Source of the DNA: Clostridia bacterium
GTDB taxonomy: Bacteria; Bacillota; Clostridia; TANB77; CAG-508
Direction: 5' to 3'
Assembly (NCBI GenBank): GCA_022798895.1
Contig: JAAWNJ010000001.1
Coordinates: 1-59,733, forward strand
DNA length: 59,733 nucleotides
A program made the position numbers and the translations under genes. The notes below the pieces were generated by a model. That model was not told where the DNA came from and searched no databases. It saw only the letters and a list, made by a program, of their open reading frames with translations. Position 1 is the stretch's first letter. Every line of letters begins with the position of its first letter. This document shows, one piece after another, positions 1 to 59,733 of the stretch.

Positions 1-1161
1 TTCTACTTTATCTGTTAGTTCTTGAACCGCTTTCCATAATAGAGATGTTAAAGAGTATTGCTCTACACCTTGTCCATCTTGGTCTACAACCTGTTCTGGG
101 CAGTTATAGCCTTCTCCAATTACAAGTCCTATGTGTTTTTTAGTTCCCTTCTTCTCTTTTTTGAAGTTATACTCACAAATATCTGCTTTTTTTACTAATT
201 CAAGAGCATTTACTTTTAGCTTTTTAATATTCTTCTTTTTTGACTTAAGAGATGTTTGAGTAAGTTTTGGAGTTGTAATACCATCTTGTGTAACACTTGT
301 TTTTACTCCTTCACCTTTTTGTTGTAGCTCTAATCCTGCTTCTGATAAGATTGCTGTTTGTCCTGTAGCCTCATTGCTTTTTATAAATCCCATAAATGGT
401 GACATTTCTGCTTTGTCTGAACCATCTGAAAGTAATATGTTTGGAAATGAACTTATATCTACAACTGCACCAGTATTATCTCTAATTATGATTTCAGAAG
501 GATAAATTTCATTAGTATATTTACCATCACTAGTCTTTATTATTAAGTTTGCACTTCCCGATTTATTATCTTTTGGAGCAATAATTGTAGTAGTTCCATT
601 TTTGTCTACATTAAAATTATTACTAATAATTGTCATTTCTTCTGTTGTTAAATCAAATACCTTTCCAACAAAAGATAGTTTATCTGCCTTTATTTTTGCT
701 TCACTAATATCTCCATTTATCATTAATAAAATTTGCGCTGCAGTATATTCTTTTCCATCTACCTTCTTTTGTAGTTCTAAATTTATCCTATCTGCTAAAG
801 TCTCAATAGTTGCAAACATTTCTACTTTGGTTGCAAAAGTCTTATTAAACTCGTTGTCTAAAATATATTCCGCATAGAATTTATTGCCAACTGTGTCAAT
901 TACATAAATATAATTATCTCCCTCAAATAGTTCTATATTAACCTTGTCCAGTGGCTCTTTAATTGGCTCTGTCAATTCTGTCAATACATGATATTCTGAT
1001 AATGATAATCTACGCATTACATACGCTTCTTCTCTTGTAAAAACAATACTATCTGCTACGCTTCCTTTTCGTCTTATTTCTTCTATATCTATTTCGTATT
1101 CTTTCTTGTCTGGACTTGGGTTTGTTCTGCTTTGTTTGTCAACTATGATTTTGTATTTCAT
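1..1161 (-). CDS. Tail fibre / receptor-binding protein, 3' part cut by window edge
   Basis: ATG at 1161 overlaps the upstream TGA (ATGA) and the frame stays open to position 1. The distal part (..KKNIKKLKVNALELV..HIGLVIGE..SLLWKAVQELTDKVE) resembles a Peptidase_S74 intramolecular-chaperone tail. Confidence 0.7.
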   Translation of the reverse strand, partial: MKYKIIVDKQSRTNPSPDKKEYEIDIEEIRRKGSVADSIVFTREEAYVMRRLSLSEYHVLTELTEPIKEPLDKVNIELFEGDNYIYVIDTVGNKFYAEYILDNEFNKTFATKVEMFATIETLADRINLELQKKVDGKEYTAAQILLMINGDISEAKIKADKLSFVGKVFDLTTEEMTIISNNFNVDKNGTTTIIAPKDNKSGSANLIIKTSDGKYTNEIYPSEIIIRDNTGAVVDISSFPNILLSDGSDKAEMSPFMGFIKSNEATGQTAILSEAGLELQQKGEGVKTSVTQDGITTPKLTQTSLKSKKKNIKKLKVNALELVKKADICEYNFKKEKKGTKKHIGLVIGEGYNCPEQVVDQDGQGVEQYSLTSLLWKAVQELTDKVE

Positions 1162-2570
1162 AATAATTCACTTCCTTCCATATTTGGATATAAATCATTA
1201 GATGGGTATAAATCCTCACTTGGAAATAAATAATTGTTGTATGTCTTATTTCCTTCTATTTCTAAGGTTAATATACTTGTCGCTCCTGCTTCTTTTAAAT
1301 ATATTTCTGTTACACCCTCTGCTTCTCGTTTGTACTCTACAGTGTTAGATACTTGTTGCTTGATACTATCTATATCTTGTTTGTATTGTGTAAGTTTATT
1401 TTCATGTTCTGTTTGTTCTTCAATTACATCTTCTACTATCCCATTTATTTTGTCTATTTTACGTTCTACTTGTCTAAATTTAATTTTCGTTGTATCTGTA
1501 TTTTTATATGCTGTCTGTGTTTTCGTTAAGGCTGTAGTTTCTAGTTTTCCGCTATATGCTCCATTAAAAGTAAAAGTGTGATTAAATATATAACTTTCAA
1601 ATTCATTGTCTTTGCTATCTAAAATCTTTATCTTATCTCCACTATCTAAATATGGATAACCATAATAATCTGTTTTAAATGGCAAATACTTCAAACCTTT
1701 TAACTTATTCCATAGTGGCTCTATCGCTTTTTCTCGTTCTGCTTGATCTATTAAGAAGTAATTATCTTCTATTACTAATTCTGTTAGACCATTTTCTGCC
1801 ACACTTACATCATCTTGTAATGTTGTATTTTCTCCCTCTGTTCCAGATATTCTTAATATAAGTGAATTAAGTTCTCCCCATTGTTTATTCTTAGAAAAGT
1901 CTGTAAAATAGTTATTTCCATCTATTGTTTCAACTATTGCAGTTTTATCTAATGAGATTATATAAGGTTTATTGTCCCTTCCTATCTTTGCAAATCCACC
2001 TGCCAATTGTGCTAAATTACTTAATACTACTCTACAAGTTTCGTTGTTTGTAAATGGATTTCCAAGTATCATATAGTCTGCATTTATAAAGTCTATATTT
2101 CCTACTTCCAACCCTACTTGATGACACAAATTTTGGAATAATACTTTAGCTTGACAAGGGTATATTACTTGACTTTTATATGGAACGTCAAACTTAATCA
2201 TATAATCGTACCCTACAAAGCTAGTATTTTCCTTTACTTCTTTATTATCTGGCTTAGGTATTATAAAGTTTCCAAAAGGTACTTCTTCATTTTCATTATC
2301 TATTATCATTCCTGTATAAACTTGTATTTCTTCATTTTCTAAGTCTACTTCATTATTAGGGTTTAAAATATTAACTGTTATCTTCTTTGCTACTGTTGTT
2401 CCTACAAATTTATCATTTATATAGCAGTTATCTTCTATTGTAAAATCTACCAAGTTATCATTTTCTGTTATGTTTGTATCTGTTCCTACAATATGTAATC
2501 TACCTGTCTTTTCATAATTGTTTGCATCTCGCCTACATTCTTCTTTAAATTCATTACTTACTTGATACCT
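1158..2570 (-). CDS. Tail-associated (Tal-like) minor structural protein; proposed AGG start
   Basis: The ORF track gives 1158..2453 (TTG), but the frame is open up to ~2610. SD TAGGTGAT + AAA + in-frame AGG at 2570. Sits after the Dit-like gene. Confidence 0.65.
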   Translation of the reverse strand, partial: RYQVSNEFKEECRRDANNYEKTGRLHIVGTDTNITENDNLVDFTIEDNCYINDKFVGTTVAKKITVNILNPNNEVDLENEEIQVYTGMIIDNENEEVPFGNFIIPKPDNKEVKENTSFVGYDYMIKFDVPYKSQVIYPCQAKVLFQNLCHQVGLEVGNIDFINADYMILGNPFTNNETCRVVLSNLAQLAGGFAKIGRDNKPYIISLDKTAIVETIDGNNYFTDFSKNKQWGELNSLILRISGTEGENTTLQDDVSVAENGLTELVIEDNYFLIDQAEREKAIEPLWNKLKGLKYLPFKTDYYGYPYLDSGDKIKILDSKDNEFESYIFNHTFTFNGAYSGKLETTALTKTQTAYKNTDTTKIKFRQVERKIDKINGIVEDVIEEQTEHENKLTQYKQDIDSIKQQVSNTVEYKREAEGVTEIYLKEAGATSILTLEIEGNKTYNNYLFPSEDLYPSNDLYPNMEGSELL

Positions 2571-2578
2571 TTTATCAC

Positions 2579-2983
2579 CTACAATTCTATTAAGCTCTGG
2601 TCTACTTCATCATATAATTTTCCTATTCCATCAAAGTCAAACAGCATATTTGCTTTTCTATCTCCTCTATAACATTGAATAGTTTTGTATGTACCAGTAA
2701 AAGGGTTGAAAAACTTTACTGATATTGCTCTTCTTGGAATATGTGAATAAAACTCTGTTAATTCTTGCTGAAATAATGGAGTAGTTTTAAGTATTACTTT
2801 AAATTTCTCTGCTATATAGGATAAGTGCATAGTTCCTTTAGCATTTCTTCCTGCATCTAAACTTAAATCGTACCACTCTACTTCATAACCCTTTAGAAAG
2901 TTAGGAGTATATCCCTCAATTTCTATTAAGTTCTTTGGTACATATGTACTATCTATAAATTGTGAAATATATCTCTCTGACCT
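2579..2983 (-). CDS. Distal tail (Dit-like) protein; proposed AGG start
   Basis: The frame opens just after the TMP stop. AGGAGG + 7 nt + in-frame AGG at 2983. The only canonical start (ATG 2830) has no SD and would remove 51 codons. Confidence 0.6.
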   Translation of the reverse strand, partial: RSERYISQFIDSTYVPKNLIEIEGYTPNFLKGYEVEWYDLSLDAGRNAKGTMHLSYIAEKFKVILKTTPLFQQELTEFYSHIPRRAISVKFFNPFTGTYKTIQCYRGDRKANMLFDFDGIGKLYDEVDQSLIEL

Positions 2984-2994
2984 TCTATTACCTC

Positions 2995-5900
2995 CTAAAA
3001 ATTAAATGCTGGCTCTCCTGTTTGCATATAATATTCGTCTGCTCCTGCTTGTACAACTTGGAATATTGCGTTTTTATCTGCTTTTCCTTCTACTTCTACT
3101 TTTATTCTTGAGTTTCTCATACCTTCTATTACTGCTTCTTTTACTTGTTGTGGTAAACTACTACTTACTTCTACATTGCTTTGTGTAGCTATTGCTCCAC
3201 TTATTTGACCATAATCTATAAATTGGTTTGTGTCTATTTTGAAATCGTTTGGATTAATAATAATTCCTTCTGTGCTTAGGTTATTCTTTAAAGAACCTAC
3301 CGCTGATAAAGCTAAGTTCTTTGCATTTTTTACCGCTTCTGGTATCATATCTTTAATACCTAATGTAAAACCTTCTCCGTTATAAACGCCTAGTTGTCTT
3401 GTCTTTTTTGATGGTGAATGTGATAACTGGGCTTGTGCTACACTTTGCAAAGAAGCATTTACCATATCTTTAGCTGCATTTTTTACATAGCCTATTGCAC
3501 TTCTAATACCATTTGCATAACCTGTTGCATTATCTTTTCCTTTTTGGTAGTAATCTCCTGCTCCATCATCAAGCCCTTTTGCTCCTGTATTTGCAACTTT
3601 ATAGTTTACATTATACATATTACCTGATTGAGCATTTATTGCATTTATTGCATCTTGAACTTTCTGTTTTGCTTCTGGTTTCATTTTTTCAAGTGCTTTA
3701 TTAAATGCTTTCTTTCCTTCTTCTGATAAATTGCCATATACTTCTCTTGTTTCTTCTGTCATTCCTGTTACTGCTATTGTAGAAGCTAATATTTTTGCTC
3801 TTGTTTCTTCTGGCAATTTAGATAATGCCTTATTATATTCTCCACTGCTCTTATTTGCCATACTTGCCCATTTTTCAATGTAAGGTTGGCTATTTATATC
3901 AACGTTTCCAATTATGGTATCTAAAATCATTTGCGTTGTTTCGTCAGTGCTTAACAATCTTTGTTCATATTCTGTAGCTGATTTAGAAGATAATTTTTTC
4001 CAAGCATCTATACTTTCTGGTGTCAAGTCCTCTACTGTTTTAGTTTGCTGTGTTAGAGTTCTTATTGTAGTTTCATTTATTTCTTTGCCTTTTTCTTTTG
4101 ATGTATCAGATATATCATCATAATATTTTGTCCAATCCTTTTTAGCCGTTTCAATCTTTTTGCCTGTTTTTTCTAACTCTTTTCTGATTTTTTCTTCTTC
4201 ATCTTTCGCTTTGTTATAGTTAATATCAGCCCAAGCTGTTTTCATACCATTAACTCCTGAAATTTGGTTAGCCAACTTTCCATTTGTTTCTTCAAGTATT
4301 TTATTCTTGTCTGCTTGTGCTTTTGCTGTATTTTCCTCTGCTTCTTTTAATTGCTTTTGCAATTCTAATTGATATTTAAGTTCTTCCTTATAGGTTTCTT
4401 GATATACTTCTAGTTTTATTTGTTCTTCTTTTTTCTTGATGTACTCATCTGTCTTTTTAACTAAGTCATCATAACTTTTTACTACTTTTCCATTTTGTGT
4501 AATTTGATTACCTGTTAGCTTATATTCTGTGCCTAATGCTTTATTTACATCATTTAAAATATATTCAACTCTTGTTTTATAACTATCTTTAACTTTTCCA
4601 TTGCTGTCTATCATGTCTTTCATACTGTCAATTTGTTCTTTAGCAACTTGTAAGTTGATGAGTTGACTATCTTTATTTTTATTAATAGCTTCTATTGTAG
4701 CTTCATGGCTTGATATTAATTGCTCGTGTCTCTTTTTTAAATCTTCAATAGCTTGTGAATTTGCTTGCAAGTTATTATTGTATCCAAGCATTGCCGAACC
4801 AGCACTTAGTACTAATCCTGTTAATGCTCCTACTGCTGTTCCTACTGGTCCGAATACTGAACCTAGCATTGCTCCACTTGCTGTAGCTCCTGCTATACTT
4901 CCTGTTAGTTTTGCAATAGCTTCTCCTGTTCCTATAGTTCCATTTGACAAATCTTGCATTGAACTATAAGTAAGTCCACATGAAGCAACTAAGCCTGCTA
5001 TTCCACCTGCTACTCTTACAGTTTTAGGTATTAAATCTAACATTCCTTGACCTGTTTTAGCTAATGCTTTTCCTACCCCTTCGCCATGTTTTATGTATGT
5101 TTTAAATTGGTCTGCTCCTATTTTTAGCCAAGTTCCAGTATTTTTTAGTCCTGTTCCAACTAAAGCTAATCCATTTTGAAAACTTGTAGTGGGAGTTATT
5201 GTTCCTGTTAGTACTCCACCTAAAGTTCTTACATATCCTATTAATTTTAATAACTTTGCTCCTATATATAGACCTACTAACAATTTTGCTATATTTAATA
5301 TCTTCTTTAAATTAGTATTTCCTTGACCTAATTCCCAAGTAATTTCTCCTGTTAATGGATTTACCTTTTTCGTAAAGCCCAACCATTCCATTATTTTATC
5401 TCTAATTTCAGTAGCTTTACTCTTTACTTTATCCATCATATTGTCATATTCTTTCATAGCATCAAGTAATCTTTGGTCTATTCCTCCAACACTTGCTCCT
5501 CCAGAACCACCACTTGTTTTATCTGGTAAAGTAATATTATTTATTTCATCAAAACCCATTAATTGTTTTTTAAGTTCTTTTGCCTTTCCGCTAGCTGTTC
5601 CTAAATCATCTGCTAAATCATCTGCTCCAACACCTGCACTTATATTTACATTTTGGTCTGATACTTCAAAACCAAATAGCTTTGCAAGCATTTTAAGAAG
5701 TTCATTTATTACCATCATAATTGCGTTTACATATGGAAGTATGTTGCCTAATAATCCTTGCCATAGATTACCCATATTTCTCTTAAATGCTGTTAATTGT
5801 GCATTAAATATCCTTAATTGGTTAGCTGGACTATCCATAGTTTTAGCAAAATCGCCATGTGCTAATGAGGCTTGCCTTAATACTATGATATATCTAGCAA

Positions 5901-6990
5901 TCATTTTTTCTGCTTGTGATAATTGTTTTGTACTTCTTTCAATACCTAATTCATCTAATAAAGGTTCTAGTGATTGTTGTGTTATATCTAATCCTAAATC
6001 TCTTAGTGGCTTAGTTTGTCCTGATAAACCTGCTCTTAGCTTTTGCATTGCATTTTCTGGGTCTATGTTATATAAAGAAGATAAGTCATATCCTAACTTC
6101 GTAAAGTTTTCTGATATCTTATAAGATGGTTCATCTCCTATTCCCATAGACTTAGACATAGCATTAAATAAAGCCTGATATTCCATGCTTTCTTCTATAT
6201 TTATCTTTAATTTGTCTGACAACTTTTCTTGAAAAGCCATAGCTTTTGTATAGTATTTGCTTGCTTCTCTATCTAAGTTTCCATATTGGTCAACAGTTTT
6301 TCCCATTGATACATTAAATAAGTTTTGTGTTTCTACAAAGTCTATACTTTCGGTTGTTGCTTCTTTAAAGAAACCTACTGCTTTTCTTACTCCTAATGCT
6401 ATCGTCCCTATACCTAATGCTGTTTTTAAGTTACTACCAAAATTAGATTTTTTAACTACATTTTTTGTGCTATTGTTAATATTTTTAAGTTCTTTATCAA
6501 ATTGTTTCAATGCGTCTGTTCCAAATGTTTTTTCAATATACTGTCTTAATTCTTGCATTGAGCCTTTTACATCTGTTGTTTCAATATTTATCATTTTTAG
6601 CATTTCTTTAAGTTTATTAGCTTTCGATGTATCACCAAAGGCTCTACATTGTACTTCTGTTTCTTTTAATTTCTCTGCTAAATTTAATATATCTTGTTCA
6701 GCCATTCCTATTTTTTGAGGAGTTTTTTCAATCTCTTGATTTACTTCTTTTATAGGAGCAGAATTAATATTCCTTATTTCACTAGCTAAATTAGCAAAAT
6801 TATTATTTAAAGTCATAAGGTATTTATTAGTTAGTATGCTTTGGTCTATTAGACTTTGAAAAGGTTTTAATGATATAACACCTTCTACAGAACTTCTTAA
6901 TGTCTTAACTTCGCTTATTAACTTGTCTATTCCACTAACTGCACTACCTGCATCTACTGCAATTTTATTCTCTAATGTATTTTCTGCCCT
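2995..6990 (-). CDS. Tape measure protein; proposed AGG start (ATG alternative at 6816)
   Basis: More than 1270 aa with coiled-coil and Gly/Ala-rich hydrophobic blocks, located between the chaperones and Dit. The frame is open 58 codons above ATG 6816, which has no SD. AGGAG + 9 nt + AGG at 6990 overlaps the upstream stop (TAAGG). Confidence 0.85.
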   Translation of the reverse strand, partial: RAENTLENKIAVDAGSAVSGIDKLISEVKTLRSSVEGVISLKPFQSLIDQSILTNKYLMTLNNNFANLASEIRNINSAPIKEVNQEIEKTPQKIGMAEQDILNLAEKLKETEVQCRAFGDTSKANKLKEMLKMINIETTDVKGSMQELRQYIEKTFGTDALKQFDKELKNINNSTKNVVKKSNFGSNLKTALGIGTIALGVRKAVGFFKEATTESIDFVETQNLFNVSMGKTVDQYGNLDREASKYYTKAMAFQEKLSDKLKINIEESMEYQALFNAMSKSMGIGDEPSYKISENFTKLGYDLSSLYNIDPENAMQKLRAGLSGQTKPLRDLGLDITQQSLEPLLDELGIERSTKQLSQAEKMIARYIIVLRQASLAHGDFAKTMDSPANQLRIFNAQLTAFKRNMGNLWQGLLGNILPYVNAIMMVINELLKMLAKLFGFEVSDQNVNISAGVGADDLADDLGTASGKAKELKKQLMGFDEINNITLPDKTSGGSGGASVGGIDQRLLDAMKEYDNMMDKVKSKATEIRDKIMEWLGFTKKVNPLTGEITWELGQGNTNLKKILNIAKLLVGLYIGAKLLKLIGYVRTLGGVLTGTITPTTSFQNGLALVGTGLKNTGTWLKIGADQFKTYIKHGEGVGKALAKTGQGMLDLIPKTVRVAGGIAGLVASCGLTYSSMQDLSNGTIGTGEAIAKLTGSIAGATASGAMLGSVFGPVGTAVGALTGLVLSAGSAMLGYNNNLQANSQAIEDLKKRHEQLISSHEATIEAINKNKDSQLINLQVAKEQIDSMKDMIDSNGKVKDSYKTRVEYILNDVNKALGTEYKLTGNQITQNGKVVKSYDDLVKKTDEYIKKKEEQIKLEVYQETYKEELKYQLELQKQLKEAEENTAKAQADKNKILEETNGKLANQISGVNGMKTAWADINYNKAKDEEEKIRKELEKTGKKIETAKKDWTKYYDDISDTSKEKGKEINETTIRTLTQQTKTVEDLTPESIDAWKKLSSKSATEYEQRLLSTDETTQMILDTIIGNVDINSQPYIEKWASMANKSSGEYNKALSKLPEETRAKILASTIAVTGMTEETREVYGNLSEEGKKAFNKALEKMKPEAKQKVQDAINAINAQSGNMYNVNYKVANTGAKGLDDGAGDYYQKGKDNATGYANGIRSAIGYVKNAAKDMVNASLQSVAQAQLSHSPSKKTRQLGVYNGEGFTLGIKDMIPEAVKNAKNLALSAVGSLKNNLSTEGIIINPNDFKIDTNQFIDYGQISGAIATQSNVEVSSSLPQQVKEAVIEGMRNSRIKVEVEGKADKNAIFQVVQAGADEYYMQTGEPAFNF

Positions 6991-7289
6991 TACTTTTCAC
7001 TCCTCTGTTTTAATAGCATTTGTCCTCTTAATTTTTGCTCTTTTATCTTGTGCATTAATTCTTGTCTTTTTTCTTCTACTGTTTTTGGTTTAGTATTAAA
7101 TTCTATTGGTTTGTCAAAGTATTTGACATTTTTGCTAAACGCACTTGCAATAGCATTATAGTTATAAAATCCTTCTAACCAAGCCTTATAATTTATCATA
7201 TCTCGTTCTTGTTCCATTTTCTGCATATATAAATTTCGGTATACCCATAGCAAGTCTGGGTCATCGTTCCAAAATTCTTGCAAAGGCAT
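6990..7289 (-). CDS. Tail assembly chaperone, gpT-like segment
   Basis: 99 aa. The motif ..FWNDDPDLLWVYRNLY..AWLEGFYNY.. is typical of the T part of G/GT chaperones. Its own ATG has no SD. Confidence 0.55.
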   Translation of the reverse strand: MPLQEFWNDDPDLLWVYRNLYMQKMEQERDMINYKAWLEGFYNYNAIASAFSKNVKYFDKPIEFNTKPKTVEEKRQELMHKIKEQKLRGQMLLKQRSEK

Positions 7290-7388
7290 ACCGAACTTGT
7301 ATTGCTAATGGTATAAGATATTTATTAAAAAAGTCTGTTAATGTTAGTTTTTCTTCTTCTCTATCTTCATTACTATTTTTATTATCTT

Positions 7389-7706
7389 CTATTTCGTTGC
7401 TTCTTGAATGGCTTGGGGATTTATAAAACCCATAAATTGCTCTGTTAAGAATGAAGTTATTTCTGCTAAATTTCCCTTATTTTTTATAAATTTCTCTTCT
7501 ATTCTTTCAGCTTCATCTTCTGTTATCCATTCTTGATATGAATATAAGCCTGTATAAAATAGCTTGTCTGTTAAAGTTAATATCTTTGAGGTGTCTGCTA
7601 AATTCAACCCTTTTTCTTCTGCTTTTTTTGCACTTTTTCTTGTTGGATAACCTAACTTATATTCTTTTCCTTCTACTTCAATTGTTTTAAATTCTTCTTT
7701 CTTCAT
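7389..7706 (-). CDS. Tail assembly chaperone, gpG-like
   Basis: 105 aa with a good SD, immediately upstream of the T-like ORF and the TMP. Confidence 0.7.
   Translation of the reverse strand: MKKEEFKTIEVEGKEYKLGYPTRKSAKKAEEKGLNLADTSKILTLTDKLFYTGLYSYQEWITEDEAERIEEKFIKNKGNLAEITSFLTEQFMGFINPQAIQEATK
7425..7431 (-). promoter_or_regulatory. Candidate -1 frameshift slippery heptamer G GGU UUU
   Basis: GGGTTTT on the minus strand is in X XXY YYZ register of the gpG frame, 11 codons before its stop. The -1 frame stays open to 7261. Confidence 0.5.
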
Positions 7707-7743
7707 ATTCTTTTTCCTCCATTAAATTATTTAATTTTATAGA

Positions 7744-8205
7744 TTAGTTATCACTTGTTGGTAACAATGCACTTACTTCTGTGCTATTTTTATCCACAAT
7801 ATTTTGTGGTGTTATTGAAAGTGTTGCTTCTACTGCACTATTTTGTGATACTGCATTCTTCCTTGTTGAAGCACTACCTTCAATTAAAGTACCCGTATTG
7901 TCTTGGAATACGATTAAAAATTCGTGTATATTTCCATCACAATATGGTTTAACTTTTGTAAAGTAGTTCTTTTCAGTATAGTTGTATAAAAAGTTTTGTA
8001 GTGTACTGTCTTGTCTACCTGCTACATATTGTTTAATTTTGCTTTTTAATGTAGTTACTTCAATTTGTTCTGGATCTGACCCACTTTCTGGTACATCTTT
8101 GATTTCTACTAGCTCCTCAAATGCTGTTGCACCTTTCTTTTTACCATAAAGCATAATTCCAATGTCACTTTGTCCTACTATTTCAATTTCGTTTTCTCCT
8201 GCCCT
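7744..8205 (-). CDS. Major tail protein; proposed AGG start
   Basis: ..EELVEIKDVPESGSDPEQIEVTTLKSKIKQYVAGRQD.. resembles siphovirus major tail proteins. The frame opens at 8211. AGGAGG + 9 nt + AGG at 8205. ATG 8154 has no SD. Confidence 0.75.
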   Translation of the reverse strand, partial: RAGENEIEIVGQSDIGIMLYGKKKGATAFEELVEIKDVPESGSDPEQIEVTTLKSKIKQYVAGRQDSTLQNFLYNYTEKNYFTKVKPYCDGNIHEFLIVFQDNTGTLIEGSASTRKNAVSQNSAVEATLSITPQNIVDKNSTEVSALLPTSDN

Positions 8206-8211
8206 TCGACA

Positions 8212-8631
8212 TTACCTCCTATAAATTATATTATTTTTTATTTTGCCTTCAAACTGTATAGCTTCTCTTGAAACATTTATATCTGCATTTTTTCTTGGGT
8301 CTGGGTCATTACCTTTAAATCTGTAATGTTCCTCAAACACTTTATAAACTAAATCTTCAAGTTCTTCTATAATAGTTTGTCTGGCTATTTTTTTACTTCC
8401 AACGGTCTTGTCCGTTGCATATATTTCTATTTCAATTTTAAAATTATATTTTTGCTCTGTGTATTTTAATGTTTCATCAATTATCGTTATTCTAGGTTTT
8501 TGTACTATTACTAGTGGAAATATCTTACTTTCAGTTGGCGCTGATTTTAGAACTTTAGGTGCATATTTAGATTTCTGTTCTATATATTGTTTTGTAAATT
8601 GATATAACTGATCATATAGTTCTGTTCTCCT
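8212..8631 (-). CDS. Hypothetical tail-completion / head-tail joining protein; proposed AGG start
   Basis: A 140-codon open frame fills an otherwise empty 414-nt gap. It has no ATG/GTG/TTG in the first ~100 codons, so it is absent from the ORF track. GAGAGGTG + 6 nt + AGG at 8631. Confidence 0.6.
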   Translation of the reverse strand, partial: RRTELYDQLYQFTKQYIEQKSKYAPKVLKSAPTESKIFPLVIVQKPRITIIDETLKYTEQKYNFKIEIEIYATDKTVGSKKIARQTIIEELEDLVYKVFEEHYRFKGNDPDPRKNADINVSREAIQFEGKIKNNIIYRR

Positions 8632-8634
8632 TTA

Positions 8635-9144
8635 CTACACCTCTCTTTGCAATTCTTCTAGTGCTACCTCTGTAAACATTTCTTCTGCTCTTTTTAAAGC
8701 ATTGTAGAAATATCTACCTGCTGGCAAACCTTTTGTCCAAGCCCTTAACTGTCCATCTGGGTCTGTCCATTTATAAGGATTTGGGTCACTCTCAGTTGTT
8801 GGATACCACCAACCTTTTTCTCCATGTCCATTTACATCATATTTCCACCCCATCTTTTGCAATTCTTCTGATACATGTGGAAACTTTTCTCCCATTACAC
8901 CAGTTCCAAATTCTTGAAACTTTGCTTTTTCTTCATTATTTCTGATACTCGCTACTGCTGTATTGCCTTCTATCCTAGTTGGAACTTTATATGTGCTAGA
9001 CTGTAAATCACAGTCCATCATAATATCTGCCAACCTATCTGCAATTCTCATTGCTATTTTAGGGTAATCTTTCTTCCTATTCTCATATCTCTTTATCATT
9101 TCATTTAAACTTGATAATGATAAATGTGTTTCAAATTTTGCCAT
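8635..9144 (-). CDS. HK97 gp10-like head-tail/tail component
   Basis: 169 aa, SD AGGTGAT + ATG, located between the head-closure and tail genes. Confidence 0.55.
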   Translation of the reverse strand: MAKFETHLSLSSLNEMIKRYENRKKDYPKIAMRIADRLADIMMDCDLQSSTYKVPTRIEGNTAVASIRNNEEKAKFQEFGTGVMGEKFPHVSEELQKMGWKYDVNGHGEKGWWYPTTESDPNPYKWTDPDGQLRAWTKGLPAGRYFYNALKRAEEMFTEVALEELQREV

Positions 9145-9152
9145 ATTATCAC

Positions 9153-9518
9153 CTACTTGTTAGGCAGTTTCTCAAAAAATATTAATATTTTCCTGTTTTG
9201 ATTTCTTACACTATCTACTCGATAATTTGCATTATCTCCAAAAACTTCTTCGCCTTCTGGCGTAGTATCTTCTATATATGCTAAATCGTTTTCTTTAAAC
9301 TTACCTAAATACTTATCATAGTCTAATAATACTTTTTGCATTTTACTTACTTTATTTCCATATTCTTCTATGTCTGTACTACCACTTAAAGGTTGTATAT
9401 TTTCTTTGCCTATAAATTCTGGTTCAGTATAAATAGTTATTTTGTTTCCGTAGTCATCTAAACTATCTTCTATAAAACTTGCAATATATAATGATTTTTT
9501 CTTCCAATTATTTCTCAT
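9153..9518 (-). CDS. Head closure / head-tail adaptor protein
   Basis: 121 aa; ATG overlaps the upstream gene; located in the head-tail connector block. Confidence 0.5.
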   Translation of the reverse strand: MRNNWKKKSLYIASFIEDSLDDYGNKITIYTEPEFIGKENIQPLSGSTDIEEYGNKVSKMQKVLLDYDKYLGKFKENDLAYIEDTTPEGEEVFGDNANYRVDSVRNQNRKILIFFEKLPNK

Positions 9519-9856
9519 TTAATAACACCTGCCTCTGGTGGTGGCAGTTCATTTAATAAGTCTTGTGAAATACCTGCTCTAGCATAAGTTTCACTTAGTC
9601 CATTTTCTGAATATGAAGTTAAGTTTTCATCTCCTGCTAGATTGTACAATTCAATAGCACATTGGGTTTGCCATTCTCTTGCACTATCATCTGGTAACTC
9701 TGTCATTTCTCTATATCTAAAAGGATAAACTAATCTAAGATAACGAAACTTAGCACGTTTTAGTTTTATTTTAAAAACTTCATCTTTGCTTGTATTTTCA
9801 GCATCTTCAAGAATTTCTATTCGCATTTCTTTTAGTTGCTCTTCAGCTGTTATCAT
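9515..9856 (-). CDS. Head-tail connector protein
   Basis: 113 aa with SD + ATG, downstream of the capsid gene. Confidence 0.5.
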   Translation of the reverse strand: MITAEEQLKEMRIEILEDAENTSKDEVFKIKLKRAKFRYLRLVYPFRYREMTELPDDSAREWQTQCAIELYNLAGDENLTSYSENGLSETYARAGISQDLLNELPPPEAGVIK

Positions 9857-9874
9857 AGACTAGCTCTCCTTTCT

Positions 9875-10234
9875 TTATTTATTATTAGGCTTATTTCCTT
9901 CTGTTTTTGCTTCATTAGGTTTTGTTTGACCTTCTTTAGCTTCTGCTTCTAATTCTGCTCTTACTTCTGCTTTGATTTCTTCTCGTAGTTCTGCTTCTGC
10001 CTTTGCTTTGGCTTCTGCTAATTCTTGTTCATATTTCTCTTTATCAAAGTAGTATGGTTTATTTTCTTGTATATTGAATTTAACAAATATTTCATTTATA
10101 GTGTATACTTGGTATCCTTTTGGCAGGTCTTTTGCTTGACCTGCCTTTTCAATACCATTCTCTCTTGATATATTTACTGGAAACATTTTGCTACCTTCAA
10201 CTACATATACTTTATTATCAACTAATGTAAACAT
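9875..10234 (-). CDS. Hypothetical head-associated protein with Ala/Glu/Lys-rich tail
   Basis: 119 aa. AGGAGG + 9 nt + ATG. C-terminal repeat AEAKAKAEAELREEIKAEVRAELEAEAKE. Confidence 0.6.
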   Translation of the reverse strand: MFTLVDNKVYVVEGSKMFPVNISRENGIEKAGQAKDLPKGYQVYTINEIFVKFNIQENKPYYFDKEKYEQELAEAKAKAEAELREEIKAEVRAELEAEAKEGQTKPNEAKTEGNKPNNK

Positions 10235-10247
10235 AGTCTGTTTCCTC

Positions 10248-11267
10248 CTATCCGTTTGTTACTAATTTTGCCATTGGAATTGTTTTGTGTGGCATTTTTC
10301 TTTTCCAGCTTGCACTATCAAATAGTTCAGTATCATTATAAATAAGTTTCTTTGTGGTTGGCTCAAAACTAAATCCATTTGGGTGTAAAGCTTCCGTTAC
10401 TCTTGTGATAAGAGTATCTTGTCCACCATTTTTAGTTGGCTCTCTCATTGCTTCTACTGGATAACTTTGATTTCCTTTACCCATTAAGATACTTCCTGTT
10501 CCTAATAGATAAGTTGTATATTCTTTTTCTCCTGTTGCTGTTGCACTATCAGCTACTGGCATACCATCATCTACTATTACTAACTTTCCATTATAGTATC
10601 CTATGTTTAATGGTCTTGTAATTCCTGATGGGTCTGTATATTTACTATATTCTAGTAATTGTAAATTTTCTAATGTTTTGGCTACATTAGAGTGCATTAT
10701 AGCCATTGCAAAACTATCTTTGTGGTCTCCTAATGCTTTTGTAATCGCATCATTAAGAGTTGTTGCACCAATTTTATTGGCATCTGTTACGCTTGATCCA
10801 GTTGTTGCAACATTATAAATATGTTGTGATAACTCTGTATCTCCTGTAATCCCAAAAATACCATTTAACAAAGCTATAATTTGTCTTTGTCTATATTTGT
10901 TCCAATATTTTGCAACTCTACCTATAATATGACCCATTGGATCTGCTCCTTGTACATCATTAATAAAATCTCTTGCAGTCCAACCTTTCCATCTCTTATA
11001 AGCTGTACCGCTTTGTGTATCACCTTCTACTTCTTTTGTTGTTAAATCTGTTTTGCCATCATTCACTAATGGATCTTCATTATCAATATCCTTTAAGAAT
11101 GGTATTGTATATTGTAACCCTGCCCCTTGTAAGTTCGCTGTTAATTCAGCACTGTTTACTACTGCACCGCTTTCTAATAGTGCTGTTAATACTGGGTCTG
11201 GCTCTGCTCCCCATCTATTAACAAAAATTTCTTCATCGAATGGAATACCTAAATATGTTCCTGCCCT
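10248..11267 (-). CDS. Major capsid protein (SPP1 gp13-like as recalled); proposed AGG start
   Basis: The ORF track starts at GTG 11066, but 69 further upstream codons (..GTYLGIPFDEEIFVNRWGAEPDPVLTALLESGAVVNSAEL..) are clearly coding. AGGAGG + 9 nt + AGG at 11267. Confidence 0.85.
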   Translation of the reverse strand, partial: RAGTYLGIPFDEEIFVNRWGAEPDPVLTALLESGAVVNSAELTANLQGAGLQYTIPFLKDIDNEDPLVNDGKTDLTTKEVEGDTQSGTAYKRWKGWTARDFINDVQGADPMGHIIGRVAKYWNKYRQRQIIALLNGIFGITGDTELSQHIYNVATTGSSVTDANKIGATTLNDAITKALGDHKDSFAMAIMHSNVAKTLENLQLLEYSKYTDPSGITRPLNIGYYNGKLVIVDDGMPVADSATATGEKEYTTYLLGTGSILMGKGNQSYPVEAMREPTKNGGQDTLITRVTEALHPNGFSFEPTTKKLIYNDTELFDSASWKRKMPHKTIPMAKLVTNG

Positions 11268-11282
11268 TCGACATTACCTCCT

Positions 11283-11882
11283 TTAATTAAATAATTGTTT
11301 ATACCCTTCTGGGTTTTCTATTTTATATTTTACTTGTTCATTATAACCTAATTTCAAAAATGCTTCTTTTGTCATAGGCTTGTCTTGTTCTCCACCTGTT
11401 GGCTTAGGTGTATCATTTATTAATTCTTCTCTAATTTTTGCTTCTGTTGCTTCTTTTTGTTTTTTCATTATTTCTGCTAATTGTTGAGCTTCTTTTTTTG
11501 TTAGTTCTAAATCTTCTTTAGTGATATTTTTTACTACTATATCTAAATCTTCTTTATCTAGGATTATTTCTCCTAAAATTTCTTTAACAGTATATTGGTT
11601 TTCTTTGATAGTAGCTTTTCTTTCTGCTTCTTTGGCATTTTCTAATGCTTTTTGTAGTTTTTCATCTTCTGTTAATTGTGAGTTCTTATATCCTTCTATT
11701 TCTGTATCTTTTGTTTTTAATGTGTCTTTCAATGTTTTGTTTTCTTTCTTTACACTTGATACATCATTTGAATATTTTTCAGTTGGAACATAATTAGCTC
11801 CAATTAACTTCTTAATAGCTTCTGCTTTTGCATTACTATCTAAATCTTCATTTCCTAATACGTTGCTTAATTCTTCGTCCAT
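11283..11882 (-). CDS. Scaffolding protein
   Basis: About 200 aa, acidic and coiled-coil, between portal and capsid. ATG (MDEEL..) after AAGGGAAAG. Confidence 0.65.
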   Translation of the reverse strand: MDEELSNVLGNEDLDSNAKAEAIKKLIGANYVPTEKYSNDVSSVKKENKTLKDTLKTKDTEIEGYKNSQLTEDEKLQKALENAKEAERKATIKENQYTVKEILGEIILDKEDLDIVVKNITKEDLELTKKEAQQLAEIMKKQKEATEAKIREELINDTPKPTGGEQDKPMTKEAFLKLGYNEQVKYKIENPEGYKQLFN

Positions 11883-11948
11883 TGACTTTCCCTTTCTCAC
11901 TTAAACCGTTTTTTACTGTGCCGTCCACATATTGTAAGTGGCTAACTT

Positions 11949-13625
11949 TTAACCCTCGTTAGCTGAGATATTTTTATCTATACTTTGATTTTCCTTTTTC
12001 TCTGCTTTATCATCTGTTTTTTTGCTACTCATATTTGTGTCGTTACCATCTCCTATAACATTTGATACTGCTTTTTTCCAAAGGTCATCTCCATAATATT
12101 CTTTTGCCTTCTCAAATACTTCATTAGGGTCATTGAATAATCCTATAACTGTAAATGCTATATCTGGTGGGCATTGTGCTGACATTAAATTCATAAGTGC
12201 TTGTGTCTTTACTAATATGTTGTCTGATTTGTTTCTTGTAAATTTAATATCTATATCACTTAATTTTAAACCTTTTAAATTTTCTGATTTGCCTTTTAAT
12301 TTTTCATTGCATATATTTAAAATCAATTTTAAAAACTGTCTTTCTGGCTTTTTAAATGAAAGTTCATCTTGTTTTGCTCTTTCATCTGCCATTGTCCAAC
12401 CTTCTCCTAGTAGTCTTGCTTGTCCTGTATCTCCTCCAGAAGGTTTATCATTTAGTCTTGGAATACCTACTATTGTTAATACATCATTATATATTCCATC
12501 TTTGTATGTCTTAACTTGTGAATTATCCATTTTTTGACCTAACAATTTTATGTCTGCTGGCTTGCTTGGGTCTGACGTTGATATCTCTACTGCACCAAGT
12601 TTTATTATTTCTTTATGCCTATCTATATCTATTTGTTGATTTATATATACTAATAAACTTTGTACAAATTGTTCTATATCGTCCAATTCGTTACTTGTTA
12701 TTCTATTTATAGCGTTTAACTGTGATATAACTAATTCTATAAGCCCAAGTCTATTTTTATTTAAAGGGTATTCTATAATTCTAAAGCCCTTAATTTGTAA
12801 TGGATATGGGTTAGGTAATTTCTTTTTTAAACCTAATTTATTCTTTTTAAATAATGGTTTTAGTTGCAATCTTCCATATTGTGTAGTTAATATCATTATT
12901 TTATCTTCACAATAAATTGTATATTCTTGATATTCTCCTATTGGTGGTGTATCCTGCGTTGTTATCTCATTACTAAAATTTTGGATATAAAATGAAAATA
13001 ACTGCTCTTCTGTAATTCCTGTACTGTATACTACGCCTGTTCTTTTAGGGTCTGGTGTAGATATTTCAAATGGTGCTTCGTCTTCATCTTCTGGGTTATC
13101 TTGGTCAGCCCATCTATACCCTGTACCTATTTTGTACCACCATTCTGAAAGTTCTTTATCTTTACTAGATTTATCTTCACTTTCCATAAATTTGTTAAGT
13201 AAAGATATTTTAGGGTTTGTATGTTCTGTTTCTTTCTCTCCCTTTTGCACATATTGTACTGGGTCTCCAAAAACATAAGATTTTTTAAATTCTACTATTT
13301 CATAAGCGTGGTTTACTAGGATTTTATTATTTATTTCTGGTCTTATCTTTTTAGTTTTTTCTAATATGGGCTGAATACCTTTATAGAAATTATCAAGATA
13401 CTCTATATCTGAAACATTTTGATTATGTATTGCCAATATTTCTGGCATTTTTTCTATTATATTTTCTGGTGTAAGTTCATCTTTTTGTAAGTTACAATAG
13501 ATAACTTTTCTTCCACTAAAACGATTTCGTTCATTTTCTGTAGCTGATTTTTCTTCATTTTCTTGTGTTACTTTGTCTATTGTTTCTTGAATTACATCTT
13601 TTTTAGTTTCTTCGTTTTCTTCCCT
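11949..13625 (-). CDS. Portal protein (SPP1 gp6-like); proposed AGG start
   Basis: Portal-like core (..IEYLDNFYKGIQPILEKTK..). The ORF-track start (GTG 13733) runs through a strong hairpin. TGGAGGA + 6 nt + in-frame AGG at 13625. No canonical start for the next ~60 codons. Confidence 0.8.
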   Translation of the reverse strand, partial: REENEETKKDVIQETIDKVTQENEEKSATENERNRFSGRKVIYCNLQKDELTPENIIEKMPEILAIHNQNVSDIEYLDNFYKGIQPILEKTKKIRPEINNKILVNHAYEIVEFKKSYVFGDPVQYVQKGEKETEHTNPKISLLNKFMESEDKSSKDKELSEWWYKIGTGYRWADQDNPEDEDEAPFEISTPDPKRTGVVYSTGITEEQLFSFYIQNFSNEITTQDTPPIGEYQEYTIYCEDKIMILTTQYGRLQLKPLFKKNKLGLKKKLPNPYPLQIKGFRIIEYPLNKNRLGLIELVISQLNAINRITSNELDDIEQFVQSLLVYINQQIDIDRHKEIIKLGAVEISTSDPSKPADIKLLGQKMDNSQVKTYKDGIYNDVLTIVGIPRLNDKPSGGDTGQARLLGEGWTMADERAKQDELSFKKPERQFLKLILNICNEKLKGKSENLKGLKLSDIDIKFTRNKSDNILVKTQALMNLMSAQCPPDIAFTVIGLFNDPNEVFEKAKEYYGDDLWKKAVSNVIGDGNDTNMSSKKTDDKAEKKENQSIDKNISANEG

Positions 13626-13648
13626 TCTATCTCCTCCATTTATATTAG

Positions 13649-13666
13649 AGAGGTCTTTCGACCTCT
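13649..13666 (-). promoter_or_regulatory. GNRA hairpin AGAGGTC-GAAA-GACCTCT upstream of the portal SD
   Basis: Perfect 7-bp stem. Shares the 13-mer GAGGTCGAAAGAC with 17902-17914. Confidence 0.5.
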
Positions 13667-13778
13667 TATGAATAATGGAGGAATTAGAATATAGATACTT
13701 TCCCCTCCATAATTTTTCGTATCTCTTTCCCACTATAATTTCACATAAATATAGTTCTCCTACATCTATTATATAAAT

Positions 13779-13988
13779 CTAAAAATAATATTCAAATTGA
13801 TTTACATAATTTTTAGGTTTGTCTGGATTTTCTACTTTGTATCTATCACATTTTGTTACATATATAACATATTGTCCCCAATAGTCTTTTTCCCTTGATA
13901 CTTGTTTCATGTAATCTTTTTTTATATTTCCATATCTATGTTTAAAACACTCTTCCCAATGTTCACATTTCCAACAAATATTCTTCCT
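13779..13988 (-). CDS. Cys-rich small protein (69 aa); proposed AGG start
   Basis: Open frame ..KNICWKCEHWEECFKHRYG..CDRYKVENPDKPK.. fills the portal-upstream gap. GAAGGTGAT + AAA + AGG at 13988. Confidence 0.45.
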   Translation of the reverse strand, partial: RKNICWKCEHWEECFKHRYGNIKKDYMKQVSREKDYWGQYVIYVTKCDRYKVENPDKPKNYVNQFEYYF

Positions 13989-14043
13989 TTTATCACCTTC
14001 TAAATATCTTTATAACCTATTTTTACTTTGTTATTTTTCAATT

Positions 14044-14283
14044 TTATTCCTCCAATAATTCTTGTTTTACTTCTTTAATAAAATCTATATCTTCATCTGG
14101 TTCATTTAATCTATCAAAATAATCTTCTATTCTGTCTATTCCTTTTTCTACTTTTTCTTTAGGTATAAAATTTTCTAATGCTTGTAATACCATATCTATT
14201 GAATTGTTTATTTTTCCACAATCCCTATACCTATTCTCTTGATTAAATTTTCTTACATTTTTTATTGCTTCTTCTAATTCCAT
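14044..14283 (-). CDS. Hypothetical protein (paralogue of 33860..34129)
   Basis: AGGAGG + ATG. Shares ..EAIKN..VLQALEN(F/S)IPK.. with the 33860 gene. Confidence 0.6.
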   Translation of the reverse strand: MELEEAIKNVRKFNQENRYRDCGKINNSIDMVLQALENFIPKEKVEKGIDRIEDYFDRLNEPDEDIDFIKEVKQELLEE

Positions 14284-14560
14284 AACTCCTCCTATTTTCC
14301 TCTAATCTAATTCTATAACAATGCTCAAGACAATCGTAACCTATTTCAACGGTTATACCATATTTAGCTTTAAGTAAAAATAATTTTGTTTCTATATAGC
14401 TTGTAGTTCTTAGTTCTGTTTCTCTAATCTCATTGTCATATATGCTAATTTCACTTTTTTTAAACGAAATTAACTCATTGAACTTTTGGTCTATAATATC
14501 ACATACTTCTTCATATCTTTTTAATTGTTCCTCATTCATATATTTAAACTTTGCTATCAT
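14243..14560 (-). CDS. Hypothetical protein
   Basis: 105 aa; ATG overlaps the TerL stop. Confidence 0.5.
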   Translation of the reverse strand: MIAKFKYMNEEQLKRYEEVCDIIDQKFNELISFKKSEISIYDNEIRETELRTTSYIETKLFLLKAKYGITVEIGYDCLEHCYRIRLEENRRSYGIRRSNKKCKKI

Positions 14561-15939
14561 ATTCCTAACAAACTCCTATTCAATGGTTTTGGTTTATTTG
14601 GCTTTCCTCTTTCGAGTATTATCTCTGTTACAAATAATGTTGCACTGTCTGGAGCGTCATCATTTCTATTTGGGTAATCAAAACTATATGTAGTTAAGTT
14701 TTTCATAAACCTACCATAGTCACTATTTGGCTTATAATCTTTCTTATGTTTAAAATATAGCATTTTCCTAATTGTACCTTGATTTTGATTTATTCTTCTT
14801 TCCTTAACCATTGTGCTATACTTTTCTGTAATGTTACAATAAAATATTCCTCTTTTTTCTAGCATTTCATCTAACAATGTTTTTAGTGAAGTATCTGTAT
14901 TGTTTTCTATCGCTAACCAAGTAATATGGTGTTCTTCTATCTTTGCAACTATTTCATCATATAAATCTGTAATTCCCTTTTTCTTAAAGATACAATCTAT
15001 CATATAGTAGTTTTTTCCATCTGTTTTGCATATTGGCATAGAAATATTATCTCGTCCTTTTCTTGTTGTATCTAATACCGCTAATGAATAATTGCTATAT
15101 GCTGGTGTTCCATCTTCATTTACAGGAAGTCTGTCAAAGTGATTTAACAATTCATCTGCGAAGTCAAGTCCTTCTGCTGGTATCGGGTCTTGCTGATATA
15201 CACAAGCCCATTGAAAATCATCTGTTACATCTCTTAATTGTCTTGCTTCTTCTGTTGTCATTACTGCTTCACAAGTTGTTTCATCGTTTTCATCTAGTAA
15301 TGGCACTCTTATTACTACTGTCGAACCGTCTTTACTTTCCCATACATACTTAAATTGTTTACTTGGAACTAACTCTGATATTGTTTCTCTATCTTGTATA
15401 ATTCTATTTAGTATATCTTCTGGTGACCACATTGTACCTGCAAATACAAATTTTGTACTATCTCCATCACGTCTATTTATCCAATTTCCAGTCCATTGAT
15501 TATATATATCTTGATGTTTTTTGCTGTCTGTTGCCTCTTCTGCTCCTTTGGTCATATCATCAAATATCATTGCTTTATTTGCTCTTTTACCAGTAACCTG
15601 TCCGTCTCTTGAAACTGCTATATGTGAATGTGCTACATTTGTGTCTTTTAATTTCCAGTTATACACTTCTTTTGTTGAAAATGGGTTATCTCCATACTGT
15701 TGATATTCTAGAAATACATCTCTATATCTCTTATCTGTTATTATTTCTCTTACTGTTCTACTAAAACCTGCTACTAGGTCATCTGAATAAGATAATCTTA
15801 TTATTGAGTTATTTCTATCTACTCCAAACAACCAAGCCGTCCAATATGTAAGTGTTACTGATTTACCTGTACTAGGTGGATAAGAAGCCACTATATACTT
15901 TAATTTATCTGAAAAGGTAATTTTATTTAAGTAAAACAA
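14557..15939 (-). CDS. Terminase large subunit
   Basis: Walker A ..YPPSTGKS.., ..MIFDDMTKG.., and a C-terminal nuclease-like part ..LAVLDTTRKG..NRNDDAPDS... Only a TTG start without SD; Walker A lies ~24 residues from the predicted N-terminus. Confidence 0.8.
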   Translation of the reverse strand: MFYLNKITFSDKLKYIVASYPPSTGKSVTLTYWTAWLFGVDRNNSIIRLSYSDDLVAGFSRTVREIITDKRYRDVFLEYQQYGDNPFSTKEVYNWKLKDTNVAHSHIAVSRDGQVTGKRANKAMIFDDMTKGAEEATDSKKHQDIYNQWTGNWINRRDGDSTKFVFAGTMWSPEDILNRIIQDRETISELVPSKQFKYVWESKDGSTVVIRVPLLDENDETTCEAVMTTEEARQLRDVTDDFQWACVYQQDPIPAEGLDFADELLNHFDRLPVNEDGTPAYSNYSLAVLDTTRKGRDNISMPICKTDGKNYYMIDCIFKKKGITDLYDEIVAKIEEHHITWLAIENNTDTSLKTLLDEMLEKRGIFYCNITEKYSTMVKERRINQNQGTIRKMLYFKHKKDYKPNSDYGRFMKNLTTYSFDYPNRNDDAPDSATLFVTEIILERGKPNKPKPLNRSLLGI

Positions 15940-16028
15940 AAATGGCTTTAAAACGCATTTACGTCCGTTCTAGTACCCTTTTAGTATTGTTCATTTCCAT
16001 ATATTCAAAAAAATGTTCTAGCGATCTT

Positions 16029-16316
16029 CTACCGAGCAAATGCCATACACTTTTCATATAGTTTGTAATAGTCTGCTTGATATTTAATTTCACATTTTAT
16101 AATTCTACTTTGCGTTGCTGGTAGTAAAAATGTAATTGCATATCTACAAGCATTCAATTCAATTTCTTGCCTATTCTTTGCATTTTTACCAGTATCAAAA
16201 TACTCTAATAATAACTGATACAATGCTTCACACATTGTCAAATATGAGTATTCATCTGGTACTTTACCTTTTAATGCTGTTATTATCTCTTTTATTGTTT
16301 TTTCATAATCTTGCCT
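16029..16316 (-). CDS. Hypothetical 95-aa protein upstream of TerL (small-terminase candidate by position); proposed AGG start
   Basis: The frame opens right after TAA. AGAGGTG + 8 nt + AGG at 16316. The ORF track starts 25 codons later. Confidence 0.5.
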   Translation of the reverse strand, partial: RQDYEKTIKEIITALKGKVPDEYSYLTMCEALYQLLLEYFDTGKNAKNRQEIELNACRYAITFLLPATQSRIIKCEIKYQADYYKLYEKCMAFAR

Positions 16317-16329
16317 TTACATCACACCT

Positions 16330-16548
16330 CTATTTTGCCTTATTTCCCATTTCTTCAATTTTTCTTAATCTTTTATCAATATCACTATATTTATTTTCCA
16401 AACTTTTAACTTGTCCGTTAATTGGTATTGGAATAAATCTTTCTAATAACATTCTTAAATATTCATTTTCTCTTATTAAGTCACATCTTTCTTGGTCTAG
16501 TCTTATGTTTTCTTTTTGTAAACTAATTTTATCTACACTATCTTCCAT
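16330..16548 (-). CDS. Hypothetical coiled-coil protein
   Basis: 72 aa; AGGAGG + ATG. Confidence 0.55.
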   Translation of the reverse strand: MEDSVDKISLQKENIRLDQERCDLIRENEYLRMLLERFIPIPINGQVKSLENKYSDIDKRLRKIEEMGNKAK

Positions 16549-16873
16549 TTCTACCTCCTACATACAAATATTTCCACCAGCTGTTACACTTCCGTTTTAC
16601 ATCATCACAATTGCAACTGCCTCCACAGTTTATATTGCCTCCTACATCATCACAGTTTACAGAGCCACCAGCTTGTATATTTCCTTTTACATTATTACAT
16701 TGTACAGAGCCTTGACATTCTATATGTTCTACATCTCCATAAATATATACATTACAATTTGGTGTTATTTCTCCTGATACTTCTTTGCCATCTACAAATA
16801 CTTTATTATTCATAATTGAAACATTATTTCCATTACAAACAATATCTTTTCCATTTATCACAATTCTGTTCAT
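16538..16873 (-). CDS. Bactofilin-like beta-helix repeat protein
   Basis: 111 aa. Repeats of G(D/S)V..(C/I).G.V.C(N/D)(N/D)V. AGGAGG + ATG. Confidence 0.45.
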   Translation of the reverse strand: MNRIVINGKDIVCNGNNVSIMNNKVFVDGKEVSGEITPNCNVYIYGDVEHIECQGSVQCNNVKGNIQAGGSVNCDDVGGNINCGGSCNCDDVKRKCNSWWKYLYVGGRNGR

Positions 16874-17045
16874 TTCTAGCCTCCTACACTCTTATTTCTA
16901 AATTTACTTTTGTTTGTGTTTCGTAAGTATCTTTGATTACTAAATCTATATCTTCGTTTATTTCTACATTAAAATCTTTGATTTTATAATCTCTTACAAA
17001 AGATGTTATCTTTTCTTTTAATTCTTGTAATCTTTGTTCCATAAA

Positions 17046-17294
17046 TTAGTCCTCCTCAATTATCTCTGTTCCTAAATATGTATGTTTTAAACTTATTGTT
17101 GTGCCTTGTGTTATTGTGATTGTAATTTTGTTTCCATTTAATTTGCTTTTTACTATAGCACCTTTTGTATGGTCTTCTGTATAATAAGGTTTACTCTGCA
17201 TATTTATACGAAAATCAGCTATATTTTCACTATCTCTAATCTTTTCTAATTCTTGTATTATTAAGTTAATTCCGTTCTTTATTGTTTTCTGCAA
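17046..17294 (-). CDS. Hypothetical protein
   Basis: 82 aa with a TTG start. Confidence 0.45.
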   Translation of the reverse strand: MQKTIKNGINLIIQELEKIRDSENIADFRINMQSKPYYTEDHTKGAIVKSKLNGNKITITITQGTTISLKHTYLGTEIIEED

Positions 17295-17301
17295 CGTTCA
17301 T

Positions 17302-17547
17302 TTACCCTAATTCCTCCAATCTTCTCTTATCTCTTTCATTTGTTGGAAAGCCTACTATTTCTACTAAACTGTACTTTGGTAAATCTAGTGCTATTTCTAT
17401 TTTCCTTGCTCTTACTGAACCTATTTGTATTGAACCATTTATTATATTTGACACATTTTGCTTAGGTACTTGCAATTTATCTGCCAACTGCTGTTGTGTC
17501 ATATTCTTTTTTTGTAATATTAGTTTTATATATGTTCCTATTTGCCT
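17302..17547 (-). CDS. XRE-family HTH regulator; proposed AGG start
   Basis: The ORF track starts at MTQQQLADKL, inside the HTH. Extending to AGG 17547 (GGAGGTG + 7 nt) restores xQIGTYIKLILQKKNMTQQQLADKLQV, a typical XRE N-terminus. Confidence 0.7.
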   Translation of the reverse strand, partial: RQIGTYIKLILQKKNMTQQQLADKLQVPKQNVSNIINGSIQIGSVRARKIEIALDLPKYSLVEIVGFPTNERDKRRLEELG

Positions 17548-17855
17548 TTTAAAGCACCTCCATATTTATTGTTTAAATAAGCTTCACATGCTTTATCTTT
17601 GCTTTTATATAATGATTTCGTAAAATAATATTCAAACTTGTTATTATTTGTATTTAAGCAATTACATACTATTATTAAATCTGCTCCTATTGTATTATCT
17701 ATTTCATATCCCATAAATTTTACTTTTGTTGGCTCTTTATTGTTGTCTGCTAAATAATAATATTTGCCTTCTTCTAATTCATTTTTTATCTTTGTATCTA
17801 CTTCATATACACTTTCATTATAATTAAGTCTTATTTTTATTGTATTTTCACACAT
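17538..17855 (-). CDS. Hypothetical protein
   Basis: 105 aa; AGGAGA + ATG. Confidence 0.6.
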   Translation of the reverse strand: MCENTIKIRLNYNESVYEVDTKIKNELEEGKYYYLADNNKEPTKVKFMGYEIDNTIGADLIIVCNCLNTNNNKFEYYFTKSLYKSKDKACEAYLNNKYGGALKGK

Positions 17856-18233
17856 ACTATTTCTCCTAACTATATTCTCTATGCAATGATATAAGGGTTT
17901 CGTCTTTCGACCTCGTGGACAATTATACTTTTATCGTATAACTTGTTCCTTTACCACCATTCTTTTTAATATCACTGCATACAAAATATAAACACTATGT
18001 AATGATATATTTGTTTTTTGCTTACGCAAGGAAAAGAATGCTTTTATTGTACAATTATTATGCTATTCTAAAACAGATAACCTAAGTATTTTACATATAT
18101 TACTACATACTATTGGCTTATATTTAGCGAGCATAAGCTAAACTCGACATAGTATTGATTGTTTGTAGTGCATTTTATAGTAATCAACTAACTATAAAAG
18201 ACTTCCCTAGCTTCTATGTAAAGCTTTCGTGGG

Positions 18234-18326
18234 TGGCATCGGAGAAGGGGAATTGCACCCTTTATTCTTCCATCGGCTTTCATTTCCTAGTCCCCGTTGG
18301 AGTGCTACTTTTACACTATCTCCAAT
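18234..18326 (-). ncRNA. tRNA-like RNA with expanded anticodon region, CCA-ended
   Basis: Acceptor ATTGGAG/CTCCGAT (one G-U). D arm AGTG-TAAAAGTAG-CACT. T arm AAGGG-TGCAATTC-CCCTT. Discriminator G + CCA. 38 nt replace the anticodon/variable region (stem AACGG/CCGAT, 17-nt loop). Confidence 0.45.
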
Positions 18327-18331
18327 ATATA

Positions 18332-18427
18332 TGGCACTCTGGCGAATAGACCTATCTAGAATGATACATAGGGCGAGTTATGTTCTCCCATTATTCCCTA
18401 ATATTATCTATTCTCTTAATCCAGAGT
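18332..18427 (-). ncRNA. 96-nt CCA-ended tRNA-like RNA
   Basis: Perfect 7-bp acceptor ACTCTGG/CCAGAGT + G + CCA. Inner 7-bp helix GAATAGA/TCTATTC. Internal GGGAG..CTC(G)CCC stem with the loop sequence ..AACATAA.. (contains CAT). Confidence 0.4.
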
Positions 18428-18514
18428 ATTAGGTTTGTGTAGTTTTCCTTCTATGAGGGATATTACAATACCCCTCTGCATTGACAGGTAATTACCTTAT
18501 TCAATATATTCTAC

Positions 18515-18588
18515 TGGGTGCAGGTAGCAGTAACGCTCTGCTCGCTTCGCCTAAGGAGGACGATATGTTACTTCTACACCAACCTGCA
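18515..18588 (-). tRNA. Atypical tRNA with anticodon CCU (reads AGG)
   Basis: 74-nt cloverleaf. Acceptor TGCAGGT/ACCTGCA. D stem GTGT/ACAT. Anticodon stem TCGTC/GGCGA with loop CTCCTTA. Variable loop AGCG. T stem AGCAG/CTGCT. Discriminator C + CCA. D loop AGAAGTA lacks GG, and T loop AGCGTTA lacks TTC. Confidence 0.6.
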
Positions 18589-18593
18589 ATATA

Positions 18594-18669
18594 TGGTTGC
18601 TGAGTGTCGGAATTGAACCGACTTTTTGTAGCTTATGAAACTACTAAGATACCTTACCTACCACTCGCA
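18594..18669 (-). tRNA. tRNA with CAU anticodon (Met/Ile2-type), irregular acceptor
   Basis: T arm GTCGG-TTCAATT-CCGAC. Anticodon arm GTAGT-TTCATAA-GCTAC. Encoded A + CCA. Acceptor TGCGAGT/ACTC(A)GCA has a bulged A. Lies 5 nt (tatat) upstream of the CCU tRNA. Confidence 0.55.
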
Positions 18670-19244
18670 ATATAAAACAAATATATTATTAGAGTTTCCC
18701 CTTACAATTAATTATCTATCTTAATTATTCAACCACTAGGAAGATAAATCTGAGCATAAAGTTGCGACCTCTATACTTTTTACCCCTTTTCAAAGTTCCT
18801 TTTACAAAACCTTTACCCTACATACGATTGATTACGTATAAATTCCACCCATCATTCAGATATTGATGTTATTTTCCTAATAACAAAATTTGCTCTGTTT
18901 TTATCTCGTTTGGGCTACTTTAACCTAGTTATGTCTTATAGTTCCTTTTCAAGAACTTCACGAGAAATAGTCTTACTTAGCATTACCTACATTGCTTTAT
19001 ATTTGCTAAATATAAGTTATAGGCTTATTGACTACTAGTCCGTCTATTGCGACTACGACAACTCTAGTGTTTTATTAAGCGATAATATTTGCACATTATC
19101 CAGTATTGGTTTTAACACCTACTCTACATACATTACTGTACATAGAAAGCAACCTTACAAACGTATCCGTCTGTCTAACTACTTATCGGATAATTCCAAG
19201 CCACATGATATTGTGGTTTAGCACTTGGGTAATAATATATTTAT
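18670..19244 (-). ncRNA. ORF-free structured RNA segment between tRNA-like genes
   Basis: No SD-preceded ORF on either strand, and visibly higher G+C than the flanks. Many nested helices, e.g. CCAAG..CCACA-ATATCA-TGTGG-CTTGG (19196-19228), TATCCG..CGGATA, and GATAAT-GTGCAAAT-ATTATC. Confidence 0.35.
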
Positions 19245-19323
19245 TGGAGCTTTCTATAGGATTTGAACCTACATTAAAGGTTTAATTACTATTCCAATGT
19301 GTTTCCATTTACACTAAGAAAGC
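19245..19323 (-). ncRNA. tRNA-like RNA lacking a canonical anticodon arm
   Basis: Perfect acceptor GCTTTCT/AGAAAGC + T + CCA. D arm GTGT-AAATGGAA-ACAC. Canonical T arm GTAGG-TTCAAAT-CCTAT. The 25-nt anticodon region forms only an AT hairpin. Confidence 0.45.
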
Positions 19324-19426
19324 ATATACAGGAATTGCACTATTCCAACTAGTATGTAGAGGCTTAATTTGCCTCTAGGCTGTGCATTTCCAGAAACCTT
19401 TTCTACAACTTGGTAGATAGGTAATT

Positions 19427-19567
19427 TGTGTAGGTAATAATTTGCACATTACATGTTCCCTCTCACGCACAATTTAACCGACAGTCACCGAATTTAATCT
19501 CGTGTCACATTGCTAACTACTAAGAGGAAACTTACAGTTTAGCGTCTACCTATTCCGCCACTACACA
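19427..19567 (-). ncRNA. Expanded tRNA-Tyr-like RNA (~141 nt)
   Basis: Acceptor TGTGTAG...CTACACA. Class-II-type D arm GCGG-AATAGGTAGA-CGC. CTGTAAG loop (GTA) on a bulged stem. ~65-nt insert. T-like arm GTAATG-TGCAAAT-TATTAC. No encoded CCA. Confidence 0.35.
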
Positions 19568-19688
19568 TCTTTGCAAGCCTAATCACTTGCTAGGAATTGA
19601 AGCCCTCATATTTTATATAAATATTACTTGCCACCTATTTATTTCACAATTCTTTAACTATATAAAGATAGTTAGTGATTGTTAAAAA

Positions 19689-19949
19689 CTAATCAATTTT
19701 AATACACTTATTTTCAAATTTCTTGTAAGCATCTAAGTATAATTCTTTTTTATCTCCGTTATATGTAAGTTCATAATACATTCCATCAGATAAACTTGTA
19801 CTTAATAATGCTTTATTGTTTTGTAATGTTTTGCAACTCCATACAATATATACTGAAAAACTTTCTACTTTATCTGTTTTGTCTAAATGCTCTAAAGCAT
19901 ATTTTCTAACTATGTCTTTGCATAATTCTTCAAAATTATCATTACTCAT
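19689..19949 (-). CDS. Hypothetical protein
   Basis: 86 aa; AGGAGG + 9 nt + ATG. Confidence 0.65.
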   Translation of the reverse strand: MSNDNFEELCKDIVRKYALEHLDKTDKVESFSVYIVWSCKTLQNNKALLSTSLSDGMYYELTYNGDKKELYLDAYKKFENKCIKID

Positions 19950-19962
19950 TCTAATTTTCCTC

Positions 19963-20169
19963 CTAATCTTTCTTTACTGTAACTTTAAATATTGAACTTA
20001 AAATCCATACTATAAATGCTACTGCTAGTCCATGCCAATAAGTCCAAGTAAAGGTTATTCCAAATGCCCATATTATAAATGAACCTATTCCCCAAAATAT
20101 TAAGCCTGATAGTGCAAATCCTATTGTTAAGCCTAAAATTATTGCTATAATTGTTTCTAATACTTTCAT
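19963..20169 (-). CDS. Small two-TM membrane protein
   Basis: 68 aa with two hydrophobic helices; ATG overlaps the upstream stop. Confidence 0.6.
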   Translation of the reverse strand: MKVLETIIAIILGLTIGFALSGLIFWGIGSFIIWAFGITFTWTYWHGLAVAFIVWILSSIFKVTVKKD

Positions 20170-20514
20170 TTACTTTACTTCCATATTCCTTACACCTATT
20201 TCTGGTTTATTTCCAAAGAAATTACTATACAATATCTTTATTCCATATTTTGTTGCTACTTCGTGTTCTATAACACAACCTCTTGCTTCTCGCCAATTAT
20301 CACACATATATATTGCATCTATATCTTTCATGGCACTTATTGATTTTCCTAAATAAAATACTGCCGTATTACAATTTTCTGGTGCTTCTTCTGAAAATAA
20401 TGTATTTATTACATCTATGTGCATTTTATTGAATTTATCTACTATTTCTTTTCTCTCTGTCTTTATTTGTTCTTCCGTTTTACCTCTCATAGGTTGACTT
20501 ATCATTATTTTCAT
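20170..20514 (-). CDS. Hypothetical protein (possibly nucleoside deoxyribosyltransferase-like fold)
   Basis: 114 aa, tightly packed with its neighbours. The fold assignment is only a recollection. Confidence 0.4.
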   Translation of the reverse strand: MKIMISQPMRGKTEEQIKTERKEIVDKFNKMHIDVINTLFSEEAPENCNTAVFYLGKSISAMKDIDAIYMCDNWREARGCVIEHEVATKYGIKILYSNFFGNKPEIGVRNMEVK

Positions 20515-20712
20515 TTATCTCTCATCTCCTTTTATCATAATTGGTATATCTGCTATAAATTCGTCTATTTGTCTTGCTTTCTTTTCATAATGGTTAATAA
20601 TAGATGTATGTTCACTATTAGTTGAACAATACATTATTTGACTATTAGCTATATTCCACTTGCATTTTGCTAATAATCTATGTAATTCTATATAATCTTC
20701 TTCGTTATCCAT
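20515..20712 (-). CDS. Hypothetical protein
   Basis: 65 aa, contiguous with its neighbours. Confidence 0.5.
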   Translation of the reverse strand: MDNEEDYIELHRLLAKCKWNIANSQIMYCSTNSEHTSIINHYEKKARQIDEFIADIPIMIKGDER

Positions 20713-20724
20713 AAATTACTTCTT

Positions 20725-21015
20725 TTATATTTCCTCGTAAACTCCATTCTTATCTTTCATTTTCTTTAAACACTCTTTAAATTCATTCTCGCTCATATTG
20801 TTTGGAACAAACCTATCAACTACTTCTTGAAAATCATAGATATAATTATCAAATATGTCTTGTGCTTCTTCTCTTGCTTTCCATTCTTGATAACCTCGTT
20901 TCATTATTACTTTTACATAGTCCTCAAACGTCATATTTATATGTGTAGGATGTTCAACCACTGTACTAAACCTACAATATTTTCCATTAGGTTGTTTTGA
21001 TATAAAACCTCCCAT
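20725..21015 (-). CDS. Hypothetical protein
   Basis: 96 aa; AGGAGA + ATG. Confidence 0.6.
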   Translation of the reverse strand: MGGFISKQPNGKYCRFSTVVEHPTHINMTFEDYVKVIMKRGYQEWKAREEAQDIFDNYIYDFQEVVDRFVPNNMSENEFKECLKKMKDKNGVYEEI

Positions 21016-21025
21016 AAATTATCTC

Positions 21026-21481
21026 CTAACAATATAATTTAGCCCATTTAGTATTTTCAAAAGTCTTAGATAATGTCTTGTTTACTCTAGCACCTCTCAT
21101 AAATATATATGGATTAACTAAGTAATTGTTCTCTTTACCTGTTCTTACTTTGGCTAATATCTTTTTATCTACTAATTCGTCTATTGCTCTTACAATGCTT
21201 GTATTAGATATAAAATCACATCTTCTTTTAATGTCATCTAATGTCAATTTAGATCCATTTTCATAGGCTAAATAACCTGTATCATACCTAACATATTGTA
21301 ATAGCTCTAAACATACTGACATTTCTGTAGAAGATAGTTTCTCTCTTGCCAACACACTAGCTGATTTCAGAAAGAACTTAACATACATTTCTGTTTTTTG
21401 TATTTCATCTGTATTTTTTAGAAAATCTATTGACTTTTTTCTTAAAACTCTATCTCCTTCATTAAGTTCTACGTAATTCCT
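21026..21481 (-). CDS. RepL-like / winged-helix DNA-binding protein; proposed AGG start
   Basis: ..STEMSVCLELLQYV..NTSIVRAIDELVDKKILAKV..YLVNPYIFMRG.. The frame opens right after the upstream TAG. AGGAGG + 8 nt + AGG at 21481. ATG 21388 has no SD. Confidence 0.6.
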   Translation of the reverse strand, partial: RNYVELNEGDRVLRKKSIDFLKNTDEIQKTEMYVKFFLKSASVLAREKLSSTEMSVCLELLQYVRYDTGYLAYENGSKLTLDDIKRRCDFISNTSIVRAIDELVDKKILAKVRTGKENNYLVNPYIFMRGARVNKTLSKTFENTKWAKLYC

Positions 21482-21493
21482 TCTGTTTTCCTC

Positions 21494-21898
21494 CTAATAA
21501 TCTTTATCATAGTAATCGTCGTCATCTTCTAATGGTAACTCATAAATTCCACTAACAAATTCTTGTATCTTTTTCCATCTTTGCTCTCTATCTTCTATCT
21601 TTTCTTCTAGTTCTTTAATTCTATTTTCTTTTGCTTTTAATTTCTTGTCTAATTTCTCTATCTCTGCTTCTTTATTATGCTTTGCTATTCTTTTCATTAA
21701 AGTATCGTCAAAATGTACTATTTTCTTTTTTTTACAATTCTGCACATCAAAACACATTCTTGCTCTATCTGTTGATATGTATTCTCCTCCAAAACCTATA
21801 ATAGACTTGTATTCCATTATTTCTGGTTCTAAAGTTGTTCCTACTAATATTCCTGTAACATATTCTAAATTCTCATCATCATATATTAAAATATTCAT
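21494..21898 (-). CDS. Hypothetical coiled-coil protein
   Basis: GAGGAGG + ATG (MNILIYDD..). The ORF-track start further upstream lies in the repeat region. Confidence 0.55.
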   Translation of the reverse strand: MNILIYDDENLEYVTGILVGTTLEPEIMEYKSIIGFGGEYISTDRARMCFDVQNCKKKKIVHFDDTLMKRIAKHNKEAEIEKLDKKLKAKENRIKELEEKIEDREQRWKKIQEFVSGIYELPLEDDDDYYDKDY

Positions 21899-21912
21899 AT
21901 ATTCCTCCTCAA

Positions 21913-21967
21913 CATGTGTCAAATTTGGTATATGAAACCCACTTTCATGTGTCAAATTTGGTATATG
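21913..21967. repeat. Two copies of 22-bp direct repeat catgtgtcaaatttggtatatg (period 33)
   Basis: Exact copies at 21913-21934 and 21946-21967. Each carries TTGACA on the minus strand, upstream of the 21898 gene. Confidence 0.8.
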
Positions 21968-22173
21968 TTCATTTTCTATATTCCTTTACTCTCCCTAAGT
22001 ACACAGCTTTATTTTTCACCTTTCAGTCCTCTTATTTCTATAATTGGGGATACAAAAAAGTCTCTCACCTTTATTGGGGCAAAAAAATAGGCTACTAGGC
22101 AGGTGACCAAACAAGCCACCTACTTAGTACCCTTGCAAGAGTATTTATTTTTATTTAATTATATCAAATCAAT

Positions 22174-22197
22174 TTGTAAAGTCAATATACTTTACAA
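22174..22197. promoter_or_regulatory. Perfect palindrome ttgtaaagt-caatat-actttacaa (operator candidate)
   Basis: 9-bp arms in the divergent intergenic region 21.96-22.58 kb. Confidence 0.5.
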
Positions 22198-22585
22198 AAC
22201 TTCACAAAACTTTCGCATTTAAGGTCTTTTTATGATATGGAAATTTTTAAGTGGGTTACACACTCCCCTAGGCTCTTTCTATATATAGGGGCAGGGATAT
22301 AATATAGTAATATTACTAAAGTAGAATGTAAATACTAATTGCTACAAGTGTTGATATAACTACGTTGTAGCATATTACAACAACAAAGTTTCAAAAGTAT
22401 TGACATTACTGTATTTTTAGTATAAATAATTACTCCAATTTTGGTTACTTATTACATATCATAATAAACACTAAATATAAATAAAAACTATCAATAATAT
22501 ATAATATTGCACATTACAACACATCTTGACATACTAACTATATAAGTATATACTATACTCAATAGTAAAAAAAGGAGGAATAAAT

Positions 22586-23071
22586 ATGGAAAAAGAACAA
22601 ACAAGTTTATTGAAGAAATGGTGGTTTTGGACTATTATTGTATTGACAACTTTATGTATTGTTTTAATTTATTTGTTATTTGCAAAAAAAGACAATTTAA
22701 CAGCTAATACAAATGATATAATATCTCAAATAAGAAAAATAAGTAATCAATCTATATTGTATATATCAAATGATACTTTACTAATCTATGCTGAACATTT
22801 TAACGGTGTTGAAGGAGAATTAGAAGAAATTATGAACTTTGTAAAAGACAATAGAACTTCTATTTTTAAAGATTATAATAAATTAATTACTATTAGTTTA
22901 ATTGATAATTCAAAAGATGAATATTTAATATTAAAACAAGAGCTTAACTTGTTTGACTTTAGTCTAACTTCAGATAAAACATATATTGACTTTGAAGATT
23001 ATAAGAAATTATTTAATAAATACGAAGGCACTATGGAGGATTATACTGACTTATTTACATCTATTTATTAG
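22586..23071 (+). CDS. Membrane-anchored protein (N-terminal TM)
   Basis: 161 aa. AAGGAGG + ATG. TM segment WWFWTIIVLTTLCIVLIYLLF. A GC hairpin terminator follows. Confidence 0.7.
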   Translation: MEKEQTSLLKKWWFWTIIVLTTLCIVLIYLLFAKKDNLTANTNDIISQIRKISNQSILYISNDTLLIYAEHFNGVEGELEEIMNFVKDNRTSIFKDYNKLITISLIDNSKDEYLILKQELNLFDFSLTSDKTYIDFEDYKKLFNKYEGTMEDYTDLFTSIY

Positions 23072-23128
23072 ACCCACCACCCCACTTATTGTGGGGCTTT
23101 ATTTTTTATATTATTTTAGTAAAAAACA

Positions 23129-23157
23129 TTGACAACGTATACGAAATACAGTATAAT
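23129..23157 (+). promoter_or_regulatory. Sigma-A-type promoter P1 (TTGACA-17-TATAAT)
   Basis: Shares the 17-mer cattgacaacgtatacg with P2. Confidence 0.6.
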
Positions 23158-23185
23158 AAATATAGTTAATAAGTGAGGTGAAAAA

Positions 23186-23365
23186 ATGGAAGATAAAAAA
23201 AGAGATTATCAAAAAGAGTATGAAAACGAACGTAATAAAATTAAGCGATACACTTTGCGTGTGCCAGTTTCCACAGCAAAAGCATTCGATGAAAAACTAA
23301 AAAAGGAAAATAAAAAATATAGTGAAGTTTTGCTACTTGCTATTGATAAATATTTAAAAAAATAA
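23186..23365 (+). CDS. Ribbon-helix-helix (CopG/Arc-like) small DNA-binding protein
   Basis: 59 aa. GAGGTG + ATG. ..KRYTLRVPVSTAKAFDEKLKKENKKYSEVLLLAIDKYL.. shows a strand-helix-helix pattern. Confidence 0.5.
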   Translation: MEDKKRDYQKEYENERNKIKRYTLRVPVSTAKAFDEKLKKENKKYSEVLLLAIDKYLKK

Positions 23366-23386
23366 TAAAAATTTTTTTAAAAAGCA

Positions 23387-23416
23387 TTGACAACGTATAC
23401 GTTTTTGTAGTATAAT
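23387..23416 (+). promoter_or_regulatory. Sigma-A-type promoter P2 (TTGACA-18-TATAAT) with palindrome ACGTATACGT
   Basis: Duplicate of the P1 core. Followed by a ~185-nt leader containing the hairpin GCTAGT..GGAA..TTCC..ACTAGC. Confidence 0.6.
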
Positions 23417-23602
23417 ATAATCATAGCAAGGGAGAAATACCCAAACTAAAAAAAAGCTAGTCAGGAACGGCAATTCCCAACTAGCAAACAGAGTTAATAA
23501 AAATTGGTTGCACAACTTTTATAAAAATACTCTATTTCTATAATAGAACGAATTTATAAAAAAGTCAAGTAAAAGTTTTTGTTAACTCGGAAAGGAGATT
23601 GT

Positions 23603-23773
23603 ATGAGTAAAACAAAAGAAAAATTACTTGACGTTTTTTATTTTGAAACAGATAAGGATATAACATTTTATAGCACTTTCAACAATAACAAAATAACACT
23701 ACTAAAAAATGCTTATACTTTTAATCAATTTCAGAATATTAAAGACAAGTACAATTTTATTTCATTAGTTTGA
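23603..23773 (+). CDS. Hypothetical protein
   Basis: 56 aa; AAAGGAG + ATG. Confidence 0.5.
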   Translation: MSKTKEKLLDVFYFETDKDITFYSTFNNNKITLLKNAYTFNQFQNIKDKYNFISLV

Positions 23774-23834
23774 AAAAATCAAGGGCTAGAGGCTAAGCCT
23801 CTTCCCTATAAATAAATTTTAGGAGGATAAGAAA

Positions 23835-24098
23835 ATGAGAAAATTAAAAATAAAAAAAGTATATGAAAGCAAAGGGATTTTTGGAATGTTGTCAATATTA
23901 TGCGACATAAGAAATAGTATATTTTATCAAAATAAAGAAAGAATAGATAGTTTGATAGATACATTTAGATACAATTTTAACGAGATAGAGTTTGAAGATA
24001 TTTTTAAAGATGATGATAATAGAATTTATTGTATTCAAACAGCAAGTAATAAATTCATTGAAGTAGATAAAAAAGATTTAATAAATTTTGAATTTTAA
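23835..24098 (+). CDS. Hypothetical protein
   Basis: 87 aa; AGGAGG + ATG. Confidence 0.6.
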   Translation: MRKLKIKKVYESKGIFGMLSILCDIRNSIFYQNKERIDSLIDTFRYNFNEIEFEDIFKDDDNRIYCIQTASNKFIEVDKKDLINFEF

Positions 24099-24117
24099 TA
24101 AAAAGGTGGTTTTAATT

Positions 24118-24249
24118 ATGGAAAAAATAATTGATTTTAAATATGCTATTAGTTGGAGAATAAATCAGCTAATACACAAAATAATAAACAAACCAGTAAA
24201 AGGCTATAAAAGAACATTATTAATAAAAGAAATTATAAAAGGAGGATAA
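24118..24249 (+). CDS. Hypothetical small protein (43 aa)
   Basis: AAGGTGG + 9 nt + ATG, in tight spacing with its neighbours. Confidence 0.4.
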   Translation: MEKIIDFKYAISWRINQLIHKIINKPVKGYKRTLLIKEIIKGG

Positions 24250-24253
24250 AATA

Positions 24254-24382
24254 ATGGAAATTATAAGCAAAGAAGAATATAAAAAACTATGCAAAGACTA
24301 TAAAACAATTACAAACGGTCAACATTATATTTTAAAATTAACTGAAAGCGGTACTTGTTTAGTACCTGTGATAGTAAAATAG
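24254..24382 (+). CDS. Hypothetical small protein (42 aa)
   Basis: AAGGAGG + 8 nt + ATG. Confidence 0.4.
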   Translation: MEIISKEEYKKLCKDYKTITNGQHYILKLTESGTCLVPVIVK

Positions 24383-24404
24383 AAAGGTTTAAAAGGTGGT
24401 AAAA

Positions 24405-24695
24405 ATGAAAAATTATGAAAATATTTATATATTAAAAGGAAGTTTAACAGAAGAACAAGCAAAAAAGGAAATTGAAGAAATAACAAAATATTTTGAAAGT
24501 GTAAAAACATTAAAAAAAGAAAATGATGTAAACGGATTTTTAGGCAAGAAAAAATTGGCTTATGAGATAAAGAGCGAAATTACAGGCTATTACTATATGA
24601 CATACTTCGAAGGAACAGAAAGTAAAGTTGAAAAAATAGAAAATCAATTACGATTAAATGATAATGTAATAAAATTTATAACAATTAGATTTTAA
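24405..24695 (+). CDS. Ribosomal protein bS6 (RpsF)-like paralogue
   Basis: 96 aa. MKNYENIYIL..LGKKKLAYEIKSEITGYYYMTYFEG..LRLNDNVIKFITIRF follows the bS6 pattern (YE..yi..,.G.r.LAY.I...G.Y.., R....V.r). Confidence 0.7.
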   Translation: MKNYENIYILKGSLTEEQAKKEIEEITKYFESVKTLKKENDVNGFLGKKKLAYEIKSEITGYYYMTYFEGTESKVEKIENQLRLNDNVIKFITIRF

Positions 24696-24707
24696 GAGGT
24701 GTAAGTA

Positions 24708-24956
24708 ATGAAAGAAGTTAAAACAATATCGATTGATGAAATTATAACACTAGCATTTCGCAAATATAAATTAAGTGGAAAAAAATCAATGAATACATTT
24801 ATATTCACGCAAACCAAGAAATTAAGCGAAGAAGATTACGACAAAATACTTGATACATTAGAAATCAAAATAAAAGAATACGAAGAAAACAAAAAACAAA
24901 AAGCTGAAGAAGAAATGCAAAGAGAAATTGAAAGAATAGTTTTGAAGGCGGTGTAA
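24708..24956 (+). CDS. Hypothetical protein
   Basis: 82 aa; GAGGTG + ATG. Confidence 0.55.
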   Translation: MKEVKTISIDEIITLAFRKYKLSGKKSMNTFIFTQTKKLSEEDYDKILDTLEIKIKEYEENKKQKAEEEMQREIERIVLKAV

Positions 24957-24959
24957 TAT

Positions 24960-25732
24960 ATGAAAGTAGCAATATACACAAGAGTATCAACACAAATGCA
25001 AGTTGATAAGGGTGTTTCACTAGATGCCCAAAAATGCGAATTAATAGAATATTGTAATAAAAATCGGTTATGATTATGAGATTTTTGAAGATGCAGGAAT
25101 TAGTGGAAAAAGTATCAACAAAAGGAAAGAATTACAAAGGCTTTTAAATAATTTACAAAATTATGATGTAGTTTTATGTTATAAACTTTCAAGAATTTCA
25201 AGAAGTGTAAAAGACATGTCAAATATGCTTGATAAATTTCAAAAAGCAAACACAAGGTTCATAAGTTTAAAGGAAAATATTGATACAGAACAAGTAACAG
25301 GCAAGCTACTTATATATATTATTTCTATATGTGCTGAGATTGAAAGGGATAACATAAGCGAATACGTAAAAATGGCTAAAAAACAAGAGTTTGAAAGTCG
25401 GAAGAGTCACAGCAAAAGCCGTTTTAGGCTATGACATTATCAATAAAAAGCTAGTTTTAAACGAAAAAGAAAGTCAAATTGTAAAATTCATATTTGAAAC
25501 ATACAACAAAACTAAAAATTATTATCAAACGGCTAAAATATGCAATAATAAAGGTTATAAAGGTAAAAAAGGAAATGAGTTTCACGCTTCCAGCATTAAA
25601 ACAATAATTCAAAATCAAATTTATTGTGGATTTAATAATTTCCACGATACAGAAGGCAAAAAAGGAACACATAAACAAATAATAAGTAAAGCATTATATA
25701 ATAAAGTTAACAATATTCAAGAAGTAGCATAA
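24960..25732 (+). pseudogene. Serine recombinase (resolvase/invertase-type), frameshifted
   Basis: N-terminus MKVAIYTRVSTQMQ..SLDAQ stops at ~25073, then continues in two other frames (..DVVLCYKLSRISRS.., ..AEIERDNISEYVK.., ..GYDIINKKLVLNEKESQIVKFIF..). Confidence 0.75.
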
Positions 25733-25981
25733 AATAGAGGCTTTGAACCTCTATTTTTTATATTTTATTTAATTTATTTATTGTATTTTAGTATATGCTT
25801 TTATTTGCTTTTATTTGCCATTTTAAGCCGTTTTATATTTTATACATATAAGTTGTTGTTTTTAACATTAAAGTGTCTAAAAAGCACCTTTATTTAGTAG
25901 TTTTTCAACCTAATTTTAGTCATTTTTTATTTTTCTAAGATTCTACAAATAATTATATATTTTTTGAGTAAAAATGCTAGT

Positions 25982-26257
25982 CTAAAATCTTCTTCTGCCT
26001 TTGTGAAAAAATGACAAAGTTAAATCTTTTTCTATTGTAGCCAACCGTAACTCTTTGCATTTTTCATTTATGGCTTGTATCTCTTGTGCATTCATTATAT
26101 CATCTGCATCTATACTTATTGTTTTATTATTGTAAAAAATTATTTTAATATATCCTTTATCAACTACTGTGTTTGTAGTGGTGTTCAGTTCTTCTACAAA
26201 TTCACTATTGCTAACTTCATACCCTAAACTTTTAAACATCTCATCTGCTTTTAACAC
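25982..26257 (-). CDS. Hypothetical protein (paralogue of 34410..34628)
   Basis: AAGGAGA + 6 nt + GTG. Shares KADEMFK(S/N)LGY and QE(I/L)QAINEK with the 34410 gene. The ORF-track N-terminal extension overlaps a tRNA fragment. Confidence 0.6.
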   Translation of the reverse strand: MLKADEMFKSLGYEVSNSEFVEELNTTTNTVVDKGYIKIIFYNNKTISIDADDIMNAQEIQAINEKCKELRLATIEKDLTLSFFHKGRRRF

Positions 26258-26340
26258 ACCTATTCTCCTTTTGCACAAATATATATAATGTGGGTTAGGA
26301 TTTGCACCTAACATTAGCCAAGTCCTATAACCCATATCTA

Positions 26341-26405
26341 TGTTAGAATTGAACTAACTCACAACCAAGCCTTTGATATTGTGTCTACCTATTCCACCAC
26401 CACAT
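26341..26405 (-). other. tRNA fragment / tRNA-like remnant at the island border
   Basis: Canonical T arm GTTAG-TTCAATT-CTAAC and D arm GTGG-AATAGGTAGA-CAC (near-identical to the D arm at 19.55 kb), but no matching acceptor 3' strand or anticodon arm. Confidence 0.45.
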
Positions 26406-26419
26406 TATTTTTTATGTAA

Positions 26420-26881
26420 TTATTTCGCACAATTTCCACAAATTATTTGACTACCTTGCTTTCCTTCTTCAAATGCCGTGTATATTTCTTCTCCAGATTC
26501 AAAAATTTTTTCACATTTACTACAGTTTGTCTCTACTGGCATATTATATTTTGTTCTTTCTTCTTTGTATGTAGTATAATCACATTTTAGTTTCTTAATG
26601 TTTGTAAATAATCTTTCTGTTTCTCCAACTAAACTCTTTTTCATCTTCTCTATACCTTTATTTATGTCATTCATTTCTTTAAATTCTTTTTCTGTTATCT
26701 TTTGTAGTATTGTACAAGTTAATAATCTTTTGTTAAATTCTTCTTTTGTGTATGTGTCCTGTGGTTCATTCCTAAATCCATCTGGGTCTAATATTTCTAT
26801 TCCCTCATTCTCATATAATTCTTTTGCCCATTCTTCACAAGTCTTTACTTCTAATTCTTTTTCTACTTTCTTTTTACTCAT
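26420..26881 (-). CDS. Hypothetical protein with C-terminal zinc ribbon
   Basis: 153 aa; CSKC...CGNC. Confidence 0.6.
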   Translation of the reverse strand: MSKKKVEKELEVKTCEEWAKELYENEGIEILDPDGFRNEPQDTYTKEEFNKRLLTCTILQKITEKEFKEMNDINKGIEKMKKSLVGETERLFTNIKKLKCDYTTYKEERTKYNMPVETNCSKCEKIFESGEEIYTAFEEGKQGSQIICGNCAK

Positions 26882-27224
26882 TACTTATTTTCCTTTCTAT
26901 TCCTAAATTTTCGTATGCTTCGTCTATTTCTTTGTAAGATGTTAAATAACTACTCAATTCACTATAAACATCATAAACATAATCTTGTGAATATTCATCA
27001 CTATTTAATTCAAATACCTCTTCAATCATATTACACATATTCCAACTACAAGTTCCATCTTCGTAATATTCATTGTGTAATACAACTAAATCTTCTCCTA
27101 TTTTGTTTCCAAATTCTAATATAATTTTCTCTAATAATTCTCTATCGTTTATCTTTTCGTTTTCCATTAACTTATTAACAAATTCATTGTAATTTACTTT
27201 TTCTAAATCTATACTAATTGACAT
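26874..27224 (-). CDS. Hypothetical acidic protein
   Basis: 116 aa ORF, packed against its neighbours. Confidence 0.55.
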   Translation of the reverse strand: MSISIDLEKVNYNEFVNKLMENEKINDRELLEKIILEFGNKIGEDLVVLHNEYYEDGTCSWNMCNMIEEVFELNSDEYSQDYVYDVYSELSSYLTSYKEIDEAYENLGIERKISNE

Positions 27225-27231
27225 TTTAAAT

Positions 27232-27444
27232 TTATCCCTCCCAAACTATTCTATTTATTTTAGGTAATATTATTTCTTCTATTTGATAGCCTTTTTCGTT
27301 AGTTCTATAATGTGCCTTAAAGCCTTTTAGTGCATTCTCTGCTTCTTTTTGTGTTCTATAAAATGGTATTGGATATTTATAAGAACATCTTAAATATTCT
27401 CCTGTGTCTTTATCTATTACTACATAACATTTATCTATCTTCAT
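27232..27444 (-). CDS. Hypothetical protein
   Basis: 70 aa; AGGAGG + ATG. Confidence 0.6.
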   Translation of the reverse strand: MKIDKCYVVIDKDTGEYLRCSYKYPIPFYRTQKEAENALKGFKAHYRTNEKGYQIEEIILPKINRIVWEG

Positions 27445-27457
27445 ATTCTTTTTCCTC

Positions 27458-28654
27458 CTAGTTTTTTGCCTTAAAATTATATATAGGCTTTATTATTTTT
27501 TGTATTTCTACTGTATCTTGTATATTATCTATTATCTCTTGCATAGGTTTATATACAAATGGTGCTTCATCTATTGTTTCTTCTACTACACTTGTTGTAT
27601 AAATATCTTTCATACTTTCTTTAAAATCTTCTAGCTTAAATATTTCTTTTGCTTTATGTCTTGACATTATCCTTCCTGCTCCGTGTGGCGCTGAATTATT
27701 CCAATCTTCATTTCCTTTTCCTATTGCTATAATACTTCCATCTCTCATATTAATTGGAATTAAAACTTTTTCTCCTTTTTTAGCTGATATAGCACCTTTA
27801 CGAACTATATTATCTTCAAATGATATATAATTGTGTATTGTTTCAAAATATTGTTGGTTATTTAATATTCTGTATTTTTTTAATATTTCTATTGCTATAT
27901 GTCCTCTATTTATAGTTGCATAGCTTTGACATATCTTCATATCGTGTAAATACATTTCTCCATATTTGCCTTCTAAATAACATAATTCGTTTGGTAAATT
28001 AGGCTTATTGTCTTTATATTCTTTTTCTAGTTCTTTTAATGCTTTTTGTATTTCTGCTTTTCTTCCCTGCTCTTTGTATGTTTTGATTATTTCTTCTTTC
28101 TTTTGATACATTTCTTCTTTTCCAGAGCATAGTTCTATTGCTAGATTTTGATAATAGTCTGCTACCTGCTTTCCTAAATTTCTACTACCTGTATGAATTA
28201 CTAAATATTTATTACCTTCATCATCAATGTCTACTTCTATAAAGTGATTTCCACCGCCTAGAGTTCCTATCGCTCTATTAAATTTCTTTGTCTCTTTTAA
28301 TTCTCTTAGGCAATATAATTCATTTATCGGCTCAAATTCTAATAGTTTATGTTCTCTTATATTTCTTCCTGCTGGTATGCAATTATTTATTACTTCATCT
28401 AGTTTTTGTAAATCTAAATCTATCTTTCCTAATTCTACACATAGCATACCACACCCAATATCTACTCCAACTATATTAGGTATTACTTTATTACCCAAAT
28501 CTGCTGTAAAACCAATTACACAGCCTTTTCCTGCATGTACATCTGGCATTATTCTTACTTTGCAATCTCTAAAAGGTTCTTGTTGTAGCAACAACTCTAT
28601 TTGCTCTACCGCTTCTTGTTCTATATTATCTGTGAATATTTTTAAATCTTTCAC
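27458..28654 (-). CDS. rtcB: RtcB-family 3'-phosphate/5'-hydroxyl RNA ligase
   Basis: 398 aa with the motifs MPDVHAGKG, DIGCGM, GGGNHFIE, HTGSRNLG and APHGAGR. Confidence 0.85.
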   Translation of the reverse strand: MKDLKIFTDNIEQEAVEQIELLLQQEPFRDCKVRIMPDVHAGKGCVIGFTADLGNKVIPNIVGVDIGCGMLCVELGKIDLDLQKLDEVINNCIPAGRNIREHKLLEFEPINELYCLRELKETKKFNRAIGTLGGGNHFIEVDIDDEGNKYLVIHTGSRNLGKQVADYYQNLAIELCSGKEEMYQKKEEIIKTYKEQGRKAEIQKALKELEKEYKDNKPNLPNELCYLEGKYGEMYLHDMKICQSYATINRGHIAIEILKKYRILNNQQYFETIHNYISFEDNIVRKGAISAKKGEKVLIPINMRDGSIIAIGKGNEDWNNSAPHGAGRIMSRHKAKEIFKLEDFKESMKDIYTTSVVEETIDEAPFVYKPMQEIIDNIQDTVEIQKIIKPIYNFKAKN

Positions 28655-28664
28655 TTGTTCCCTC

Positions 28665-29024
28665 CTACTTATTCCATTTTACTCTATTTTTATCATTTAC
28701 TATTGCCTCAAATTCAATGCCATTTTCTTTTAATTCTCCTATACAGTCATCTATTGAAATATGTCCAGTCCTAAATGCATCTACATTATCCCATATTCTC
28801 TTCATAACTTCTGGTAATCTCTTCTTTCCTAGTCCACATACATATCTTAGTGTGTATGTTACTGCTATACTGTATATGTCTAAGTACTGGTCTATTAACT
28901 GTTTTGTTTCTTTTTCAGATTGTACTATAATGTCATTTTCTACATCTTCAATAAACTTTCTTAACTTTTTAGGATTATCTAATACTTTTGTTAATTGCTT
29001 TTCTTGTCTATGTGTTAAGTTCAT
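28665..29024 (-). CDS. Hypothetical protein
   Basis: 119 aa; AGGAGA + ATG. Confidence 0.6.
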   Translation of the reverse strand: MNLTHRQEKQLTKVLDNPKKLRKFIEDVENDIIVQSEKETKQLIDQYLDIYSIAVTYTLRYVCGLGKKRLPEVMKRIWDNVDAFRTGHISIDDCIGELKENGIEFEAIVNDKNRVKWNK

Positions 29025-29042
29025 TTCATTTTCTCCTATTCT

Positions 29043-29330
29043 TCACAATATTTTTCTTGCTTGTTTTTTAGTTTCTTTCAAATCTTTTTTAGCTTGTTTT
29101 AACTGTTCTTCTACTTTTAATAATTGTATAAAACCGTTATCAATTCCCTCTTTCAATGCTTTCTTGTACATATCTGTCTTTAGTTTTCCATATTGGTCTA
29201 TTAACATTTCTTGTACTTTCATTATCATATTAAAACTCATTTTATTTATTTCAACTGTTAATTCATTTATTATTAATTGGTCTTCTACAAAATCACTTGC
29301 ATTGAATATTAAATCAAATATACTATTCAT
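29043..29330 (-). CDS. Hypothetical protein
   Basis: 95 aa; overlaps the upstream gene. Confidence 0.55.
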   Translation of the reverse strand: MNSIFDLIFNASDFVEDQLIINELTVEINKMSFNMIMKVQEMLIDQYGKLKTDMYKKALKEGIDNGFIQLLKVEEQLKQAKKDLKETKKQARKIL

Positions 29331-29682
29331 CTGTATTCTCTCTTTCCTTTTCTAAATTTTGTGTAAATAAATAATTGTACAAATAACTAGCTGTTGATAT
29401 ATCTATTTCTTTACCATTTTCATCTGTAAAACAACCTTTTTCATATTTTCTTCCATAATCAAGTTCATATAGCCAGTAACTTATTGTCTCTGTATCATTA
29501 AATATATTTTCTAATAACTGTACTACTATTGTTTCGTGCCCTACACATATACTTCCTGCATTCATAAAGTCCATTTCTTGATTATCTATATTCTCTCTAA
29601 ATAAGTCTTGTATTTTATCTTGTAAGTCGTTGTAATTTCTTAATCTATTTATTATTTTTATAAACTGTTCCTTACTAATCAT
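29323..29682 (-). CDS. Hypothetical protein
   Basis: 119 aa; AAGGAGA + ATG. Confidence 0.6.
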   Translation of the reverse strand: MISKEQFIKIINRLRNYNDLQDKIQDLFRENIDNQEMDFMNAGSICVGHETIVVQLLENIFNDTETISYWLYELDYGRKYEKGCFTDENGKEIDISTASYLYNYLFTQNLEKERENTDE

Positions 29683-29700
29683 TTTTCCTTTTCTCCTTAT

Positions 29701-30108
29701 CTATTTTTCTTCTAGTAGTTCTTGTAAAACTTCTATTATAAATTCTCTTATTTGATTTTCTATTTCATCTTTCCCATTACTTCCACCAGACAAGTTCAAC
29801 TCTTTTATCTTGTTTTCTATCTTATCTCTACCTATATATTTAGTTCTTAATATTTTATGTAGCATTTCTGGTGTTACAATTTTATTAACTGTATTTTCAA
29901 AATACCAGTTTCTAGCATAAGTTAATTTATCATTTTCTTTTTCTATTTCTTTTACTTTGTTTTCTAGTTGGTCTATGTATTGTAATATGTTTTCTATTTC
30001 TTTTATACTTATAGTTTCATCTTTGTCTCCTGTAATATAACCTAATACATGACAGCCTTTATCAAAATCTAACTTCTTTTTTAGTTTTTCTATTTCTTTA
30101 TTTTGCAT
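29701..30108 (-). CDS. Hypothetical coiled-coil protein (paralogue of 32008..32283)
   Basis: Shares MQNKEIE and QYIDQLE with the 32008 gene. Confidence 0.6.
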   Translation of the reverse strand: MQNKEIEKLKKKLDFDKGCHVLGYITGDKDETISIKEIENILQYIDQLENKVKEIEKENDKLTYARNWYFENTVNKIVTPEMLHKILRTKYIGRDKIENKIKELNLSGGSNGKDEIENQIREFIIEVLQELLEEK

Positions 30109-30256
30109 TGTTACACCTCTCTAAACTTTCTTTAAAATCAATGTATAATTCACAATTTTCGCATTTATTGTCGCAATAAATATATGTTTCGTAGTGTAGA
30201 GGACAAATCGTATAACCTTGTTCTTCTGCTAAGGCATCTCTTAACCATTGTTCCAT
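30098..30256 (-). CDS. Small Cys-rich protein (52 aa)
   Basis: AGGAGG + 4 nt + ATG. ..CPLHYETYIYCDNKCENC.. Its stop overlaps the next start. Confidence 0.45.
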   Translation of the reverse strand: MEQWLRDALAEEQGYTICPLHYETYIYCDNKCENCELYIDFKESLERCNNAK

Positions 30257-30264
30257 ATTTCCTC

Positions 30265-30894
30265 CTAATCAAAATCTTTTACTTTTATTTTAACTATAAC
30301 CCTATTACCACATCTATCTTGCATTTCTACAACTGTTCTACCAACTATACCTTCACTATTAGCAGTACCTATCTTTGATTTTGGTTTTGTTTTAACATAG
30401 TCTACCGCTTCCTGTATTGTTCCTTCTAAAACTATTGGTACTGCTTCTATATTGAAATAATTTGCTATATCTTCTACACTTTCTCTAGGTTGCCAATTTC
30501 CTGCTATCATTACATCAAATAAGATAAAGTCTTGATTATCTCTATATAAGCCACCATTCTGTATTTTAGCACCATATCCCTCGCCTACTAATACTACTTC
30601 TGTTGCTCCAAATTTTTGCTCGAATAGTTGCTCGTTTACTTCTCCACCAAATAACTCATTTAATCTATTTACTAATTCTGCTGGTATTTGTGCCTTATCT
30701 GTTCTTCCATAAAAACTTACTCTATGTCCGTCCCAGTGTATTCTTATATTTGTTCCATCTATCTTTTCTGTAAATTGCCATTTATTGTCTTTTAAATATT
30801 CTACTGTTTTATTTCTATATTGTCCTTCTATTAATTTTTTTGTTTTTTCATCTCTTTCAAAAAGAGTTTCTATTTTATGATATTCTTTTAACAT
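30265..30894 (-). CDS. ATP-dependent RNA ligase family protein
   Basis: 209 aa. Nucleotidyltransferase motif I EKIDGTN, ..VLVGEGYG.., and ..VIVKIKVKDF (motif V-like). Confidence 0.7.
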   Translation of the reverse strand: MLKEYHKIETLFERDEKTKKLIEGQYRNKTVEYLKDNKWQFTEKIDGTNIRIHWDGHRVSFYGRTDKAQIPAELVNRLNELFGGEVNEQLFEQKFGATEVVLVGEGYGAKIQNGGLYRDNQDFILFDVMIAGNWQPRESVEDIANYFNIEAVPIVLEGTIQEAVDYVKTKPKSKIGTANSEGIVGRTVVEMQDRCGNRVIVKIKVKDFD

Positions 30895-30896
30895 AA

Positions 30897-31163
30897 CTAT
30901 TCCTCCACTTTTTCTACGTTTAAAAAAATATAAATTTTACTTATATTCTCTAGTGTTTGTTTTTTATCTTTTTCTAAATCGTTTTCTGAATTTAATATTG
31001 TGTCAAAATCTCCAGTTAACGCAAAAGTAAATCCTGCTATTAATTCCATTAGATTCATATTGTATGGATTTTTTTTATAACTTTCAATTATTACCTTAAT
31101 TAATTTTCTTGTATGTATGAAATCAAAATTTGCATTACACTTCTCTCCACATATTTTTAACAT
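30897..31163 (-). CDS. Hypothetical protein
   Basis: GAGGAGG + ATG (MLKICGEK..). Confidence 0.55.
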   Translation of the reverse strand: MLKICGEKCNANFDFIHTRKLIKVIIESYKKNPYNMNLMELIAGFTFALTGDFDTILNSENDLEKDKKQTLENISKIYIFLNVEKVEE

Positions 31164-31165
31164 CT

Positions 31166-31867
31166 TTATTCCTCCTCTGATTTCCAACTTCCGTCTTTTT
31201 GTTCCTTTAATTCTATTGTTTTAAGGCTCTTGCCTTGTTTTAATTGCTGTATCATAGCACTTATTTTATTCATATCTGTTTCGCTTCTATGTTCAATGAC
31301 TACTGGTGACTGTGCTTCTATCATTCCAAATTCTGCTTTACTTCTAAACATAGTTGTTATATTATCTATTTCTTTTAATTGTGCTGATGTAAGTGTTGTA
31401 TCTGTTAAATAGTCGTTTATTCGCATTATTACATCTTGCATACTTTCATCTGGCGACATTAAGTAATTATTATATGTTGCTGTTGAAATATCAGCAAATG
31501 CACAAAAACTGCCTTTTGAAGGTGGATATTTTACCTTTTTATTTATTGCTACTATTGCTTGTCTGTAATATTTAAATACTATGTTTAATTCTTCTGCTGT
31601 GTATTTTAAAGGTTGTCCTATTAAGTTGTGTGGTCTTAATATCTCATTTATTTCTATTGTACTTAAGCCTTGTACTTCTTCTTTTACACTTAATTGCTCT
31701 GCTATCTCATTTAATCTAGTTTCTAATTTTTGTGGTAATTCCTTTTTATATTCTTCTAATATGCTTTTCTCTCCTGCTTTTACTAACATTTCTTTCTTTT
31801 GCTGTTCTACTATTTTCTTATCTTTTGTTTCTAAACTTTCTTTATATTGTTTTTTCCTTAAAATCAC
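31166..31867 (-). CDS. Terminase small subunit-like protein (start GTG 31867 or AGG 31858)
   Basis: ..KYPPSKGSFCAFADISTATYNNYL..ITTMFRSKAEFGMIE.. resembles TerS HTH-type proteins. GGAGA abuts the GTG but lies 9 nt before the in-frame AGG. Confidence 0.55.
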   Translation of the reverse strand: MILRKKQYKESLETKDKKIVEQQKKEMLVKAGEKSILEEYKKELPQKLETRLNEIAEQLSVKEEVQGLSTIEINEILRPHNLIGQPLKYTAEELNIVFKYYRQAIVAINKKVKYPPSKGSFCAFADISTATYNNYLMSPDESMQDVIMRINDYLTDTTLTSAQLKEIDNITTMFRSKAEFGMIEAQSPVVIEHRSETDMNKISAMIQQLKQGKSLKTIELKEQKDGSWKSEEE

Positions 31868-32024
31868 TCTCCAATTCTTCTAATTTCCATTCTCCATACA
31901 TTTTAGCAAGTTTTGCTTTTACATACTCACTTTCTTTATCTGTTAATTCTCTACTTATTTTTATAAATGCTAATGCAAAATCAATATAGGCTTTACACTT
32001 ACCTGTATCAATCTCCTTCTTCAT
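31842..32024 (-). CDS. Hypothetical protein
   Basis: 60 aa ORF, packed. Confidence 0.45.
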   Translation of the reverse strand: MKKEIDTGKCKAYIDFALAFIKISRELTDKESEYVKAKLAKMYGEWKLEELESDFKEKTI

Positions 32025-32283
32025 TTACTACCTCCAATATATTTAAAATATTCTTTAAAACTATTGTACTACTTTCTTTGTGTAAATCTAATAAACTTAT
32101 TCTTCTCTGTATTTCTAATGCTAAATTCTCTTTTTCTAGTTGGTCTATGTATTGTTTAATGCTATTGTAATTATTTAATTGCTTTTGTAGTAACTCTTCT
32201 ATGCTTTCTTCATGGTCATCATATATTGGCTCACATTCATTTTCTAGCCAGTATAATGCTTCTTCTATTTCTTTATTTTGCAT
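32008..32283 (-). CDS. Hypothetical coiled-coil protein
   Basis: 91 aa; paralogue of 29701..30108. Confidence 0.55.
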   Translation of the reverse strand: MQNKEIEEALYWLENECEPIYDDHEESIEELLQKQLNNYNSIKQYIDQLEKENLALEIQRRISLLDLHKESSTIVLKNILNILEVVNEEGD

Positions 32284-32316
32284 CTTCCTACCTCTTTCTT
32301 ATTCTCTTGCCATAGG

Positions 32317-32547
32317 CTAGTCCTTATCTTTACTCTCTAATACTGTTACTTTATTTAAACAGTTTGGGCACTTTATGTATTCATGATATGTATGTATATC
32401 CTTTATTTCGCTCGAAACTTCATTACTTGGAAATTCTAATATTGCATGACAATTATTGCATTCTCTTATTATATATACATTACTTGTTCTTCCTTTGTTG
32501 CTTCTTCTAAAGCCTATTACTCTACAATCAGTTAACCATTGTTCCAT
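32317..32547 (-). CDS. Zinc-ribbon protein
   Basis: 76 aa; CNNC...CPNC. Confidence 0.55.
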   Translation of the reverse strand: MEQWLTDCRVIGFRRSNKGRTSNVYIIRECNNCHAILEFPSNEVSSEIKDIHTYHEYIKCPNCLNKVTVLESKDKD

Positions 32548-32558
32548 ATTTCTCCCTC

Positions 32559-32837
32559 CTAAAATGGCAAATTATTATTGTTCTTATTAAATAACTCATC
32601 TATTTTATTTGAAAAATGAGCCTTTATTTGGTCTACTATGTAATATCTAAATTTTGCCTTTATCTTTCTTAGTCCTTTTAATTCGTAATTTATAGTGTAT
32701 TCTGGGTCTACTGTTCCATAAGCCCAATGTGCTAGATACTCTCCACAATCCTCACAATATATATCGTATTCAACTGTATGATAATCTTCTCTTATAACGT
32801 TTCTTTCTCCGTGATGTTTGTGTTTACATTTCCTCAT
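32559..32837 (-). CDS. Small zinc-binding protein ending in ..NNNNLPF
   Basis: 92 aa; CEDCGEY..; C-terminal LPF. Confidence 0.55.
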   Translation of the reverse strand: MRKCKHKHHGERNVIREDYHTVEYDIYCEDCGEYLAHWAYGTVDPEYTINYELKGLRKIKAKFRYYIVDQIKAHFSNKIDELFNKNNNNLPF

Positions 32838-32850
32838 CTCTTATCTCCTC

Positions 32851-33246
32851 TCAAAATGGTAATTCATCTTGTCCTATATCAAATGCAAAACTATCTTGTG
32901 GCTCTTGCTTTGGTTGACTTGTCTTTTGAACTTCGTCTATACCTTCTTCTAATAAATCAAATTCACTTACAAATATCTTGTCAAAGTATTTATATTTAGG
33001 CTTTCCATCTTCGTTTACATCTTCTGTTGATATTTTGTAGGGTGTTATCCAGCCTTTTGTCACCTCTATTACTGATTTATTCTTTACTTCTACACCTTTT
33101 CTAAAAGTTACTTTTTTACTCATGTATGTATCTTCTGTTTCTCCATTTTCTTTTGTTATTGTACTTTTTATGTATGTCTTATATCTTCCCTTTTCATCTT
33201 TATAAATTGTTAATTTGCTTGGCTCATTTCCTATATTTATACTCAT
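32851..33246 (-). CDS. SSB-like protein (acidic C-terminal tip DELPF)
   Basis: 131 aa. The tail ..QEPQDSFAFDIGQDELPF mimics the SSB tip D-D-D-I/L-P-F. The OB fold was not verified. Confidence 0.45.
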   Translation of the reverse strand: MSINIGNEPSKLTIYKDEKGRYKTYIKSTITKENGETEDTYMSKKVTFRKGVEVKNKSVIEVTKGWITPYKISTEDVNEDGKPKYKYFDKIFVSEFDLLEEGIDEVQKTSQPKQEPQDSFAFDIGQDELPF

Positions 33247-33521
33247 CTTAAATCCTCCTCTATAATATAACCTACTTCTCTTATGGTTTTTATTTCTATA
33301 TTTTTACCTATCTTCTTTCTTAACAATGATATATGTTTTCTTATCAAGTTCTTTAAGAAAATATTACATTCCGTTCTATATACCTTTTCTGCTATATCTT
33401 CATATGTAATCAATTGATTTGTACTACTATAAAGTAACTCTAATATAGCATTTTGTTTTTTAGTTAAATATATTGTTTCATTATCTAATAAAACTCTGTG
33501 TCCTTCAAAATCTATCTTCAT
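33243..33521 (-). CDS. Winged-helix regulator (OmpR/PhoB C-terminal-domain-like)
   Basis: ..LTKKQNAILELLYSS..LITYEDIAEKVY......IRKHISLLRKKIG..IKTIREVGYII.. Confidence 0.6.
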   Translation of the reverse strand: MKIDFEGHRVLLDNETIYLTKKQNAILELLYSSTNQLITYEDIAEKVYRTECNIFLKNLIRKHISLLRKKIGKNIEIKTIREVGYIIEEDLR

Positions 33522-33532
33522 TTGTACCTCCT

Positions 33533-33724
33533 CTAAAAATATCTATCCCTCTCTGGTTTTATATTCTTACTAATTTTCACATTGTTTTTAATCTGTACTA
33601 AATCTTGAAGTAAAAAACTTTCTCTATATCCAACATTCATTTCTTGATATGAATAATGGCTCGGATATTTCTTTACAAATATGTACTCTCTATTATTCTT
33701 GCTAATCACTTTTGGTATTCTCAT
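33533..33724 (-). CDS. Hypothetical protein
   Basis: AAGAGGTG + 6 nt + ATG (MRIPKV..). Confidence 0.5.
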   Translation of the reverse strand: MRIPKVISKNNREYIFVKKYPSHYSYQEMNVGYRESFLLQDLVQIKNNVKISKNIKPERDRYF

Positions 33725-33859
33725 TATTAACACCTCTTATCATAAGTTTACTTCTTCTCTACTATAATTTGCCACCATAAAAAGTAATAAATTTTAATTG
33801 CATTATTTTCAAATTTTCTAAATCCTTGAGAATTATCACATTTCTTTATTTTCATATAT

Positions 33860-34129
33860 CTATTTCCTTTCTAGTAATTCTTGTAAAACATCTCTTATTT
33901 CATTTATAATGTTCAATCTAAATAGTTCATTATTTCCTATATCTTTTTTGTAAATTTCTTTTTCTTCTTTGTTTAGTCCTTCTATTTTTTCTTCTATAAC
34001 TTGCTTAGGTATAGAATTTTCTAATGCATTTAAAACTAAATCCATTTCTTTTGCACTTACACAAGACATATCTTGACCATTAATAAACATTTTCATATTT
34101 TTTATAGCTTCTTTTAATTCTTTATCCAT
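33860..34129 (-). CDS. Hypothetical protein (paralogue of 14044..14283)
   Basis: 89 aa; GAGGTG + ATG. Confidence 0.6.
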   Translation of the reverse strand: MDKELKEAIKNMKMFINGQDMSCVSAKEMDLVLNALENSIPKQVIEEKIEGLNKEEKEIYKKDIGNNELFRLNIINEIRDVLQELLERK

Positions 34130-34140
34130 CTAAAACACCT

Positions 34141-34419
34141 CTAATCATGATTTTTATTCTTTTCTCTAACTATTTTTATACATAATGTATCGTCATTCCA
34201 ACTATGTCTATCATATATTTCAAATCCATTATCTTCTTTATAAGCATAATTCTTAACTAAATCGCCACATACTGTATTTGTTAATGTAAAATACCATCTG
34301 CTTTTATGAAGTTCTTTTAAAAATGGATTATCATCAATTTCTTTTCGCTCAATATATAAATTTCCATATCTATCTTTTTTAGCTTTTCCTAATAATTTCA
34401 TAAATTCATTTAATTCCAT
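34141..34419 (-). CDS. Hypothetical protein
   Basis: 92 aa ORF. Confidence 0.55.
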   Translation of the reverse strand: MELNEFMKLLGKAKKDRYGNLYIERKEIDDNPFLKELHKSRWYFTLTNTVCGDLVKNYAYKEDNGFEIYDRHSWNDDTLCIKIVREKNKNHD

Positions 34420-34628
34420 CCTAATTCCCTCACTTTTTCATTTATTGCTTGTAGTTCTTGTATGCTTATTGGTAAACTATTACCCAAATCAGTTTCACAA
34501 ATTGTTCTTTTATTGTCTAAGTCAAATTCTATATTTTCTAAATATTGATTTTTATATACTATGCTATTTCTTTTTACTTTTATTAATTTATATCCTAAGT
34601 TTTTAAACATCTCATCCGCTTTGCTCAT
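34410..34628 (-). CDS. Hypothetical protein (KADEMFKNLGY family)
   Basis: ATG (MSKADEMF..); paralogue of 25982..26257. Confidence 0.55.
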   Translation of the reverse strand: MSKADEMFKNLGYKLIKVKRNSIVYKNQYLENIEFDLDNKRTICETDLGNSLPISIQELQAINEKVRELGWN

Positions 34629-34938
34629 TTTCACTCTTCTCCTTTAAAAGTGGTAATAATTCTCGTTTTATATAATTTCTAACTGGGTCTATTTTCTGTT
34701 TCAATATAATTTTGTGATTATCTTTATACTCTACTGTAAAACCATTGCTACTATCTTGTTCTAACTTCTCTATTAGTTTTTGCTCTCTTGCTTCTAATTG
34801 TTCTATGTATTTTAATAGTAGTTCTACTGCTAACTCTACTTTTATAACTCCATCTGTTGTAAACCAAGTTATAAAATCTCCAATTGATAATGGATATAAA
34901 ATTTCCTTAGCTTTTTCTATTTCTTCTTTGTTTATCAT
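34612..34938 (-). CDS. Hypothetical protein
   Basis: 108 aa ORF. Confidence 0.55.
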   Translation of the reverse strand: MINKEEIEKAKEILYPLSIGDFITWFTTDGVIKVELAVELLLKYIEQLEAREQKLIEKLEQDSSNGFTVEYKDNHKIILKQKIDPVRNYIKRELLPLLKEKSENEQSG

Positions 34939-35095
34939 CTTGCACCTCTACTTTTATTTTTTTATTACAATTGTAGCAATAAATATAATATTGTTTTTTT
35001 AAAAATTTCTTTTCTACTGTTACAGAAATATGTTTACTTTGGCATACTGGACAACATCTGTAATCAGTATATGCTCTATCTTTTCTTTTGCTCAT
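34907..35095 (-). CDS. Zinc-ribbon protein
   Basis: 62 aa; CCPVC...CYNC. Confidence 0.5.
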   Translation of the reverse strand: MSKRKDRAYTDYRCCPVCQSKHISVTVEKKFLKKQYYIYCYNCNKKIKVEVQDDKQRRNRKS

Positions 35096-35111
35096 AGCTT
35101 GTCCTCGCTTT

Positions 35112-35372
35112 CTATCTTTCTACTTTTTCTACTAAACCTGCTTGAATTAAATCGTATAATTTATCTAATGACATACCACATCCATGAACCCATATTTCTC
35201 TCTCGTCAAATGCTCTAATAGAAATTTGTGCAGATTTAGTACATCCTTTAACTTCTATGTAATCTTCCCAACTAAAACACGAATTGTGTGGCAAAACAAC
35301 ATTTTCTTTATATTTAAAATCAAACTTCTCTTCTAATATTTTTAAATTAACATCATCTTTTATTTTTAGCAT
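35112..35372 (-). CDS. Hypothetical protein
   Basis: 86 aa ORF. Confidence 0.55.
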   Translation of the reverse strand: MLKIKDDVNLKILEEKFDFKYKENVVLPHNSCFSWEDYIEVKGCTKSAQISIRAFDEREIWVHGCGMSLDKLYDLIQAGLVEKVER

Positions 35373-35698
35373 TCCTCTATCTCCACTTCTTCTTTTAAAT
35401 TGATTAATAGTCTTTTTATTTCTTCTTTAGCACTTTCTTCATCATTTTTAGTGGTGTATCTTTCTATTTCTTGAAGATGGTGCTCAATAATAAATTTCAA
35501 GTGTATGTATTGATTGTTTTTTTCTCTCATTCTTTCTGTTTGTGCGCAACTTCTCAATATAACTAATAAATTATAAGTAAAGTCTATTTTATCGTCTGTG
35601 TGTCTTGTATTTTTGTCTACTTCTAATAATTCAACTTTATGTCTTTCTAGCTTATCTAACTCTTGCTCGTAGTATCCTATATACTCTTTTAATTTCAT
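35366..35698 (-). CDS. Hypothetical protein
   Basis: 110 aa ORF. Confidence 0.55.
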   Translation of the reverse strand: MKLKEYIGYYEQELDKLERHKVELLEVDKNTRHTDDKIDFTYNLLVILRSCAQTERMREKNNQYIHLKFIIEHHLQEIERYTTKNDEESAKEEIKRLLINLKEEVEIEEC

Positions 35699-36000
35699 AT
35701 ATTCTCCTTTTCTGTATCTAATAGTTTTTGTAAAACATCAACTGTGTAAGCATGTCTTTTTGCAATTTCTTCATCTTTATCACTAAAATAACATACTTCT
35801 ACTTTTTCTTCTTTGAGTTTATCTTTTATCTTCTCTACTAAACTATCATAAGCTTTTGCTTTAGCTTCCATTTCTCTATATTCTGTTATCACTCTTTCTG
35901 TATCTTCTTTATTCCAATTTGCTTCTTTTGCTAAGTTAGAACATTCTTTCATTGCTTCTTCTATATTGATTTTAGTGTTCATTTTATCTGCTTTTGACAT
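35695..36000 (-). CDS. Hypothetical protein
   Basis: ATG (MSKADKM..) directly after the upstream stop. Confidence 0.5.
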   Translation of the reverse strand: MSKADKMNTKINIEEAMKECSNLAKEANWNKEDTERVITEYREMEAKAKAYDSLVEKIKDKLKEEKVEVCYFSDKDEEIAKRHAYTVDVLQKLLDTEKENI

Positions 36001-36002
36001 AT

Positions 36003-36410
36003 CTATACCTTCAATCTGTAACAATTTGTTTTCCATTGTTCTTTTGTTAGTATTTCTATATTTTTGTATTTTTGAAAGATAAATGCTACTGAACTATGTC
36101 TTACTGCCAATTGCTTTCTGTTTGGAATTAGTATTCCTAGTTTTTCATAACTTTCATCATAAATAACTTCGTATTTTTCATTATCTATTTTGAGCACATC
36201 TCCTGCTTCTATCAAGTCAATTATGTTTTTACTGTGCTTTACCATTTTAGTTTTTAAATAACAGTATCTTATATTTTTATGTTTTTCACATATATAACTG
36301 TCAAATAACATTCCATCTTCAACATCTTCGCCTCTTTCTAATCTTTTTATAAATCTTGCTATACGTCCTTCTTTAGTTCTTACATATTCTCCTGCTTCAA
36401 TATTTTCCAT
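36003..36410 (-). CDS. Hypothetical protein
   Basis: 135 aa; GAGGAG + 9 nt + ATG. Confidence 0.6.
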   Translation of the reverse strand: MENIEAGEYVRTKEGRIARFIKRLERGEDVEDGMLFDSYICEKHKNIRYCYLKTKMVKHSKNIIDLIEAGDVLKIDNEKYEVIYDESYEKLGILIPNRKQLAVRHSSVAFIFQKYKNIEILTKEQWKTNCYRLKV

Positions 36411-36413
36411 TCT

Positions 36414-36959
36414 CTAAATCTCCTCTAGCTCTACTATTACTTTACTCTTATCTGCATACTCAAAACTGTCTATAAAATTAGTTACTATCTTTCTATTGTC
36501 ATCTACTAATACACCTGATTGTACTAATGCGTCTAAAATAAACTTTTTAGCAAAACATATATTATCTAAATCACGCCTTTTATTGCCTTCAATCCAAGTA
36601 AAACGCCCTATTACTGGCTTGTCTATTTTTAGATTACCAAGTTGCTTTCTGATGCACCATTTTATGTATTCCTGTTCTTCTTGTTTTAAATTATTTCCTG
36701 CATGTCTATTGCTATATGCTTTTTTAATAAATTCATTTGCTCCTGCTAGTCTTTTATCTATTTCAAATTTATATTTCATCTTTTGCCTCCTATTCCGTAA
36801 ATTTAATTTTATTTGTGCTATACTTTGTTGTGCAGAAGGTATCCTGTATGGACAATTTGGATCTCCTTGATATTCTTCTTGTTCAATTCCTTGACACCCT
36901 CCACAACATCCTTTTTCTATTGATTTTCTACAGCTTTCTATTAGTTCTGTATATTTCAT
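36414..36959 (-). CDS. RusA-like Holliday junction resolvase with Cys-rich N-terminal extension
   Basis: The C-terminal part ..KRRDLDNICFAKKFILDALVQSGVLVDDNRK.. is RusA-like. An internal AGGAGG + ATG at 36779 could give a 121-aa RusA alone. Confidence 0.6.
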   Translation of the reverse strand: MKYTELIESCRKSIEKGCCGGCQGIEQEEYQGDPNCPYRIPSAQQSIAQIKLNLRNRRQKMKYKFEIDKRLAGANEFIKKAYSNRHAGNNLKQEEQEYIKWCIRKQLGNLKIDKPVIGRFTWIEGNKRRDLDNICFAKKFILDALVQSGVLVDDNRKIVTNFIDSFEYADKSKVIVELEEI

Positions 36960-36962
36960 AAG

Positions 36963-37481
36963 CTAAGCCTCTAATAATTTTTTATTTTCGTAGATATTGC
37001 CTATTATCTCTACATTGTTATATTCTATCGCGTGTCCTAATATATCACTATCAAAATAATAATCTTGAATTGGTTTTACCATAAAATAAGCATATTTTTC
37101 ATTCCATTCAACTATTGCCGTATCTACTTCGCTAAATCTTACTATATCTCCCTCATATATTTCTTTTCCGTTTTTATCGTGTAGTCCTGTGTATTGTCCT
37201 ACTGTTTCTGGTATTACTTCTACTTCTTCATAATCTTCTTCTATGAAACTCCTGTCATTTCTCCCTCTCCTATAGTTTCCATAATACCATTCACCTTTTT
37301 TATATTTTTTACTATTATACCTAACCTGTCCTCTAAATTTATATTCTCTCATATATTCTCCTATAGTCCGTAATTCTTCTAAGGTATATTCTTTTCCTGC
37401 TTCCATCTTTTTGTATTTTGTTTCACTTTTGAATGAAGGCAAATATCCATTAGAATTAAAGCTATTTAACATTATAATCAT
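36963..37481 (-). CDS. YopX-family protein
   Basis: ..YKFRGQ..GEWYYGNY..VIPETVGQYTGLHDKNGKEIYEGDIVRF..IIGNIYEN.. Confidence 0.65.
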   Translation of the reverse strand: MIIMLNSFNSNGYLPSFKSETKYKKMEAGKEYTLEELRTIGEYMREYKFRGQVRYNSKKYKKGEWYYGNYRRGRNDRSFIEEDYEEVEVIPETVGQYTGLHDKNGKEIYEGDIVRFSEVDTAIVEWNEKYAYFMVKPIQDYYFDSDILGHAIEYNNVEIIGNIYENKKLLEA

Positions 37482-37599
37482 CTAAGTCTAAGCCTATATA
37501 GCCATCTTCGTCTATCATACATTCATCTCTTAATGTTCTAATTCTTCCATCTCTGTATGTAACTATATCTCCATCCTTTAAATCACTTTTTGCAAACAT
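37462..37599 (-). CDS. Hypothetical small protein (45 aa)
   Basis: GAAGGAGG + 8 nt + ATG (MFAKSDLKDGDIV..). Confidence 0.45.
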   Translation of the reverse strand: MFAKSDLKDGDIVTYRDGRIRTLRDECMIDEDGYIGLDLDDYNVK

Positions 37600-37728
37600 C
37601 TAAGTTTCCTCCTTCTATTTGTTTTATAATCTCGTCTATTTCCTCTCTTGCTTTCTGATGTTCTTCACATTTTCTGTCTAATTTTGACTTTACAAAAGAT
37701 AAATAGAATATAATTTTCTTGTTTATTT

Positions 37729-38966
37729 CTAACATCTGATTACTCCTTTAAACTCGCTCATTGCTTTATTAAACTTTAGATATACCTTGCCTATCTCACC
37801 TGCTCTTTGCTTTGCTATTTTAAGTGTTACATCTACTATTGTTCCTTCGTCTTCTTTTTCTTGATATAGAAACAATACATTATCGGCATCTTGTTCTATT
37901 GCTCCACTTTCTCGTAAATCTGCCAGACTTGGTTCTTGTCTGTTTGCGTTTCTACTAAGCTGACAAAGTCCGCACAATTGGTATATCTAACTCCAAGCTA
38001 AGTAATTTTAGTGTTCTTGTTATATCTGCCACTTCTTGCTCTCTGTTATTAAATTTGCCTTTATTTTTAATAAGCTGTATATAGTCAATTACAAGTAAAC
38101 CTAAGTTGTTTTTATTCTTTAGCTTTCTTGCTGTATTCTCTATATGCTGTAGTGTTCTCGCATTTGTGATTAGATGAATTGGAAGTTGAGGTAATTCTGC
38201 CGTTGCTATCGCAATTCTTTGCCAATCTACATCTTCTAAGGTTCCCATTCGCATTTTATAACTATTCACTCTTGATTTCTTTGAAATCATTTTCTGTATT
38301 ATTTGAATGTCTGACATTTCTAAGCTAATTATTGCTGTTTCAATACCTTTATGTGCTATATATTCTGCTATTTGTAGTGCTAATGTAGTTTTACCTACTC
38401 CTGGTCTAGCACCAATAATTGTCAATTCCTGCTTATGTAGTCCACAAATTTTATTATCTAAGTCTTGTATTCCGTGTATACAACGAATAGTCCATACCTT
38501 TGTTGCAATCTTCTTCCATTTTCGTTACTACATCTGAAAACTGTTGTGCAAATGTCCTTTCTTTTTCATTAACATGCTCAATTTCGTTAATTTGCTTTAC
38601 AATCTCTTGTGCTAAAATATCTATATTTTCGCAATCTGAAATTTCCATTGTCCTATTTTGTAATAAGTTAAATAGTTTTCTTTTCTTTGATAATTCCATT
38701 AACCTATTGTATATACTATCTGCACTTTCTATTTGCACATAATCCCCTAGTGTTGCTAGATACTTTAACACTTGTCCTTGATTTGCTTTAATTTTAGACT
38801 TTATACTAAACACAGATATTTCTTGCTTTTCTACTTTTAATCCATTTATTACATTTATAATTTTCTGATGTCTATCGCTAACAAAATCATTTTCATCTAG
38901 CAAGTAATCTTCTTGCTTAAATATCACATAATACAGCATTGCTTTTTCTAATTCTTCATCATACAT
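37729..38966 (-). pseudogene. DnaB-type replicative helicase split into three frames
   Basis: N-terminal domain ORF 38454..38966, Walker A ORF (..IIGARPGVGKTT..) 37955..38425, and C-terminal ORF (..CQLSRN..LADLRESGAIEQDAD..) 37729..37977. Together they read as one DnaB with two frame changes. Confidence 0.7.
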
Positions 38967-39474
38967 TTAACTTTCCTTCCTCAATTAATTTTTCTATTGT
39001 AGTCTGCCTTCGCATTAATCTCCCATAATCTTCTTGTGATAATTGCGATGTATCTATCTCTTTGTATTGTTCCTTTTTTGGTTCACTAACAGAAGGCGGT
39101 TTGTATCCATCTTTTCTAGCCCATGTTTTTAGAGTAGCGAAAAAATCTTTATATTTTTTGCCTTTACTCTGTATGTAGTCATCTAATGCTTGTATTCGTT
39201 CTGCATAATCTTTTGGGAAATATGTCTTTACTTTTTCGTATTCTTCATCTGTAAATTTGACATTTCCATTTTCTCCATATTTTTTCTTTATATTTTCTTT
39301 TTTTAAATCATTATCATTTACATTATCATCTTCATTATCATTATCGGCTTTTTTGGGTTCCTGAAAATTCCCTTCGCTTTCTTCAAAACCGTTCGGTTTC
39401 TGAAATATCCTTTTGCTTTCTTGGTCTTCCTCCTCTAGCTCCATTCTCTTTATTCTTTTCACATTTAGCTTCAT
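38959..39474 (-). CDS. Replisome-organizer-like protein, C-terminal part
   Basis: ..VKFTDEEYEKVKTYF..IQALDDYIQSKGKKYKDFFATLKTWARKDG.. Overlaps the 39383..39667 ORF in another frame. Confidence 0.5.
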   Translation of the reverse strand: MKLNVKRIKRMELEEEDQESKRIFQKPNGFEESEGNFQEPKKADNDNEDDNVNDNDLKKENIKKKYGENGNVKFTDEEYEKVKTYFPKDYAERIQALDDYIQSKGKKYKDFFATLKTWARKDGYKPPSVSEPKKEQYKEIDTSQLSQEDYGRLMRRQTTIEKLIEEGKLNV

Positions 39475-39667
39475 ACTTTTCTCTATCTCTATCTAACTGT
39501 GTTTTTATAAAAGAGAAAGCCATTTTTAACATTCCATCTAGCTTAGGTACTTCTCTAGTTTTTTCATACTGATATATTGCTCTCATAAGTTGTCCGATTT
39601 CTTCATCTGACATTAAATTGAATTGTTCTTCATAATCTAAGTACATTAGAAAGCTATTCTTATCCAT
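39383..39667 (-). CDS. Replisome-organizer-like protein, N-terminal part
   Basis: 94 aa ending ..ENGARGGRPRKQK..; AAGGAGA + ATG. Confidence 0.55.
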   Translation of the reverse strand: MDKNSFLMYLDYEEQFNLMSDEEIGQLMRAIYQYEKTREVPKLDGMLKMAFSFIKTQLDRDREKYEAKCEKNKENGARGGRPRKQKDISETERF

Positions 39668-39701
39668 TTGCTTTCTCCTTTCGTGAAATTAGGGCTAAAA
39701 C

Positions 39702-40235
39702 TTATGCAAATCTCCATTTGTAGCCACCTGTTTTATTTCTTTTTTCTCTACAACATGCAGAAATTTTATTACTTCTAATATTCAACATTCTGCCTGCTTC
39801 ACTTGCACTTTTCCACCTTTTAATATAATTATCGTTTAAATCATACTGAATAACTGCTTTTTCTTTGTCTTTTTTATTGCCACCTTTATTACCACCTTTT
39901 CCAACCTTTCCTAATGTTTTCCATGAATATCTTTCGTTTTCTGCATGTGTACACCACTCTAAGTTTTCAATATTATTATTTCCTTTGTTTCCATCTAAAT
40001 GATTTACCTCTAATTTTGGTTTTTCAATAAATGTTTGCGCTACTAAACTATGAACTGTTCTTGTATAACATTTGTCGGAATACAGCTTTACAATCATATA
40101 ACCATCTTTATTTTTTATTTGCTGTATAATTCCTTTTTTCCCTGTTTTATTATAATCTAAAGACATTACCCTTCCAGTATTACTTACTTGATACCTGCCT
40201 TTAAAACCATCTATATCTTTCCATATTTCTTCCAT
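39702..40235 (-). CDS. HNH homing endonuclease (NUMOD4/HNH_3-like)
   Basis: ..WKDIDGFKGRYQVSNTGRV.., ..VNHLDGNKGNNNIENLEWCTHAEN.., and a C-terminal ..ASEAGRMLNI..ISACC.. helix-turn-helix. Confidence 0.75.
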   Translation of the reverse strand: MEEIWKDIDGFKGRYQVSNTGRVMSLDYNKTGKKGIIQQIKNKDGYMIVKLYSDKCYTRTVHSLVAQTFIEKPKLEVNHLDGNKGNNNIENLEWCTHAENERYSWKTLGKVGKGGNKGGNKKDKEKAVIQYDLNDNYIKRWKSASEAGRMLNIRSNKISACCREKRNKTGGYKWRFA

Positions 40236-40390
40236 TAATTAGCACCTCCTAACTTGTTTAATGCTTGTTCTACTGTAAATCTATTATTATTTACACCTCT
40301 ATATATTGTTCCTGCTATTTTAAACATTGTTTTTGTCCAATTTCTTTGCTCTTCTAAAAACTTTTGTAATGATTTTGTATATTCTTCCAT
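40235..40390 (-). CDS. Hypothetical small protein (51 aa)
   Basis: GAAGGGTG + ATG. Its stop overlaps the ATG of the HNH gene. Makes plus ORF 40254..40499 unlikely. Confidence 0.45.
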   Translation of the reverse strand: MEEYTKSLQKFLEEQRNWTKTMFKIAGTIYRGVNNNRFTVEQALNKLGGAN

Positions 40391-40463
40391 AGTAAAAACA
40401 CCCTTCTCAAATATCTTTATCAGACTACTTGAAAACGGTGCAATTTTCCTATATAATGATATA

Positions 40464-40555
40464 AGAATTGCTTTTCAAGCAGTTCACTTATTGCCTTAAA
40501 TTATCTGAACGTTTACCAGACACTGCAGATAGTTTAAGGTTATTTTATTTTTTTA
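40464..40555 (+). ncRNA. Candidate ~90-nt sRNA with consensus promoter and intrinsic terminator
   Basis: TTGAAA (40429-34) - 17 nt - TATAAT (40452-57). Hairpin 40465-40485. 14-bp terminator stem 40494-40539 followed by ttattttattttttt. Confidence 0.55.
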
Positions 40556-40716
40556 ACTATTATTTCTTTCTTTTCCTCGTCTAATATTATTTCTGCCTCG
40601 TATTCTTCCTCACTAAACCCTAAAATTTGAAACCATACATAAGGAATAGGTATTCTTGGGTTTATATTGCCCATTCCACTTTTGTTTAGTATCAATTTCA
40701 CGTTTCTTCCTCCCAT
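40540..40716 (-). CDS. AbrB/SpoVT-type DNA-binding protein
   Basis: MGGRNVKLILNKSGMGNINPRIPIPYVWFQILGF..; GGAAGGGAGG + ATG. Confidence 0.55.
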   Translation of the reverse strand: MGGRNVKLILNKSGMGNINPRIPIPYVWFQILGFSEEEYEAEIILDEEKKEIIVKKIK

Positions 40717-40760
40717 ATAAGGAACCTCCCTTCCATTTGACAAGATTGTTGTGATAATGA

Positions 40761-40910
40761 TATAATCTCATTCATGGAAGGAGTTGAGAGGTTTTAGTAA
40801 CCTCTCTCCTCAAGTCCTTGATAGATTAGTTGTAATTGTTTTTGATTACTTTCTAATCTACGTTTGGCTAGTCTCTTTGCTTGGTAGGCTCTGACTAGCC
40901 TTTTTATTTT
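40761..40910 (+). ncRNA. Candidate antisense RNA covering the 42-aa ORF
   Basis: Extended -10 (TGaTATAAT, 40758-66). Hairpin GAGAGGTT..AACCTCTC. Terminator GGCTAGTC..GACTAGCC + tttttatttt (40866-40910). Confidence 0.4.
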
Positions 40911-40922
40911 GTTCTTAATCAT
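40794..40922 (-). CDS. Basic 42-aa peptide
   Basis: AAGGAGG + 10 nt + ATG. Sequence MIKNKIKRLVRAYQAKRLAKRRLESNQKQLQLIYQGLEERGY. Confidence 0.4.
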   Translation of the reverse strand: MIKNKIKRLVRAYQAKRLAKRRLESNQKQLQLIYQGLEERGY

Positions 40923-41095
40923 AGGACTTTTACCTCCTTTCTCTTAAGATGACTATATCTTATCATTACGTACGTATATTGTCAAGCACTTTTTTGCATT
41001 TTCTTCAAAATATTTTGTAAGTACTGATATTACTGCATTTCCTGATAAACTTTGGTATTTTTATTAAGTTGTCAATGTACTTTATATTAATGATT

Positions 41096-41386
41096 TCATA
41101 AATAACTTTTTCCAAAAATTCTTATAAAATCTTCTCTTGTATGAGTTTCTTCAAATTTTCTTTGTGCAATTTTTTTTAATCTTAAATCTAGTTGTCTTCC
41201 ATTCTTTCCATGTACACCATTTGTTCCTCTATGATGTTCATAGCAGAGTGGAACTTTTAGTCCATATTTTTCACTTAATTTTCTATTTGCTTGTCCAAAA
41301 AATATATGGTGTTCTTCTAAAACTCTTCCTCTTGGTATTTGACAAATAAAACAATGTTCATTATGTTTTTGTATTATTGATTTCAT
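41096..41386 (-). CDS. HNH/zinc-finger nuclease-like protein
   Basis: 96 aa; ..CFIC..EEHHIFFG..PLCYEHHRG..GVHG.. Confidence 0.5.
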   Translation of the reverse strand: MKSIIQKHNEHCFICQIPRGRVLEEHHIFFGQANRKLSEKYGLKVPLCYEHHRGTNGVHGKNGRQLDLRLKKIAQRKFEETHTREDFIRIFGKSYL

Positions 41387-41389
41387 TTC

Positions 41390-41809
41390 TTACACCTCCA
41401 AAGTTGGTATTCCTAATTCACTACATAATTGAATTGTTATGTCTAAAAGTTCTGTCATTTCCTTTGTATTCATTTTTGATGAGCCAATATATACTTTATA
41501 TATGTTGCACTCTTTATCGTTTACAACTTGTTTTCGCATGAATTTGACACCTCTAAAAGTCTTTCTAAGTGCCTCTTCCATTTCTGTAGCTGTTATAATA
41601 TAATCTGATAAAGCATCAGCTCTTTCTAGCAACGTACAATACACTTCCATGTCGTCTTGATTTTGAACTTTTGCTATTTTATGTATTAATTCCCAAAGCA
41701 TTTTATTTTGTTGTAAGCTTCTTGTTGTTTTCTTTTCTTTGACCTCATAGAATTTTGTATTGTCTTGTTCTAATAACCAATTTATCACTTGTTTTTGTGT
41801 TCCTATCAT
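41390..41809 (-). CDS. NinB/Orf-like recombination mediator
   Basis: ..TTRSLQQNKMLWELIHKIA.. resembles the NinB RSLxQN motif. Confidence 0.5.
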   Translation of the reverse strand: MIGTQKQVINWLLEQDNTKFYEVKEKKTTRSLQQNKMLWELIHKIAKVQNQDDMEVYCTLLERADALSDYIITATEMEEALRKTFRGVKFMRKQVVNDKECNIYKVYIGSSKMNTKEMTELLDITIQLCSELGIPTLEV

Positions 41810-41825
41810 ACTAATATTTCCCCTG

Positions 41826-42089
41826 TTAGAATTGTTCTAGTAAATACTTCTTTTCAAAGTCATTTAAATTAAAGTCTTGTATATTGTTCATTTTGTTTTT
41901 GAAATCTTCTTTACTTAAAAATACTTGTGTTTTATTACAACTAAACTTAAATTTCCCATAGCTGTCTATTATAAAGTTTTTATCTGTTTCTTCATAAATC
42001 CTTACTTTTTGTAATTTATATTCACATTCATCGTTAAAATCATTACCAGCTTTATTGTAGATAATTCTCTTAGCTTTTATTGTTTTCAT
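41826..42089 (-). CDS. Hypothetical protein
   Basis: 87 aa; AGGTGAT + ATG. Confidence 0.6.
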   Translation of the reverse strand: MKTIKAKRIIYNKAGNDFNDECEYKLQKVRIYEETDKNFIIDSYGKFKFSCNKTQVFLSKEDFKNKMNNIQDFNLNDFEKKYLLEQF

Positions 42090-42097
42090 TAAATCAC

Positions 42098-42745
42098 CTA
42101 TTTTTGTACTAATTTTTGAAATTCATTGACTATATTCATATAGTCTTTTATTTTGATTTCTGATGTGCTTGTATATCCATATTTGCTTAGTATTTCTAAT
42201 ACTTTTTCATCAGCTATTTGTCTATTTTCTATTGCTTTATCTAAAGACTGTTCTTGTACTTTTGAAATCAATTTAGTTTCACTTTCTTGTGTTTCTATCT
42301 CATCTTTTATTTTTGCATCAGTTTCTGCTGAACTTATTTTGTCTGGGTCTTCCCCAGTTGGAATTGCAAATGTTCTTAGTAACATATACTTGTAAGCATA
42401 AGTCATTGCTTTTCCTACACCCTTATCTTGTGTGTCTACTCCACTTCCATTACTTTCTACTTCTATATAATCTTTCTCATCATCTATATTTTGTATCCTA
42501 TATTTTGTATGAACATTAGTTAGCATATTTACAGACTTGTCTGTTCTTGTAAGTTCTTTATTTTCACTTTCTTGTGTAACTGGCAATATTACAATACCTT
42601 GTTTCACCAATTCATTTCTTACTGCTGTTGTTACCTTTTCTTCTGATATAGCTTTGTACTTAGTTGTTCCAAAAGCTACTTGGTCATCTTTAGCTAAATA
42701 TTCTATATTTTTCATAACTTCATTAATCTTTTCAAAAATATTCAT
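42098..42745 (-). CDS. ERF-family single-strand annealing protein
   Basis: ..DQVAFGTTKYKAISEEKV..GVGKAMTYAYKYMLLRTFAIPTGEDPD.. The ATG overlaps the upstream stop (TAATG). Confidence 0.7.
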   Translation of the reverse strand: MNIFEKINEVMKNIEYLAKDDQVAFGTTKYKAISEEKVTTAVRNELVKQGIVILPVTQESENKELTRTDKSVNMLTNVHTKYRIQNIDDEKDYIEVESNGSGVDTQDKGVGKAMTYAYKYMLLRTFAIPTGEDPDKISSAETDAKIKDEIETQESETKLISKVQEQSLDKAIENRQIADEKVLEILSKYGYTSTSEIKIKDYMNIVNEFQKLVQK

Positions 42746-43011
42746 TAGGCTATCCCCCATTTCTTATCTAAATTTTGTTGATATATCATATCTGCAATTT
42801 CTAAGTCTCTTTCTAAATTTGGAATATCTTCTTCGTCATCTTCTTCAATGTAATTTCCACTAAAGAACCATTCTATAAACATTTCTTTAAATTCTTCTCT
42901 TTCTTGAGAGTTATAATTATCTGTAAATTGTAGTCCACATTTTTTCATTGCATAATCTAAAGCCTCATCTTCTTCGATTGTTTCATTAGTTGTTATATGT
43001 ATATATCTCAT
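42745..43011 (-). CDS. Hypothetical acidic protein
   Basis: 88 aa; AGGGAGGG + ATG. Confidence 0.6.
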   Translation of the reverse strand: MRYIHITTNETIEEDEALDYAMKKCGLQFTDNYNSQEREEFKEMFIEWFFSGNYIEEDDEEDIPNLERDLEIADMIYQQNLDKKWGIA

Positions 43012-43054
43012 AATTCCCTCCCTATTCTGTTATGTTATAGTCTGTTATCATAAG

Positions 43055-43309
43055 CTAGTCCTCCTCATCTTGCATCAAAGCTTCATACCTTTTCTGATAT
43101 TCGTCTGGTTTTAATTCTTTAACTAAATCAATAATTCTTCCATGCTTGCAATTATAGCTATCCATTTGTAATTGTTTTTTATTACTACTTAATTCTGTAT
43201 TATTTATTAGTAGACTTAACAATTCATTTAATCTACCTTTTAACTCATTATTCTCATTATATAAACTTAAATAATCGCTTAATTTTAAAGTTACTTTATT
43301 CTCTTCCAT
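43055..43309 (-). CDS. Hypothetical coiled-coil protein
   Basis: GGAAAGGAAA + ATG (MEENKV..). Confidence 0.5.
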   Translation of the reverse strand: MEENKVTLKLSDYLSLYNENNELKGRLNELLSLLINNTELSSNKKQLQMDSYNCKHGRIIDLVKELKPDEYQKRYEALMQDEED

Positions 43310-43391
43310 TTTCCTTTCCTTTCTTGACTTCTCTATCATATTTATGCTAAACTAATGACAGAGTTCATATATATTTATTTTGAATTTGAAG

Positions 43392-43646
43392 CTAGTTTTT
43401 AGATTGGTAGTCGCAAACTAGTTTCTTTATTTTTGCTAAAACTAACTCTGAACTAAATTGACCTTCAAAACTTAAATCAGCTACATTTTTTAATATTAAT
43501 TTTAAGTTTTCAATTTCATCTCTTAGTCCTGCATTGCTTGTTGATTGTAAACTATCTCTTTTTTTTAAATCCTCAATTAAGCTTTTTTGATTTTTAATTG
43601 TAGTTTCATATTCTGCTATAATTTTGTCCTTCTTTGTTTTAAACAT
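43392..43646 (-). CDS. Hypothetical coiled-coil protein
   Basis: 84 aa; GAAGGAGG..AGGAG + ATG. Confidence 0.6.
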   Translation of the reverse strand: MFKTKKDKIIAEYETTIKNQKSLIEDLKKRDSLQSTSNAGLRDEIENLKLILKNVADLSFEGQFSSELVLAKIKKLVCDYQSKN

Positions 43647-43663
43647 CTCCTACTTCCTCCTTC

Positions 43664-43819
43664 TTATATTTTTCTAGCTTTTGAAGCTATTTTATAAATT
43701 TCGTAAACACTTCTATTGTGTTCGTTTTCTTTTAGCCATTGTCCTATATCTTTTTCTAATCGTGGTATTTTAGTTTCTGTTTCAATTAAGTTCATGATTT
43801 TTATAAAAATGTTATTCAT
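43664..43819 (-). CDS. Hypothetical small protein (51 aa)
   Basis: AAAGGAGGAAA + ATG (MNNIFIKIMNLIETE..). Confidence 0.45.
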   Translation of the reverse strand: MNNIFIKIMNLIETETKIPRLEKDIGQWLKENEHNRSVYEIYKIASKARKI

Positions 43820-43837
43820 AAAGTTTTCCTCCTTTCT

Positions 43838-43930
43838 TTAAAATCCTGCAATAAAGAATATTATCCAAAATGTTGAAAATAGCAGTATTCCTATTGCTTC
43901 TGTTATTTGTTCCTTAGTTTTCTTTTTCAT
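43838..43930 (-). CDS. Small hydrophobic peptide (30 aa)
   Basis: GGAGGAG + 8 nt + ATG. Sequence MKKKTKEQITEAIGILLFSTFWIIFFIAGF. Confidence 0.4.
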   Translation of the reverse strand: MKKKTKEQITEAIGILLFSTFWIIFFIAGF

Positions 43931-43945
43931 TTGTCTCAACTCCTC

Positions 43946-44194
43946 CTATCTTGCTTGAAATCGCTTTATGCTATAAACTTTTGAAGCTTTTTCAATACTA
44001 TGATTTTGATTTTCAAAAGCCTTTTGCTTTCTTGTTTCGTAATATTCTTCATAAGCTTCCCTAAAAACAAAAATATCCTTACCTCTTTGTTCATGTGGAA
44101 GTTTTTTAGCTAAACTATATGCTGCATCTCTTCCGCAATGTTCTAGACCTTGTATTTCTTTTACTTTTAAAAATCTTGATTTTTCTTCTAGCAT
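43946..44194 (-). CDS. Hypothetical DNA-binding-like protein (Xis/MerR-like HTH possible)
   Basis: 82 aa; AAGGAGA + ATG; ..FLKVKEIQGLEHCGRDAAYSLAKKLP.. Confidence 0.45.
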   Translation of the reverse strand: MLEEKSRFLKVKEIQGLEHCGRDAAYSLAKKLPHEQRGKDIFVFREAYEEYYETRKQKAFENQNHSIEKASKVYSIKRFQAR

Positions 44195-44331
44195 TTTCTC
44201 ATCTCCTTTCTTTTTATGTGTTGAGCTGTGGTATTCGATTTTTTATTTACTTATTTGTTGAATTTTGTATTGTTCAGTTATATAATTACCTCATACTTAA
44301 GAGAAAAATATTTTAATTTGTAGAAAGTGAG

Positions 44332-44562
44332 GTGAATATATTGTCTGATAGTACAAATTTATACACTTTTCCTAGTACATCGTATGAAGCACTTGCAATG
44401 CTTTACACTCAGAACCAAGACTTAAAGGGAAAATCTGTACAAGAAATAGCTAAAATTTATTATGATGCTTATTATGAATTTAGATATCAAACTAAAGATA
44501 TAAAAGATAAAGCATCTAAAAAAATTTCACAAAAATTTAACTCAGTTTGTCTAAAATTATGA
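44332..44562 (+). CDS. Hypothetical protein on the plus strand
   Basis: 76 aa. GAGGTG near GTG/TTG starts. Overlaps the 3' end of minus ORF 44537..44662, so one of the two may be false. Confidence 0.35.
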   Translation: MNILSDSTNLYTFPSTSYEALAMLYTQNQDLKGKSVQEIAKIYYDAYYEFRYQTKDIKDKASKKISQKFNSVCLKL

Positions 44563-44662
44563 TTGCATCAAGCACTTCCTTGCTTGGTGCTTCTTTTTTA
44601 TCTTTACATTTTTTCAATTGCTCTTCTATAATCTCTTTTAGGCTTTTTTCAATTTCTTCCAT
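44537..44662 (-). CDS. Hypothetical small protein (41 aa)
   Basis: AAGGAGGAG + 3 nt + ATG (MEEIEKSLKEIIEEQLKK..). Confidence 0.4.
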   Translation of the reverse strand: MEEIEKSLKEIIEEQLKKCKDKKEAPSKEVLDAIIILDKLS

Positions 44663-44692
44663 ACACTCCTCCTTACTACCATTTGGTTGTGG

Positions 44693-44935
44693 TTAGTTTT
44701 GTTCGTTTTCTCGAACTTTTAATTTAAAAAAATATTCTGGTATATTTGAAAAAGAAATATTTAAAATTGAACAAATCTTCAATATTTCTTTTTGGGTGAA
44801 ATAAGTATTGCTATTTATCTTATTACTAATCGTTGTATCGTCAATCCCTAATTCTGTTGCTAGTCTACTTTGTGTTCCCAATACTTCTTTAATTCTCCCT
44901 TTTAATTTATCATGATTTATCTCTGGATTTTCCAC
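44693..44935 (-). CDS. Cro-like XRE HTH regulator
   Basis: 80 aa. AGGAGG + 7 nt + GTG. ..TQSRLATELGIDDTTISNK.. Divergent from the cI-like gene. Confidence 0.7.
   Translation of the reverse strand: MENPEINHDKLKGRIKEVLGTQSRLATELGIDDTTISNKINSNTYFTQKEILKICSILNISFSNIPEYFFKLKVRENEQN
44701..44716. promoter_or_regulatory. Operator-like inverted repeat GTTCG-TTTTCT-CGAAC
   Basis: Second copy of the 44957-44972 site, at the 3' end of the cro-like gene. Confidence 0.45.
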
Positions 44936-44956
44936 CTTTATTCCTCCTTTCTGTTT

Positions 44957-44972
44957 GTTCGTGTTCTCGAAC
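44957..44972. promoter_or_regulatory. Operator-like inverted repeat GTTCG-TGTTCT-CGAAC
   Basis: Lies in the cro/cI divergent intergenic region. Confidence 0.5.
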
Positions 44973-45109
44973 TGTAATTATATTATCAAATATAAAAATC
45001 AAAGTCAATACTTTTTTGAAAAAAATTCGATTTTCTTAATTTTTTTTCATATTTTTATTGATTTTTTTCGGAAAGTCGTTTATAATAGCATTTATGGAGG
45101 TATCTTTTT

Positions 45110-45469
45110 ATGGACGGATTAGTAGACACATTTTCTAATCGATTAAATACAGCTATGAAAATAAGAAACATTAAAGCTACAGAACTTTCCTTAAAGACTG
45201 GTATAGCAAAATCTTCACTAAGTGAATATATAAATGGAAAATATGAAGCTAAACAAGATGGAGTATATTTATTAGCTAAAGCTTTAGATGTAAACGAAGC
45301 TTGGCTTATGGGCTGTGATGTACCAATGGAAAGGAAAGATACTCTTTCTGATATTCGTATGGCTTCTTATAATGGCATAGACACAGAAGGATTAGATGAA
45401 AATGACATAGACGAAATAAATCGTTTTGTTGAATTTATTAAGAATAAAAAGAAAATGGATAACAAATAA
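45110..45469 (+). CDS. cI-like XRE-family repressor
   Basis: 119 aa; ..IKATELSLKTGIAKSSLSEYINGKYEAKQDGVYLLAKALDVNEAWL.. Confidence 0.75.
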   Translation: MDGLVDTFSNRLNTAMKIRNIKATELSLKTGIAKSSLSEYINGKYEAKQDGVYLLAKALDVNEAWLMGCDVPMERKDTLSDIRMASYNGIDTEGLDENDIDEINRFVEFIKNKKKMDNK

Positions 45470-45492
45470 TTATTTTAAAGGAGGCTTTTATT

Positions 45493-45666
45493 ATGATGAA
45501 AGAATTAGTAATGGAAGTTACAAATGCACTTCCTAACACTGCAACTTTAGAAGAAATCATTGATGCAATATACATGCGTTTAAAAATCGAGCAAGGCATA
45601 AATGCTGTAAAAAATGGTGAAGAATATACAGAAGAAGAAGTATTGGAGGAAATAAAGAAATGGTAA
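45493..45666 (+). CDS. Putative antitoxin
   Basis: 57 aa; AAGGAGG + 8 nt + ATG; overlaps the toxin start (ATGGTAA). Confidence 0.5.
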   Translation: MMKELVMEVTNALPNTATLEEIIDAIYMRLKIEQGINAVKNGEEYTEEEVLEEIKKW

Positions 45667-45974
45667 TACATTGGACTAAATATGCTTTGCAAGACTTGAA
45701 GGAATTTTCTGAATATTCAAAAAAGAATAATGTTCAAGAATATATAGAAAAACTTATTAAAAGTGTTGGAAATTTGAAAGAATTTCCTAAGCTTGGACAT
45801 ATTTATACTTATTCGCAACAATATATTATTAGAAAGTATGTGCATGAAGAACATATTGTTTTATATTATGTAGATAATAATATTATTCATATTTTAGTAG
45901 CAGTACATCACAAACAAGACATTAATAAAAAACTTAATTTTATAAAGAATATTATTGAAACCGATATTGTTTAA
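45660..45974 (+). CDS. RelE/ParE-family toxin
   Basis: 104 aa; ..WTKYALQDLKEF.Y...........I...V..L.EFPKLG......IRKYV..EHIVLYYVD.NIIHILVAVHHKQD.. Confidence 0.6.
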   Translation: MVIHWTKYALQDLKEFSEYSKKNNVQEYIEKLIKSVGNLKEFPKLGHIYTYSQQYIIRKYVHEEHIVLYYVDNNIIHILVAVHHKQDINKKLNFIKNIIETDIV

Positions 45975-45994
45975 TTTCCTAAAAAGAGGGGCAA

Positions 45995-46408
45995 ATGAAT
46001 ACTTTAGATTTATATGGAATTGTTGATAAAGAAAAGATTAATATTGAAGATTTTAATTGGTCTAGTGCAAAAGCTAGAATATTTGAAATAGATAATAAGT
46101 ATTACATAGCATTAGATAATAAGCAAATAGATACTAGTATAGAAGAAAAAGAGATACTAGCAGAGGAGCTTGGACATTATTTCTGCAACGCATTATATTA
46201 TATTAATTCAAGTAAAGAATTAAAAGACAAGTGCGAATTGCGAGCTAAGAAATGGGCTTACTCTGTACTAGTTCCGCTTCAAAAACTACAAGAAAAAATC
46301 ACACAAGGTTTTAACTTGTATGACTTGGCTGATTATTTTAATGTTGATATTAAATATATGATTGATTGTCTTGACTTTTATGCTGAAAAATACGGCGTAT
46401 TAGTCTAA
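45995..46408 (+). CDS. ImmA/IrrE-like metallopeptidase-domain protein
   Basis: 137 aa. ..EKEILAEELGHYFCN.. shows a degenerate HExxH (EELGH). Position next to the repressor is typical. Confidence 0.5.
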   Translation: MNTLDLYGIVDKEKINIEDFNWSSAKARIFEIDNKYYIALDNKQIDTSIEEKEILAEELGHYFCNALYYINSSKELKDKCELRAKKWAYSVLVPLQKLQEKITQGFNLYDLADYFNVDIKYMIDCLDFYAEKYGVLV

Positions 46409-46558
46409 ATATAAAAAAGGAAAATAAATGTTGTTTACTTACCACAGCTCAACACATTTATTTTCCACCAAACCACTTGAAAGTGATTATATTCATATTA
46501 TATATGAAATACCTTCATTTTTCAAGTGCTATACAAAGAAAAAATGGAGGTATTTTTT

Positions 46559-47872
46559 ATGAAAGTAAGTATTAGAACAAACAAACTAAAGAAAGGAAAT
46601 AGTTACACTGTTTTCATTGATTATGGGATTGTAAATGACAGTAGGAAAAGAGAACCTTTAGAGACATTCTCTAATAAGAAAGATGCTGATAATTATAAAT
46701 CTAAAGTTCAAACAGAAATAAATAATAATAGCTTTATCCATGTACCAGATATTTCGTTCTCTGAAGCAATTGATGAATGGATGAAAAACTATGTTGAGAA
46801 CAATTGTGAACCTAATACAGCTGAGAGTTATAGAGGAACTAACGAGAAATATTTAAAACCTTGCTTAGGACACATTCCCTTCAAGGTCATTTCTTCTCCA
46901 CAAGGTATAGATATAATTAATAGCTATTATCACTATCTTCGCTTTGAACTAGAAAATGAAACCATCATTGATAAAAGAACAAGAAAGGAAAAACATAAGA
47001 AAAACTTATCTTATAACAGTGTAGACCATCACAAGGCACAAATTAGTGGAATTTTAACGTATTTTATGAGCTGTAAAAAGATTTCTAATAATATTTGCTT
47101 AAATACTGTTATTCCCAAAACCGAAGAAGAAAAAATGAAAGATGTTGTAATTGATGACATAGAAAATTTTGAAGATGACGAACTATATGAAGATGATGAA
47201 TTTATTACTCCAGAACAAGCTGTTCAAGTTATAAATCTATTCATGAATACAGATATGATGCTTCCAGTTTGTTGGGCTGCATTTGTTGGACTAAGACGAA
47301 GTGAAATAGCTGGTATTCTAAAAAGTAAGGTAGATAAATCTATTCGAAAAGTAGTTATAAAAACAGTTAGAGTCCGTTGTGGTAATAAAACAATATTTAA
47401 AAAGAAAAACAAAAATAAATCTTCTACTAGGTCTCTATACTTCCCTTCTATAATGTTAAAAGTAATTGAACTAGATGAAAAAAGACAAGCACAAAATAAA
47501 ATTCGATATGGTGATGAATATATAGACTCTAAATTTTTATGTGTTAAAGATAACGGAGAACCTTTAAAGGTAAATTATCTAAGCGCACATTTTAAAATTG
47601 TTTTTGAAAAATTTTACAATTCAGAAAAAGAAAAAGCACAGCGAGAAAATAGAGAATTTAATTTTCCATACATAACACTTCATAAATTGCGTCATTTAAA
47701 TATTTCATCTCTTCTAGCTAATGGGGCATATCTAACTGACGTAAAAAGCAACGCAGGGCATTCTGACGTCAATACGACTATGATATATACTCATAACTAT
47801 ACTGAAGGTAAAAAAGAAATTGCAGATAAAACTGATGAAATTTATAAACCCCTATTTAAGATAAGTTGTTAA
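46559..47872 (+). CDS. Tyrosine integrase
   Basis: GGAGG + ATG. C-terminal ..ITLHKLRHLNISSLLANG..AGHSDVNTTMIYTH.. (R-H-R-Y catalytic pattern). Confidence 0.85.
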   Translation: MKVSIRTNKLKKGNSYTVFIDYGIVNDSRKREPLETFSNKKDADNYKSKVQTEINNNSFIHVPDISFSEAIDEWMKNYVENNCEPNTAESYRGTNEKYLKPCLGHIPFKVISSPQGIDIINSYYHYLRFELENETIIDKRTRKEKHKKNLSYNSVDHHKAQISGILTYFMSCKKISNNICLNTVIPKTEEEKMKDVVIDDIENFEDDELYEDDEFITPEQAVQVINLFMNTDMMLPVCWAAFVGLRRSEIAGILKSKVDKSIRKVVIKTVRVRCGNKTIFKKKNKNKSSTRSLYFPSIMLKVIELDEKRQAQNKIRYGDEYIDSKFLCVKDNGEPLKVNYLSAHFKIVFEKFYNSEKEKAQRENREFNFPYITLHKLRHLNISSLLANGAYLTDVKSNAGHSDVNTTMIYTHNYTEGKKEIADKTDEIYKPLFKISC

Positions 47873-47918
47873 GACTTATCTTTTATTTTTCTGTATCATT
47901 CTATGTTGTACTTAGTAC

Positions 47919-47939
47919 TTGGACAAGTTTTGGACAAGT
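47919..47939. repeat. Direct repeat ttggacaagt x2 (11-bp period), arm-type site candidate
   Basis: Copies at 47919-47928 and 47930-47939, between the integrase and tRNA-Gln. Confidence 0.5.
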
Positions 47940-47996
47940 AAGCTATTTTTAAGCAAAAAAATAACTTTCAGAAAGCTCTGAAAGTATTGATATTAC

Positions 47997-48071
47997 TGGT
48001 TGGGCTGGGTAGATTCGAACTACCGCATGCTAGAGTCAAAGTCTAGTGCCTTACCGCTTGGCTACAGCCCA
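47997..48071 (-). tRNA. tRNA-Gln (UUG)
   Basis: Acceptor TGGGCTG/CAGCCCA. Anticodon arm CTAGA-CTTTGAC-TCTAG. T arm GGTAG-TTCGAAT-CTACC. A + CCA encoded. A terminator hairpin lies at 47958-47980. Confidence 0.9.
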
Positions 48072-48160
48072 ATATATTTTAGCTTTTCGCAATGTTTCCG
48101 CATTACGAATCTGTAATTCGCTTTGCCCACACAGCTTCGGGCAACTACAGCCCAATATAT
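48072..48160 (-). other. Partial duplication of the tRNA-Gln 5' end plus degenerate tRNA-like filler
   Basis: The 16-mer ctacagcccaatatat occurs at 48062-48077 and 48145-48160. The filler has hairpin TTGCCC..GGGCAA and arm GCGAA-TTACAGA-TTCGT but no acceptor 3' strand. Confidence 0.5.
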
Positions 48161-48164
48161 AAAA

Positions 48165-48242
48165 TGGGGTGGAAGATGGGACTCGAACCCACGATCTCCA
48201 GTGCCACAAACTGGCGCGTTAACCAACTACGCCACATCCACC
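48165..48242 (-). tRNA. tRNA-His (GUG)
   Basis: Extra 5' G. Anticodon arm CCAGT-TTGTGGC-ACTGG. T loop TTCGAGT. CCA encoded. Confidence 0.9.
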
Positions 48243-48317
48243 ATAAATGCGTTGCTACTCAACGCATTTATAATTTTACAATATTTACTATTGGTTTGTC
48301 AAGACTCTATCTCAATT

Positions 48318-49022
48318 TTATTTTGCTTCTGCCCAAATAATTAATCTTTGCTTAGAATCATCTGTACAGGTTGATAATGAAATCTCTCTTTTTCCTTTTG
48401 TATCTCTTACCATATAGTTTGCATCTTCAGTCGATGTATTATATTTTTTAGTAATTGTATATGTAACTTTTTTTCCAGATAAATCTGTCAAATAAATTTT
48501 ATCCCCTAATTCTAATTTTTTATTATTCGAGAAAAAGGTTCCATTTCTATAATTGTGTCCTATAATAACTGTGTTTCCCACTTCGTTAATTCCTGGTCCA
48601 CTTAGTACTGCTACTGCCACTTCAATAGCACTATCTGTTGCTGTTTCTAAAACAGGGCAATTTAGCTTTATTTTAGGGATTTCAATTTTCCCCACCATGT
48701 TAAATCCTTTATATTTTGGCTTATTGGATGTCGTTCCTCCATTTCCACCATTATTAGTATTAGTATTGGTAATCGTATTATTTTCATCAACAACTGGATC
48801 TGCTATATCTACTACATTATTTTCTACATTATTAGTACTTGGATTTTTAGTTATTGTATTATTCACATAGCCATCAAATTGTCCTGAGCCTTCCTCTGCC
48901 TCATTCCCTGTGGTATAAGCCTTATACCAATCAATTCCTACATAAATAAGAATACCTAAAATAGCAATAATTGCAACCACTAACAAAACAGTTAATAATT
49001 TATTATACTTACTATTAAACAT
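48318..49022 (-). CDS. Sortase-family transpeptidase
   Basis: N-terminal TM segment; ..VIIGHNYRNG.., ..ISLSTCTD.., ..RLIIWAE (His/Cys/Arg triad pattern). Confidence 0.75.
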   Translation of the reverse strand: MFNSKYNKLLTVLLVVAIIAILGILIYVGIDWYKAYTTGNEAEEGSGQFDGYVNNTITKNPSTNNVENNVVDIADPVVDENNTITNTNTNNGGNGGTTSNKPKYKGFNMVGKIEIPKIKLNCPVLETATDSAIEVAVAVLSGPGINEVGNTVIIGHNYRNGTFFSNNKKLELGDKIYLTDLSGKKVTYTITKKYNTSTEDANYMVRDTKGKREISLSTCTDDSKQRLIIWAEAK

Positions 49023-49104
49023 TTGTATCCCTCCTTTTAGAAATTCTTAATCATATAATGATTATACCATATTTTCTAAAATTTTTCTATAGTTCTTTCT
49101 CTAT

Positions 49105-49452
49105 TTATTCAACAATTTTTTGTCCCATTGTTCTTCCTGCTAATAAATGAAAATGTAAGTGCATTACCTCTTGCCCTGAATCTGGTCCACAATTAGAAAT
49201 AATGCGAAATCCTTTTTCGTCTATCCCCAATTGTTTTGCTATTTTTTGCATCACAACCACCATTCTTCCCATTAATTCACTATCTTCCTTTTGAATCTCC
49301 ATTAAATTTGCGATGTGTTTTTTTGGAATGATTAACACATGAATTGGTGCTGCTGGTTGAATATCTTTAAAAGCTAAAATTTCATCATCTTCATATACTT
49401 TTTCTGAAGGAATTTCTCCTTTGATAATTTTACAAAAAATACAATCTTCCAT
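49105..49452 (-). CDS. HIT-family protein
   Basis: AAGGAG + ATG (MEDCIFCKII..). Histidine triad HLHFHLL. Confidence 0.85.
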   Translation of the reverse strand: MEDCIFCKIIKGEIPSEKVYEDDEILAFKDIQPAAPIHVLIIPKKHIANLMEIQKEDSELMGRMVVVMQKIAKQLGIDEKGFRIISNCGPDSGQEVMHLHFHLLAGRTMGQKIVE

Positions 49453-49519
49453 TTTAATCTCCTTCAACTTTTGTAATTTCACTTCTTTTTATGTCTATAG
49501 CCCGCTTTACTTTGCATAG

Positions 49520-51274
49520 TTAACTTAATATTGCTTTAATTCTTCTAACACCTGCTGAACTTGCTTCTTCTTTCTTAATGCTAAAATGTCCAAGTTCTCC
49601 TGTATGCGTTACATGAGGCCCTCCACAAATTTCTTTTGATACAGTCCCAATTGTATATACAGTCACTTCATCTGGATACTTCTCAATAAACATACATTCT
49701 GCACCAGATGCCACAGCATCTTCTTTTTTCATAGTCTCAATGGTAACAGACAAATCTTGTTTGATCCATTCATTAACTAAATCTTCCACTTTTTGCTTTT
49801 CTTCATCTGTCAATTTATGGTCACAACTAAAGTCAAATCTCATTCTTTCAGTTGTAATATTAGAACCCTTTTGGTGGATATCTTGACTTACAACTACTTT
49901 TAGTGCAGCATTTAAAAGGTGCGTTGCTGTATGATATTTTGTGGTTTGCTCATTTTGTTCTGCTAAGCCCCCTTTGAATTTTTGCTCACTACCTTGTCTT
50001 GACTTTTCTTGATGTTCTTTAAATAACTTGTCAAACTCTGACGTTTCTATTTCAAATCCTTGTTCTTTTGCTAAGTCTTGTGTAACTTCTGGTGGAAATC
50101 CATAAGTTTCATATAATTTGAATATAGTATGCCCATCAATTACATTTTTATTCTCTTGTTTTAATTTTGCAACGACTTTATTAAACTCTCTTTCTCCATT
50201 TGCTAAAGTTTTTACAAACTTATCCTTTTCAGTTACAATTACTTCTTTTATATTTTCTTTTTTCTCTACTAAATCAGGATATAGCTCTTTTAATGTTTCT
50301 ATATATAGCTCTATTAATGTTGGAAGCTCATTTAAATCAATCTGTAATTTATTTAAATGTCTTGTCATTCTTCTAATTAATCTTCTTAAAACATACCCTC
50401 TATCAATATTGCTTGGTCTTCCTCCATCTGCTATTATCATTATACTAGAGCGTAAGTGCTCTGCCACAATTCTTCTGCTTTCTATATAGTCTACTTTTGC
50501 TAGTTCCTTTAATTTTTCCATTACTGGCAAGAACAACTCAATGTCAAAAGGAGTTTCTTTTCCTTGTAACAACATTGCCATTCTTTCTAGTCCAAGCCCA
50601 GTGTCTACATTTTGTTGTTTCAACTTTGTAATAGAACCATCTTTTGCTTTATAAAATTCCATAAATACATTATTCCAAATTTCCACATATTTACCACAAT
50701 CGCAATCAGGTCCACAGTTCGGACTACATGCTGGTCTTCCTGTATCTAAGAACATTTCTGTATCTGGTCCACAAGGTCCTTCCTCTCCTGCTATCCACCA
50801 ATTGTTATCTTTTCCATAAAAATAAATTCTCTCTTCTGGAATTCCTGCTTTTTTCCAGCTTTCAGCTGCTACCATATCTCTTGGTGCATCTTCATCTCCT
50901 GCAAAGCAAGTTACTGATAATTTTTCTGGATCAATACCTAATTCTTTTGTCAAGAATTCATATGACATCGCAATTGCTTCTTCTTTAAAGTAATCTCCTA
51001 AAGACCAGTTTCCAAGCATCTCGAAGTAAGTAAGATGACGGTTATCTCCTACTTCGTCAATATCATTAGTTCTGATACATTTTTGGTAGTCTGTAAGACG
51101 TGTACCTTCTGGGTGCTTTTCTCCTAATAAATATGGCACTAGTGGTTGCATTCCTGCTGTTGTAAACAGTACAGATGGATCATTTTCTGGTATCAATGGG
51201 CTACTTGGAATAACTTTATGTCCATGACTTTTAAAAAAGTTTAAATATTTATTTCTTATTTCTATTGCTTTCAT
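49520..51274 (-). CDS. Alanine--tRNA ligase-like protein, short form (584 aa)
   Basis: Class II AlaRS N-terminus (..FTTAGMQP..KCIRTNDID..GDNRHLTYFEMLGNWS..) plus editing-domain motifs (HTATHLL.., CGGPHV..). No C-Ala domain. Confidence 0.75.
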   Translation of the reverse strand: MKAIEIRNKYLNFFKSHGHKVIPSSPLIPENDPSVLFTTAGMQPLVPYLLGEKHPEGTRLTDYQKCIRTNDIDEVGDNRHLTYFEMLGNWSLGDYFKEEAIAMSYEFLTKELGIDPEKLSVTCFAGDEDAPRDMVAAESWKKAGIPEERIYFYGKDNNWWIAGEEGPCGPDTEMFLDTGRPACSPNCGPDCDCGKYVEIWNNVFMEFYKAKDGSITKLKQQNVDTGLGLERMAMLLQGKETPFDIELFLPVMEKLKELAKVDYIESRRIVAEHLRSSIMIIADGGRPSNIDRGYVLRRLIRRMTRHLNKLQIDLNELPTLIELYIETLKELYPDLVEKKENIKEVIVTEKDKFVKTLANGEREFNKVVAKLKQENKNVIDGHTIFKLYETYGFPPEVTQDLAKEQGFEIETSEFDKLFKEHQEKSRQGSEQKFKGGLAEQNEQTTKYHTATHLLNAALKVVVSQDIHQKGSNITTERMRFDFSCDHKLTDEEKQKVEDLVNEWIKQDLSVTIETMKKEDAVASGAECMFIEKYPDEVTVYTIGTVSKEICGGPHVTHTGELGHFSIKKEEASSAGVRRIKAILS

Positions 51275-51567
51275 TATCTATTCCCCTCTTTTAGCAAATT
51301 GTTGTTACATAATTTGATTAAGATTATATACTATGAGTTGCTAGAAATCAAGATTTACGAAAAGAAATCTTTTAACTCACACAAACTTCAAAAAGCTTTG
51401 CTTTTTAGAAGTTGTGATATTTACATATTCCTTATCATCAATATTACATATTTTATCCCCCAACCTTCCTGTGTTCAATTCTGTCAAGTTCATATTAATT
51501 TGCTTTTTACCTAAGCTTTTTTCACTTAGAGTAAAAAGAAGTACATAAAAAATGCACTCCCTAATCT

Positions 51568-52110
51568 CTATTCTTCTATTCCTATAAATAATTGAACAAA
51601 TACCTTTCCATAAATAGGACTTTCTACTACACATACTCCTGTATAGTTAAATTTTTCTTCTAGAATGTTTTCTCTATGTGTTTTAGAATTCATCCAAGAT
51701 TCTACTGCTTTTTTTGGTGCCATGTTTCCTGCTAAATTTTCTCCCGCTATATCATAATCTACTTGATTCGCTTTTAGCATTTCAAATGGAGTTCCTAATT
51801 GTTTGGAATGATGCGAAAAATATTCATTTTCTACTAAGTCAGTTGCTTTTAACTTTGCTGTTTGTTGTAATCTATCAAGTGGTTTTAGCGCTTCTAAACC
51901 ATTTTGTTTTCTATATTCATTTACCAAATCTAAAGTTTCTTGTTCTTCTTGTGACATTTTCACTGTTTGTATCAACATTTCTTGTATTCTTTCATATTTC
52001 TCTAATTCTTCTACTTTTGCAGTTTGAAATGCTGCTAAAGAAATACTTTCCATCAAAATAAAAATGACAAAGAATAAAATTGTAAGAAGTTTTCTTCTTA
52101 TCTTTTTCAT
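51568..52110 (-). CDS. Secreted CAP/SCP-domain protein
   Basis: Signal peptide; ..VNEYRKQNGLEALK..YFSHHS..GENLAG..AVESWMNSKTHRENIL.. Confidence 0.7.
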   Translation of the reverse strand: MKKIRRKLLTILFFVIFILMESISLAAFQTAKVEELEKYERIQEMLIQTVKMSQEEQETLDLVNEYRKQNGLEALKPLDRLQQTAKLKATDLVENEYFSHHSKQLGTPFEMLKANQVDYDIAGENLAGNMAPKKAVESWMNSKTHRENILEEKFNYTGVCVVESPIYGKVFVQLFIGIEE

Positions 52111-52370
52111 GTTTGCACATCCCTTAAAATTTTTTCCTATCAATATTTTTTTCTTAAGTTTTGTGTTCCTTTTATTTTATCCCTTGTAATCTATAATTAT
52201 TCTCTTTTGACAAACAACAGTTATATTATATCGCATTTTCAACATTATGTCAACTTACTTTTTGCTAATTTCTTAATTTTCTTTGCATTAAAATTAGTTT
52301 TTACTTTACTTTTCTATTGCATATATTTCATTTAATATGCTATGATATATACTAAAGGTGGTGATTTTTT

Positions 52371-53072
52371 ATGATGGATTATTATGATGCTAGCAATGAA
52401 GTTAATAATGACCCTATCCAAACACTAGATATGAATGGCGTCCTTTCTAATACATTTTTTAGAATGTTTTTAGGATTACTAGCAAGTGGTATTACGGCTG
52501 CTTTTGCTTATTACTCTGGATTATATATCCCTCTTATCTTAAGTAATGGCTTTTTCTATTTGGCTATTGCTGAAGTAATTGTAGTCCTAGTTTTCTCACT
52601 TATGTTTAGAAAGCTATCTCCTACAGCTGTTACTGTATTATTCTTTGCCTATGCTTTCTTAAATGGCTTTACTCTCTCTGTAATTTTTGCAGCATTTGAA
52701 TTAAGCTCTATTATTTATGCTTTCTTTGGCACAGCAGCATTATTTGGAGTTTTGGCTTATCTAGGATATAAGACTAAAAAGGATATTTCAAGCTGGGGAA
52801 CAGTTTTAACAGTTGCTCTTTTGATTGGAGTTGTTTTGACAGTTGTTAATCTTTTCCTTAGAAATCCTATGTTAAATATTGCTTTAGATTGGGCAATTTT
52901 GGCTATTTTCTTTGGATTAACAATTTATGATATGAATAAAATTAAGAGAATGGGTGAAGAAGGTTTTTGTGAATCCGAGAAACTATATGTTTATGGTGCT
53001 ATGGAACTATACCTAGACTTTATTAACATTTTCCTCAGAATTTTATCTTTGTTTGGAAAGAGAAGAAACTAA
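52371..53072 (+). CDS. Bax inhibitor-1/YccA-family membrane protein
   Basis: 233 aa with ~7 TM segments; ..YDMNKIK.. near the C-terminus. Confidence 0.7.
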   Translation: MMDYYDASNEVNNDPIQTLDMNGVLSNTFFRMFLGLLASGITAAFAYYSGLYIPLILSNGFFYLAIAEVIVVLVFSLMFRKLSPTAVTVLFFAYAFLNGFTLSVIFAAFELSSIIYAFFGTAALFGVLAYLGYKTKKDISSWGTVLTVALLIGVVLTVVNLFLRNPMLNIALDWAILAIFFGLTIYDMNKIKRMGEEGFCESEKLYVYGAMELYLDFINIFLRILSLFGKRRN

Positions 53073-53101
53073 AATAGAGCACGAAGTTTCGTGCTCATTT
53101 T

Positions 53102-54013
53102 TTATTTCTCAACCAACTCATATTCTTCTATATTCGGCTCTTTGAATACCTCATCTGATACATTGCCAAATTCATATTCATAATCGCAATTTTCGTTATG
53201 TTGTATTTGCCTTACTATTAAGCCAGTATCTTTTTCAATGTAATAAATAATATGTTCATTTGGATCTCTCGAAAATCTATCGTTTTCAATAACATAACAC
53301 TCTCTATCATGATAAATAGTCCTTCCTATTTTTACTCTTGCACTCGTCCAAAGTTTTGATATTCCCTCTCCTATTTCTAGCTCTTCTAAAAAATAATTAT
53401 ATGGAACTAAAGATTCTTCACCGTTACTATCATATTCAGATATTTTTACTATCTTTTCATATTTTCCGTTGTTATATCCCTCACTATAAATTGTAATCCT
53501 ATCTTCTTTAGTGTATGCAGTGACTTTGTAGTTTTTGCCATCAATGACTACAAACTGAAAGATAGTTGCAAATTCTTTACCACTTTTATAAATATCTGTC
53601 ACTTCTATTCCATAATTATACATCTTCCTACTCATCGTTACATGGCAATCTGAAATCTTTTGTGTTTCTTTTAAAGTTTGCCTTAGTTCCTCTAATATCC
53701 TGTAATTCCTTAAAGTATTTGCCCAAAATACTAATATCATTGCTAATATAATTATCACAATACTACCTAAAGCTATTTTTGCTATCTTGAGTTTTTGATT
53801 TACTTTCTTCATATAGTTTATGGATTTGTCTGTATCTAATACTTTTGACTTTATCTCTTTTGTCATAGAAGTATAAACTTTATTGCATTCTGTACAACTT
53901 TGAAAATGTTCTTCTATATATTGATTTGTCTCTCCACTTGTTACTTTTTCAATGTAGTTTGGTAATAGGTCTTGTACTAATTTACATTCTCTTTTTTCTT
54001 TCATTTTCTTCAA
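53102..54013 (-). CDS. Anti-sigma factor (zf-HC2) with extracytoplasmic domain
   Basis: ..HFQSCTECNKVY.., one TM segment, overlaps the sigma gene upstream. Confidence 0.65.
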   Translation of the reverse strand: MKKMKEKRECKLVQDLLPNYIEKVTSGETNQYIEEHFQSCTECNKVYTSMTKEIKSKVLDTDKSINYMKKVNQKLKIAKIALGSIVIIILAMILVFWANTLRNYRILEELRQTLKETQKISDCHVTMSRKMYNYGIEVTDIYKSGKEFATIFQFVVIDGKNYKVTAYTKEDRITIYSEGYNNGKYEKIVKISEYDSNGEESLVPYNYFLEELEIGEGISKLWTSARVKIGRTIYHDRECYVIENDRFSRDPNEHIIYYIEKDTGLIVRQIQHNENCDYEYEFGNVSDEVFKEPNIEEYELVEK

Positions 54014-54479
54014 CCTCCTTTATTTTTTGTTTTCCTCTATAAAAATTCACTCTAGCCCACACTTCAGTTTTACCTTTAATTTCTCCTATTTCCTTAAAGG
54101 ACATGCCTGCAAGTAGTCTTAAATAAAATATTTCTTTGATATCCTGATCAAACTTTTTAATTTGTTCATATACAAATTGTAGATCTTGCTTGTTGATAAA
54201 TTCCTCCTCTAGATTATATAAAGCATCTATATCATCTTCTTGTGTATCTATTGATGAAATTCGCTTCATTTTCTTTAATTCATTCAGCCATAAATTCTTT
54301 GCTATTTCACAAAGCCATGTTGAAGTTTTTACTTTTCCATCAAATTTATCAATATTGATAATTGCTTTATAAAAGGTTTCTTGTGCTAAGTCTTCTGCTA
54401 TTTCTTTATTATGTGTTAAACAAATTAAATATCGATATACTATATCAAATTGTTCTTGATAGATTTGTTCTACATTCAT
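53982..54479 (-). CDS. ECF-type RNA polymerase sigma-70 factor
   Basis: 165 aa with region 2 (..IAEDLAQETFYKA..) and region 4 (..LRLLAGMSFKEIGEIKGKTE..). Confidence 0.8.
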   Translation of the reverse strand: MNVEQIYQEQFDIVYRYLICLTHNKEIAEDLAQETFYKAIINIDKFDGKVKTSTWLCEIAKNLWLNELKKMKRISSIDTQEDDIDALYNLEEEFINKQDLQFVYEQIKKFDQDIKEIFYLRLLAGMSFKEIGEIKGKTEVWARVNFYRGKQKIKEVEENERKKRM

Positions 54480-54543
54480 TTATTTACTCCTTTGTATATA
54501 TAACAATTTACCGAGCAATTCGTTACAAAAAATGTCACACAAA

Positions 54544-54591
54544 GGGACAGATGTCGCACAAACTAACGTCCCCTTGTGCGACATCTGTCCC
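54544..54591 (-). terminator. Intrinsic terminator after the SDR gene (17-bp perfect inverted repeat)
   Basis: GGGACAGATGTCGCACA..TGTGCGACATCTGTCCC, followed on the minus strand by a T-rich run. Confidence 0.6.
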
Positions 54592-54602
54592 CTTATGCGA
54601 CA

Positions 54603-55373
54603 CTATTGAATTTTTCTTTTTTGTGCAAAATAGCAAAAAAATGCACTAATTTGATCTGGAGATATTTTGGCAAGTAGCCTTCCTATCCAAACAAAAACTC
54701 CTGGAAATATTAGAATCCTGTTTTTAAGCATACGATTTACAGCACATTTCGCAACTTTTTGACTGTCCGCTTCTAACAAATTAAATTTGACATCTGCAAC
54801 TTTATTAAAGTTAGTTTTAACTGGTCCTGGACATAAACAACTTATTTTTACCTTTGATTTTTGCATAAATAGTTCTTGCCTAATACTTTGCGTTAACCTT
54901 ACCACGTAGGCTTTAGTGGAGTAATATGTTGCCATAAGTGGACCTGGCATAAACCCTGCAATAGACGCTACATTTAAGATACGCCCTTTATTTTCTTTTA
55001 CCATATCTCTTAAAAATAGCTTTGTTAATATATGAAGTGCTGCAATATTGGTGTCTATCATTCCTAATTCTTTATCTAAATCCGTTTTTGTAAATTCTCC
55101 ACAGGTTCCAAAACCTGCGTTATTGACTAATATTTCTACCGTTCCATATTGTTTTTGTATATCTTCATATAGCTTTCTACAACCATCTCTATCAATTAGA
55201 TCCATGCTTCTTATATCTACTTTTATGTTATATTTTTGTTCTAATTCTAATTTTACTTCTTTTAATCCTTCCTCATTTCTAGCAACTGCAATAATATCAT
55301 AGTTTCTTTTTGCTAGTTCTCTCGCAATATCTTTTCCTATTCCTGATGAGGCACCTGTAACTAATGCAATCAT
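54603..55373 (-). CDS. Short-chain dehydrogenase/reductase
   Basis: TGASSGIG Rossmann motif, ..NNAG.., ..YSTKAY.. (YxxxK). Confidence 0.85.
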   Translation of the reverse strand: MIALVTGASSGIGKDIARELAKRNYDIIAVARNEEGLKEVKLELEQKYNIKVDIRSMDLIDRDGCRKLYEDIQKQYGTVEILVNNAGFGTCGEFTKTDLDKELGMIDTNIAALHILTKLFLRDMVKENKGRILNVASIAGFMPGPLMATYYSTKAYVVRLTQSIRQELFMQKSKVKISCLCPGPVKTNFNKVADVKFNLLEADSQKVAKCAVNRMLKNRILIFPGVFVWIGRLLAKISPDQISAFFCYFAQKRKIQ

Positions 55374-55489
55374 TTTATTCTCTCCTTTTTAAAACAAATT
55401 TTCTTATTTTTGTCAATAAATATTGTCTTTATAGTTAATATGCATTATAATAGTTCTATCCTTTTAATGAAAGGAGGGTTGCTCTTTTT

Positions 55490-55558
55490 ATGAAAGAACT
55501 ACTAAAAGTGTTGAAGCTTTATTTGATTTACTTAATTGTAAAACACTTGAGCAAATAA
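55490..55558 (+). CDS. Small amphipathic peptide 1 (22 aa)
   Basis: AAAGGAGGG + 9 nt + ATG. Sequence MKELLKVLKLYLIYLIVKHLSK. A hairpin terminator follows. Confidence 0.45.
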   Translation: MKELLKVLKLYLIYLIVKHLSK

Positions 55559-55649
55559 CACAAAGGAAAAGACTAGGTATGCATTGAGCCGCTACCTAGT
55601 CTTCTTTTACGCCTTTTTATTTAGAACTACTAATCGACGTCTTGATGTT

Positions 55650-55678
55650 ATTATAACACCTAACTTAATATATGTCAA
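55650..55678 (-). promoter_or_regulatory. Convergent consensus promoter (TTGACA-17-TATAAT) facing peptide 1
   Basis: Read on the minus strand: -35 at 55673-78 and -10 at 55650-55. Confidence 0.5.
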
Positions 55679-55856
55679 ATCAAATGCTTACATTCCTAGT
55701 AAATTTTTCCAACTATTTGTACTAAGAAATATGCTATTTCTTTCCAAAAACAATTTTTCTTTTGTTTTATTGATTAATATTGTCTTTATAGTAAGTTTGC
55801 GTTATAATATTATTATCCTTTTTCAAGGAAATCTTGAAGAAAGGAGGCAAAACATA

Positions 55857-55949
55857 ATGTCTTTGGCGAAAATAATACTTAAGATAATCGCTATTGCAGT
55901 TAATGTGATTATTCTAGCAATAGAAATCATAGAAAACCTGCACAAATAG
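55857..55949 (+). CDS. Small hydrophobic peptide 2 (30 aa)
   Basis: AAAGGAGG + 9 nt + ATG. Sequence MSLAKIILKIIAIAVNVIILAIEIIENLHK. Terminator at 55956-55987. Confidence 0.55.
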   Translation: MSLAKIILKIIAIAVNVIILAIEIIENLHK

Positions 55950-55955
55950 CAAAAC

Positions 55956-55987
55956 CCCTCGTAGTTGCACCTACGAGGGTCTTTTTG
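55956..55987. terminator. Hairpin CCCTCGTAG-TTGCAC-CTACGAGGG + T-run
   Basis: 9-bp perfect stem; A-run upstream and T-run downstream, so possibly bidirectional. Confidence 0.65.
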
Positions 55988-56044
55988 TTTTGTCTTTGAT
56001 TTCATACTTAAGATTTTGCTTAAGCTATAATTATTATAGCATAT

Positions 56045-56073
56045 ACTCATATTTTATGCAAGAGTTCTACAAA
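56045..56073 (-). promoter_or_regulatory. Convergent promoter (TTGCAT-17-TATAAT) facing peptide 2
   Basis: Minus strand: -35 at 56068-73 and -10 at 56045-50. Confidence 0.5.
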
Positions 56074-56202
56074 ATATTCATGTAAAAGCAATTTGGGCAA
56101 AGTTTCTTTTTTCGCAAATTAATATGCCTCCACAGTAAGATTACATTATAATCTTATTATCCTTTTTCAAGGAAATCTTGAAGAAAGGAGGCAACACACA
56201 TT

Positions 56203-56295
56203 ATGTATATACTGAAAATCTTACTAAAGATAATGGCTATTGTATTTGATTTAATTGTTCTAGTATTAGAACTAATGGAACATCTACATAAATAG
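56203..56295 (+). CDS. Small hydrophobic peptide 3 (30 aa)
   Basis: Same leader and SD as peptide 2. Sequence MYILKILLKIMAIVFDLIVLVLELMEHLHK. Terminator at 56302-56332. Confidence 0.55.
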   Translation: MYILKILLKIMAIVFDLIVLVLELMEHLHK

Positions 56296-56301
56296 CAACA
56301 C

Positions 56302-56332
56302 CCCTCGTAGTAGCACCTACGAGGGATTTTTT
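56302..56332. terminator. Hairpin CCCTCGTAG-TAGCAC-CTACGAGGG + T-run
   Basis: Paralogue of the 55956 terminator. Confidence 0.65.
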
Positions 56333-56373
56333 ATCATGTATATACTATTTTGCTATTTGCTTAAGCTATCATT

Positions 56374-56402
56374 ATTATAGCATACACTTATATTTTATGC
56401 AA
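56374..56402 (-). promoter_or_regulatory. Convergent promoter (TTGCAT-17-TATAAT) facing peptide 3
   Basis: Minus strand: -35 at 56397-402 and -10 at 56374-79. Confidence 0.5.
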
Positions 56403-56513
56403 GAGTTTCATAAAATATTCACAAAAAGACGAGCCGTCGCTCGCCTTTTTGTTTTTAAGGTGTGTCCCCTGTCTGACACTTTTGTCAGGAAAAGGAACGT
56501 CCCCAATACGACA

Positions 56514-59500
56514 CTAGAACTCGATATATCTCGTAGGGTCTACATCATTTCCATAACCAGAGTTGGTTCTCATCTCGAAGTGTAAGTGGTGTCCTGTGCT
56601 GTCCCCCGGATTAGGGTCAGTGTTTGGATCTCCACCTTCTAAAGCAATTACTTGGCCTTGTACTACTTTATCTCCGACTTGTACTTTGATTTCTGATAAG
56701 TGTGCATAGAAGCTGTATATTGTTTCCCCATTAACAATATGTTTCACTTCAATACAGTTACCATAACCATTTTGTACGCCTGCCCATGTTACTTCCCCAT
56801 CAGCAACACTTAATACCTCTGCATGATGTTCTCCTGCAATATCAATTCCTGTGTGTTTTTCATTATCTTGTGTAATAGGTCCAAATCTGTCCCCATAGTT
56901 TGATGTAATGGTGTATTTGCTATTTAGTGGTAATACGAATTGTCCTTCATAAGCAGAAGTTCCCCTAGTCTCACTGCTTACATTTGCTGTAGCTTTTCTT
57001 GTTGCTTTTGCCGCTTCTTGTTTTGCTACTTCATCTGGATCAACCCATTTTACTGTTTTTGCTTTTTTACCGTAGTTTTTCTTTAAGATATTTCTATCTT
57101 TACTATCTACGATACCATCACCATTAAAGTCATATTTTACATTTGCGTCATTTACGCCATCTGCATAACTTACTGTTAAACCGTATTGTTCGTTGATACT
57201 TACTAAGTCGTCTAATTCAATTTCGCCTGTTTCAACAACATCACCAGCTAACATTTTTACAGTTTCTAATTCTGCACCTTTTCCTTTAGAAATGTCAATA
57301 TGAGTAATTCTATATGTTAAATATCCTGGTTTTACGAATACCACATCATACTCTCCTGGTTCTAACACAATTTCATAACTTCCATCTGGCTCTGTTTCTA
57401 CCTCTGCAATAATTTCCCTAATATCAGTTTGAACTGTTCCATTTGTTTCATCTAGTTCAATACCATTCAAATCTGTTTTGGTACTTTCTTTTCTTGTGTC
57501 ATCTGTTTGGTAAACAAAGACTTTTGCAATATGTTTATCCATAATGTTTTCATCTGTGATAGTTCCTGAAATTGTTACCTTCTTCATTAAAGTAAGTGTG
57601 TATTCTTTTTCAGTTCCATCTGGTGCTGTTACTGTAATTCCCCTAATAGTAGTTGTAGAAGTAGCCACTTTCCAAGTGTTATCATTTGTACTAGAAACTG
57701 TACTATCTAACTTAACGGTTGCATTTTCATCCTCTGGAATAATCACAATACTTGATTCATTTACATTTTTCACAATGTGTTCAAATGTTGTTAAATCCAC
57801 GTCTTCCCCATTGACTAGTATTTGTTTAATTCCTGTATTATTGCTAACTCTTCTTAAAGTAATGTTATAGGTTTCTTTTGCAATACCATTTTGAGCAGTT
57901 ACAACAACTGGTACAACAATTACATCTTGCTCTAGTGGAATAGTTAGAGTTACCTCGCTGCTTCCTTTTTCTGCTACTTCATCCCCTATTTTTACAGTAG
58001 CATTTCCATTTGTTGCTTTTACATAGATTTTTGCTTTTGTATCTAATTTCTTAATGGTTACATCATAAGGTGCTTGTACTTCTTTGTCATTTACTTTCAC
58101 TAGCTCTACTGTCGCATCTGCAGATTCTTTTACAATGTTGATAGTATATTTTGCAATTTTTCCTGTTTCAGATGTAATAGTAACTGCTAACTTAGTAGTT
58201 TGTGCTGTAGTTGCAACTGTTTTACTTGCATTTCCTGTTCCTGTCACATCTTCAATTGTAACTTGAGCACCTTGGCTATTTGCCATAACGGCTACTTCAG
58301 ATTCTTCTATATCTGCTCCAATATAGGCGGTATAAGTCTTAGTCTTCTCATCATAGTTTTTACATTCAATGTTATTAACTAATACTGTATTAATTCCTGT
58401 ATCATCAGATACTTTCTTAATCACTAATGTTTCATTTGCAACCGCTCCACTTTGTGAAGTAACAGTAATCGCTACATTGGTAATCTTATCAGTAGATAAC
58501 GTTACAGTTTCCTCGCTAACGTTCACTTTAGCTTCCCCATTAGCTATTTGGACATTTGCGTATTTATTGTTTGCTACTACTTTGACAAGAGCATCTTTGC
58601 TATTTTCTGCAACTTCTGCGATATAGTTTCCATCTTCATCTTTTGTAATTAAAGTTCCATTTACATAGATTTCTTTTATCGTATTGTCTGTTGAAATTCT
58701 GGTTAACTTGATGTAGTAAGTTTCGTCCACTCCAGTTTCACTTGTGACAATTACTGGTATTAAAGTTTCTTCCTCTTCTATTGTTTGTGTAACTTTTATA
58801 TTGTGTACTGCGCTTGTATCTAGCACTTCAACTGTTGCATAAGCATTTTCAGTTTGAATTTCTAGAGCAGCACTTGTACTACCTACTGGAATAAATGCTT
58901 CATAAGTCTTAGTTTCACTATCGTAGTCTGTGACTATATTTGAATTTACTTTGACATACTCTACATGATTATTCGCAGATACTTTGTTAATCGTTACTGT
59001 ATAAACTCTTTGTGATTGATCTTGTGCTGTTACAGTAATATTAACCACTGTTGTTTTGCCTGCACCTAAGGTAACTGTCTTAGTGGTTTCTTTTACTTCT
59101 GCTGTTTCGTTACCAATTGCTACTGTGGCAAATTCGTTATTTGCAATTGCTTTTAGGCTTACCTCTGTTGTTTCTTCTGGTACATCAATTATATAGTTTT
59201 CATCTTCTTGTGGTTCTACTTGTGTACCATCTTTGTATAAATCTTTTAAGGTATTATCTGTTGATTGTTTTTGCATTGCAATTGTATAGGTTTTAACACT
59301 ATCATCTTCTGCAATGACATCTACATAAACATAAGTAATATCTTCCTCTGTTGTAGCTGTATAAGTAATTACTTGCGTTCCTGCATTTCCGTCAATGTTT
59401 AAGGTTGCATAAGGGCTAATTGCTTTTGCTTCAATAGCAGCTGATGTACTAGTTGCTGGTATAAATGCCTTATAGGTATTTGTTTCTTCATCATACTCTG

Positions 59501-59733
59501 TTACAACTGCCCCATTTACTTTAACATATTCTAAGTTCTTGTTGTCTGAAACAATGTTAATTGTCAAAGTAGTTTCATTTGTTGTAACACCATCTTCTGC
59601 TATGATTTTAATTGGAACAGTTATCTTTCTAGTACCTGCTATACTGTATTCTTTTGTTCCTTCTCCCTTATTTTCTAAGGCTTCTCCATCTAACCAGATT
59701 TGAGCATCCTTATTTGTGGTTTTAACTCTTACA
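56514..59733 (-). CDS. Large surface protein: cadherin-like beta-sandwich repeats, CarboxypepD_reg-like and dockerin-like segments, C-terminal M23 peptidase (5' end outside window)
   Basis: At least 6 repeats of ~95 aa (..YVKVN....Y(D/E)..T..Y.A.I......A.....YATV..). ..DFNGDGIVDSKD... M23 motifs HTGIDIAG.. and ..HHLHFEMR. The frame is open to the window edge. Confidence 0.8.
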   Translation of the reverse strand, partial: VRVKTTNKDAQIWLDGEALENKGEGTKEYSIAGTRKITVPIKIIAEDGVTTNETTLTINIVSDNKNLEYVKVNGAVVTEYDEETNTYKAFIPATSTSAAIEAKAISPYATLNIDGNAGTQVITYTATTEEDITYVYVDVIAEDDSVKTYTIAMQKQSTDNTLKDLYKDGTQVEPQEDENYIIDVPEETTEVSLKAIANNEFATVAIGNETAEVKETTKTVTLGAGKTTVVNITVTAQDQSQRVYTVTINKVSANNHVEYVKVNSNIVTDYDSETKTYEAFIPVGSTSAALEIQTENAYATVEVLDTSAVHNIKVTQTIEEEETLIPVIVTSETGVDETYYIKLTRISTDNTIKEIYVNGTLITKDEDGNYIAEVAENSKDALVKVVANNKYANVQIANGEAKVNVSEETVTLSTDKITNVAITVTSQSGAVANETLVIKKVSDDTGINTVLVNNIECKNYDEKTKTYTAYIGADIEESEVAVMANSQGAQVTIEDVTGTGNASKTVATTAQTTKLAVTITSETGKIAKYTINIVKESADATVELVKVNDKEVQAPYDVTIKKLDTKAKIYVKATNGNATVKIGDEVAEKGSSEVTLTIPLEQDVIVVPVVVTAQNGIAKETYNITLRRVSNNTGIKQILVNGEDVDLTTFEHIVKNVNESSIVIIPEDENATVKLDSTVSSTNDNTWKVATSTTTIRGITVTAPDGTEKEYTLTLMKKVTISGTITDENIMDKHIAKVFVYQTDDTRKESTKTDLNGIELDETNGTVQTDIREIIAEVETEPDGSYEIVLEPGEYDVVFVKPGYLTYRITHIDISKGKGAELETVKMLAGDVVETGEIELDDLVSINEQYGLTVSYADGVNDANVKYDFNGDGIVDSKDRNILKKNYGKKAKTVKWVDPDEVAKQEAAKATRKATANVSSETRGTSAYEGQFVLPLNSKYTITSNYGDRFGPITQDNEKHTGIDIAGEHHAEVLSVADGEVTWAGVQNGYGNCIEVKHIVNGETIYSFYAHLSEIKVQVGDKVVQGQVIALEGGDPNTDPNPGDSTGHHLHFEMRTNSGYGNDVDPTRYIEF

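Follow-up and report, generated by a model that had tools for sequence, protein, structure and literature searches.

AGG at the start-codon position of packaging and virion genes in a Clostridia prophage, and a candidate phage-encoded initiator tRNA(CCU)

We analyzed a stretch of 59,733 nt from a Clostridia bacterium (GCA_022798895.1 JAAWNJ010000001.1:1-59733), a metagenome-assembled contig that carries a prophage and is called the window here. The preliminary description of this DNA had claimed that AGG stands at the start-codon position of at least 11 phage genes, and all 11 firm sites were verified: on the minus strand, each has a Shine-Dalgarno (SD)-like motif followed after 4-9 nt by an in-frame AGG, and each AGG has an A at position -1. 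All genes and RNAs given below lie on the minus strand, and the higher coordinate of each of these genes is the first base of its AGG. The genes for the large terminase (TerL; 14557..16316, AGG 16314-16316) and for a 139-codon ORF with no assigned function (8212..8631, AGG 8629-8631) have AGG as the first codon after an in-frame stop (TAA AGG), as does the portal gene of the relative L001, one of the contigs or loci (L001-L037) that were examined beside the window. TerL matched the PHROG large terminase subunit, and its AGG is found in all AGG-type loci. The site at 16316 had been described as a protein upstream of TerL, but tblastn with the TerL of L004 showed that it is the N-terminus of TerL. 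The portal protein (11949..13625, AGG 13623-13625) matched Pfam SPP1_portal (5.9e-52) and the Tal-like tail protein (1158..2570, AGG 2568-2570) aligned with a PHROG tail protein from residue 2; the AGG is conserved in both. The others are the major capsid protein (10248..11267, AGG 11265-11267), the tail tube protein (7744..8205, AGG 8203-8205), the tape measure protein (2995..6990, AGG 6988-6990, overlapping the upstream stop as TAAGG), a Dit-like protein (DUF6711; 2579..2983, AGG 2981-2983), a Cys-rich small protein (13779..13988, AGG 13986-13988), which starts with ATG in L004 and L011, an XRE-type HTH protein (17302..17547, AGG 17545-17547), and a 151-codon ORF with no assigned function (21026..21481, AGG 21479-21481), at which L015 retains both the SD and the AGG. 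PHROG and family searches found no match for this last ORF, and the label "RepL-like" given to it earlier is without family support.

The lack of a canonical start in these frames held for ten genes, in which one first appears in frame 15-97 codons 3' of the AGG, but not for the portal frame, which has a GTG 36 codons 5' of the AGG linked to the SD and then no canonical start until about 59 codons 3' of that AGG. Of the near-cognate starts ATT, ATA and CTG, none stood at SD distance in the stretch from the upstream stop to the AGG. A possible twelfth gene (31166..31858, AGG 31856-31858) is ambiguous: an SD-like GGAGAGTGA is followed after 5 nt by A-AGG, but the SD itself contains a GTG, 3 codons before the AGG. 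An extra candidate at 21985 (GGGAGAGTAA-AGG) was dropped, as the L015 orthologue has AGA.

Several lines of evidence place the start at the AGG. In alignments, including that of the capsid, Met1 of the homologues falls on the AGG, as the preliminary description implied, and not on a downstream ATG; the capsid N-terminus read from the AGG is xAGTYLGIPFDEEIF, and its homologues begin MADKFLGIPFDEEIF and MAGYYLNFPFD. The Pfam profile DUF6711 has 134 positions, equal to the 134-aa Dit-like product from the AGG, and Pfam HTH_3 matches from residue 7 counted from the AGG; both matches require the N-terminal extension back to the AGG, in keeping with the proposed start of the HTH protein. We also took a reference-free census with control regions and phages, in which one pick was made per ORF, namely the first SD-linked start-like codon. 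AGG was picked for 10 of 20 ORFs at 1-22 kb of the window versus 1 of 27 at 26-47 kb, for none of 5 host genes and for 4 of 102 ORFs of ATG-type control phages. The census was substituted for an earlier count of every codon 3-11 nt after an SD, which was uninformative because it included the neighbours of true ATG starts. The segment between the AGG and the first canonical start showed 251 synonymous versus 332 non-synonymous codon changes, indicating that the N-terminal segments after the AGG are under purifying selection. The SDs of AGG and ATG starts are the same in strength (-8.5 vs -7.4 kcal/mol) and in spacing, with a median of 6 nt.

The expectation that related prophages carry either ATG or AGG at the same codon was borne out. 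Some 20 related contigs, drawn from more than 25 samples, retain AGG at the orthologous codon of 8 genes, with varying SD and spacer sequences around it; for the capsid AGG, 7 different spacers were counted among about 20 loci, and the Dit AGG stands in 12 distinct contexts. In the sister phages L004, L011/L026 and L021/L022, the AGG positions are occupied by ATG or TTG. For the capsid, ATG was found in L004, L011 and L021, for the Dit-like gene in L004, L011 and L022, and for the tail tube in L004, which reads ATG gca gga gaa there. Even close relatives differ at the HTH start, which is ATG at the same codon in L008/9, L014, L017 and L037. The frame at 8631, also singled out previously, proved to be a genuine counterpart of ORFs that start at that very codon with ATG (L005, L012, L019) or GTG (L010), and its L001 orthologue has no canonical start codon anywhere in frame. 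The AGG/ATG difference is always the same T-to-G change at the start codon. Orthologous start codons are thus AGG in some phages and ATG in others.

The tRNA cluster of the prophage opens with a tRNA of unusual anticodon arm (AGU) and normal G1-C72 (19245..19323; ARAGORN, and Rfam at 44 bits), followed by a ROOL RNA (18671..19252; Rfam RF03087, 311 bits) that is also present in L002, L010, L011 and L012. Next come a tRNA-like element whose anticodon loop has CAU and whose acceptor stem is irregular (18599..18668; Rfam tRNA, 29.6 bits at 18601-18666; ARAGORN at relaxed threshold) and, directly downstream of it, tRNA(CCU) (18515..18588; loop CUCCUUA, encoded CCA), which ARAGORN types as Arg(cct); the CAU element was also found in L002. 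A scan for promoters and terminators around the cluster gave no enrichment over shuffles. The tRNA at 18515-18588 had been suggested as the partner of the AGG starts, and its anticodon and distribution agree with this: tRNA(CCU) is found in 11 of 11 non-redundant AGG-type phages for which the contig covers the tRNA region, and in none of the 6 ATG-type relatives, though AGG serves as a sense codon in these. AGG starts therefore co-occur strictly with tRNA(CCU). We collected 14 distinct variants of this tRNA. In an alignment of 12 sequences, made of 11 of the 14 CCU tRNAs and one CAU tRNA, 90% of cloverleaf cells were paired versus 65.5% after shuffling, and compensatory change was seen at 17 of the 21 pairs. 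The window copy is the most divergent and least initiator-like of the 14; it falls below the default threshold of ARAGORN and was called at a relaxed one, with U1-A72, C73, U30.G40 in place of G30-C40, and a non-canonical T-loop (AGCGTTA). Its slot and flanks are the same as those of the copy at L002 2327-2400, which both ARAGORN and Rfam call at default.

When three variants were compared by BLAST with 50,697 deposited phage genomes, no tRNA of CCU type was seen among the listed matches that were inspected, three from their records and the others from their annotation as tRNA-Met; only the L030-type tRNA gave matches there, to genes that 105 phage records annotate as tRNA-Met or tRNA-fMet. 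A pattern scan of IMG/VR for an initiator-bodied tRNA(CCU) added two lineages, L030/L034 and L033, with no AGG starts in the visible 4-8 kb of contigs that show no structural genes. The IMG/VR hits L031, L035 and L036 were rejected as chance matches in high-GC coding DNA.

The hallmarks by which initiator tRNAs are recognized by Fmt and the P site are a mismatch or very weak pair at 1:72, which also serves for rejection by EF-Tu, G2-C71, C3-G70, A73 and G30-C40 (PMC5389676), the last being the essential one of three consecutive G-C pairs (29:41, 30:40, 31:39). Position 1:72 is unpaired in 10 of the 14 CCU tRNAs (CxA in six, AxA in three, UxC in one) and U-A in the remaining four, the window copy included, and none has G1-C72; in the other tRNAs of the same clusters it is mostly paired. 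The pairs from 2:71 to 5:68 are all formed in the 12-sequence alignment, and G2-C71 and C3-G70 occur in 14 of 14, A73 in 13 (the exception being the window copy), G30-C40 in 13, G29-C41 in 8 and G31-C39 in 2, 31:39 being mostly U.G. The full set of three G-C anticodon-stem pairs is found in one variant, L012. Some variants have a tRNAfMet-type body (L030, L002, L033), and BLAST detected no such body in those of the window, L010, L015, L017 and L037. These data indicate that tRNA(CCU) carries initiator-type features in its acceptor stem and, chiefly at G30-C40, in its anticodon stem. As for its amino acid, A20 is an identity element for Arg, C35 of the CCU anticodon is an identity element for ArgRS, and a tRNA with a CCU anticodon would be a very poor substrate for MetRS. 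Position 20 of the CCU tRNAs is mostly U by inspection, and C35, with the anticodon CCU, is present in all variants. Arg seems most likely, and Met is possible.

Elongator tRNAs that read ANN codons have a purine, a modified A37, at position 37. All 14 CCU tRNAs have U37. In the same phages, A stands at -1 in 70 of 80 AGG contexts versus 29 of 87 ATG contexts (Fisher p = 3e-13), and T in 50 of the 87 ATG contexts. L020 has three AGG starts with T at -1, and its contig has no tRNA region in view. U37 together with the excess of A(-1) implies a four-base pairing, AAGG with CCUU, and the constancy of AAGG at the starts would follow from the match between U37 and A(-1). Pairing between positions 37 and -1 has been shown for E. 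coli tRNAfMet with the mutants A37U and A37G (PMC10018350). This match, the initiator-type features of the tRNA and the identity of 16316 as TerL go beyond the preliminary description.

TerL itself is spread over three frames in the window, as tblastn with the TerL of L004, which is one ORF, showed: a +1 frameshift site at 15955-15973 is conserved in an alignment of 13 relatives, and a 1-nt insertion at 16025-16043 is found in the window only. Because of this private extra frameshift, this individual prophage may be defective. Apart from the TerL frameshift, the phage ORFs are intact under table 11, with no in-frame stops read as sense. Among the cluster tRNAs of the relatives, none correlated in its presence with the +1 frameshift. 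The prophage also encodes RtcB and an RNA ligase; along with ROOL and the conserved TerL frameshift, this suggests a broader investment in manipulating translation.

From these sequence comparisons we consider it highly probable that tRNA(CCU) is a second, phage-encoded initiator that reads AGG, and that key late genes would be untranslatable without it. The 30S subunit would bind the ordinary SD of an AGG-start gene, and the phage tRNA would enter the P site, where C34-C35-U36 would pair with A-G-G and U37 with the A found before almost all AGG starts, making four base pairs. With tRNA(CAU), the host initiator, the middle base of AGG would be mismatched, so that the AGG genes should be essentially untranslatable until the phage tRNA is made. 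The tRNA gene is placed where the late region begins, ATG is kept by early, replication and host genes, and internal AGG would be read as arginine by host elongator tRNAs. Use of tRNA(CCU) in the P site and its formylation are presumed from its initiator-type features, and its regulatory purpose, by analogy with stop-codon-recoded phages, may be to gate or insulate late-gene translation. Its selective advantage might be silencing in the lysogen, evasion of host shut-off or of defences that target tRNAs, or the exclusion of competing phages. That such a pair can work is suggested by an engineered E. coli initiator tRNA with a CCU anticodon: among 12 orthogonal pairs, its combination with an AGG start performed best in every strain tried (bioRxiv 10.64898/2026.04.16.719103). 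Taken together, it is likely that these phages, a clade of temperate phages of gut Clostridia, have a natural orthogonal initiation system, with AGG starts for essential packaging and virion genes, a CCU initiator of their own with U37 matched to A(-1), gating of late genes by one tRNA, and a first residue that is probably not Met.

Alternatively, tRNA(CCU) could be an ordinary elongator tRNA-Arg for rare AGG codons, the AGG starts being weakly read by the host initiator (CAU) for deliberately low expression; we give this only a small chance of being right. It would account for the Arg(cct) type assigned by ARAGORN, for the 26 internal codons that make AGG a rare yet used sense codon in the phage, and for those variants, that of the window too, with a paired U1-A72 and a body unlike tRNAfMet, and low-level AGG initiation by the native initiator tRNA is mentioned in bioRxiv 10.64898/2026.04.16.719103. 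But an elongator would be expected neither to lack the 1:72 pair in most variants and G1-C72 in all, nor to keep the Fmt determinants G2-C71 and C3-G70 invariant, and U37 would be abnormal for one that reads ANN codons, the more so as it is matched by the A at -1 of the starts. Moreover, capsid, portal and tail tube must be made in many copies, which trace initiation does not fit, and the tRNA is missing from every ATG-type relative despite their sense use of AGG.

Initiation at AGG without this tRNA, either by termination-reinitiation coupling in an operon of closely packed genes or through a phage factor that relaxes IF3 proofreading, has a very slight chance in our judgment. It would leave the co-occurrence with tRNA(CCU), the match of U37 to A(-1) and the constant choice of AGG unexplained. 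Coupling could be suspected where the AGG abuts or overlaps an upstream stop (6990, 8631, 16316), but the capsid, tail tube, Dit, Tal and HTH genes each come with a strong SD, and their AGG is not next to a stop in frame. According to one report (PMC6868393), defects in ribosome assembly or IF3 permit AGG initiation in E. coli reporters.

Scarcely credible is a reassignment of AGG as a sense codon for Met in the phages or the host, which would make the starts plain Met codons. CCU is one base from the Met anticodon CAU, and a CAU tRNA-like element adjoins tRNA(CCU); however, where internal AGG codons had aligned homologues (24 of 26), these showed R 213 times, K 65 times and M never, host and early phage genes start with ATG, and the missing 1:72 pair argues against elongator use. 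The alignments thus indicate that AGG inside genes is still Arg, with no sense reassignment. Finally, an artefact of sequencing or assembly, or a prophage that is dead and has decayed start codons, might be suspected from the metagenomic origin of the contig, the private TerL insertion and the atypical tRNA(CCU), but its probability is negligible and it is already refuted for the clade, as identical AGGs are present in over 25 assemblies that were made independently with SPAdes, MEGAHIT or Logan, AATG starts coexist with AAGG in the same phage (which rules out a systematic base-call error of AATG to AAGG, a concern raised at the outset), the change is one and the same throughout, purifying selection acts on the genes, and compensatory changes are seen in the tRNA stems.

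To our knowledge, all known cellular and viral starts of bacterial type use one initiator tRNA (CAU) with AUG or near-cognates, and we found no prior description in the literature of a natural phage system of AGG starts and an initiator tRNA(CCU). If the phage-encoded initiator is real, a second natural initiator with a different anticodon for a chosen gene set would break the single-initiator rule and would parallel, at the level of initiation, the recoding of stop codons by phages. It would also explain a systematic mis-annotation: gene callers cut the capsid to 229-298 of its 339 residues in most close relatives and miss at least one AGG-start ORF entirely. For synthetic biology, it would offer a naturally optimised orthogonal pair of initiator and start codon, including the fourth base pair between 37 and -1.

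Compared with bacterial tRNAfMet, including phage-encoded ones, the CCU tRNAs share the absent or weak 1:72 pair, G2-C71, C3-G70, A73 and G30-C40, and probably also the reading of an SD-positioned start codon in the P site. They differ in the anticodon (CCU, not CAU), in U37 instead of A37, in the codon AGG, in a 31:39 that is mostly U.G and probably in an amino acid other than Met, and the phage tRNA would serve only a subset of the genes of one phage, beside the host initiator. Engineered initiators (the amber initiator, i-tRNA-AAC and i-tRNA-CCU/AGG) resemble the phage system in that initiator anticodon and start codon were changed together, and 37/-1 complementarity raises initiation (PMC10018350). 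They are synthetic, whereas the phage system would be natural, evolved and clade-conserved, would add U37 and would govern essential virion genes. Shulgina and Eddy in 2021 reportedly described a sense reassignment of AGG to Met in a clade of uncultivated Bacilli, which likewise ties a CCU-anticodon tRNA to the AGG codon in low-GC Firmicutes; that change is genome-wide and concerns elongation, whereas in the AGG phages only start positions are affected and internal AGG is Arg. Similar in logic is the recoding of the stop codons TAG and TGA in phages, which are read by phage suppressor tRNAs (Borges et al., preprint 10.1101/2021.08.26.457843; Peters et al., PMC9523058); there a phage tRNA with an altered anticodon is needed, mainly for late and structural genes, and gene callers with standard rules likewise truncate or break genes. 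In the AGG phages, by contrast, it is the start codon that would be recoded, the elongation code being standard, and the tRNA would act in initiation.

The contig is complete (59,733 bp; G+C ~29%) and belongs to a metagenome-assembled genome from NCBI that bears the label 'Clostridia bacterium'. A prophage transcribed mainly from the minus strand occupies ~1 to 47 kb, with an early and replication module at 26-44 kb (Erf, HNH, DnaB-like, RusA, RNA ligase, RtcB), an RNA cluster at 18.2-19.6 kb (tRNA, ROOL RNA, tRNA-like element, second tRNA) and a packaging/head/tail module running from 17.9 kb down to 1.1 kb. Host genes lie at 48-59.7 kb (sortase, a short AlaRS-like gene, SDR, a sigma/anti-sigma pair, an M23 peptidase, tRNA-Gln and tRNA-His). 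The DnaB-like helicase region (37729-40474, minus strand), which adjoins an HNH endonuclease gene (39702-40235), is split among several ORFs that lack proper starts; this may reflect an intron, an intein or a decayed gene.

The preliminary description claimed that AGG stands at the start position of at least 11 phage genes behind a strong Shine-Dalgarno (SD) motif, and this was borne out at 11 firm sites on the minus strand (first base of AGG: Tal, 2570; Dit, 2983; tape measure, 6990; tail tube, 8205; a 139-codon ORF, 8631; capsid, 11267; portal, 13625; Cys-rich protein, 13988; TerL, 16316; HTH, 17547; a 151-codon ORF, 21481). In all of them an SD-like motif is followed after 4-9 nt by an in-frame AGG with A before it, and the residues encoded from there on form part of the proteins. 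The first in-frame ATG, GTG or TTG comes 15-97 codons downstream of the AGG in ten genes; the portal frame has a GTG 36 codons upstream of its SD-linked AGG, and its next canonical start is ~59 codons after the AGG. An in-frame stop directly precedes the AGG codon at 8631 and 16316. Counted from AGG, the Dit-like product has 134 residues, as many as the positions of Pfam DUF6711, the HTH_3 domain starts at residue 7, and the alignment of Tal with the PHROG tail model begins at its second residue. When homologue Met1 was compared with the AGG, as had been proposed, full-length capsid homologues (M-A/P-G/D) were found to begin exactly at the AGG codon of AGG-GCA-GGA in the window.

The remaining genes of the same module start in the ordinary way at an SD-linked ATG, and six of these starts read AATG, so that a simple AATG-to-AAGG error cannot account for the pattern. 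The AGG-start set includes every indispensable packaging or virion protein (TerL, portal, capsid, tail tube, tape measure, Dit and Tal); ATG is kept by the scaffold, connector and chaperone genes and by the entire early module. Starts are canonical throughout 22-47 kb and the host genes, as had been claimed, with the exception of an ambiguous one at 31858. Of the 26 AGG codons inside phage genes of the window, the 24 with aligned homologues face R in 213 cells, K in 65 and M in none; the elongation code is unchanged. An identical 24-nt block of ribosome-binding site and start, AGGAGGTAATGTCGAAGGGCAGGA, is common to the tail tube (8197-8220) and capsid (11259-11282) genes on the minus strand, and recurs at both genes in several relatives.

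In most of the close relatives that a capsid search found (73-93% identity), the gene call is shortened to 229-298 of the 339 residues, which is the signature of an absent canonical start. The comparison covered 40 loci drawn from ENA, Logan, IMG/VR, GTDB MAGs and JGI metagenomes, with mouse, rabbit and wolf gut among the sources. Every member of the AGG type, that is, related phages with AGG at key start codons, has AGG at the orthologous start of Tal, Dit, tape measure, tail tube, capsid, portal, Cys-rich protein and TerL, and the SD and spacer sequences around these AGGs vary (seven different contexts for the capsid alone). In sister phages of the ATG type (loci L004, L011/L026 and L021/L022), whose capsids are 77-82% identical, this codon is ATG or TTG; the look at related prophages that had been recommended separates the two groups. 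The start codon also switches among close relatives in two genes. For the HTH gene, AGG stands in the window and in L001/2, L012, L015 and L019, and ATG in L008/9, L010, L014, L017 and L037. At the start of the 8631 orthologue the window has 'AGG aga aca gaa cta tat', L005 has 'ATG aga cca caa ata tat' and L010 has 'GTG aga cca aat ata tat'. In the divergent locus L042, from wolf gut, further genes are converted to AGG. In a reference-free census, ~45% of the picks from AGG-type loci had AGG as the first start-like codon linked to an SD, versus 4/102 in six ATG-type controls, and AGG and ATG starts were equal in SD strength and spacing. From the AGG to the first canonical start, 251 synonymous and 332 non-synonymous codon changes were counted in the AGG-type group (capsid pairwise counts include 9:3 and 9:4), which indicates that the segments after AGG are translated. 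A sequencing or assembly artefact, or decay of the start codons, is ruled out for the clade by the conservation, the AGG/ATG interchange and the substitution counts.

The proposed reader of these codons is a tRNA(CCU) encoded at 18515-18588 (minus strand), at the head of the late region. The tRNA noted there earlier does form a 74-nt cloverleaf with anticodon CCU and encoded CCA, detected by ARAGORN at the relaxed threshold only, and the same slot in L002, with identical flanks and equal length, is filled by another, quite dissimilar CCU tRNA, which ARAGORN and Rfam both detect at default thresholds. All 16 AGG-type loci covering the region, which represent about 11 non-redundant phages, encode a CCU tRNA, in 12 distinct sequences (that of L012/L024 identified through Rfam and read by eye), versus 0 of 6 ATG-type phages; L004 has a tRNA(CAU) with A1-U72 instead. 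An independent pattern scan gave two more CCU tRNAs (L030/L034 and L033), for a total of 14. In an alignment of 11 CCU tRNAs and the L004 tRNA(CAU), the cloverleaf was 90% paired, versus 65.5% in shuffles and ~40% with partners slid; the anticodon stem was 100% paired, and 17 of 21 cloverleaf pairs showed compensatory change. This pairing excess and the compensatory changes show that the CCU tRNAs are under selection for tRNA structure. The initiator-bodied genes found by the scan (L030, 6259-6335; L034, 2162-2238; L033, 3006-3081) have C1xA72 or U1-A72 and anticodon loops CUCCUUA and UUCCUUA; they lie in unrelated short phage contigs, one of 45% G+C, and therefore the system may exist outside this capsid clade.

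A 1:72 mismatch is one of the two marks of bacterial initiators and, with the 2:71 and 3:70 pairs, forms the determinant for the formylase Fmt (PMC5389676). In the anticodon stem, initiators have three consecutive G-C pairs (29:41, 30:40, 31:39), with G30-C40 as the essential one. Among the 14 CCU tRNAs, position 1:72 is CxA in six, AxA in three, UxC in one, U-A in four and G-C in none. G2-C71 and C3-G70 are present in 14/14, A73 and G30-C40 each in 13/14 and G29-C41 in 8/14; 31:39 is mostly U.G, and GGG/CCC occurs in L012 only. Neighbouring phage tRNAs (Thr, Pro, Gln, Ser and most Trp copies) are mostly paired at 1:72. The L030 tRNA matched 105 records in 50,697 phage genomes, with features annotated tRNA-Met or tRNA-fMet among the matches listed, and its loop CUCCUUA differs from the CUCAUAA of L043, a real phage initiator (C1xA72, GGG/CCC), by A35C and A37U only. 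The branch made up of the window's copy, L010, L015, L017 and L037 has a body unlike tRNAfMet and the same acceptor end and anticodon loop. By the identity rules, C35 and U36 would favour ArgRS and C35 would strongly disfavour MetRS; A20, an ArgRS identity element, is usually missing. The AlaRS-like gene (49520-51274, minus strand; 584 residues, class II catalytic domain and SAD fragment), which also matches phage protein family PHROG 28604 (3.6e-126), shows no direct link to the CCU tRNAs, because these carry C3-G70 and not the alanine identity pair G3.U70. It is far below normal AlaRS length and lies just outside the prophage, adjoining tRNA-Gln and tRNA-His.

Position 37 of tRNAs is almost always a purine. 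It is U in 14/14 CCU tRNAs. In AGG-type phages, A precedes AGG in 70 of 80 distinct start contexts (in ~5 of the other ten the script took an SD motif for the start by mistake), versus A in 29 and T in 50 of 87 before ATG in the same phages (Fisher p = 3e-13). The earlier statement that AGG is always preceded by A, which holds at the window's 11 firm sites, is explained by the match of U37 with A at -1. With A37U and A37G mutants, Höllerer and Jeschek demonstrated pairing between position 37 of E. coli tRNAfMet and the -1 position of the mRNA (PMC10018350). T-ATG with host A37 and A-AGG with phage U37 are expected if the CCU tRNA reads the AGGs in the P site at initiation. The phage tRNA(CCU) would enter the P site at initiation and read the SD-positioned AGG, with U37 pairing with A at -1 as a fourth base pair. 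For L020, which has three AGG starts each with T before and whose contig view excludes the tRNA region, the model predicts a CCU tRNA with A37.

TerL requires a conserved +1 frameshift at 15955-15973 (minus strand), ~118 codons after its AGG start, where the 0 frame reads ...CTA GAA CGG NCG TAA and the +1 frame opens AAC GGN CGT AAA TGC. The site is present in L001/2, L005, L008/9, L014, L015 and L017 and kept in seven distinct sequences, with the variable base synonymous (GGA/GGT) in the +1 frame; L004, L010, L011, L012, L019, L020 and L042 have one nucleotide fewer, and TerL is a single ORF. Because CGG is almost unused (1/5,413 phage codons, 0/2,959 host codons), a +1 shift at this rare, slowly decoded ('hungry') codon is plausible. 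A window-only extra base at 16025-16043 (minus strand; GCT C GGT AGA versus GC-A GGT AGA in 12 relatives), common to no relative, creates a second TerL frameshift and another CGG codon; possible explanations are misassembly, a mutation that inactivates the gene, and a second shift site that is tolerated. The window's tRNA(CCU) is also the weakest case of all (U1-A72, C73, U30.G40, T-loop AGCGTTA). Given this atypical tRNA and the private insertion, the window copy may be a defective prophage, or the extra TerL base may stem from misassembly. Relatives such as L002, L009, L010, L015 and L042 represent the system better than the window does.

Other RNAs accompany the tRNA(CCU). A ROOL RNA (18671-19252, minus strand; Rfam 311 bits) between the first tRNA and the CAU-like/CCU pair is also found in L002, L010, L011 and L012, and is not tied to AGG starts since L011 is of the ATG type. 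The first tRNA (19245-19323, minus strand; same slot in L002, L008-L012, L037 and L039) has one acceptor stem (GCUUUCU/AGAAAGC) and an anticodon arm differing between phages: UGU (Thr), UAC (Val), AGU with an 8-nt variable loop (window), UCC-like, and UCA in L039/L041, typed 'SeC' and possibly a UGA reader. Upstream of it, a conserved non-coding stretch (window 19330-19620, minus strand; L002 1400-1580; L005 2400-2570) starts like a class II tRNA D-arm (GTGGCGGAATAGGTAGACGC) and continues for ~200 nt; it matched no Rfam family, and a tRNA carrying a large insertion is one possibility, some other structured RNA another. The tRNA cluster of L005, a locus with the TerL +1 site, includes a tRNA-like gene with an 8-nt anticodon loop (2996-3066; ARAGORN 'aata'), which showed no consistent link to the TerL frameshift across loci. 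The AGG-type L012 has two tandem skipping-rope RNAs (9359-9541; RF02924, 59 and 63 bits) within its structural module. The prophage also encodes an RtcB tRNA-splicing ligase and an RNA ligase (27458-28654 and 30265-30894, minus strand; RtcB, PHROG 2.6e-132), a tRNA-repair toolkit in a phage depending on its own tRNAs.

On this comparative evidence, it is very probable that these genes start at AGG and that the phage tRNA(CCU) serves as the initiator that decodes it, and we reasonably infer that this tRNA would gate or insulate late-gene translation. The full-text literature, as incompletely covered here, yielded neither a natural system that initiates at AGG nor a natural initiator tRNA with an anticodon other than CAU. 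Among 12 engineered pairs of initiator tRNA and start codon compared in E. coli, anticodon CCU with AGG produced the strongest induction in almost all the strains tested (bioRxiv 10.64898/2026.04.16.719103). Of natural systems, the recoding of stop codons in phages comes closest.

What the first reader, a model, noticed from the sequence alone, without database searches (positions are those of the whole stretch)
17880..19688. A 1.8-kb ORF-free locus carries an array of CCA-ending tRNA-like RNAs with expanded or missing anticodon arms
Between two coding blocks there is no plausible ORF, and the G+C content is visibly higher.

On the minus strand I can fold at least six acceptor-stem-closed elements:
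- 19427-19567: Tyr-like with GUA loop and a ~65-nt insert
- 19245-19323: perfect acceptor, D and T arms, no anticodon arm
- 18594-18669: CAU tRNA
- 18515-18588: CCU tRNA
- 18332-18427: 96 nt, internal GGG/CCC stem with a CAU-containing loop
- 18234-18326: 17-nt loop in place of the anticodon loop

Two pairs are separated by the same tatat spacer (18589-93 and 18327-31). Several T loops share G at position 55 (UGCAA or AGCGU). Two D loops share AAGUA, which suggests a co-evolving family rather than random decay.

The 575 nt at 18670-19244 is rich in nested helices. Large ornate RNAs such as ROOL and GOLLD are known to sit in Firmicute prophages beside tRNAs, so this may be related or may be a new class.
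Basis: partly seen in the sequence, partly recalled or inferred. Interest (0 to 1): 0.7.

Follow-up and report, generated by a model that had tools for sequence, protein, structure and literature searches.

The report
Phage ROOL RNA with tRNA mimics
The gene-free stretch is a prophage RNA gene cluster: a textbook ROOL RNA lies wedged between transfer-RNA genes, and two of its odd tRNA look-alikes belong to recurrent, apparently uncatalogued phage RNA families that keep the top half of a tRNA but have lost the part that reads codons.

Summary
Window 17856-19688 (minus strand) has no ORF, is richer in G+C than its flanks, and lies at the early/late junction of a low-GC prophage.

The 575-nt core is a full-length ROOL RNA (Rfam RF03087, 311 bits; threshold 99). 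ROOL beside phage tRNAs is already published.

Close relatives carry the same ROOL inside arrays of 6-8 ordinary tRNAs that abut both ROOL ends. The likeliest mechanism is one transcript cut by RNase P and the tRNA 3'-end enzymes.

The window's six tRNA-like elements are a mixed set:
- E3 (CAU) and E4 (Arg-CCU) are plausible tRNAs.
- E2 is a tRNA-Thr whose anticodon arm has degenerated.
- E5 is an orphan.
- E1 and E6 each belong to a recurrent phage family. At least 110 and 17 distinct members were found. Their stems covary strongly and Rfam 15 matches neither.

E1-type and E6-type RNAs keep the acceptor, D and T arms. Both have a 13-bp acceptor/T stack and a G55 T loop. A hypervariable insert replaces the anticodon region, so they almost certainly do not decode. 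Their function is unknown.

Verdict: a known ROOL/tRNA island plus two probably undescribed tRNA-mimic families.

The parts
19657..19685 (-). Promoter-like site: TTAACA, 17-nt spacer, TATAGT
   Evidence: Consensus scan, 10 of 12 matches. The same block precedes the array in L026, L032 and L193. The number of promoter-like sites in the region is not above chance, so conservation is the only support.
19427..19567 (-). E1: an E1-type tRNA-like RNA. It has a 7-bp acceptor (UGUGUAG/CUACACA), U8-G9, a Leu-type D arm (GCGG-AAUAGGUAGA-CGC), an 86-nt insert that starts with a 5-bp hairpin carrying a GUA triloop, and a 6-bp T stem with loop UGCAAAU. No CCA is encoded.
   Evidence: Homologs in L146, L171, L094 and L183. 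Family of at least 110 distinct members. Covariation score 0.666 against 0.156 for shuffles. It sits in a roughly 200-nt insertion specific to this phage. No Rfam hit.
19324..19426 (-). G1: conserved structured leader/spacer
   Evidence: z = -3.08. Conserved in L026, L077 and L123, 14 loci in all.
19245..19323 (-). E2: a tRNA-Thr derivative (AGU) with a degenerate anticodon arm and an encoded CCA. Its 3' end marks the 5' end of ROOL.
   Evidence: ARAGORN default. Rfam tRNA 44 bits. Homologs are canonical tRNA-Thr(UGU) with the same acceptor; compensatory changes occur in the D and T stems.
18671..19252 (-). ROOL RNA, full length
   Evidence: RF03087, 311.2 bits against a gathering score of 99.1, model positions 1-574. 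Orthologs score 314-336 bits in L026, L032, L057, L073, L206 and L239.
18594..18669 (-). E3: tRNA(CAU) with an 8-bp acceptor carrying a one-base bulge, and an encoded CCA. Its 5' end marks the 3' end of ROOL.
   Evidence: Rfam tRNA 29.6 bits. ARAGORN -ps. Cloverleaf MFE, z = -2.84. Homologs in L002 and L088 have the same irregular acceptor.
18515..18588 (-). E4: tRNA-Arg(CCU) with a non-canonical elbow (D loop AGAAGUA, T loop AGCGUUA) and an encoded CCA
   Evidence: ARAGORN -ps. tRNA-Arg(CCU) follows ROOL in 13 of the 20 close-clade loci. The same T loop occurs in the tRNA-Pro(UGG) of L220.
18428..18514 (-). G2: conserved spacer with two hairpins
   Evidence: z = -3.09. Conserved in L193, L050, L095 and L026.
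18332..18427 (-). E5: orphan element with an acceptor-like closing stem (ACUCUGG/CCAGAGU), G, then CCA. It is not a cloverleaf.
   Evidence: z = -2.05. No homolog of the whole element. Its 3' part resembles the hairpin module that precedes E6-type copies in L203 and L204. In relatives this slot holds tRNA-Pro or tRNA-Gln.
18234..18326 (-). E6: an E6-type tRNA-like RNA. It has an 8-bp acceptor, D arm GUGU-AAAAGUA-GCAC, a 7-bp central stem with a conserved 17-nt loop, a 5-bp T stem with loop UGCAAUU, then G-CCA.
   Evidence: ARAGORN -ps90. The MFE equals the proposed fold. 17 distinct relatives. Covariation score 0.292 against 0.112 for shuffles, with 7 of 7 central-stem pairs changed on both sides. 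No Rfam hit.
18113..18233 (-). T1: partly conserved tail (AGCUAGGGAAGUCU...UAUAGUUAGUUGAUUACUAUAA hairpin)
   Evidence: Shared with L094, L171, L202, L211 and L206. z = -1.25.
17880..18112 (-). Two tandem domains of about 110 nt, each closed by a conserved 13-15-bp inverted repeat, directly upstream of the first downstream ORF (17855-17538)
   Evidence: 17880-17990 has z = -4.14. The 17992-18112 fold is closed by the same repeat, and the L193 homolog has z = -3.75. Partial homology to L088.

Best explanation
The locus is a prophage non-coding RNA operon at the boundary between early and late genes.

ORDER ON THE MINUS STRAND
- a promoter near 19685-19657
- E1, a tRNA mimic
- a structured leader (G1)
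- E2, a degenerate tRNA-Thr
- ROOL
- tRNA(CAU) (E3)
- tRNA-Arg(CCU) (E4)
- a structured spacer (G2)
- E5
- E6, a second kind of tRNA mimic
- a structured tail that runs into the late genes

SHOWN
- The identity of ROOL.
- In this ROOL clade a tRNA 3' end sits directly before the ROOL closing helix, and a tRNA 5' end follows it within 0-5 nt.
- E1 and E6 belong to covarying families that keep the acceptor, D and T arms and lack an anticodon arm.

INFERRED
- The array is made as one transcript.
- Host RNase P cuts at each tRNA or tRNA-like 5' end.
- RNase Z, or 3' exonucleases where CCA is encoded, trim each 3' end. This releases ROOL with exact ends, together with the tRNAs and the mimics.
- ROOL then presumably forms the published homo-oligomeric cage.
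- E3 and E4 probably decode.
- E2 probably survives mainly as the processing handle for the ROOL 5' end.

INFERRED BY ANALOGY
- E1-type and E6-type RNAs have a 13-bp acceptor/T stack, as tRNA-Sec does, and G instead of U at position 55, as the staphylococcal non-proteogenic tRNA-Gly do.
- They are therefore built to be handled by tRNA-end enzymes while staying out of EF-Tu and the ribosome.
- They present a hypervariable domain on a tRNA scaffold. Its target is unknown.
For: ROOL
- 311 bits, full length.

ABUTMENT
- In Rfam coordinates the ROOL ends overlap the flanking tRNAs by 1-8 nt in the window and in L026, L032, L057, L073, L206 and L239.
- 19 of 20 non-redundant close-clade ROOLs have a same-strand tRNA 3-13 nt after the end of my ROOL HMM. 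That HMM stops about 8 nt short of the Rfam model.
- All 9 upstream tRNAs that ARAGORN detects end 1-6 nt past the first HMM column, so they abut it or slightly overlap it.

SINGLE TRANSCRIPT
- A conserved promoter-like site is present and no minus-strand intrinsic terminator lies inside the locus.

ANCESTRY
- L094 and L171 hold the same ROOL inside 6-8 canonical tRNAs.

E2
- It keeps the acceptor of tRNA-Thr(UGU). It has compensatory changes in the D and T stems but a degenerate anticodon arm.

E6 FAMILY
- 90% of cells are paired. The covariation score is 0.292 against 0.112 for shuffles (0 of 500 shuffles reach it), and slid registers give at most 0.071.
- A search by T arm returns an invariant D arm, and a search by D arm returns the same T arm.

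E1 FAMILY
- All 64 G55-type members selected by D arm have a 6-bp T stem. Inserts are 8-252 nt.
- Of 117 hits selected by T arm, 95 have the Leu-type D loop, against 1.3% of random windows. In 90 of them the acceptor closes in register.
- Covariation score is 0.666 against 0.156 for shuffles.
- Only 2 of 110 members have a 5-bp stem with a 7-nt loop at the anticodon position.

G55 PRECEDENT
- Non-proteogenic tRNA-Gly genes have TGC or TGT instead of TTC in the T loop. They lack pseudouridine and bind EF-Tu and the ribosome poorly (PMC7826273).
Against: - No expression or RNA-end data exist for this locus.
- The number of promoter-like sites in the region is not above chance.
- Distant ROOLs have tRNAs 27-1000 nt away, so abutment is specific to this clade.
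- The one ROOL with experimentally mapped ends was described without any mention of tRNAs or RNase P (PMC5643018).
- E1-type and E6-type elements also occur where neither ROOL nor tRNAs are nearby, so they are not merely punctuation.
- The E6 fold is not thermodynamically unusual (z = -0.65).
- Exclusion from EF-Tu and the ribosome rests on analogy only.
- My E1 parser required near-complete pairing, which inflates the percentage of paired cells.
Confidence: 0.6

Rival explanations
1. The odd elements are simply decaying pseudogenes of an ordinary phage tRNA array and have no function of their own.
For: - Relatives have fully canonical arrays in the same slots.
- E2's anticodon arm has degenerated relative to tRNA-Thr(UGU) homologs.
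- E5 has no homolog.
- E3 and E4 score at or below the tRNA thresholds.
Against: - E1-type and E6-type architectures recur in many unrelated phage contigs. Their loops are nearly invariant, their stems change in a compensatory way, and their inserts are swapped wholesale.
- Decay would not preserve a 13-bp stack and a G55 loop across more than 100 lineages.
- The locus is identical in three independent samples.
Confidence: 0.12
2. E1-type and E6-type RNAs are decoys or sponges for host factors that attack or use the tRNA acceptor end or elbow, for example anti-phage toxins that modify the CCA end. They protect real tRNAs during infection.
For: - The prophage invests in tRNA repair, with RtcB and a second RNA ligase.
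- The mimics keep exactly the acceptor, T and D half and lose the decoding half.
- The inserts are hypervariable, as expected in an arms race.
Against: - RtcB is not co-located with the mimics: 1 of 64 E1-type loci within the held flanks.
- CCA is not encoded in E1-type and is UCA in 3 of 13 E6-type members.
- No defence or counter-defence gene is consistently adjacent.
- A decoy does not need a structured variable domain.
Confidence: 0.12
3. They are non-ribosomal aminoacyl carriers, like the staphylococcal non-proteogenic tRNA-Gly. E1-type RNAs would be charged by LeuRS, which does not read the anticodon, and would donate the amino acid to some transferase.
For: - The E1-type D arm is identical to that of canonical phage tRNA-Leu(UAA).
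- The G55 T loop matches the non-proteogenic tRNA-Gly signature.
- From established knowledge, bacterial LeuRS identity rests on A73 and the D-arm/elbow architecture, not on the anticodon.
Against: - The discriminator base is not conserved: A 30, U 17, G 10, C 7 of 64, against A in 16 of 18 canonical tRNA-Leu.
- No Fem-, Aat- or CDPS-like transferase recurs nearby.
Confidence: 0.06
4. The conserved blocks act at the DNA level or as cis-regulators of late genes (operator, pac or att sites, or an mRNA leader), not as free RNAs.
For: - The position is constant: downstream of a late-activator-like ORF and upstream of terminase, on the late-gene strand.
- The tail has inverted repeats whose sequence is conserved and does not covary.
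- No terminator separates the array from the late genes.
Against: - Compensatory changes at all 7 acceptor pairs, 5 of 6 T-stem pairs and 7 of 7 E6 central-stem pairs show selection on RNA pairing.
- The architecture is tRNA-like down to U8 and the positions of the D and T loops.
Confidence: 0.06
5. They are intron-containing tRNA genes whose inserts are excised and whose halves are joined by the phage RtcB ligase.
For: - RtcB is a tRNA-splicing ligase family and is encoded 8 kb away.
- The inserts sit where the anticodon region should be.
Against: - No anticodon stem-loop can be reconstituted. Only 2 of 110 E1-type members have a 5-bp stem with a 7-nt loop at the right place.
- The minimal member L354 has only a short linker there (8-9 nt by my two counts).
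- The E6 centre is one continuous covarying helix.
- RtcB is rarely nearby.
Confidence: 0.03

Closest known systems
ROOL RNA (Rfam RF03087; Weinberg 2017, PMC5737381; cryo-EM cages, Kretsch 2025, PMC12286853)
   Same: Window 18671-19252 matches the whole 574-position model at 311 bits. It lies in a prophage next to tRNAs, as published for the class.
   Different: Nothing about the ROOL itself differs. What is added here is that in this clade tRNAs abut both ends within a few nt. The papers I could read mention only proximity to tRNAs or possible co-transcription.
Staphylococcal non-proteogenic tRNA-Gly (PMC7826273)
   Same: The T loop has UGC instead of UUC, so there is no U55 to convert to pseudouridine. 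The D loop is altered. The published molecules bind EF-Tu and the ribosome poorly, and the determinants lie in the D and T arms.
   Different: Those are normal-length tRNAs with a UCC anticodon. They are charged by GlyRS and found only in staphylococci. E1-type and E6-type RNAs lack an anticodon arm, have a 13-bp stack and are phage-encoded. Aminoacylation is untested.
tRNA-Sec and other 13-bp tRNAs (review PMC7609411 was listed but not read; the 8/5 rule is from my own knowledge)
   Same: The acceptor plus T stack is 13 bp, not 12 bp: 8/5 in E6-type and 7/6 in E1-type.
   Different: There is no UCA anticodon, no 6-bp D stem and no separate anticodon and variable arms. No selA, selB or SECIS context was looked for or seen.
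mascRNA/MALAT1 and the mitochondrial tRNA-punctuation model (PMC11693755 was listed; the rest is from my own knowledge)
   Same: A tRNA or tRNA-like fold next to a long non-coding RNA serves as the RNase P / RNase Z cutting signal that defines the ends of the long RNA.
   Different: Those are eukaryotic nuclear or organellar systems. Here processing is inferred from gene abutment only.
GOLLD RNA with embedded or adjacent tRNAs (PMC12286853, PMC12990946)
   Same: A large phage RNA that forms cages and sits inside tRNA arrays, with tRNAs covalently linked in the precursor.
   Different: A different RNA family. In GOLLD the tRNA can sit inside the RNA, whereas here tRNAs flank ROOL's closing helix.
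Bacterial YrlA Y RNAs (PMC4201824)
   Same: A non-decoding RNA with a tRNA-like acceptor/T/D module. It is found in some phages and is linked genetically to RtcB in enterobacteria (the last point is from my own knowledge).
   Different: In YrlA the 5' and 3' ends lie at the Ro-binding stem and the 'acceptor' is closed by a loop. Here the acceptor is open and the distal helix is closed. There is no Rfam Y-RNA hit. I did not search for a Ro/Rsr gene.
Phage T4 stable RNAs species 1 and 2 (rnaC, rnaD) in the T4 tRNA cluster (from my own knowledge)
   Same: Small stable RNAs of unknown function, encoded within a phage tRNA cluster and matured by the tRNA-processing enzymes.
   Different: No sequence or structural comparison was made here.

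Membership tests
ROOL RNA (RF03087) | Covariance-model score above the curated gathering score over the full model | tested here: met
   311.2 bits against 99.1, model positions 1-574 of 574, E = 1e-70.
ROOL RNA (RF03087) | Conserved sequence blocks and multi-stem architecture (for example ACAAUAGACG, UCUGAAUGAUGGGUG, UGCUCAGA) | tested here: met
   All are present in the cmscan alignment, with few non-canonical pairs.
ROOL RNA (RF03087) | Phage or prophage context near tRNAs | tested here: met
   Integrase, terminase, portal, head and tape-measure genes are present. tRNAs flank ROOL.
ROOL RNA (RF03087) | Assembly into a homo-oligomeric cage | not testable with these tools
   Needs cryo-EM or native gels.
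Canonical decoding tRNA | Cloverleaf with a 7/5 acceptor/T stack, a 5-bp anticodon stem and a 7-nt anticodon loop | tested here: not met
   Not met for E1, E5 and E6: there is no anticodon arm and the stack is 13 bp in E1 and E6. Met, with irregularities, for E3 and E4. Marginal for E2, whose anticodon stem has 3 Watson-Crick pairs, 1 G-U and 1 mismatch.
Canonical decoding tRNA | Detected by tRNA finders at default thresholds | tested here: not met
   Only E2 passes ARAGORN at default settings. Only E2 and E3 reach the Rfam gathering score. E4 needs -ps and E6 needs -ps90. E1 and E5 are never called.
Canonical decoding tRNA | U54-U55-C56 T loop and G18-G19 D loop | tested here: not met
   E1, E4 and E6 have G55. 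E4 and E6 have A18. E2 and E3 are canonical.
E1-type phage tRNA-like RNA (defined here) | 7-bp acceptor, U8-G9, D arm GCGG-AAUAGGUAGA-CGC, a variable insert, and (C/U)AU followed by a 6-bp T stem with a UGCAAAU loop | tested here: met
   Window 19567-19427 has every feature.
E6-type phage tRNA-like RNA (defined here) | 8-bp acceptor, UA, D arm GUGU-AAAAGUA-GCAC, a closed variable helix, RGAWUAAA, a 5-bp T stem with a UGCAAUU loop, and G73 | tested here: met
   Window 18326-18234 is row 1 of alignment A1.
Non-proteogenic tRNA (staphylococcal tRNA-Gly type) | UGC or UGU instead of UUC in the T loop | tested here: met
   E1 has UGCAAAU and E6 has UGCAAUU. Definition from PMC7826273.
Non-proteogenic tRNA (staphylococcal tRNA-Gly type) | A normal tRNA body with a Gly anticodon, charged by GlyRS and used by Fem transferases | tested here: not met
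   There is no anticodon arm and no Fem-like neighbour. Charging cannot be tested here.
tRNA-Sec | 13-bp acceptor/T stack | tested here: met
   8/5 in E6-type and 7/6 in E1-type.
tRNA-Sec | UCA anticodon, long variable arm, extended D stem | tested here: not met
   The centre is a single covarying helix or a variable insert, and the D stem has 3-4 bp.
YrlA / bacterial Y RNA | Match to the Rfam Y-RNA models, a Ro-binding stem formed by the 5' and 3' ends, and an adjacent rsr gene | tested here: not met
   No such Rfam hit at E up to 10. The termini lie at the acceptor, not at the distal stem. I did not search for an rsr gene.
skipping-rope RNA (RF02924) | Covariance-model hit in the window | tested here: not met
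   Absent from the window, although it lies next to E6-type copies in 5 related loci.

The most novel reading that the evidence does not exclude
E1-type and E6-type elements are two undescribed, widespread classes of phage-encoded tRNA mimics that do not decode. Both have a 13-bp acceptor/T stack and a G55 elbow, with a hypervariable structured domain in place of the anticodon arm. They would be matured by the host tRNA-end machinery but kept out of translation. The swappable domain would be a specificity module in phage-host or phage-phage conflict, or in control of late genes. In this ROOL clade the same tRNA-processing logic would also define the ends of the ROOL cage RNA.
Probability: 0.4. 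Interest if true: 0.8.

Novelty: new variant of a known kind. Interest (0 to 1): 0.6.

Why it matters
- **ROOL maturation.** ROOL is one of the largest bacterial RNAs with no known function, and how it is made is unknown. Exact abutment by tRNAs gives a directly testable maturation route through RNase P and RNase Z, and it defines the native ends for structural work.
- **New RNA families.** They are absent from Rfam 15.
- **An unusual feature combination.** They combine two features that independently mark tRNAs excluded from normal translation: G55 and a 13-bp stack. If they prove to be stable RNAs, they would be a new way for phages to use the tRNA fold. They would also be an annotation trap, because tRNA finders either miss them or miscall them as 'tRNA-Pro'.

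Tried and rejected
- **BLAST against phage genomes.** blastn of the locus against 50,697 GenBank phage records, in near and distant modes, found nothing. An exact 32-mer from ROOL found nothing in IMG/VR.
- **Downstream flank gene.** ORF 17538-17855 has no relatives in IMG/VR.
- **Antisense-guide idea.** I tested whether the variable loops pair with targets, as in the P1 C4 and P4 CI RNAs. The longest complementary runs between the E1, E5 or E6 variable parts and either strand of the window are 16-18 nt. Shuffled queries give 14-20 nt. The apparent excess of 3-mismatch matches to the E6 loop (7 observed, 0.3 expected) is purine-rich coding sequence in the same sense as the loop, not complementary targets. 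Rejected.
- **Conserved protein partner.** Clustering 1,283 neighbouring ORFs from 63 E1-type loci gave no family present in more than 7 loci. Only late-activator-like and terminase genes recur.
- **RtcB linkage.** RtcB lies within the held flanks of 1 of 64 E1-type loci.
- **Presence in cultured or species-representative genomes.** All 27 hits to the E6 T-arm motif among 185,579 genomes are chance matches inside coding sequence.
- **tmRNA.** ARAGORN in tmRNA mode found none.
- **Ribozyme at 17915-17895.** The GUCGAAAGACGAAAC stretch gives no Rfam hit at E up to 10.
- **Supplements of the viral structured-RNA catalogue.** The supplements of PMC10690425 are not held, so I could not check whether the two families are already listed there.
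- **Parsing errors.** Two of my parsing scripts had offset errors. I reran them, and only searches are used.


Full report
**1. Setting.** The window is a low-GC (about 28%) prophage. It carries an integrase next to host-type tRNA-Gln and tRNA-His genes, together with terminase, portal, major head and tape-measure genes. The host is an uncultured bacterium known only from a metagenome-assembled genome. Two other metagenomes contain the 1,833-nt locus without a single difference. The locus lies between a DUF6275 gene (19689-19949) and a small ORF (17538-17855), all on the minus strand, upstream of the terminase.

**2. Checking the observation.** No minus-strand ORF of 40 aa or more lies in 17856-19688. 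G+C rises to 0.33-0.39, against 0.22-0.29 in the flanks.

- Rfam at gathering thresholds finds ROOL at 18671-19252 (311.2 bits; threshold 99.1; full model). It also finds tRNA at 19248-19323 (44 bits) and at 18601-18666 (29.6 bits).
- ARAGORN at default settings calls only 19245-19323 (Thr-AGU).
- At relaxed settings ARAGORN adds 18515-18588 (Arg-CCU), 18599-18668 (Met-CAU) and 18234-18326.
- The relaxed settings find nothing else in the 59.7-kb window apart from the two host tRNAs. They give 0 and 1 hits in 200 Markov shuffles of the region.
- The two 'tatat' spacers, the G55 T loops and the AAGUA D loops are all present.
- Five of the six elements end in CCA. E1 does not.

**3. Relatives.** The DUF6275 gene retrieved 80 IMG/VR loci, and a 14-mer from the ROOL core retrieved 120 more.

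- nhmmer shows that the locus is a mosaic whose homology blocks break at the element borders.
- The nearest relatives have ROOL at 314-336 bits, directly flanked by high-scoring canonical tRNAs.
- L171 carries Thr, Phe, [ROOL], Arg, Pro, Trp, Gln, Ser, Ser. L094 carries Thr, [ROOL], Arg, Pro, Trp, Gln, Ser.
- The window array is therefore a derived form of an ordinary phage ROOL/tRNA array.

**4. ROOL is wedged between tRNAs.** In the window, the ROOL closing helix starts right after the CCA of E2 and ends 1-3 nt before the 5' end of E3.

- Among 20 non-redundant ROOLs of this clade, 19 have a same-strand tRNA 3-13 nt after the last column of my ROOL HMM. That HMM stops about 8 nt short of the Rfam model.
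- Every upstream tRNA that ARAGORN detects ends 1-6 nt past the first HMM column, so it abuts or slightly overlaps the start of ROOL. The other loci have an upstream tRNA that only Rfam detects.
- More distant ROOLs have tRNAs 27-1000 nt away.
- A promoter-like TTAACA-17-TATAGT site at 19685-19657 is conserved in relatives. No minus-strand intrinsic terminator lies inside the locus.
- I infer a single precursor cut by RNase P and the tRNA 3'-end enzymes.
- The literature I could read says only that ROOL is 'near tRNA islands' or possibly co-transcribed with them. The one paper that mapped ROOL ends does not mention tRNAs or RNase P.

**5. The six elements.**

- **E2** has the acceptor of the canonical tRNA-Thr(UGU) found in L026, L077, L093 and L206. 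It shows compensatory changes in the D and T stems, but its anticodon arm has degenerated and it has A34. This fits a tRNA retained mainly as a processing handle.
- **E3** (CAU) folds as a cloverleaf with a bulged 8-bp acceptor. The homologs in L002 and L088 share the irregular acceptor.
- **E4** is tRNA-Arg(CCU), the commonest tRNA after ROOL in this clade (13 of 20). In the window it has D loop AGAAGUA and T loop AGCGUUA.
- **E5** has a 7-8-bp closing stem followed by CCA but no cloverleaf and no homolog. Its slot holds tRNA-Pro or tRNA-Gln in relatives.

**6. The E6-type family.**

- Searching IMG/VR with the E6 T arm alone returned copies whose acceptor and D arm are nearly invariant. Their centres differ completely in sequence and length, from 21 to 49 nt.
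- Searching with the D arm alone returned further copies with the same T arm.
- On a 13-sequence alignment the proposed fold is 90% paired. The fold is an 8-bp acceptor, a D stem, a central helix and a 5-bp T stem. All 7 central-stem pairs and 2 acceptor pairs change on both sides.
- The covariation score is 0.292, against 0.112 for shuffles (0 of 500 reach it) and at most 0.071 for slid registers.
- The window copy shares its central stem with L216 and L223, with two compensatory pairs, and shares a conserved 17-nt loop.
- The D-arm search also found normal-length phage tRNAs with proper anticodons and the same unusual elbow: L214 (His), L236 (Trp) and L220 (Pro). The elbow is therefore a phage tRNA lineage trait.
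- L216, L223 and L228 have no ROOL and no Rfam-detectable tRNA nearby. E6-type is therefore an independent gene.
- None of the 27 hits to the E6 T-arm motif in 185,579 species genomes is an E6-type element.

**7. The E1-type family.**

- E1's D arm is identical to that of canonical phage tRNA-Leu(UAA). Searching with it returned 119 unique sequences.
- Eighteen of these are ordinary tRNA-Leu: a 5-bp T stem in 17 of 18, 31-35 nt between the D and T arms in 13 of 18, and A73 in 16 of 18.
- Sixty-four have a G55-type T loop (UGCAAAU in 53). All 64 have a 6-bp T stem, giving a 7/6 = 13-bp stack. Their inserts are 8-252 nt, the discriminator base varies, no CCA is encoded, and there are 47 different acceptor sequences.
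- In the reciprocal search by T arm alone, 95 of 117 unique hits have the Leu-type D loop upstream, against 1.3% of random windows. In 90 of them the acceptor closes in register, U8-G9 is present in all 90, and the D stem covaries. Sixty come from loci the D-arm search had not found.
- With the inserts removed, all 7 acceptor pairs and 5 of 6 T-stem pairs show changes on both sides. The covariation score is 0.666, against 0.156 for shuffles and at most 0.129 for slid registers. My parser required near-complete pairing, so the percentage of paired cells is inflated. It did not require the T-loop motif.
- Only 2 of 110 distinct members have a 5-bp stem with a 7-nt loop where the anticodon arm should be.
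- Rfam matches none of the E1-type elements, even at E up to 0.1.

**8. Genomic position and partners.**

- Both families lie on the late-gene strand. They sit a few hundred nt after a late-transcription-activator-like ORF (phrog_248 / phrog_36) and 1-2.6 kb before terminase and portal genes.
- No protein family recurs in more than 7 of 63 loci.
- The window phage encodes RtcB and a second RNA ligase, but RtcB is rarely near the mimics in the sequence I hold.
- No antisense target for the variable domains exists in the window beyond what chance gives.

**9. Interpretation.**

- ROOL, and its association with phage tRNAs, is known.
- The exact tRNA bracketing is a modest but testable extension of that knowledge.
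- E1-type and E6-type RNAs keep what RNase P, RNase Z and the CCA-adding enzyme recognise: the acceptor/T stack and the elbow.
- They also carry two features that elsewhere mark tRNAs kept out of ordinary translation. One is G instead of U at position 55, as in the staphylococcal non-proteogenic tRNA-Gly (PMC7826273). The other is a 13-bp stack, as in tRNA-Sec (from my own knowledge).
- I therefore read them as non-decoding tRNA mimics that display a swappable structured domain. What that domain binds is unknown.
- They may be among the unnamed 'tRNA-like' candidates of a 2023 catalogue of viral structured RNAs. I could not check this.

**10. Verdict.** The '575-nt new class' reading is wrong, and the 'array of one co-evolving family' reading is only partly right. 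The new content is the two tRNA-mimic families and the tRNA-punctuated ROOL.

Noticed in passing
window 27458-28654 (-) and 30265-30894 (-): The prophage encodes two RNA-repair ligases: RtcB (phrog_1075, E = 2.6e-132; PF01139) and a PF09414-type RNA ligase. This suggests conflict with host nucleases that target tRNAs.
   Followed up: partly
window 17880-17990 and 17992-18112 (-): Two tandem domains of about 110 nt are each closed by a conserved 13-15-bp inverted repeat (UAUGYAGURAUAU...AUAUCAUURCAUA). They lie just upstream of the ribosome-binding site of ORF 17855-17538. z = -4.1 for the first. A homolog in L193 has z = -3.75. The stem sequence is conserved and does not covary, so it could be an RNA stem or a DNA-level repeat.
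   Followed up: partly
window 19324-19426 and 18428-18514 (-): Two structured spacers (z about -3.1 each) are conserved in relatives L026, L077, L123, L193, L050 and L095. Their function is unknown.
   Followed up: partly
L201 854-986, L205 13381-13513, L206 5944-6108, L209 303-467, L211 3496-3586: skipping-rope RNA (RF02924), another RNA of unknown function, lies immediately beside E6-type elements in five phage contigs. It is absent from the window.
   Followed up: no
L203, L204, L211, L212 (just upstream of E6-type or tRNA genes); window 18360-18335: A hairpin with loop GAUUCUAGUUA, followed by an AU-rich spacer, recurs directly upstream of tRNA or tRNA-like genes. The 3' part of the window's orphan element E5 resembles it.
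   Followed up: no
L288, L300, L303, L312, L315, L320, L330, L341, L369; L314, L342, L355, L359, L372, L393, L395, L396: In the first group of loci, the E1-type insert contains a second, canonical T-arm hairpin (GGUUCGAWUCC). In the second group, the insertion lies inside the T loop itself (GGGUGAC[...]CAAAUCC).
   Followed up: no
L214 1018-1088, L236 4424-4494, L220 (about 5855-5930): These normal-length phage tRNAs (His-GUG, Trp-CCA, Pro-UGG) have A18 in the D loop and G55 in the T loop. L214 and L236 score as ordinary tRNAs with Rfam; L220 got no Rfam tRNA hit at the gathering threshold. The A18/G55 combination looks like covariation of a tertiary pair.
   Followed up: partly
L242 1934-2211; L003 2883-2963: L242, a large phage contig with a big tRNA array, contains a permuted tmRNA (RF04321, 74 bits). 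L003 contains an RT-18 RNA (RF03021, 64 bits).
   Followed up: no
window 17895-17915 (-): The stretch GUCCACGAGGUCGAAAGACGAAACCC is shared with L088 and superficially resembles a ribozyme core. It gives no Rfam hit at E up to 10.
   Followed up: partly

Follow-up and report, generated by a model that had tools for sequence, protein, structure and literature searches.

The window analysed here, a stretch of 59,733 nucleotides from a Clostridia bacterium, carries a prophage that encodes a tRNA with a CCU anticodon, and comparative analysis suggests that this tRNA is probably dedicated, wholly or mainly, to initiation at AGG codons. A broader proposal, which is held a little less firmly and is still considered rather likely, is that gut Clostridia phages possess a natural form of orthogonal initiation, in which a second initiator with a non-CAU anticodon, probably carrying arginine or formyl-arginine, would recognize its start sites through AAGG:CCUU pairing and initiate about one third of phage proteins, among them the main proteins of the virion. 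The original prediction had been that of an orthogonal initiator, or an initiation-competent arginine tRNA, that licenses AGG-start genes, and both the putative AGG starts and the initiator-type family to which the tRNA belongs lend it comparative support. To our knowledge, all natural initiator tRNAs described to date carry CAU, and the same tRNA reads non-AUG starts by mismatch; a full-text search of the literature available without subscription found no natural AGG initiator, only engineered ones.

The tRNA(CCU) gene of the window

The proposed AGG-reading initiator is encoded at 18515..18588 on the minus strand, a strand left unstated in the original prediction. From 5' to 3' it consists of UGCAGGU, UG, a D arm (GUGU, AGAAGUA, ACAU), A, an anticodon arm (UCGUC, CUCCUUA, GGCGA), AGCG, a T arm (AGCAG, AGCGUUA, CUGCU), ACCUGCA, C and an encoded CCA. 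Re-reading of the sequence upholds the 74-nt cloverleaf with stems of 7, 4, 5 and 5 pairs (21 of 21 being standard), the CCU anticodon followed by U37, the T loop AGCGUUA, and the absence of A73, which is replaced by C73. A chance origin of this cloverleaf is excluded, since a scanner run over both strands identified a perfect 7/4/5/5 arrangement nowhere else in the window, and nowhere in 60 dinucleotide shuffles of it. Standard detection tools nevertheless fail to recognize the gene: ARAGORN misses it under default settings, and the Rfam tRNA model RF00005, whose gathering threshold is 29 bits, does not match it even at E<=10. With a relaxed threshold (-ps90), ARAGORN types it as tRNA-Arg(cct), while R1, a covariance model derived from 33 relatives but not from the window copy, places it as the top match in the window (59.6 bits, E 8e-13). 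Single-sequence folding was uninformative: the minimum free energy does not stand out (z -0.96), a common outcome with tRNAs. Neither a blastn comparison between the 1.8-kb RNA region and cultured phages nor a search of IMG/VR for the exact 17-mer of the anticodon arm returned a match.

The elbow of the molecule had been described as non-standard, with a D loop devoid of G18G19. The GG dinucleotide is indeed absent, but G19 itself is present; likewise, the variant pairs are real (A18:G55, as well as A54:U58 in place of U54:A58), yet the family alignment indicates that they covary and form a coherent variant rather than a degraded structure, since G19:C56 is kept in 34 of 34 family sequences, positions 18:55 are either G:U (26 sequences) or A:G (8, the window copy among these) and never mixed, and 54:58 is swapped.

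A family of phage tRNA(CCU) relatives

Including the window copy, the phage tRNA(CCU) family comprises 34 distinct sequences, all of which share the CCU anticodon, U37 and A72. Covariation across the alignment supports the common fold: 94% of cells are paired, as opposed to 67% in shuffles, changes on both sides occur at 18 of the 21 stem pairs, and the observed values were attained in 0 of 500 shuffles. With the Rfam tRNA model, relatives score 36-57 bits, except that those with the G55 elbow are missed. tRNA(CCU) is carried by every related locus in which the region is covered, and in 29 phage contigs outside the clade this type is usually the sole tRNA on the contig.

Judged from these sequences, the acceptor ends of the family are of the initiator and not the elongator type. 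Positions 1 and 72 are unpaired in 30 of 34 members (C.A in 16, A.A in 8, G.A in 6) and form U-A in the other 4; among 28 sequences derived from a pattern search that left position 1 unconstrained, this position was complementary to A72 only once. A73, and with it A73-CCA, is present in 33 of 34 sequences, the window copy being the exception. The pairs G2:C71 and C3:G70, to which the original prediction had drawn attention, occur in all 34, the window copy included. The reported absence of the GGG/CCC signature from the anticodon stem also holds, and extends to almost the whole family: the three consecutive G:C pairs associated with P-site selection and passage of IF3 are found in L002 only, and G30:C40 is retained in 33 of 34 members, while the window copy displays G:C, U.G and C:G at 29:41, 30:40 and 31:39. 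Positions 11:24 are A:U in 17 sequences, G:C in 3 and U:A in 14, so that R11:Y24 occurs in 20 of 34; the window copy has U11:A24. Position 20 is U in the window copy and in most members, and A in L001 and L002 only. The window copy is the most deviant member of the family, with its paired U1-A72, C73, U30.G40 and A18:G55.

AGG-start genes of the prophage

Thirteen genes of the window, all on the minus strand, have a Shine-Dalgarno (SD) motif followed by 4-9 nt and A-AGG, without a usable canonical start, the genes for portal, major head, major tail and tape measure among them. The gene for the major head protein (10248..11267), whose leader reads AAAGGAGG taatgtcgA before AGG GCA, offers no canonical start for 69 codons; its residues 9-338 match positions 11-342 of 351 in phrog_247, and in the capsid alignment its AGG falls on the Met of MT836094 and of gp07 of phiCD38-2. 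The capsid leaders of L002 and L005 contain no ATG at all. In the portal gene (11949..13625; leader ATGGAGGAG atagA before AGG), residues 10-548 correspond to positions 17-538 of 547 in phrog_64, and the AGG is kept in L001, L002, L005 and L014. The major tail protein gene (7744..8205; phrog_158) shares its leader with the capsid gene (AGGAGGTAATGTCGA followed by AGGGCAGGA). The tape measure gene (2995..6990), with AGAGGAG tgaaaagtA before AGG GCA, has its first ATG 60 codons into the open frame, and residues 9-702 match positions 10-663 of phrog_1535. Two further genes are a tail protein (1158..2570), residues 2-362 of which match positions 2-366 of phrog_6616, and a phrog_1194 gene (2579..2983) with the leader TTAGGAGGT aatagA before AGG. 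The AGG-start structural genes stay open over their full length, and the domains typical of their families are intact.

Comparison of orthologues at the aligned codon supports a start function. The 139-codon gene at 8212..8631 has no canonical start before codon 97, and its orthologues carry ATG (L002, L014, L015), GTG (L005) or AGG (L018) at that position. The XRE-type HTH regulator at 17302..17547 (residues 2-45 matching positions 7-50 of 67 in phrog_1468) is similar, with ATG in 7 loci, TTG in 3 and AGG in L002 at the exact codon. A small gene at 13779..13988 has AGG in L001, L002, L005 and L011, while the L014 orthologue has an ATG one codon downstream of the aligned position, and the gene upstream of the large terminase (16029..16316) keeps AGG in 8 distinct orthologous leaders even as the spacers between SD and AGG differ. 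In the early region, three genes carry an AGG start of this type, namely 21494..21985, 31166..31858, which has AGG in L015, and 21026..21481, where the AGG of the orthologues is preceded by C at -1. At the aligned AGG codon, orthologues present ATG, GTG, TTG or AGG, and never AGA or CGN. The N-termini of the PHROG profiles and of the capsid homologues likewise fall at the AGG. According to heuristic gene calls, the late module has 11 AGG starts (one doubtful) versus 9 ATG starts, the early region 4 (one doubtful) in 49 calls, and the host genes of the window 0 in 7.

Enrichment of AGG starts and the preceding base

The use of AGG as a putative start codon in the prophage is also supported by codon statistics. 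The fraction of SD-associated AGG codons is 17/76 in the window prophage, while that of other sense codons is 0.046 (p = 7e-8). In the related clade it reaches 114/350 (0.33), with 0.12 for ATG and a background of 0.059, and about a third of the genes of these relatives are predicted to start at AGG; the distribution of SD spacing is the same for AGG and ATG starts. In the 29 tRNA-carrying phage contigs outside the clade, AGG (45/349, 0.129; background 0.052) is second only to ATG. Both in the phages of the clade and in these contigs, AGG is linked to SD sites no less than ATG is. The Clostridium phage phiCD38-2, which lacks the tRNA, shows no excess (5/77, p = 0.37), Roseburia phage Jekyll, used as a control, shows a weak one (12/117, p = 0.017) without A at -1, and random pattern-hit contigs without the tRNA remain at background (0.066), with the reservation that the co-occurrence tests ignore phylogeny and that GC content is higher in the large control set. 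Clade-wide, AGG starts are more frequent downstream of the tRNA (61/170) than upstream of it (18/88; p = 0.01).

The base at -1 had been described as an invariant A. It is nearly so, being A in 64 of 79 AGG starts compared to 69 of 160 ATG starts, and in 37 of 45 AGG starts in the 29 contigs outside the clade (about 81-82% for AGG versus 41-43% for ATG); strict invariance does not hold.

Two other origins of these starts were rejected. The enrichment is not a by-product of purine-rich SD repeats: GGA, GAG, AGA and AAG are not enriched, phiCD38-2 shows no excess, that of Jekyll lacks the -1 A, and the orthologue swaps are codon-exact. A Ty1-like +1 frameshift (UUU AGG U) following initiation at an ATG that lies out of frame in the capsid leader is incompatible with the L002 and L005 leaders that lack ATG and with the 12 other genes that have the SD-AAGG layout. 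No sign of an alternative genetic code or of stop recoding was detected.

Initiator or elongator

In bacteria, the mismatch at 1x72 promotes formylation and disfavours both EF-Tu and Pth, E. coli initiator mutants with a paired 1:72 being poorer substrates for formylation and able to elongate, and incomplete formylation divides initiator tRNA between IF2 and EF-Tu (PMC6393288). The elements recognized by the formyltransferase are the 1-72 mismatch and R11:Y24, while the bacterial arginine determinants are A20 (the main one), C35, U36, G2:C71 and C3:G70 (PMC9976931). The two last pairs, found in 34 of 34 members, are formyltransferase determinants of bacterial initiators as well. Compared to a bacterial initiator, the window copy departs by its paired U1-A72, by C73 and by the lack of both R11:Y24 and the three G:C pairs; its cognate codon appears, as expected of an initiator, to occupy SD-positioned start sites. 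Compared to an ArgRS substrate, it has C35 and U36, with U at position 20.

The paired U1-A72 and C73 suggest that the window copy may also serve in elongation, and the alternative that survives best, albeit an unlikely one, is a refinement of the favoured explanation: the tRNA would initiate at SD-positioned AGG codons and elongate at internal ones, in the manner of partly formylated initiator mutants or of mitochondrial tRNA-Met. The ability of E. coli initiator mutants with a Watson-Crick 1:72 pair to elongate (PMC6393288), the recurrence of U1-A72 in four family members, and the need of 13 intact AGG-start genes for an initiator all agree with such a dual function, but internal AGG is rare in the phage, which leaves little need for it.

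A second alternative, that of an ordinary supplementary elongator tRNA-Arg(CCU) for a rare codon, with the AGG starts served otherwise or mis-assigned, had been graded as the trivial one and is considered improbable. The ARAGORN typing, the arginine determinants C35 and U36, the plausibility of EF-Tu binding to a molecule with a paired U1-A72, and the D and anticodon arms of the L004 type, 92% identical to those of the tRNA-Arg(UCU) of Pakpunavirus phages, speak for it. However, 30 of 34 members lack the 1:72 pair and position 1 avoids U, A20 is absent from the window copy and most members, and the purine expected at position 37 of an elongator is replaced by U in 34 of 34, while the E. coli tRNA-Arg(CCU), argW, and the phage tRNA-Arg(UCU), that of PaoP5, have A37. 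In addition, a codon supplement would be expected where the phage employs the codon more than its host, whereas internal AGG/(AGG+AGA) is 12-16% in phage genes and 25% in host genes (a small sample, the 7 host genes of the window), which disfavours this reading. The AGG starts also have independent support from orthologue swaps, profiles and the capsid alignment, and tRNA(CCU) is the only tRNA carried in many phages.

The least probable alternative is that the family acts as AGG initiator and the window copy is a nonfunctional, decaying one in a prophage turning defective, as its outlying 1:72, C73, U30.G40 and A54:U58, the failure of the Rfam model, the bulged acceptor stem of the neighbouring CAU tRNA, and the replacement of the tRNA-Trp of its closest relatives could suggest, and against which stand its intact stem pairs (21/21), its compensatory elbow changes (A18:G55 recurring in 8 members, A54:U58 being a swap), its rank as top match of the family model, and the full-length AGG-start structural genes with intact domains.

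Known systems and ancestry

E. coli metZ (L031:588-664) served as the reference for bacterial tRNA-fMet. Like it, most members lack a Watson-Crick 1:72 pair and have G2:C71, C3:G70 and A72-A73-CCA. Several share with metZ a nearly identical acceptor stem (CGCGGGG...CUCCGCAACCA), the D arm of L001 is also metZ-like, and the anticodon loop follows C32 U33 C34 N U36 N A38. In contrast to metZ, the family has U37 rather than A37 and reduces the three G:C pairs to G30:C40, while the A18:G55 elbow of some members and the U1-A72 and C73 of the window copy depart from tRNA-fMet. The best full-length matches of one subgroup are phage tRNA-Met(CAU) genes; nevertheless, descent from an initiator is not established, as the L004-type body resembles phage tRNA-Arg(UCU).

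Engineered systems provide a further parallel. An E. coli metY carrying CCU, combined with an AGG start, outperformed the other pairs, 12 in all, in most of the strains tested and ranked in the top two elsewhere (bioRxiv 10.64898/2026.04.16.719103). As in such orthogonal initiators (metY-CCU, or amber CUA), the changed anticodon of the phage tRNA would drive initiation at the complementary non-AUG codon; the engineered molecules, however, keep the entire body of the E. coli initiator together with A37, while the phage tRNA is natural and has a U37 matched to the A at -1. A role for position 37 was described by Hollerer and Jeschek (2023), who reported that A37U/G variants of E. coli tRNAfMet favour mRNAs with the complementary base at -1, complementarity raising initiation there (PMC10018350). 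The pair that E. coli naturally uses, A37:U(-1), has a modest effect (PMC10018350), whereas in the phage family U37 is invariant and A occupies -1 in ~81% of AGG starts.

The recoding of stop codons in late genes of gut phages by suppressor tRNAs that the phages encode (summarized in PMC10879173) is similar in that a phage tRNA alters reading and expression depends on it; it acts, however, on UAG or UGA at termination and elongation, while tRNA(CCU) is proposed to act in initiation at a sense codon. Finally, phage tRNAs have been proposed to evade host anticodon nucleases (van den Berg et al. 2023, PMC10264068). An altered anticodon loop could likewise allow a phage tRNA to outlast the cleavage of host tRNAs, of which that of tRNA-fMet by VapC is an example, and the window phage has genes for RtcB and for an RNA ligase as well. 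The published hypothesis concerns replacements with the same anticodon, whereas here the codon itself is changed and phage genes would have co-evolved.

Versions of the initiator with other anticodons may exist. MT135291 carries a CGU/U37 tRNA with G1xA72, and no ACG starts were seen in an 'Inovirus' contig with a CGU/U37 tRNA.

Proposed mechanism and its implications

The tRNA would be transcribed with a cluster of tRNA-Thr, ROOL RNA and tRNAs at the head of the packaging and structural module, and released from the transcript through RNase P and 3' processing. With CCU in place of CAU as its anticodon, it is not expected to be a substrate of MetRS, and would be charged most probably with arginine, in view of C35, U36, G2:C71 and C3:G70; the window copy has C73 and, like most members, lacks A20, so that arginylation may not be efficient. 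The unpaired 1:72 of most members would keep the tRNA away from EF-Tu and Pth, and render it a potential substrate of the formyltransferase. IF2 would then set it in the 30S P site at an SD-positioned AGG, where U37 could pair with the A just 5' of the codon and so extend the interaction to four base pairs (AAGG:CCUU). AGG-start genes would consequently be poorly translated without the phage tRNA, tying the virion proteins to the RNA cluster of the phage, which could continue to initiate if host tRNA-fMet were depleted or cleaved.

If correct, this mechanism would represent a new natural alteration of the code, at initiation rather than termination, by means of a virus-encoded initiator and its own sense codon, as well as a new layer of phage gene control in which a phage RNA licenses the translation of virion genes. 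Gene finders that allow only ATG, GTG and TTG would truncate or miss capsid, portal, tail and tape-measure genes with AGG starts, affecting virome annotation and protein databases. The A18:G55 elbow would moreover define a class of functional tRNAs that evades standard detectors, and synthetic biology could profit from a ready-made, evolved pair of orthogonal initiator and start codon with a matched -1 context.

The neighbouring RNA cluster

The first gene of the cluster, all of which lies on the minus strand, encodes tRNA-Thr(AGU) (19245..19323; ARAGORN, Rfam 44.1 bits). It is followed by a ROOL RNA (18671..19252; RF03087, 311 bits, E 1e-70), abutted by tRNAs on both sides in a layout that recurs in L002, L004, L005 and L014. 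ROOL was considered as a required partner of tRNA(CCU) and rejected, being absent from 19 independent tRNA(CCU) loci. Between ROOL and tRNA(CCU) lies a tRNA(CAU)-like gene (18594..18669; Rfam tRNA 29.6 bits, R1 50.8 bits, Met(cat) by ARAGORN -ps85) with an acceptor of the same type as that of tRNA(CCU) (UGC...GCAACCA) and one bulged A in its 3' strand; this is possibly a decayed phage initiator or Met tRNA, and in L030 an intact sibling adjoins the CCU tRNA. Upstream of the cluster, a promoter scan gave a promoter-like site, TTAACA-17-TATAGT (19657..19685, minus strand), which is a lead only, the counts of promoter and terminator sites in the region not exceeding those of shuffles.

The slot of the window tRNA(CCU), downstream of ROOL and upstream of the packaging genes, is that of related phages, and loci without a ROOL match have tRNA(cct) in the closest equivalent slot. 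Other sequence occupies the place of the tRNA-Trp of the closest relatives in the window prophage, and in L033 and L101 an AGG-start gene begins ~25 nt downstream of the tRNA and heads a series of several large ORFs with AGG starts.

The candidate tRNA and its relatives

The 74-nt tRNA(CCU) at 18515-18588 on the minus strand, a candidate initiator for AGG codons, reads UGCAGGU-UG-GUGU-AGAAGUA-ACAU-A-UCGUC-CUCCUUA-GGCGA-AGCG-AGCAG-AGCGUUA-CUGCU-ACCUGCA-C-CCA, and all features of the cloverleaf listed in the original prediction are found in this sequence. A scanner applied to both strands identified it as the only perfect 7/4/5/5 cloverleaf in the window, and none arose in 60 dinucleotide shuffles. 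Default ARAGORN makes no call and the Rfam tRNA model finds no match even at E<=10, whereas relaxed ARAGORN returns tRNA-Arg(cct), and a covariance model built from 33 other family sequences, with the candidate left out, retrieves it as the top match in the window (59.6 bits, E 8e-13).

Relatives traced through the large terminase comprise 19 IMG/VR contigs and 10 MAG contigs, the latter labelled uncultured Clostridia, Clostridium sp., Clostridiaceae or Lachnospiraceae, with several isolate names pointing to gut catalogues. Wherever a related locus covers the region, its RNA cluster ahead of the packaging genes has a tRNA(cct) at the equivalent place, directly after ROOL if this RNA occurs. 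A degenerate family pattern, in which position 1 was left free, yielded 28 more distinct ARAGORN-confirmed sequences from IMG/VR, and 29 pattern-derived loci fall outside the terminase clade. Most of the independent loci yielded no tRNA other than the CCU one and no ROOL; 19 such unrelated loci with the CCU tRNA lack ROOL.

The family cloverleaf is strongly supported by covariation. In an alignment of 34 distinct sequences, 94% of cells are paired, versus 67% in shuffles and 37-46% in slid controls, with both-side changes in 18 of 21 pairs; none of 500 shuffles reached these values. U33-C34-C35-U36-U37, G2:C71, C3:G70, A72 and G19:C56 are present in 34/34, A73-CCA and G30:C40 in 33/34, R11:Y24 in 20/34 and the complete GGG/CCC stem in 1/34. 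Positions 1:72 are C.A in 16, A.A in 8, G.A in 6 and U-A in 4 sequences, and position 1 pairs with A72 in only one of the 28 pattern-derived sequences. Several members have an acceptor stem, CGCGGGG...CUCCGCAACCA, near that of E. coli metZ; G1-C72 and A37, by comparison, are seen in E. coli argW (tRNA-Arg CCU) and in a phage tRNA-Arg(UCU), unlike the family.

The elbow represents a variant that covaries. Of the 34 sequences, 26 have G:U at 18:55, the remaining 8 have A:G and none mixes the two; the window copy has A54:U58 in place of U54:A58. The predicted non-standard elbow is thus real as regards A18:G55 and A54:U58, but G19, thought to be missing, is present. Members of the A18:G55 type (T loop UGCAA.., D loop AG.AG..), namely the window copy, L001:1102-1176 in a close relative and the CCU tRNAs of loci L036, L050, L079 and L088, systematically escape the Rfam tRNA model, and default ARAGORN also overlooks the window copy; annotation probably under-represents functional tRNAs of this kind. 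Versions of the scaffold with other anticodons may exist: a porcine 'Inovirus sp.' record (MT135291.1, 3594-3666) encodes a tRNA with G1xA72, G2:C71, C3:G70, U37, anticodon CGU and loop CUCGUUA, with no ACG-start genes evident on its 5 kb.

Genomic setting

The window (G+C 29.5%) carries a minus-strand prophage from ~1.1 to 45 kb, whose integrase (46526-47872) adjoins host tRNA-Gln and tRNA-His. The packaging and structural genes are directly preceded by a 1.8-kb non-coding gap (17856-19688) that holds the candidate; here tRNA-Thr (19245-19323), ROOL (18671-19252, 311 bits), a weak tRNA(CAU) (18594-18669) and the candidate follow each other on the minus strand. The tRNA-Thr anticodon is AGU, versus UGU in the other Thr tRNAs of related loci. 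ROOL is bordered at both ends by tRNA genes, ~0-8 nt apart by model boundaries, in the window and in four related loci (L002:473-1043, L004:8153-8717, L005:6655-7253 and L014:1649-2215), which suggests that it is released from a precursor by tRNA-processing enzymes. L002 also carries two tandem skipping-rope RNAs (9359-9541; Rfam RF02924, 59 and 63 bits) in its structural region.

The tRNA(CAU) shares its acceptor end, UGC...GCAACCA, with the CCU tRNA and has one bulged A in the acceptor stem; an intact tRNA(CAU) with loop CUCAUAA and the same acceptor end adjoins the CCU tRNA in locus L030 (42-117). The CCU tRNA may have arisen next to such a phage-borne, initiator-like tRNA-Met. The best cultured-phage matches of one subgroup are initiator-like tRNA-Met(CAU) genes (U1-A72, A11:U24, GG/CC), and the D and anticodon arms of another match a tRNA-Arg(UCU). 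At 18234-18453 on the minus strand, ~217 nt stand in place of the tRNA-Trp of the closest relatives (L001 and L018), and relaxed ARAGORN calls part of them (18234-18325) a 'tRNA-Pro(ggg)' of 93 nt whose extra arm is long (23 bits with the family model).

Putative AGG start codons

Thirteen minus-strand genes display a Shine-Dalgarno site (SD), a 4-9 nt spacer and AGG preceded by A, the first canonical start being absent or far into the frame. They encode the portal (11949-13625), major head (10248-11267), major tail (7744-8205), tape measure (2995-6990), a tail protein (1158-2570), a tail-module product (2579-2983, phrog_1194), an XRE regulator (17302-17547), three unnamed products (8212-8631, 13779-13988, 16029-16316) and three early products (21026-21481, 21494-21985, 31166-31858). 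Four independent lines support these putative starts: SD association, orthologue swaps, PHROG profiles and capsid alignment. In prophage open frames, AGG is SD-associated in 17/76 cases, versus 0.046 for other sense codons (p = 7e-8) and 0.24 for ATG. At the aligned codon, XRE orthologues have ATG in 7 loci and TTG in 3, and those of 8212-8631 have ATG in 3 and GTG in 1; for 13779-13988 one ATG lies one codon off. AGA or CGN never occurs at the aligned start codon of orthologues, even though AGA outnumbers AGG five- to eightfold within these genes, and in 28 further distinct leaders AGG is unchanged while the spacer varies. PHROG profiles align from near the proposed N-termini of the major head (residues 9-338, profile 11-342/351), tail protein (2-362, 2-366), tape measure (9-702, 10-663) and portal (10-548, 17-538). 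The capsid 'R-AGTYLGIPFDEE' matches 'M-SKTYLNYPFDDD' of fecal phage MT836094 residue for residue, and the capsid AGG also lines up with the initial Met of phiCD38-2 gp07. The capsid leaders of L002 and L005 contain no ATG (AAAGGAGG-AATTTTA-AGG), which rules out a +1 frameshift from the out-of-frame ATG of this leader. The large terminase (14557-15969, minus strand) has TTG as its sole available start, without SD and with no AGG there, and PHROG terminase profiles begin ~45 positions in; it may truly start elsewhere, or its N-terminus may be split or recoded.

In the de-duplicated related clade, AGG is the most SD-associated of all codons (114/350 = 0.33; ATG 0.12, background 0.059), and in the 29 independent loci it is second to ATG (45/349 = 0.129 versus 0.148; background 0.052). 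The preceding A, originally described as invariant, occurs at all 13 window starts but is only nearly constant across the clade (93/114 at AGG versus 64/155 at ATG); it is found at 37/45 AGG starts of the independent loci. SD-to-start spacing is equal for AGG and ATG. Among controls, 46 non-tRNA pattern matches (GC 0.52) gave AGG 0.066, ATG 0.096, background 0.060 and A at -1 in 31/92; phiCD38-2 (GC 0.31, same capsid family, without the tRNA) gave AGG 5/77 (p = 0.37; -1 A 2/5), ATG 0.153 and background 0.052; and Roseburia phage Jekyll gave AGG 12/117 (p = 0.017; -1 A 1/12), ATG 0.138 and background 0.051.

By heuristic gene calls, the late module has 11 AGG starts (one doubtful) versus 9 ATG, the early region 4 (one doubtful) in 49 genes, and the host genes 0/7. 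Across the clade, AGG starts amount to 61/170 downstream and 18/88 upstream of the tRNA (p = 0.01). Since AGG starts are concentrated in the late module and downstream of the tRNA, the RNA cluster could license translation of virion genes. In loci L033 and L101 an AGG-start gene begins ~25 nt downstream of the tRNA, with more large AGG-start ORFs behind it.

Proposed function

The sequences directly show the tRNA family with its features, and AGG standing at start positions; from these we infer an initiator for SD-positioned AGG codons. The family would work like a bacterial initiator tRNA, from which it is set apart by lacking the CAU anticodon and the three G:C pairs. With 1:72 unpaired and G2:C71, C3:G70 and A73 in place, it would be handled by the initiation pathway (Fmt/IF2) and not by EF-Tu; a 1x72 mismatch favours formylation and disfavours EF-Tu and Pth (PMC6393288), and formyltransferase elements are the 1-72 mismatch and R11:Y24 (PMC9976931). 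U37 would face the nearly constant -1 A in a four-base AAGG:CCUU interaction; in E. coli tRNAfMet position-37 variants, complementarity to -1 increases translation (PMC10018350). The CCU/AGG pairing is workable in principle because an engineered E. coli CCU initiator drives AGG reporters above most or all other engineered pairs, in a strain-dependent manner (bioRxiv 10.64898/2026.04.16.719103). MetRS should reject the CCU anticodon, and the charged amino acid is probably Arg, since C35, U36, G2:C71, C3:G70 and A/G73 are among bacterial Arg determinants (PMC9976931); the determinant A20 is missing, which speaks against assured Arg identity.

The window copy is a family outlier, with U11:A24 and the A18:G55/A54:U58 elbow. 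It has the weak U1-A72 pair followed by G2:C71 and C3:G70, and lacks A73 (C73) and the GGG/CCC signature (U30.G40), all as originally predicted; it thus departs further from bacterial initiators at 1:72, A73 and 11:24. It may also serve as an elongator, as paired 1:72 lets E. coli mutants elongate (PMC6393288). That it is solely an elongator tRNA-Arg supplementing the rare AGG codon, the alternative of the original prediction, is unlikely because internal AGG is scarcer in phage genes than in the window's 7 host genes; position 37 and this low codon demand set it apart from elongator tRNA-Arg, as would the missing A20 and, at the family level, 1:72, although this copy has C35, U36 and a paired 1:72. 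Decay of a failing tRNA in a failing prophage, to which the bulged acceptor stem of the adjacent CAU tRNA and the replaced tRNA-Trp might point, is unlikely, and the copy is taken to be functional because its stems are perfect, its elbow changes compensatory and all 13 AGG-start genes intact.

The tRNA is rated a putative initiator whose anticodon is new and whose start codon has co-evolved with it. The nearest concepts are engineered CCU initiators, late-gene recoding by phage suppressor tRNAs and quadruplet 37:-1 pairing. A search of full-text literature, with most subscription journals outside it, found engineered AGG/CCU initiation and no natural AGG initiator tRNA; if correct, this initiator would be the first in nature without a CAU anticodon, and it would add a new mode of viral recoding. 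Besides licensing virion genes, and compatible with it, AGG initiation might let the phage escape host attack on tRNA-fMet; initiator tRNA is a target of VapC-type toxins (PMC10264068). The phage also has RtcB (27458-28654, Pfam 2e-61) and an RNA ligase (30265-30894, PF09414, 7e-19), both minus-strand in the early region, and this tRNA-repair pair hints at conflict with host tRNA-cleaving defences.
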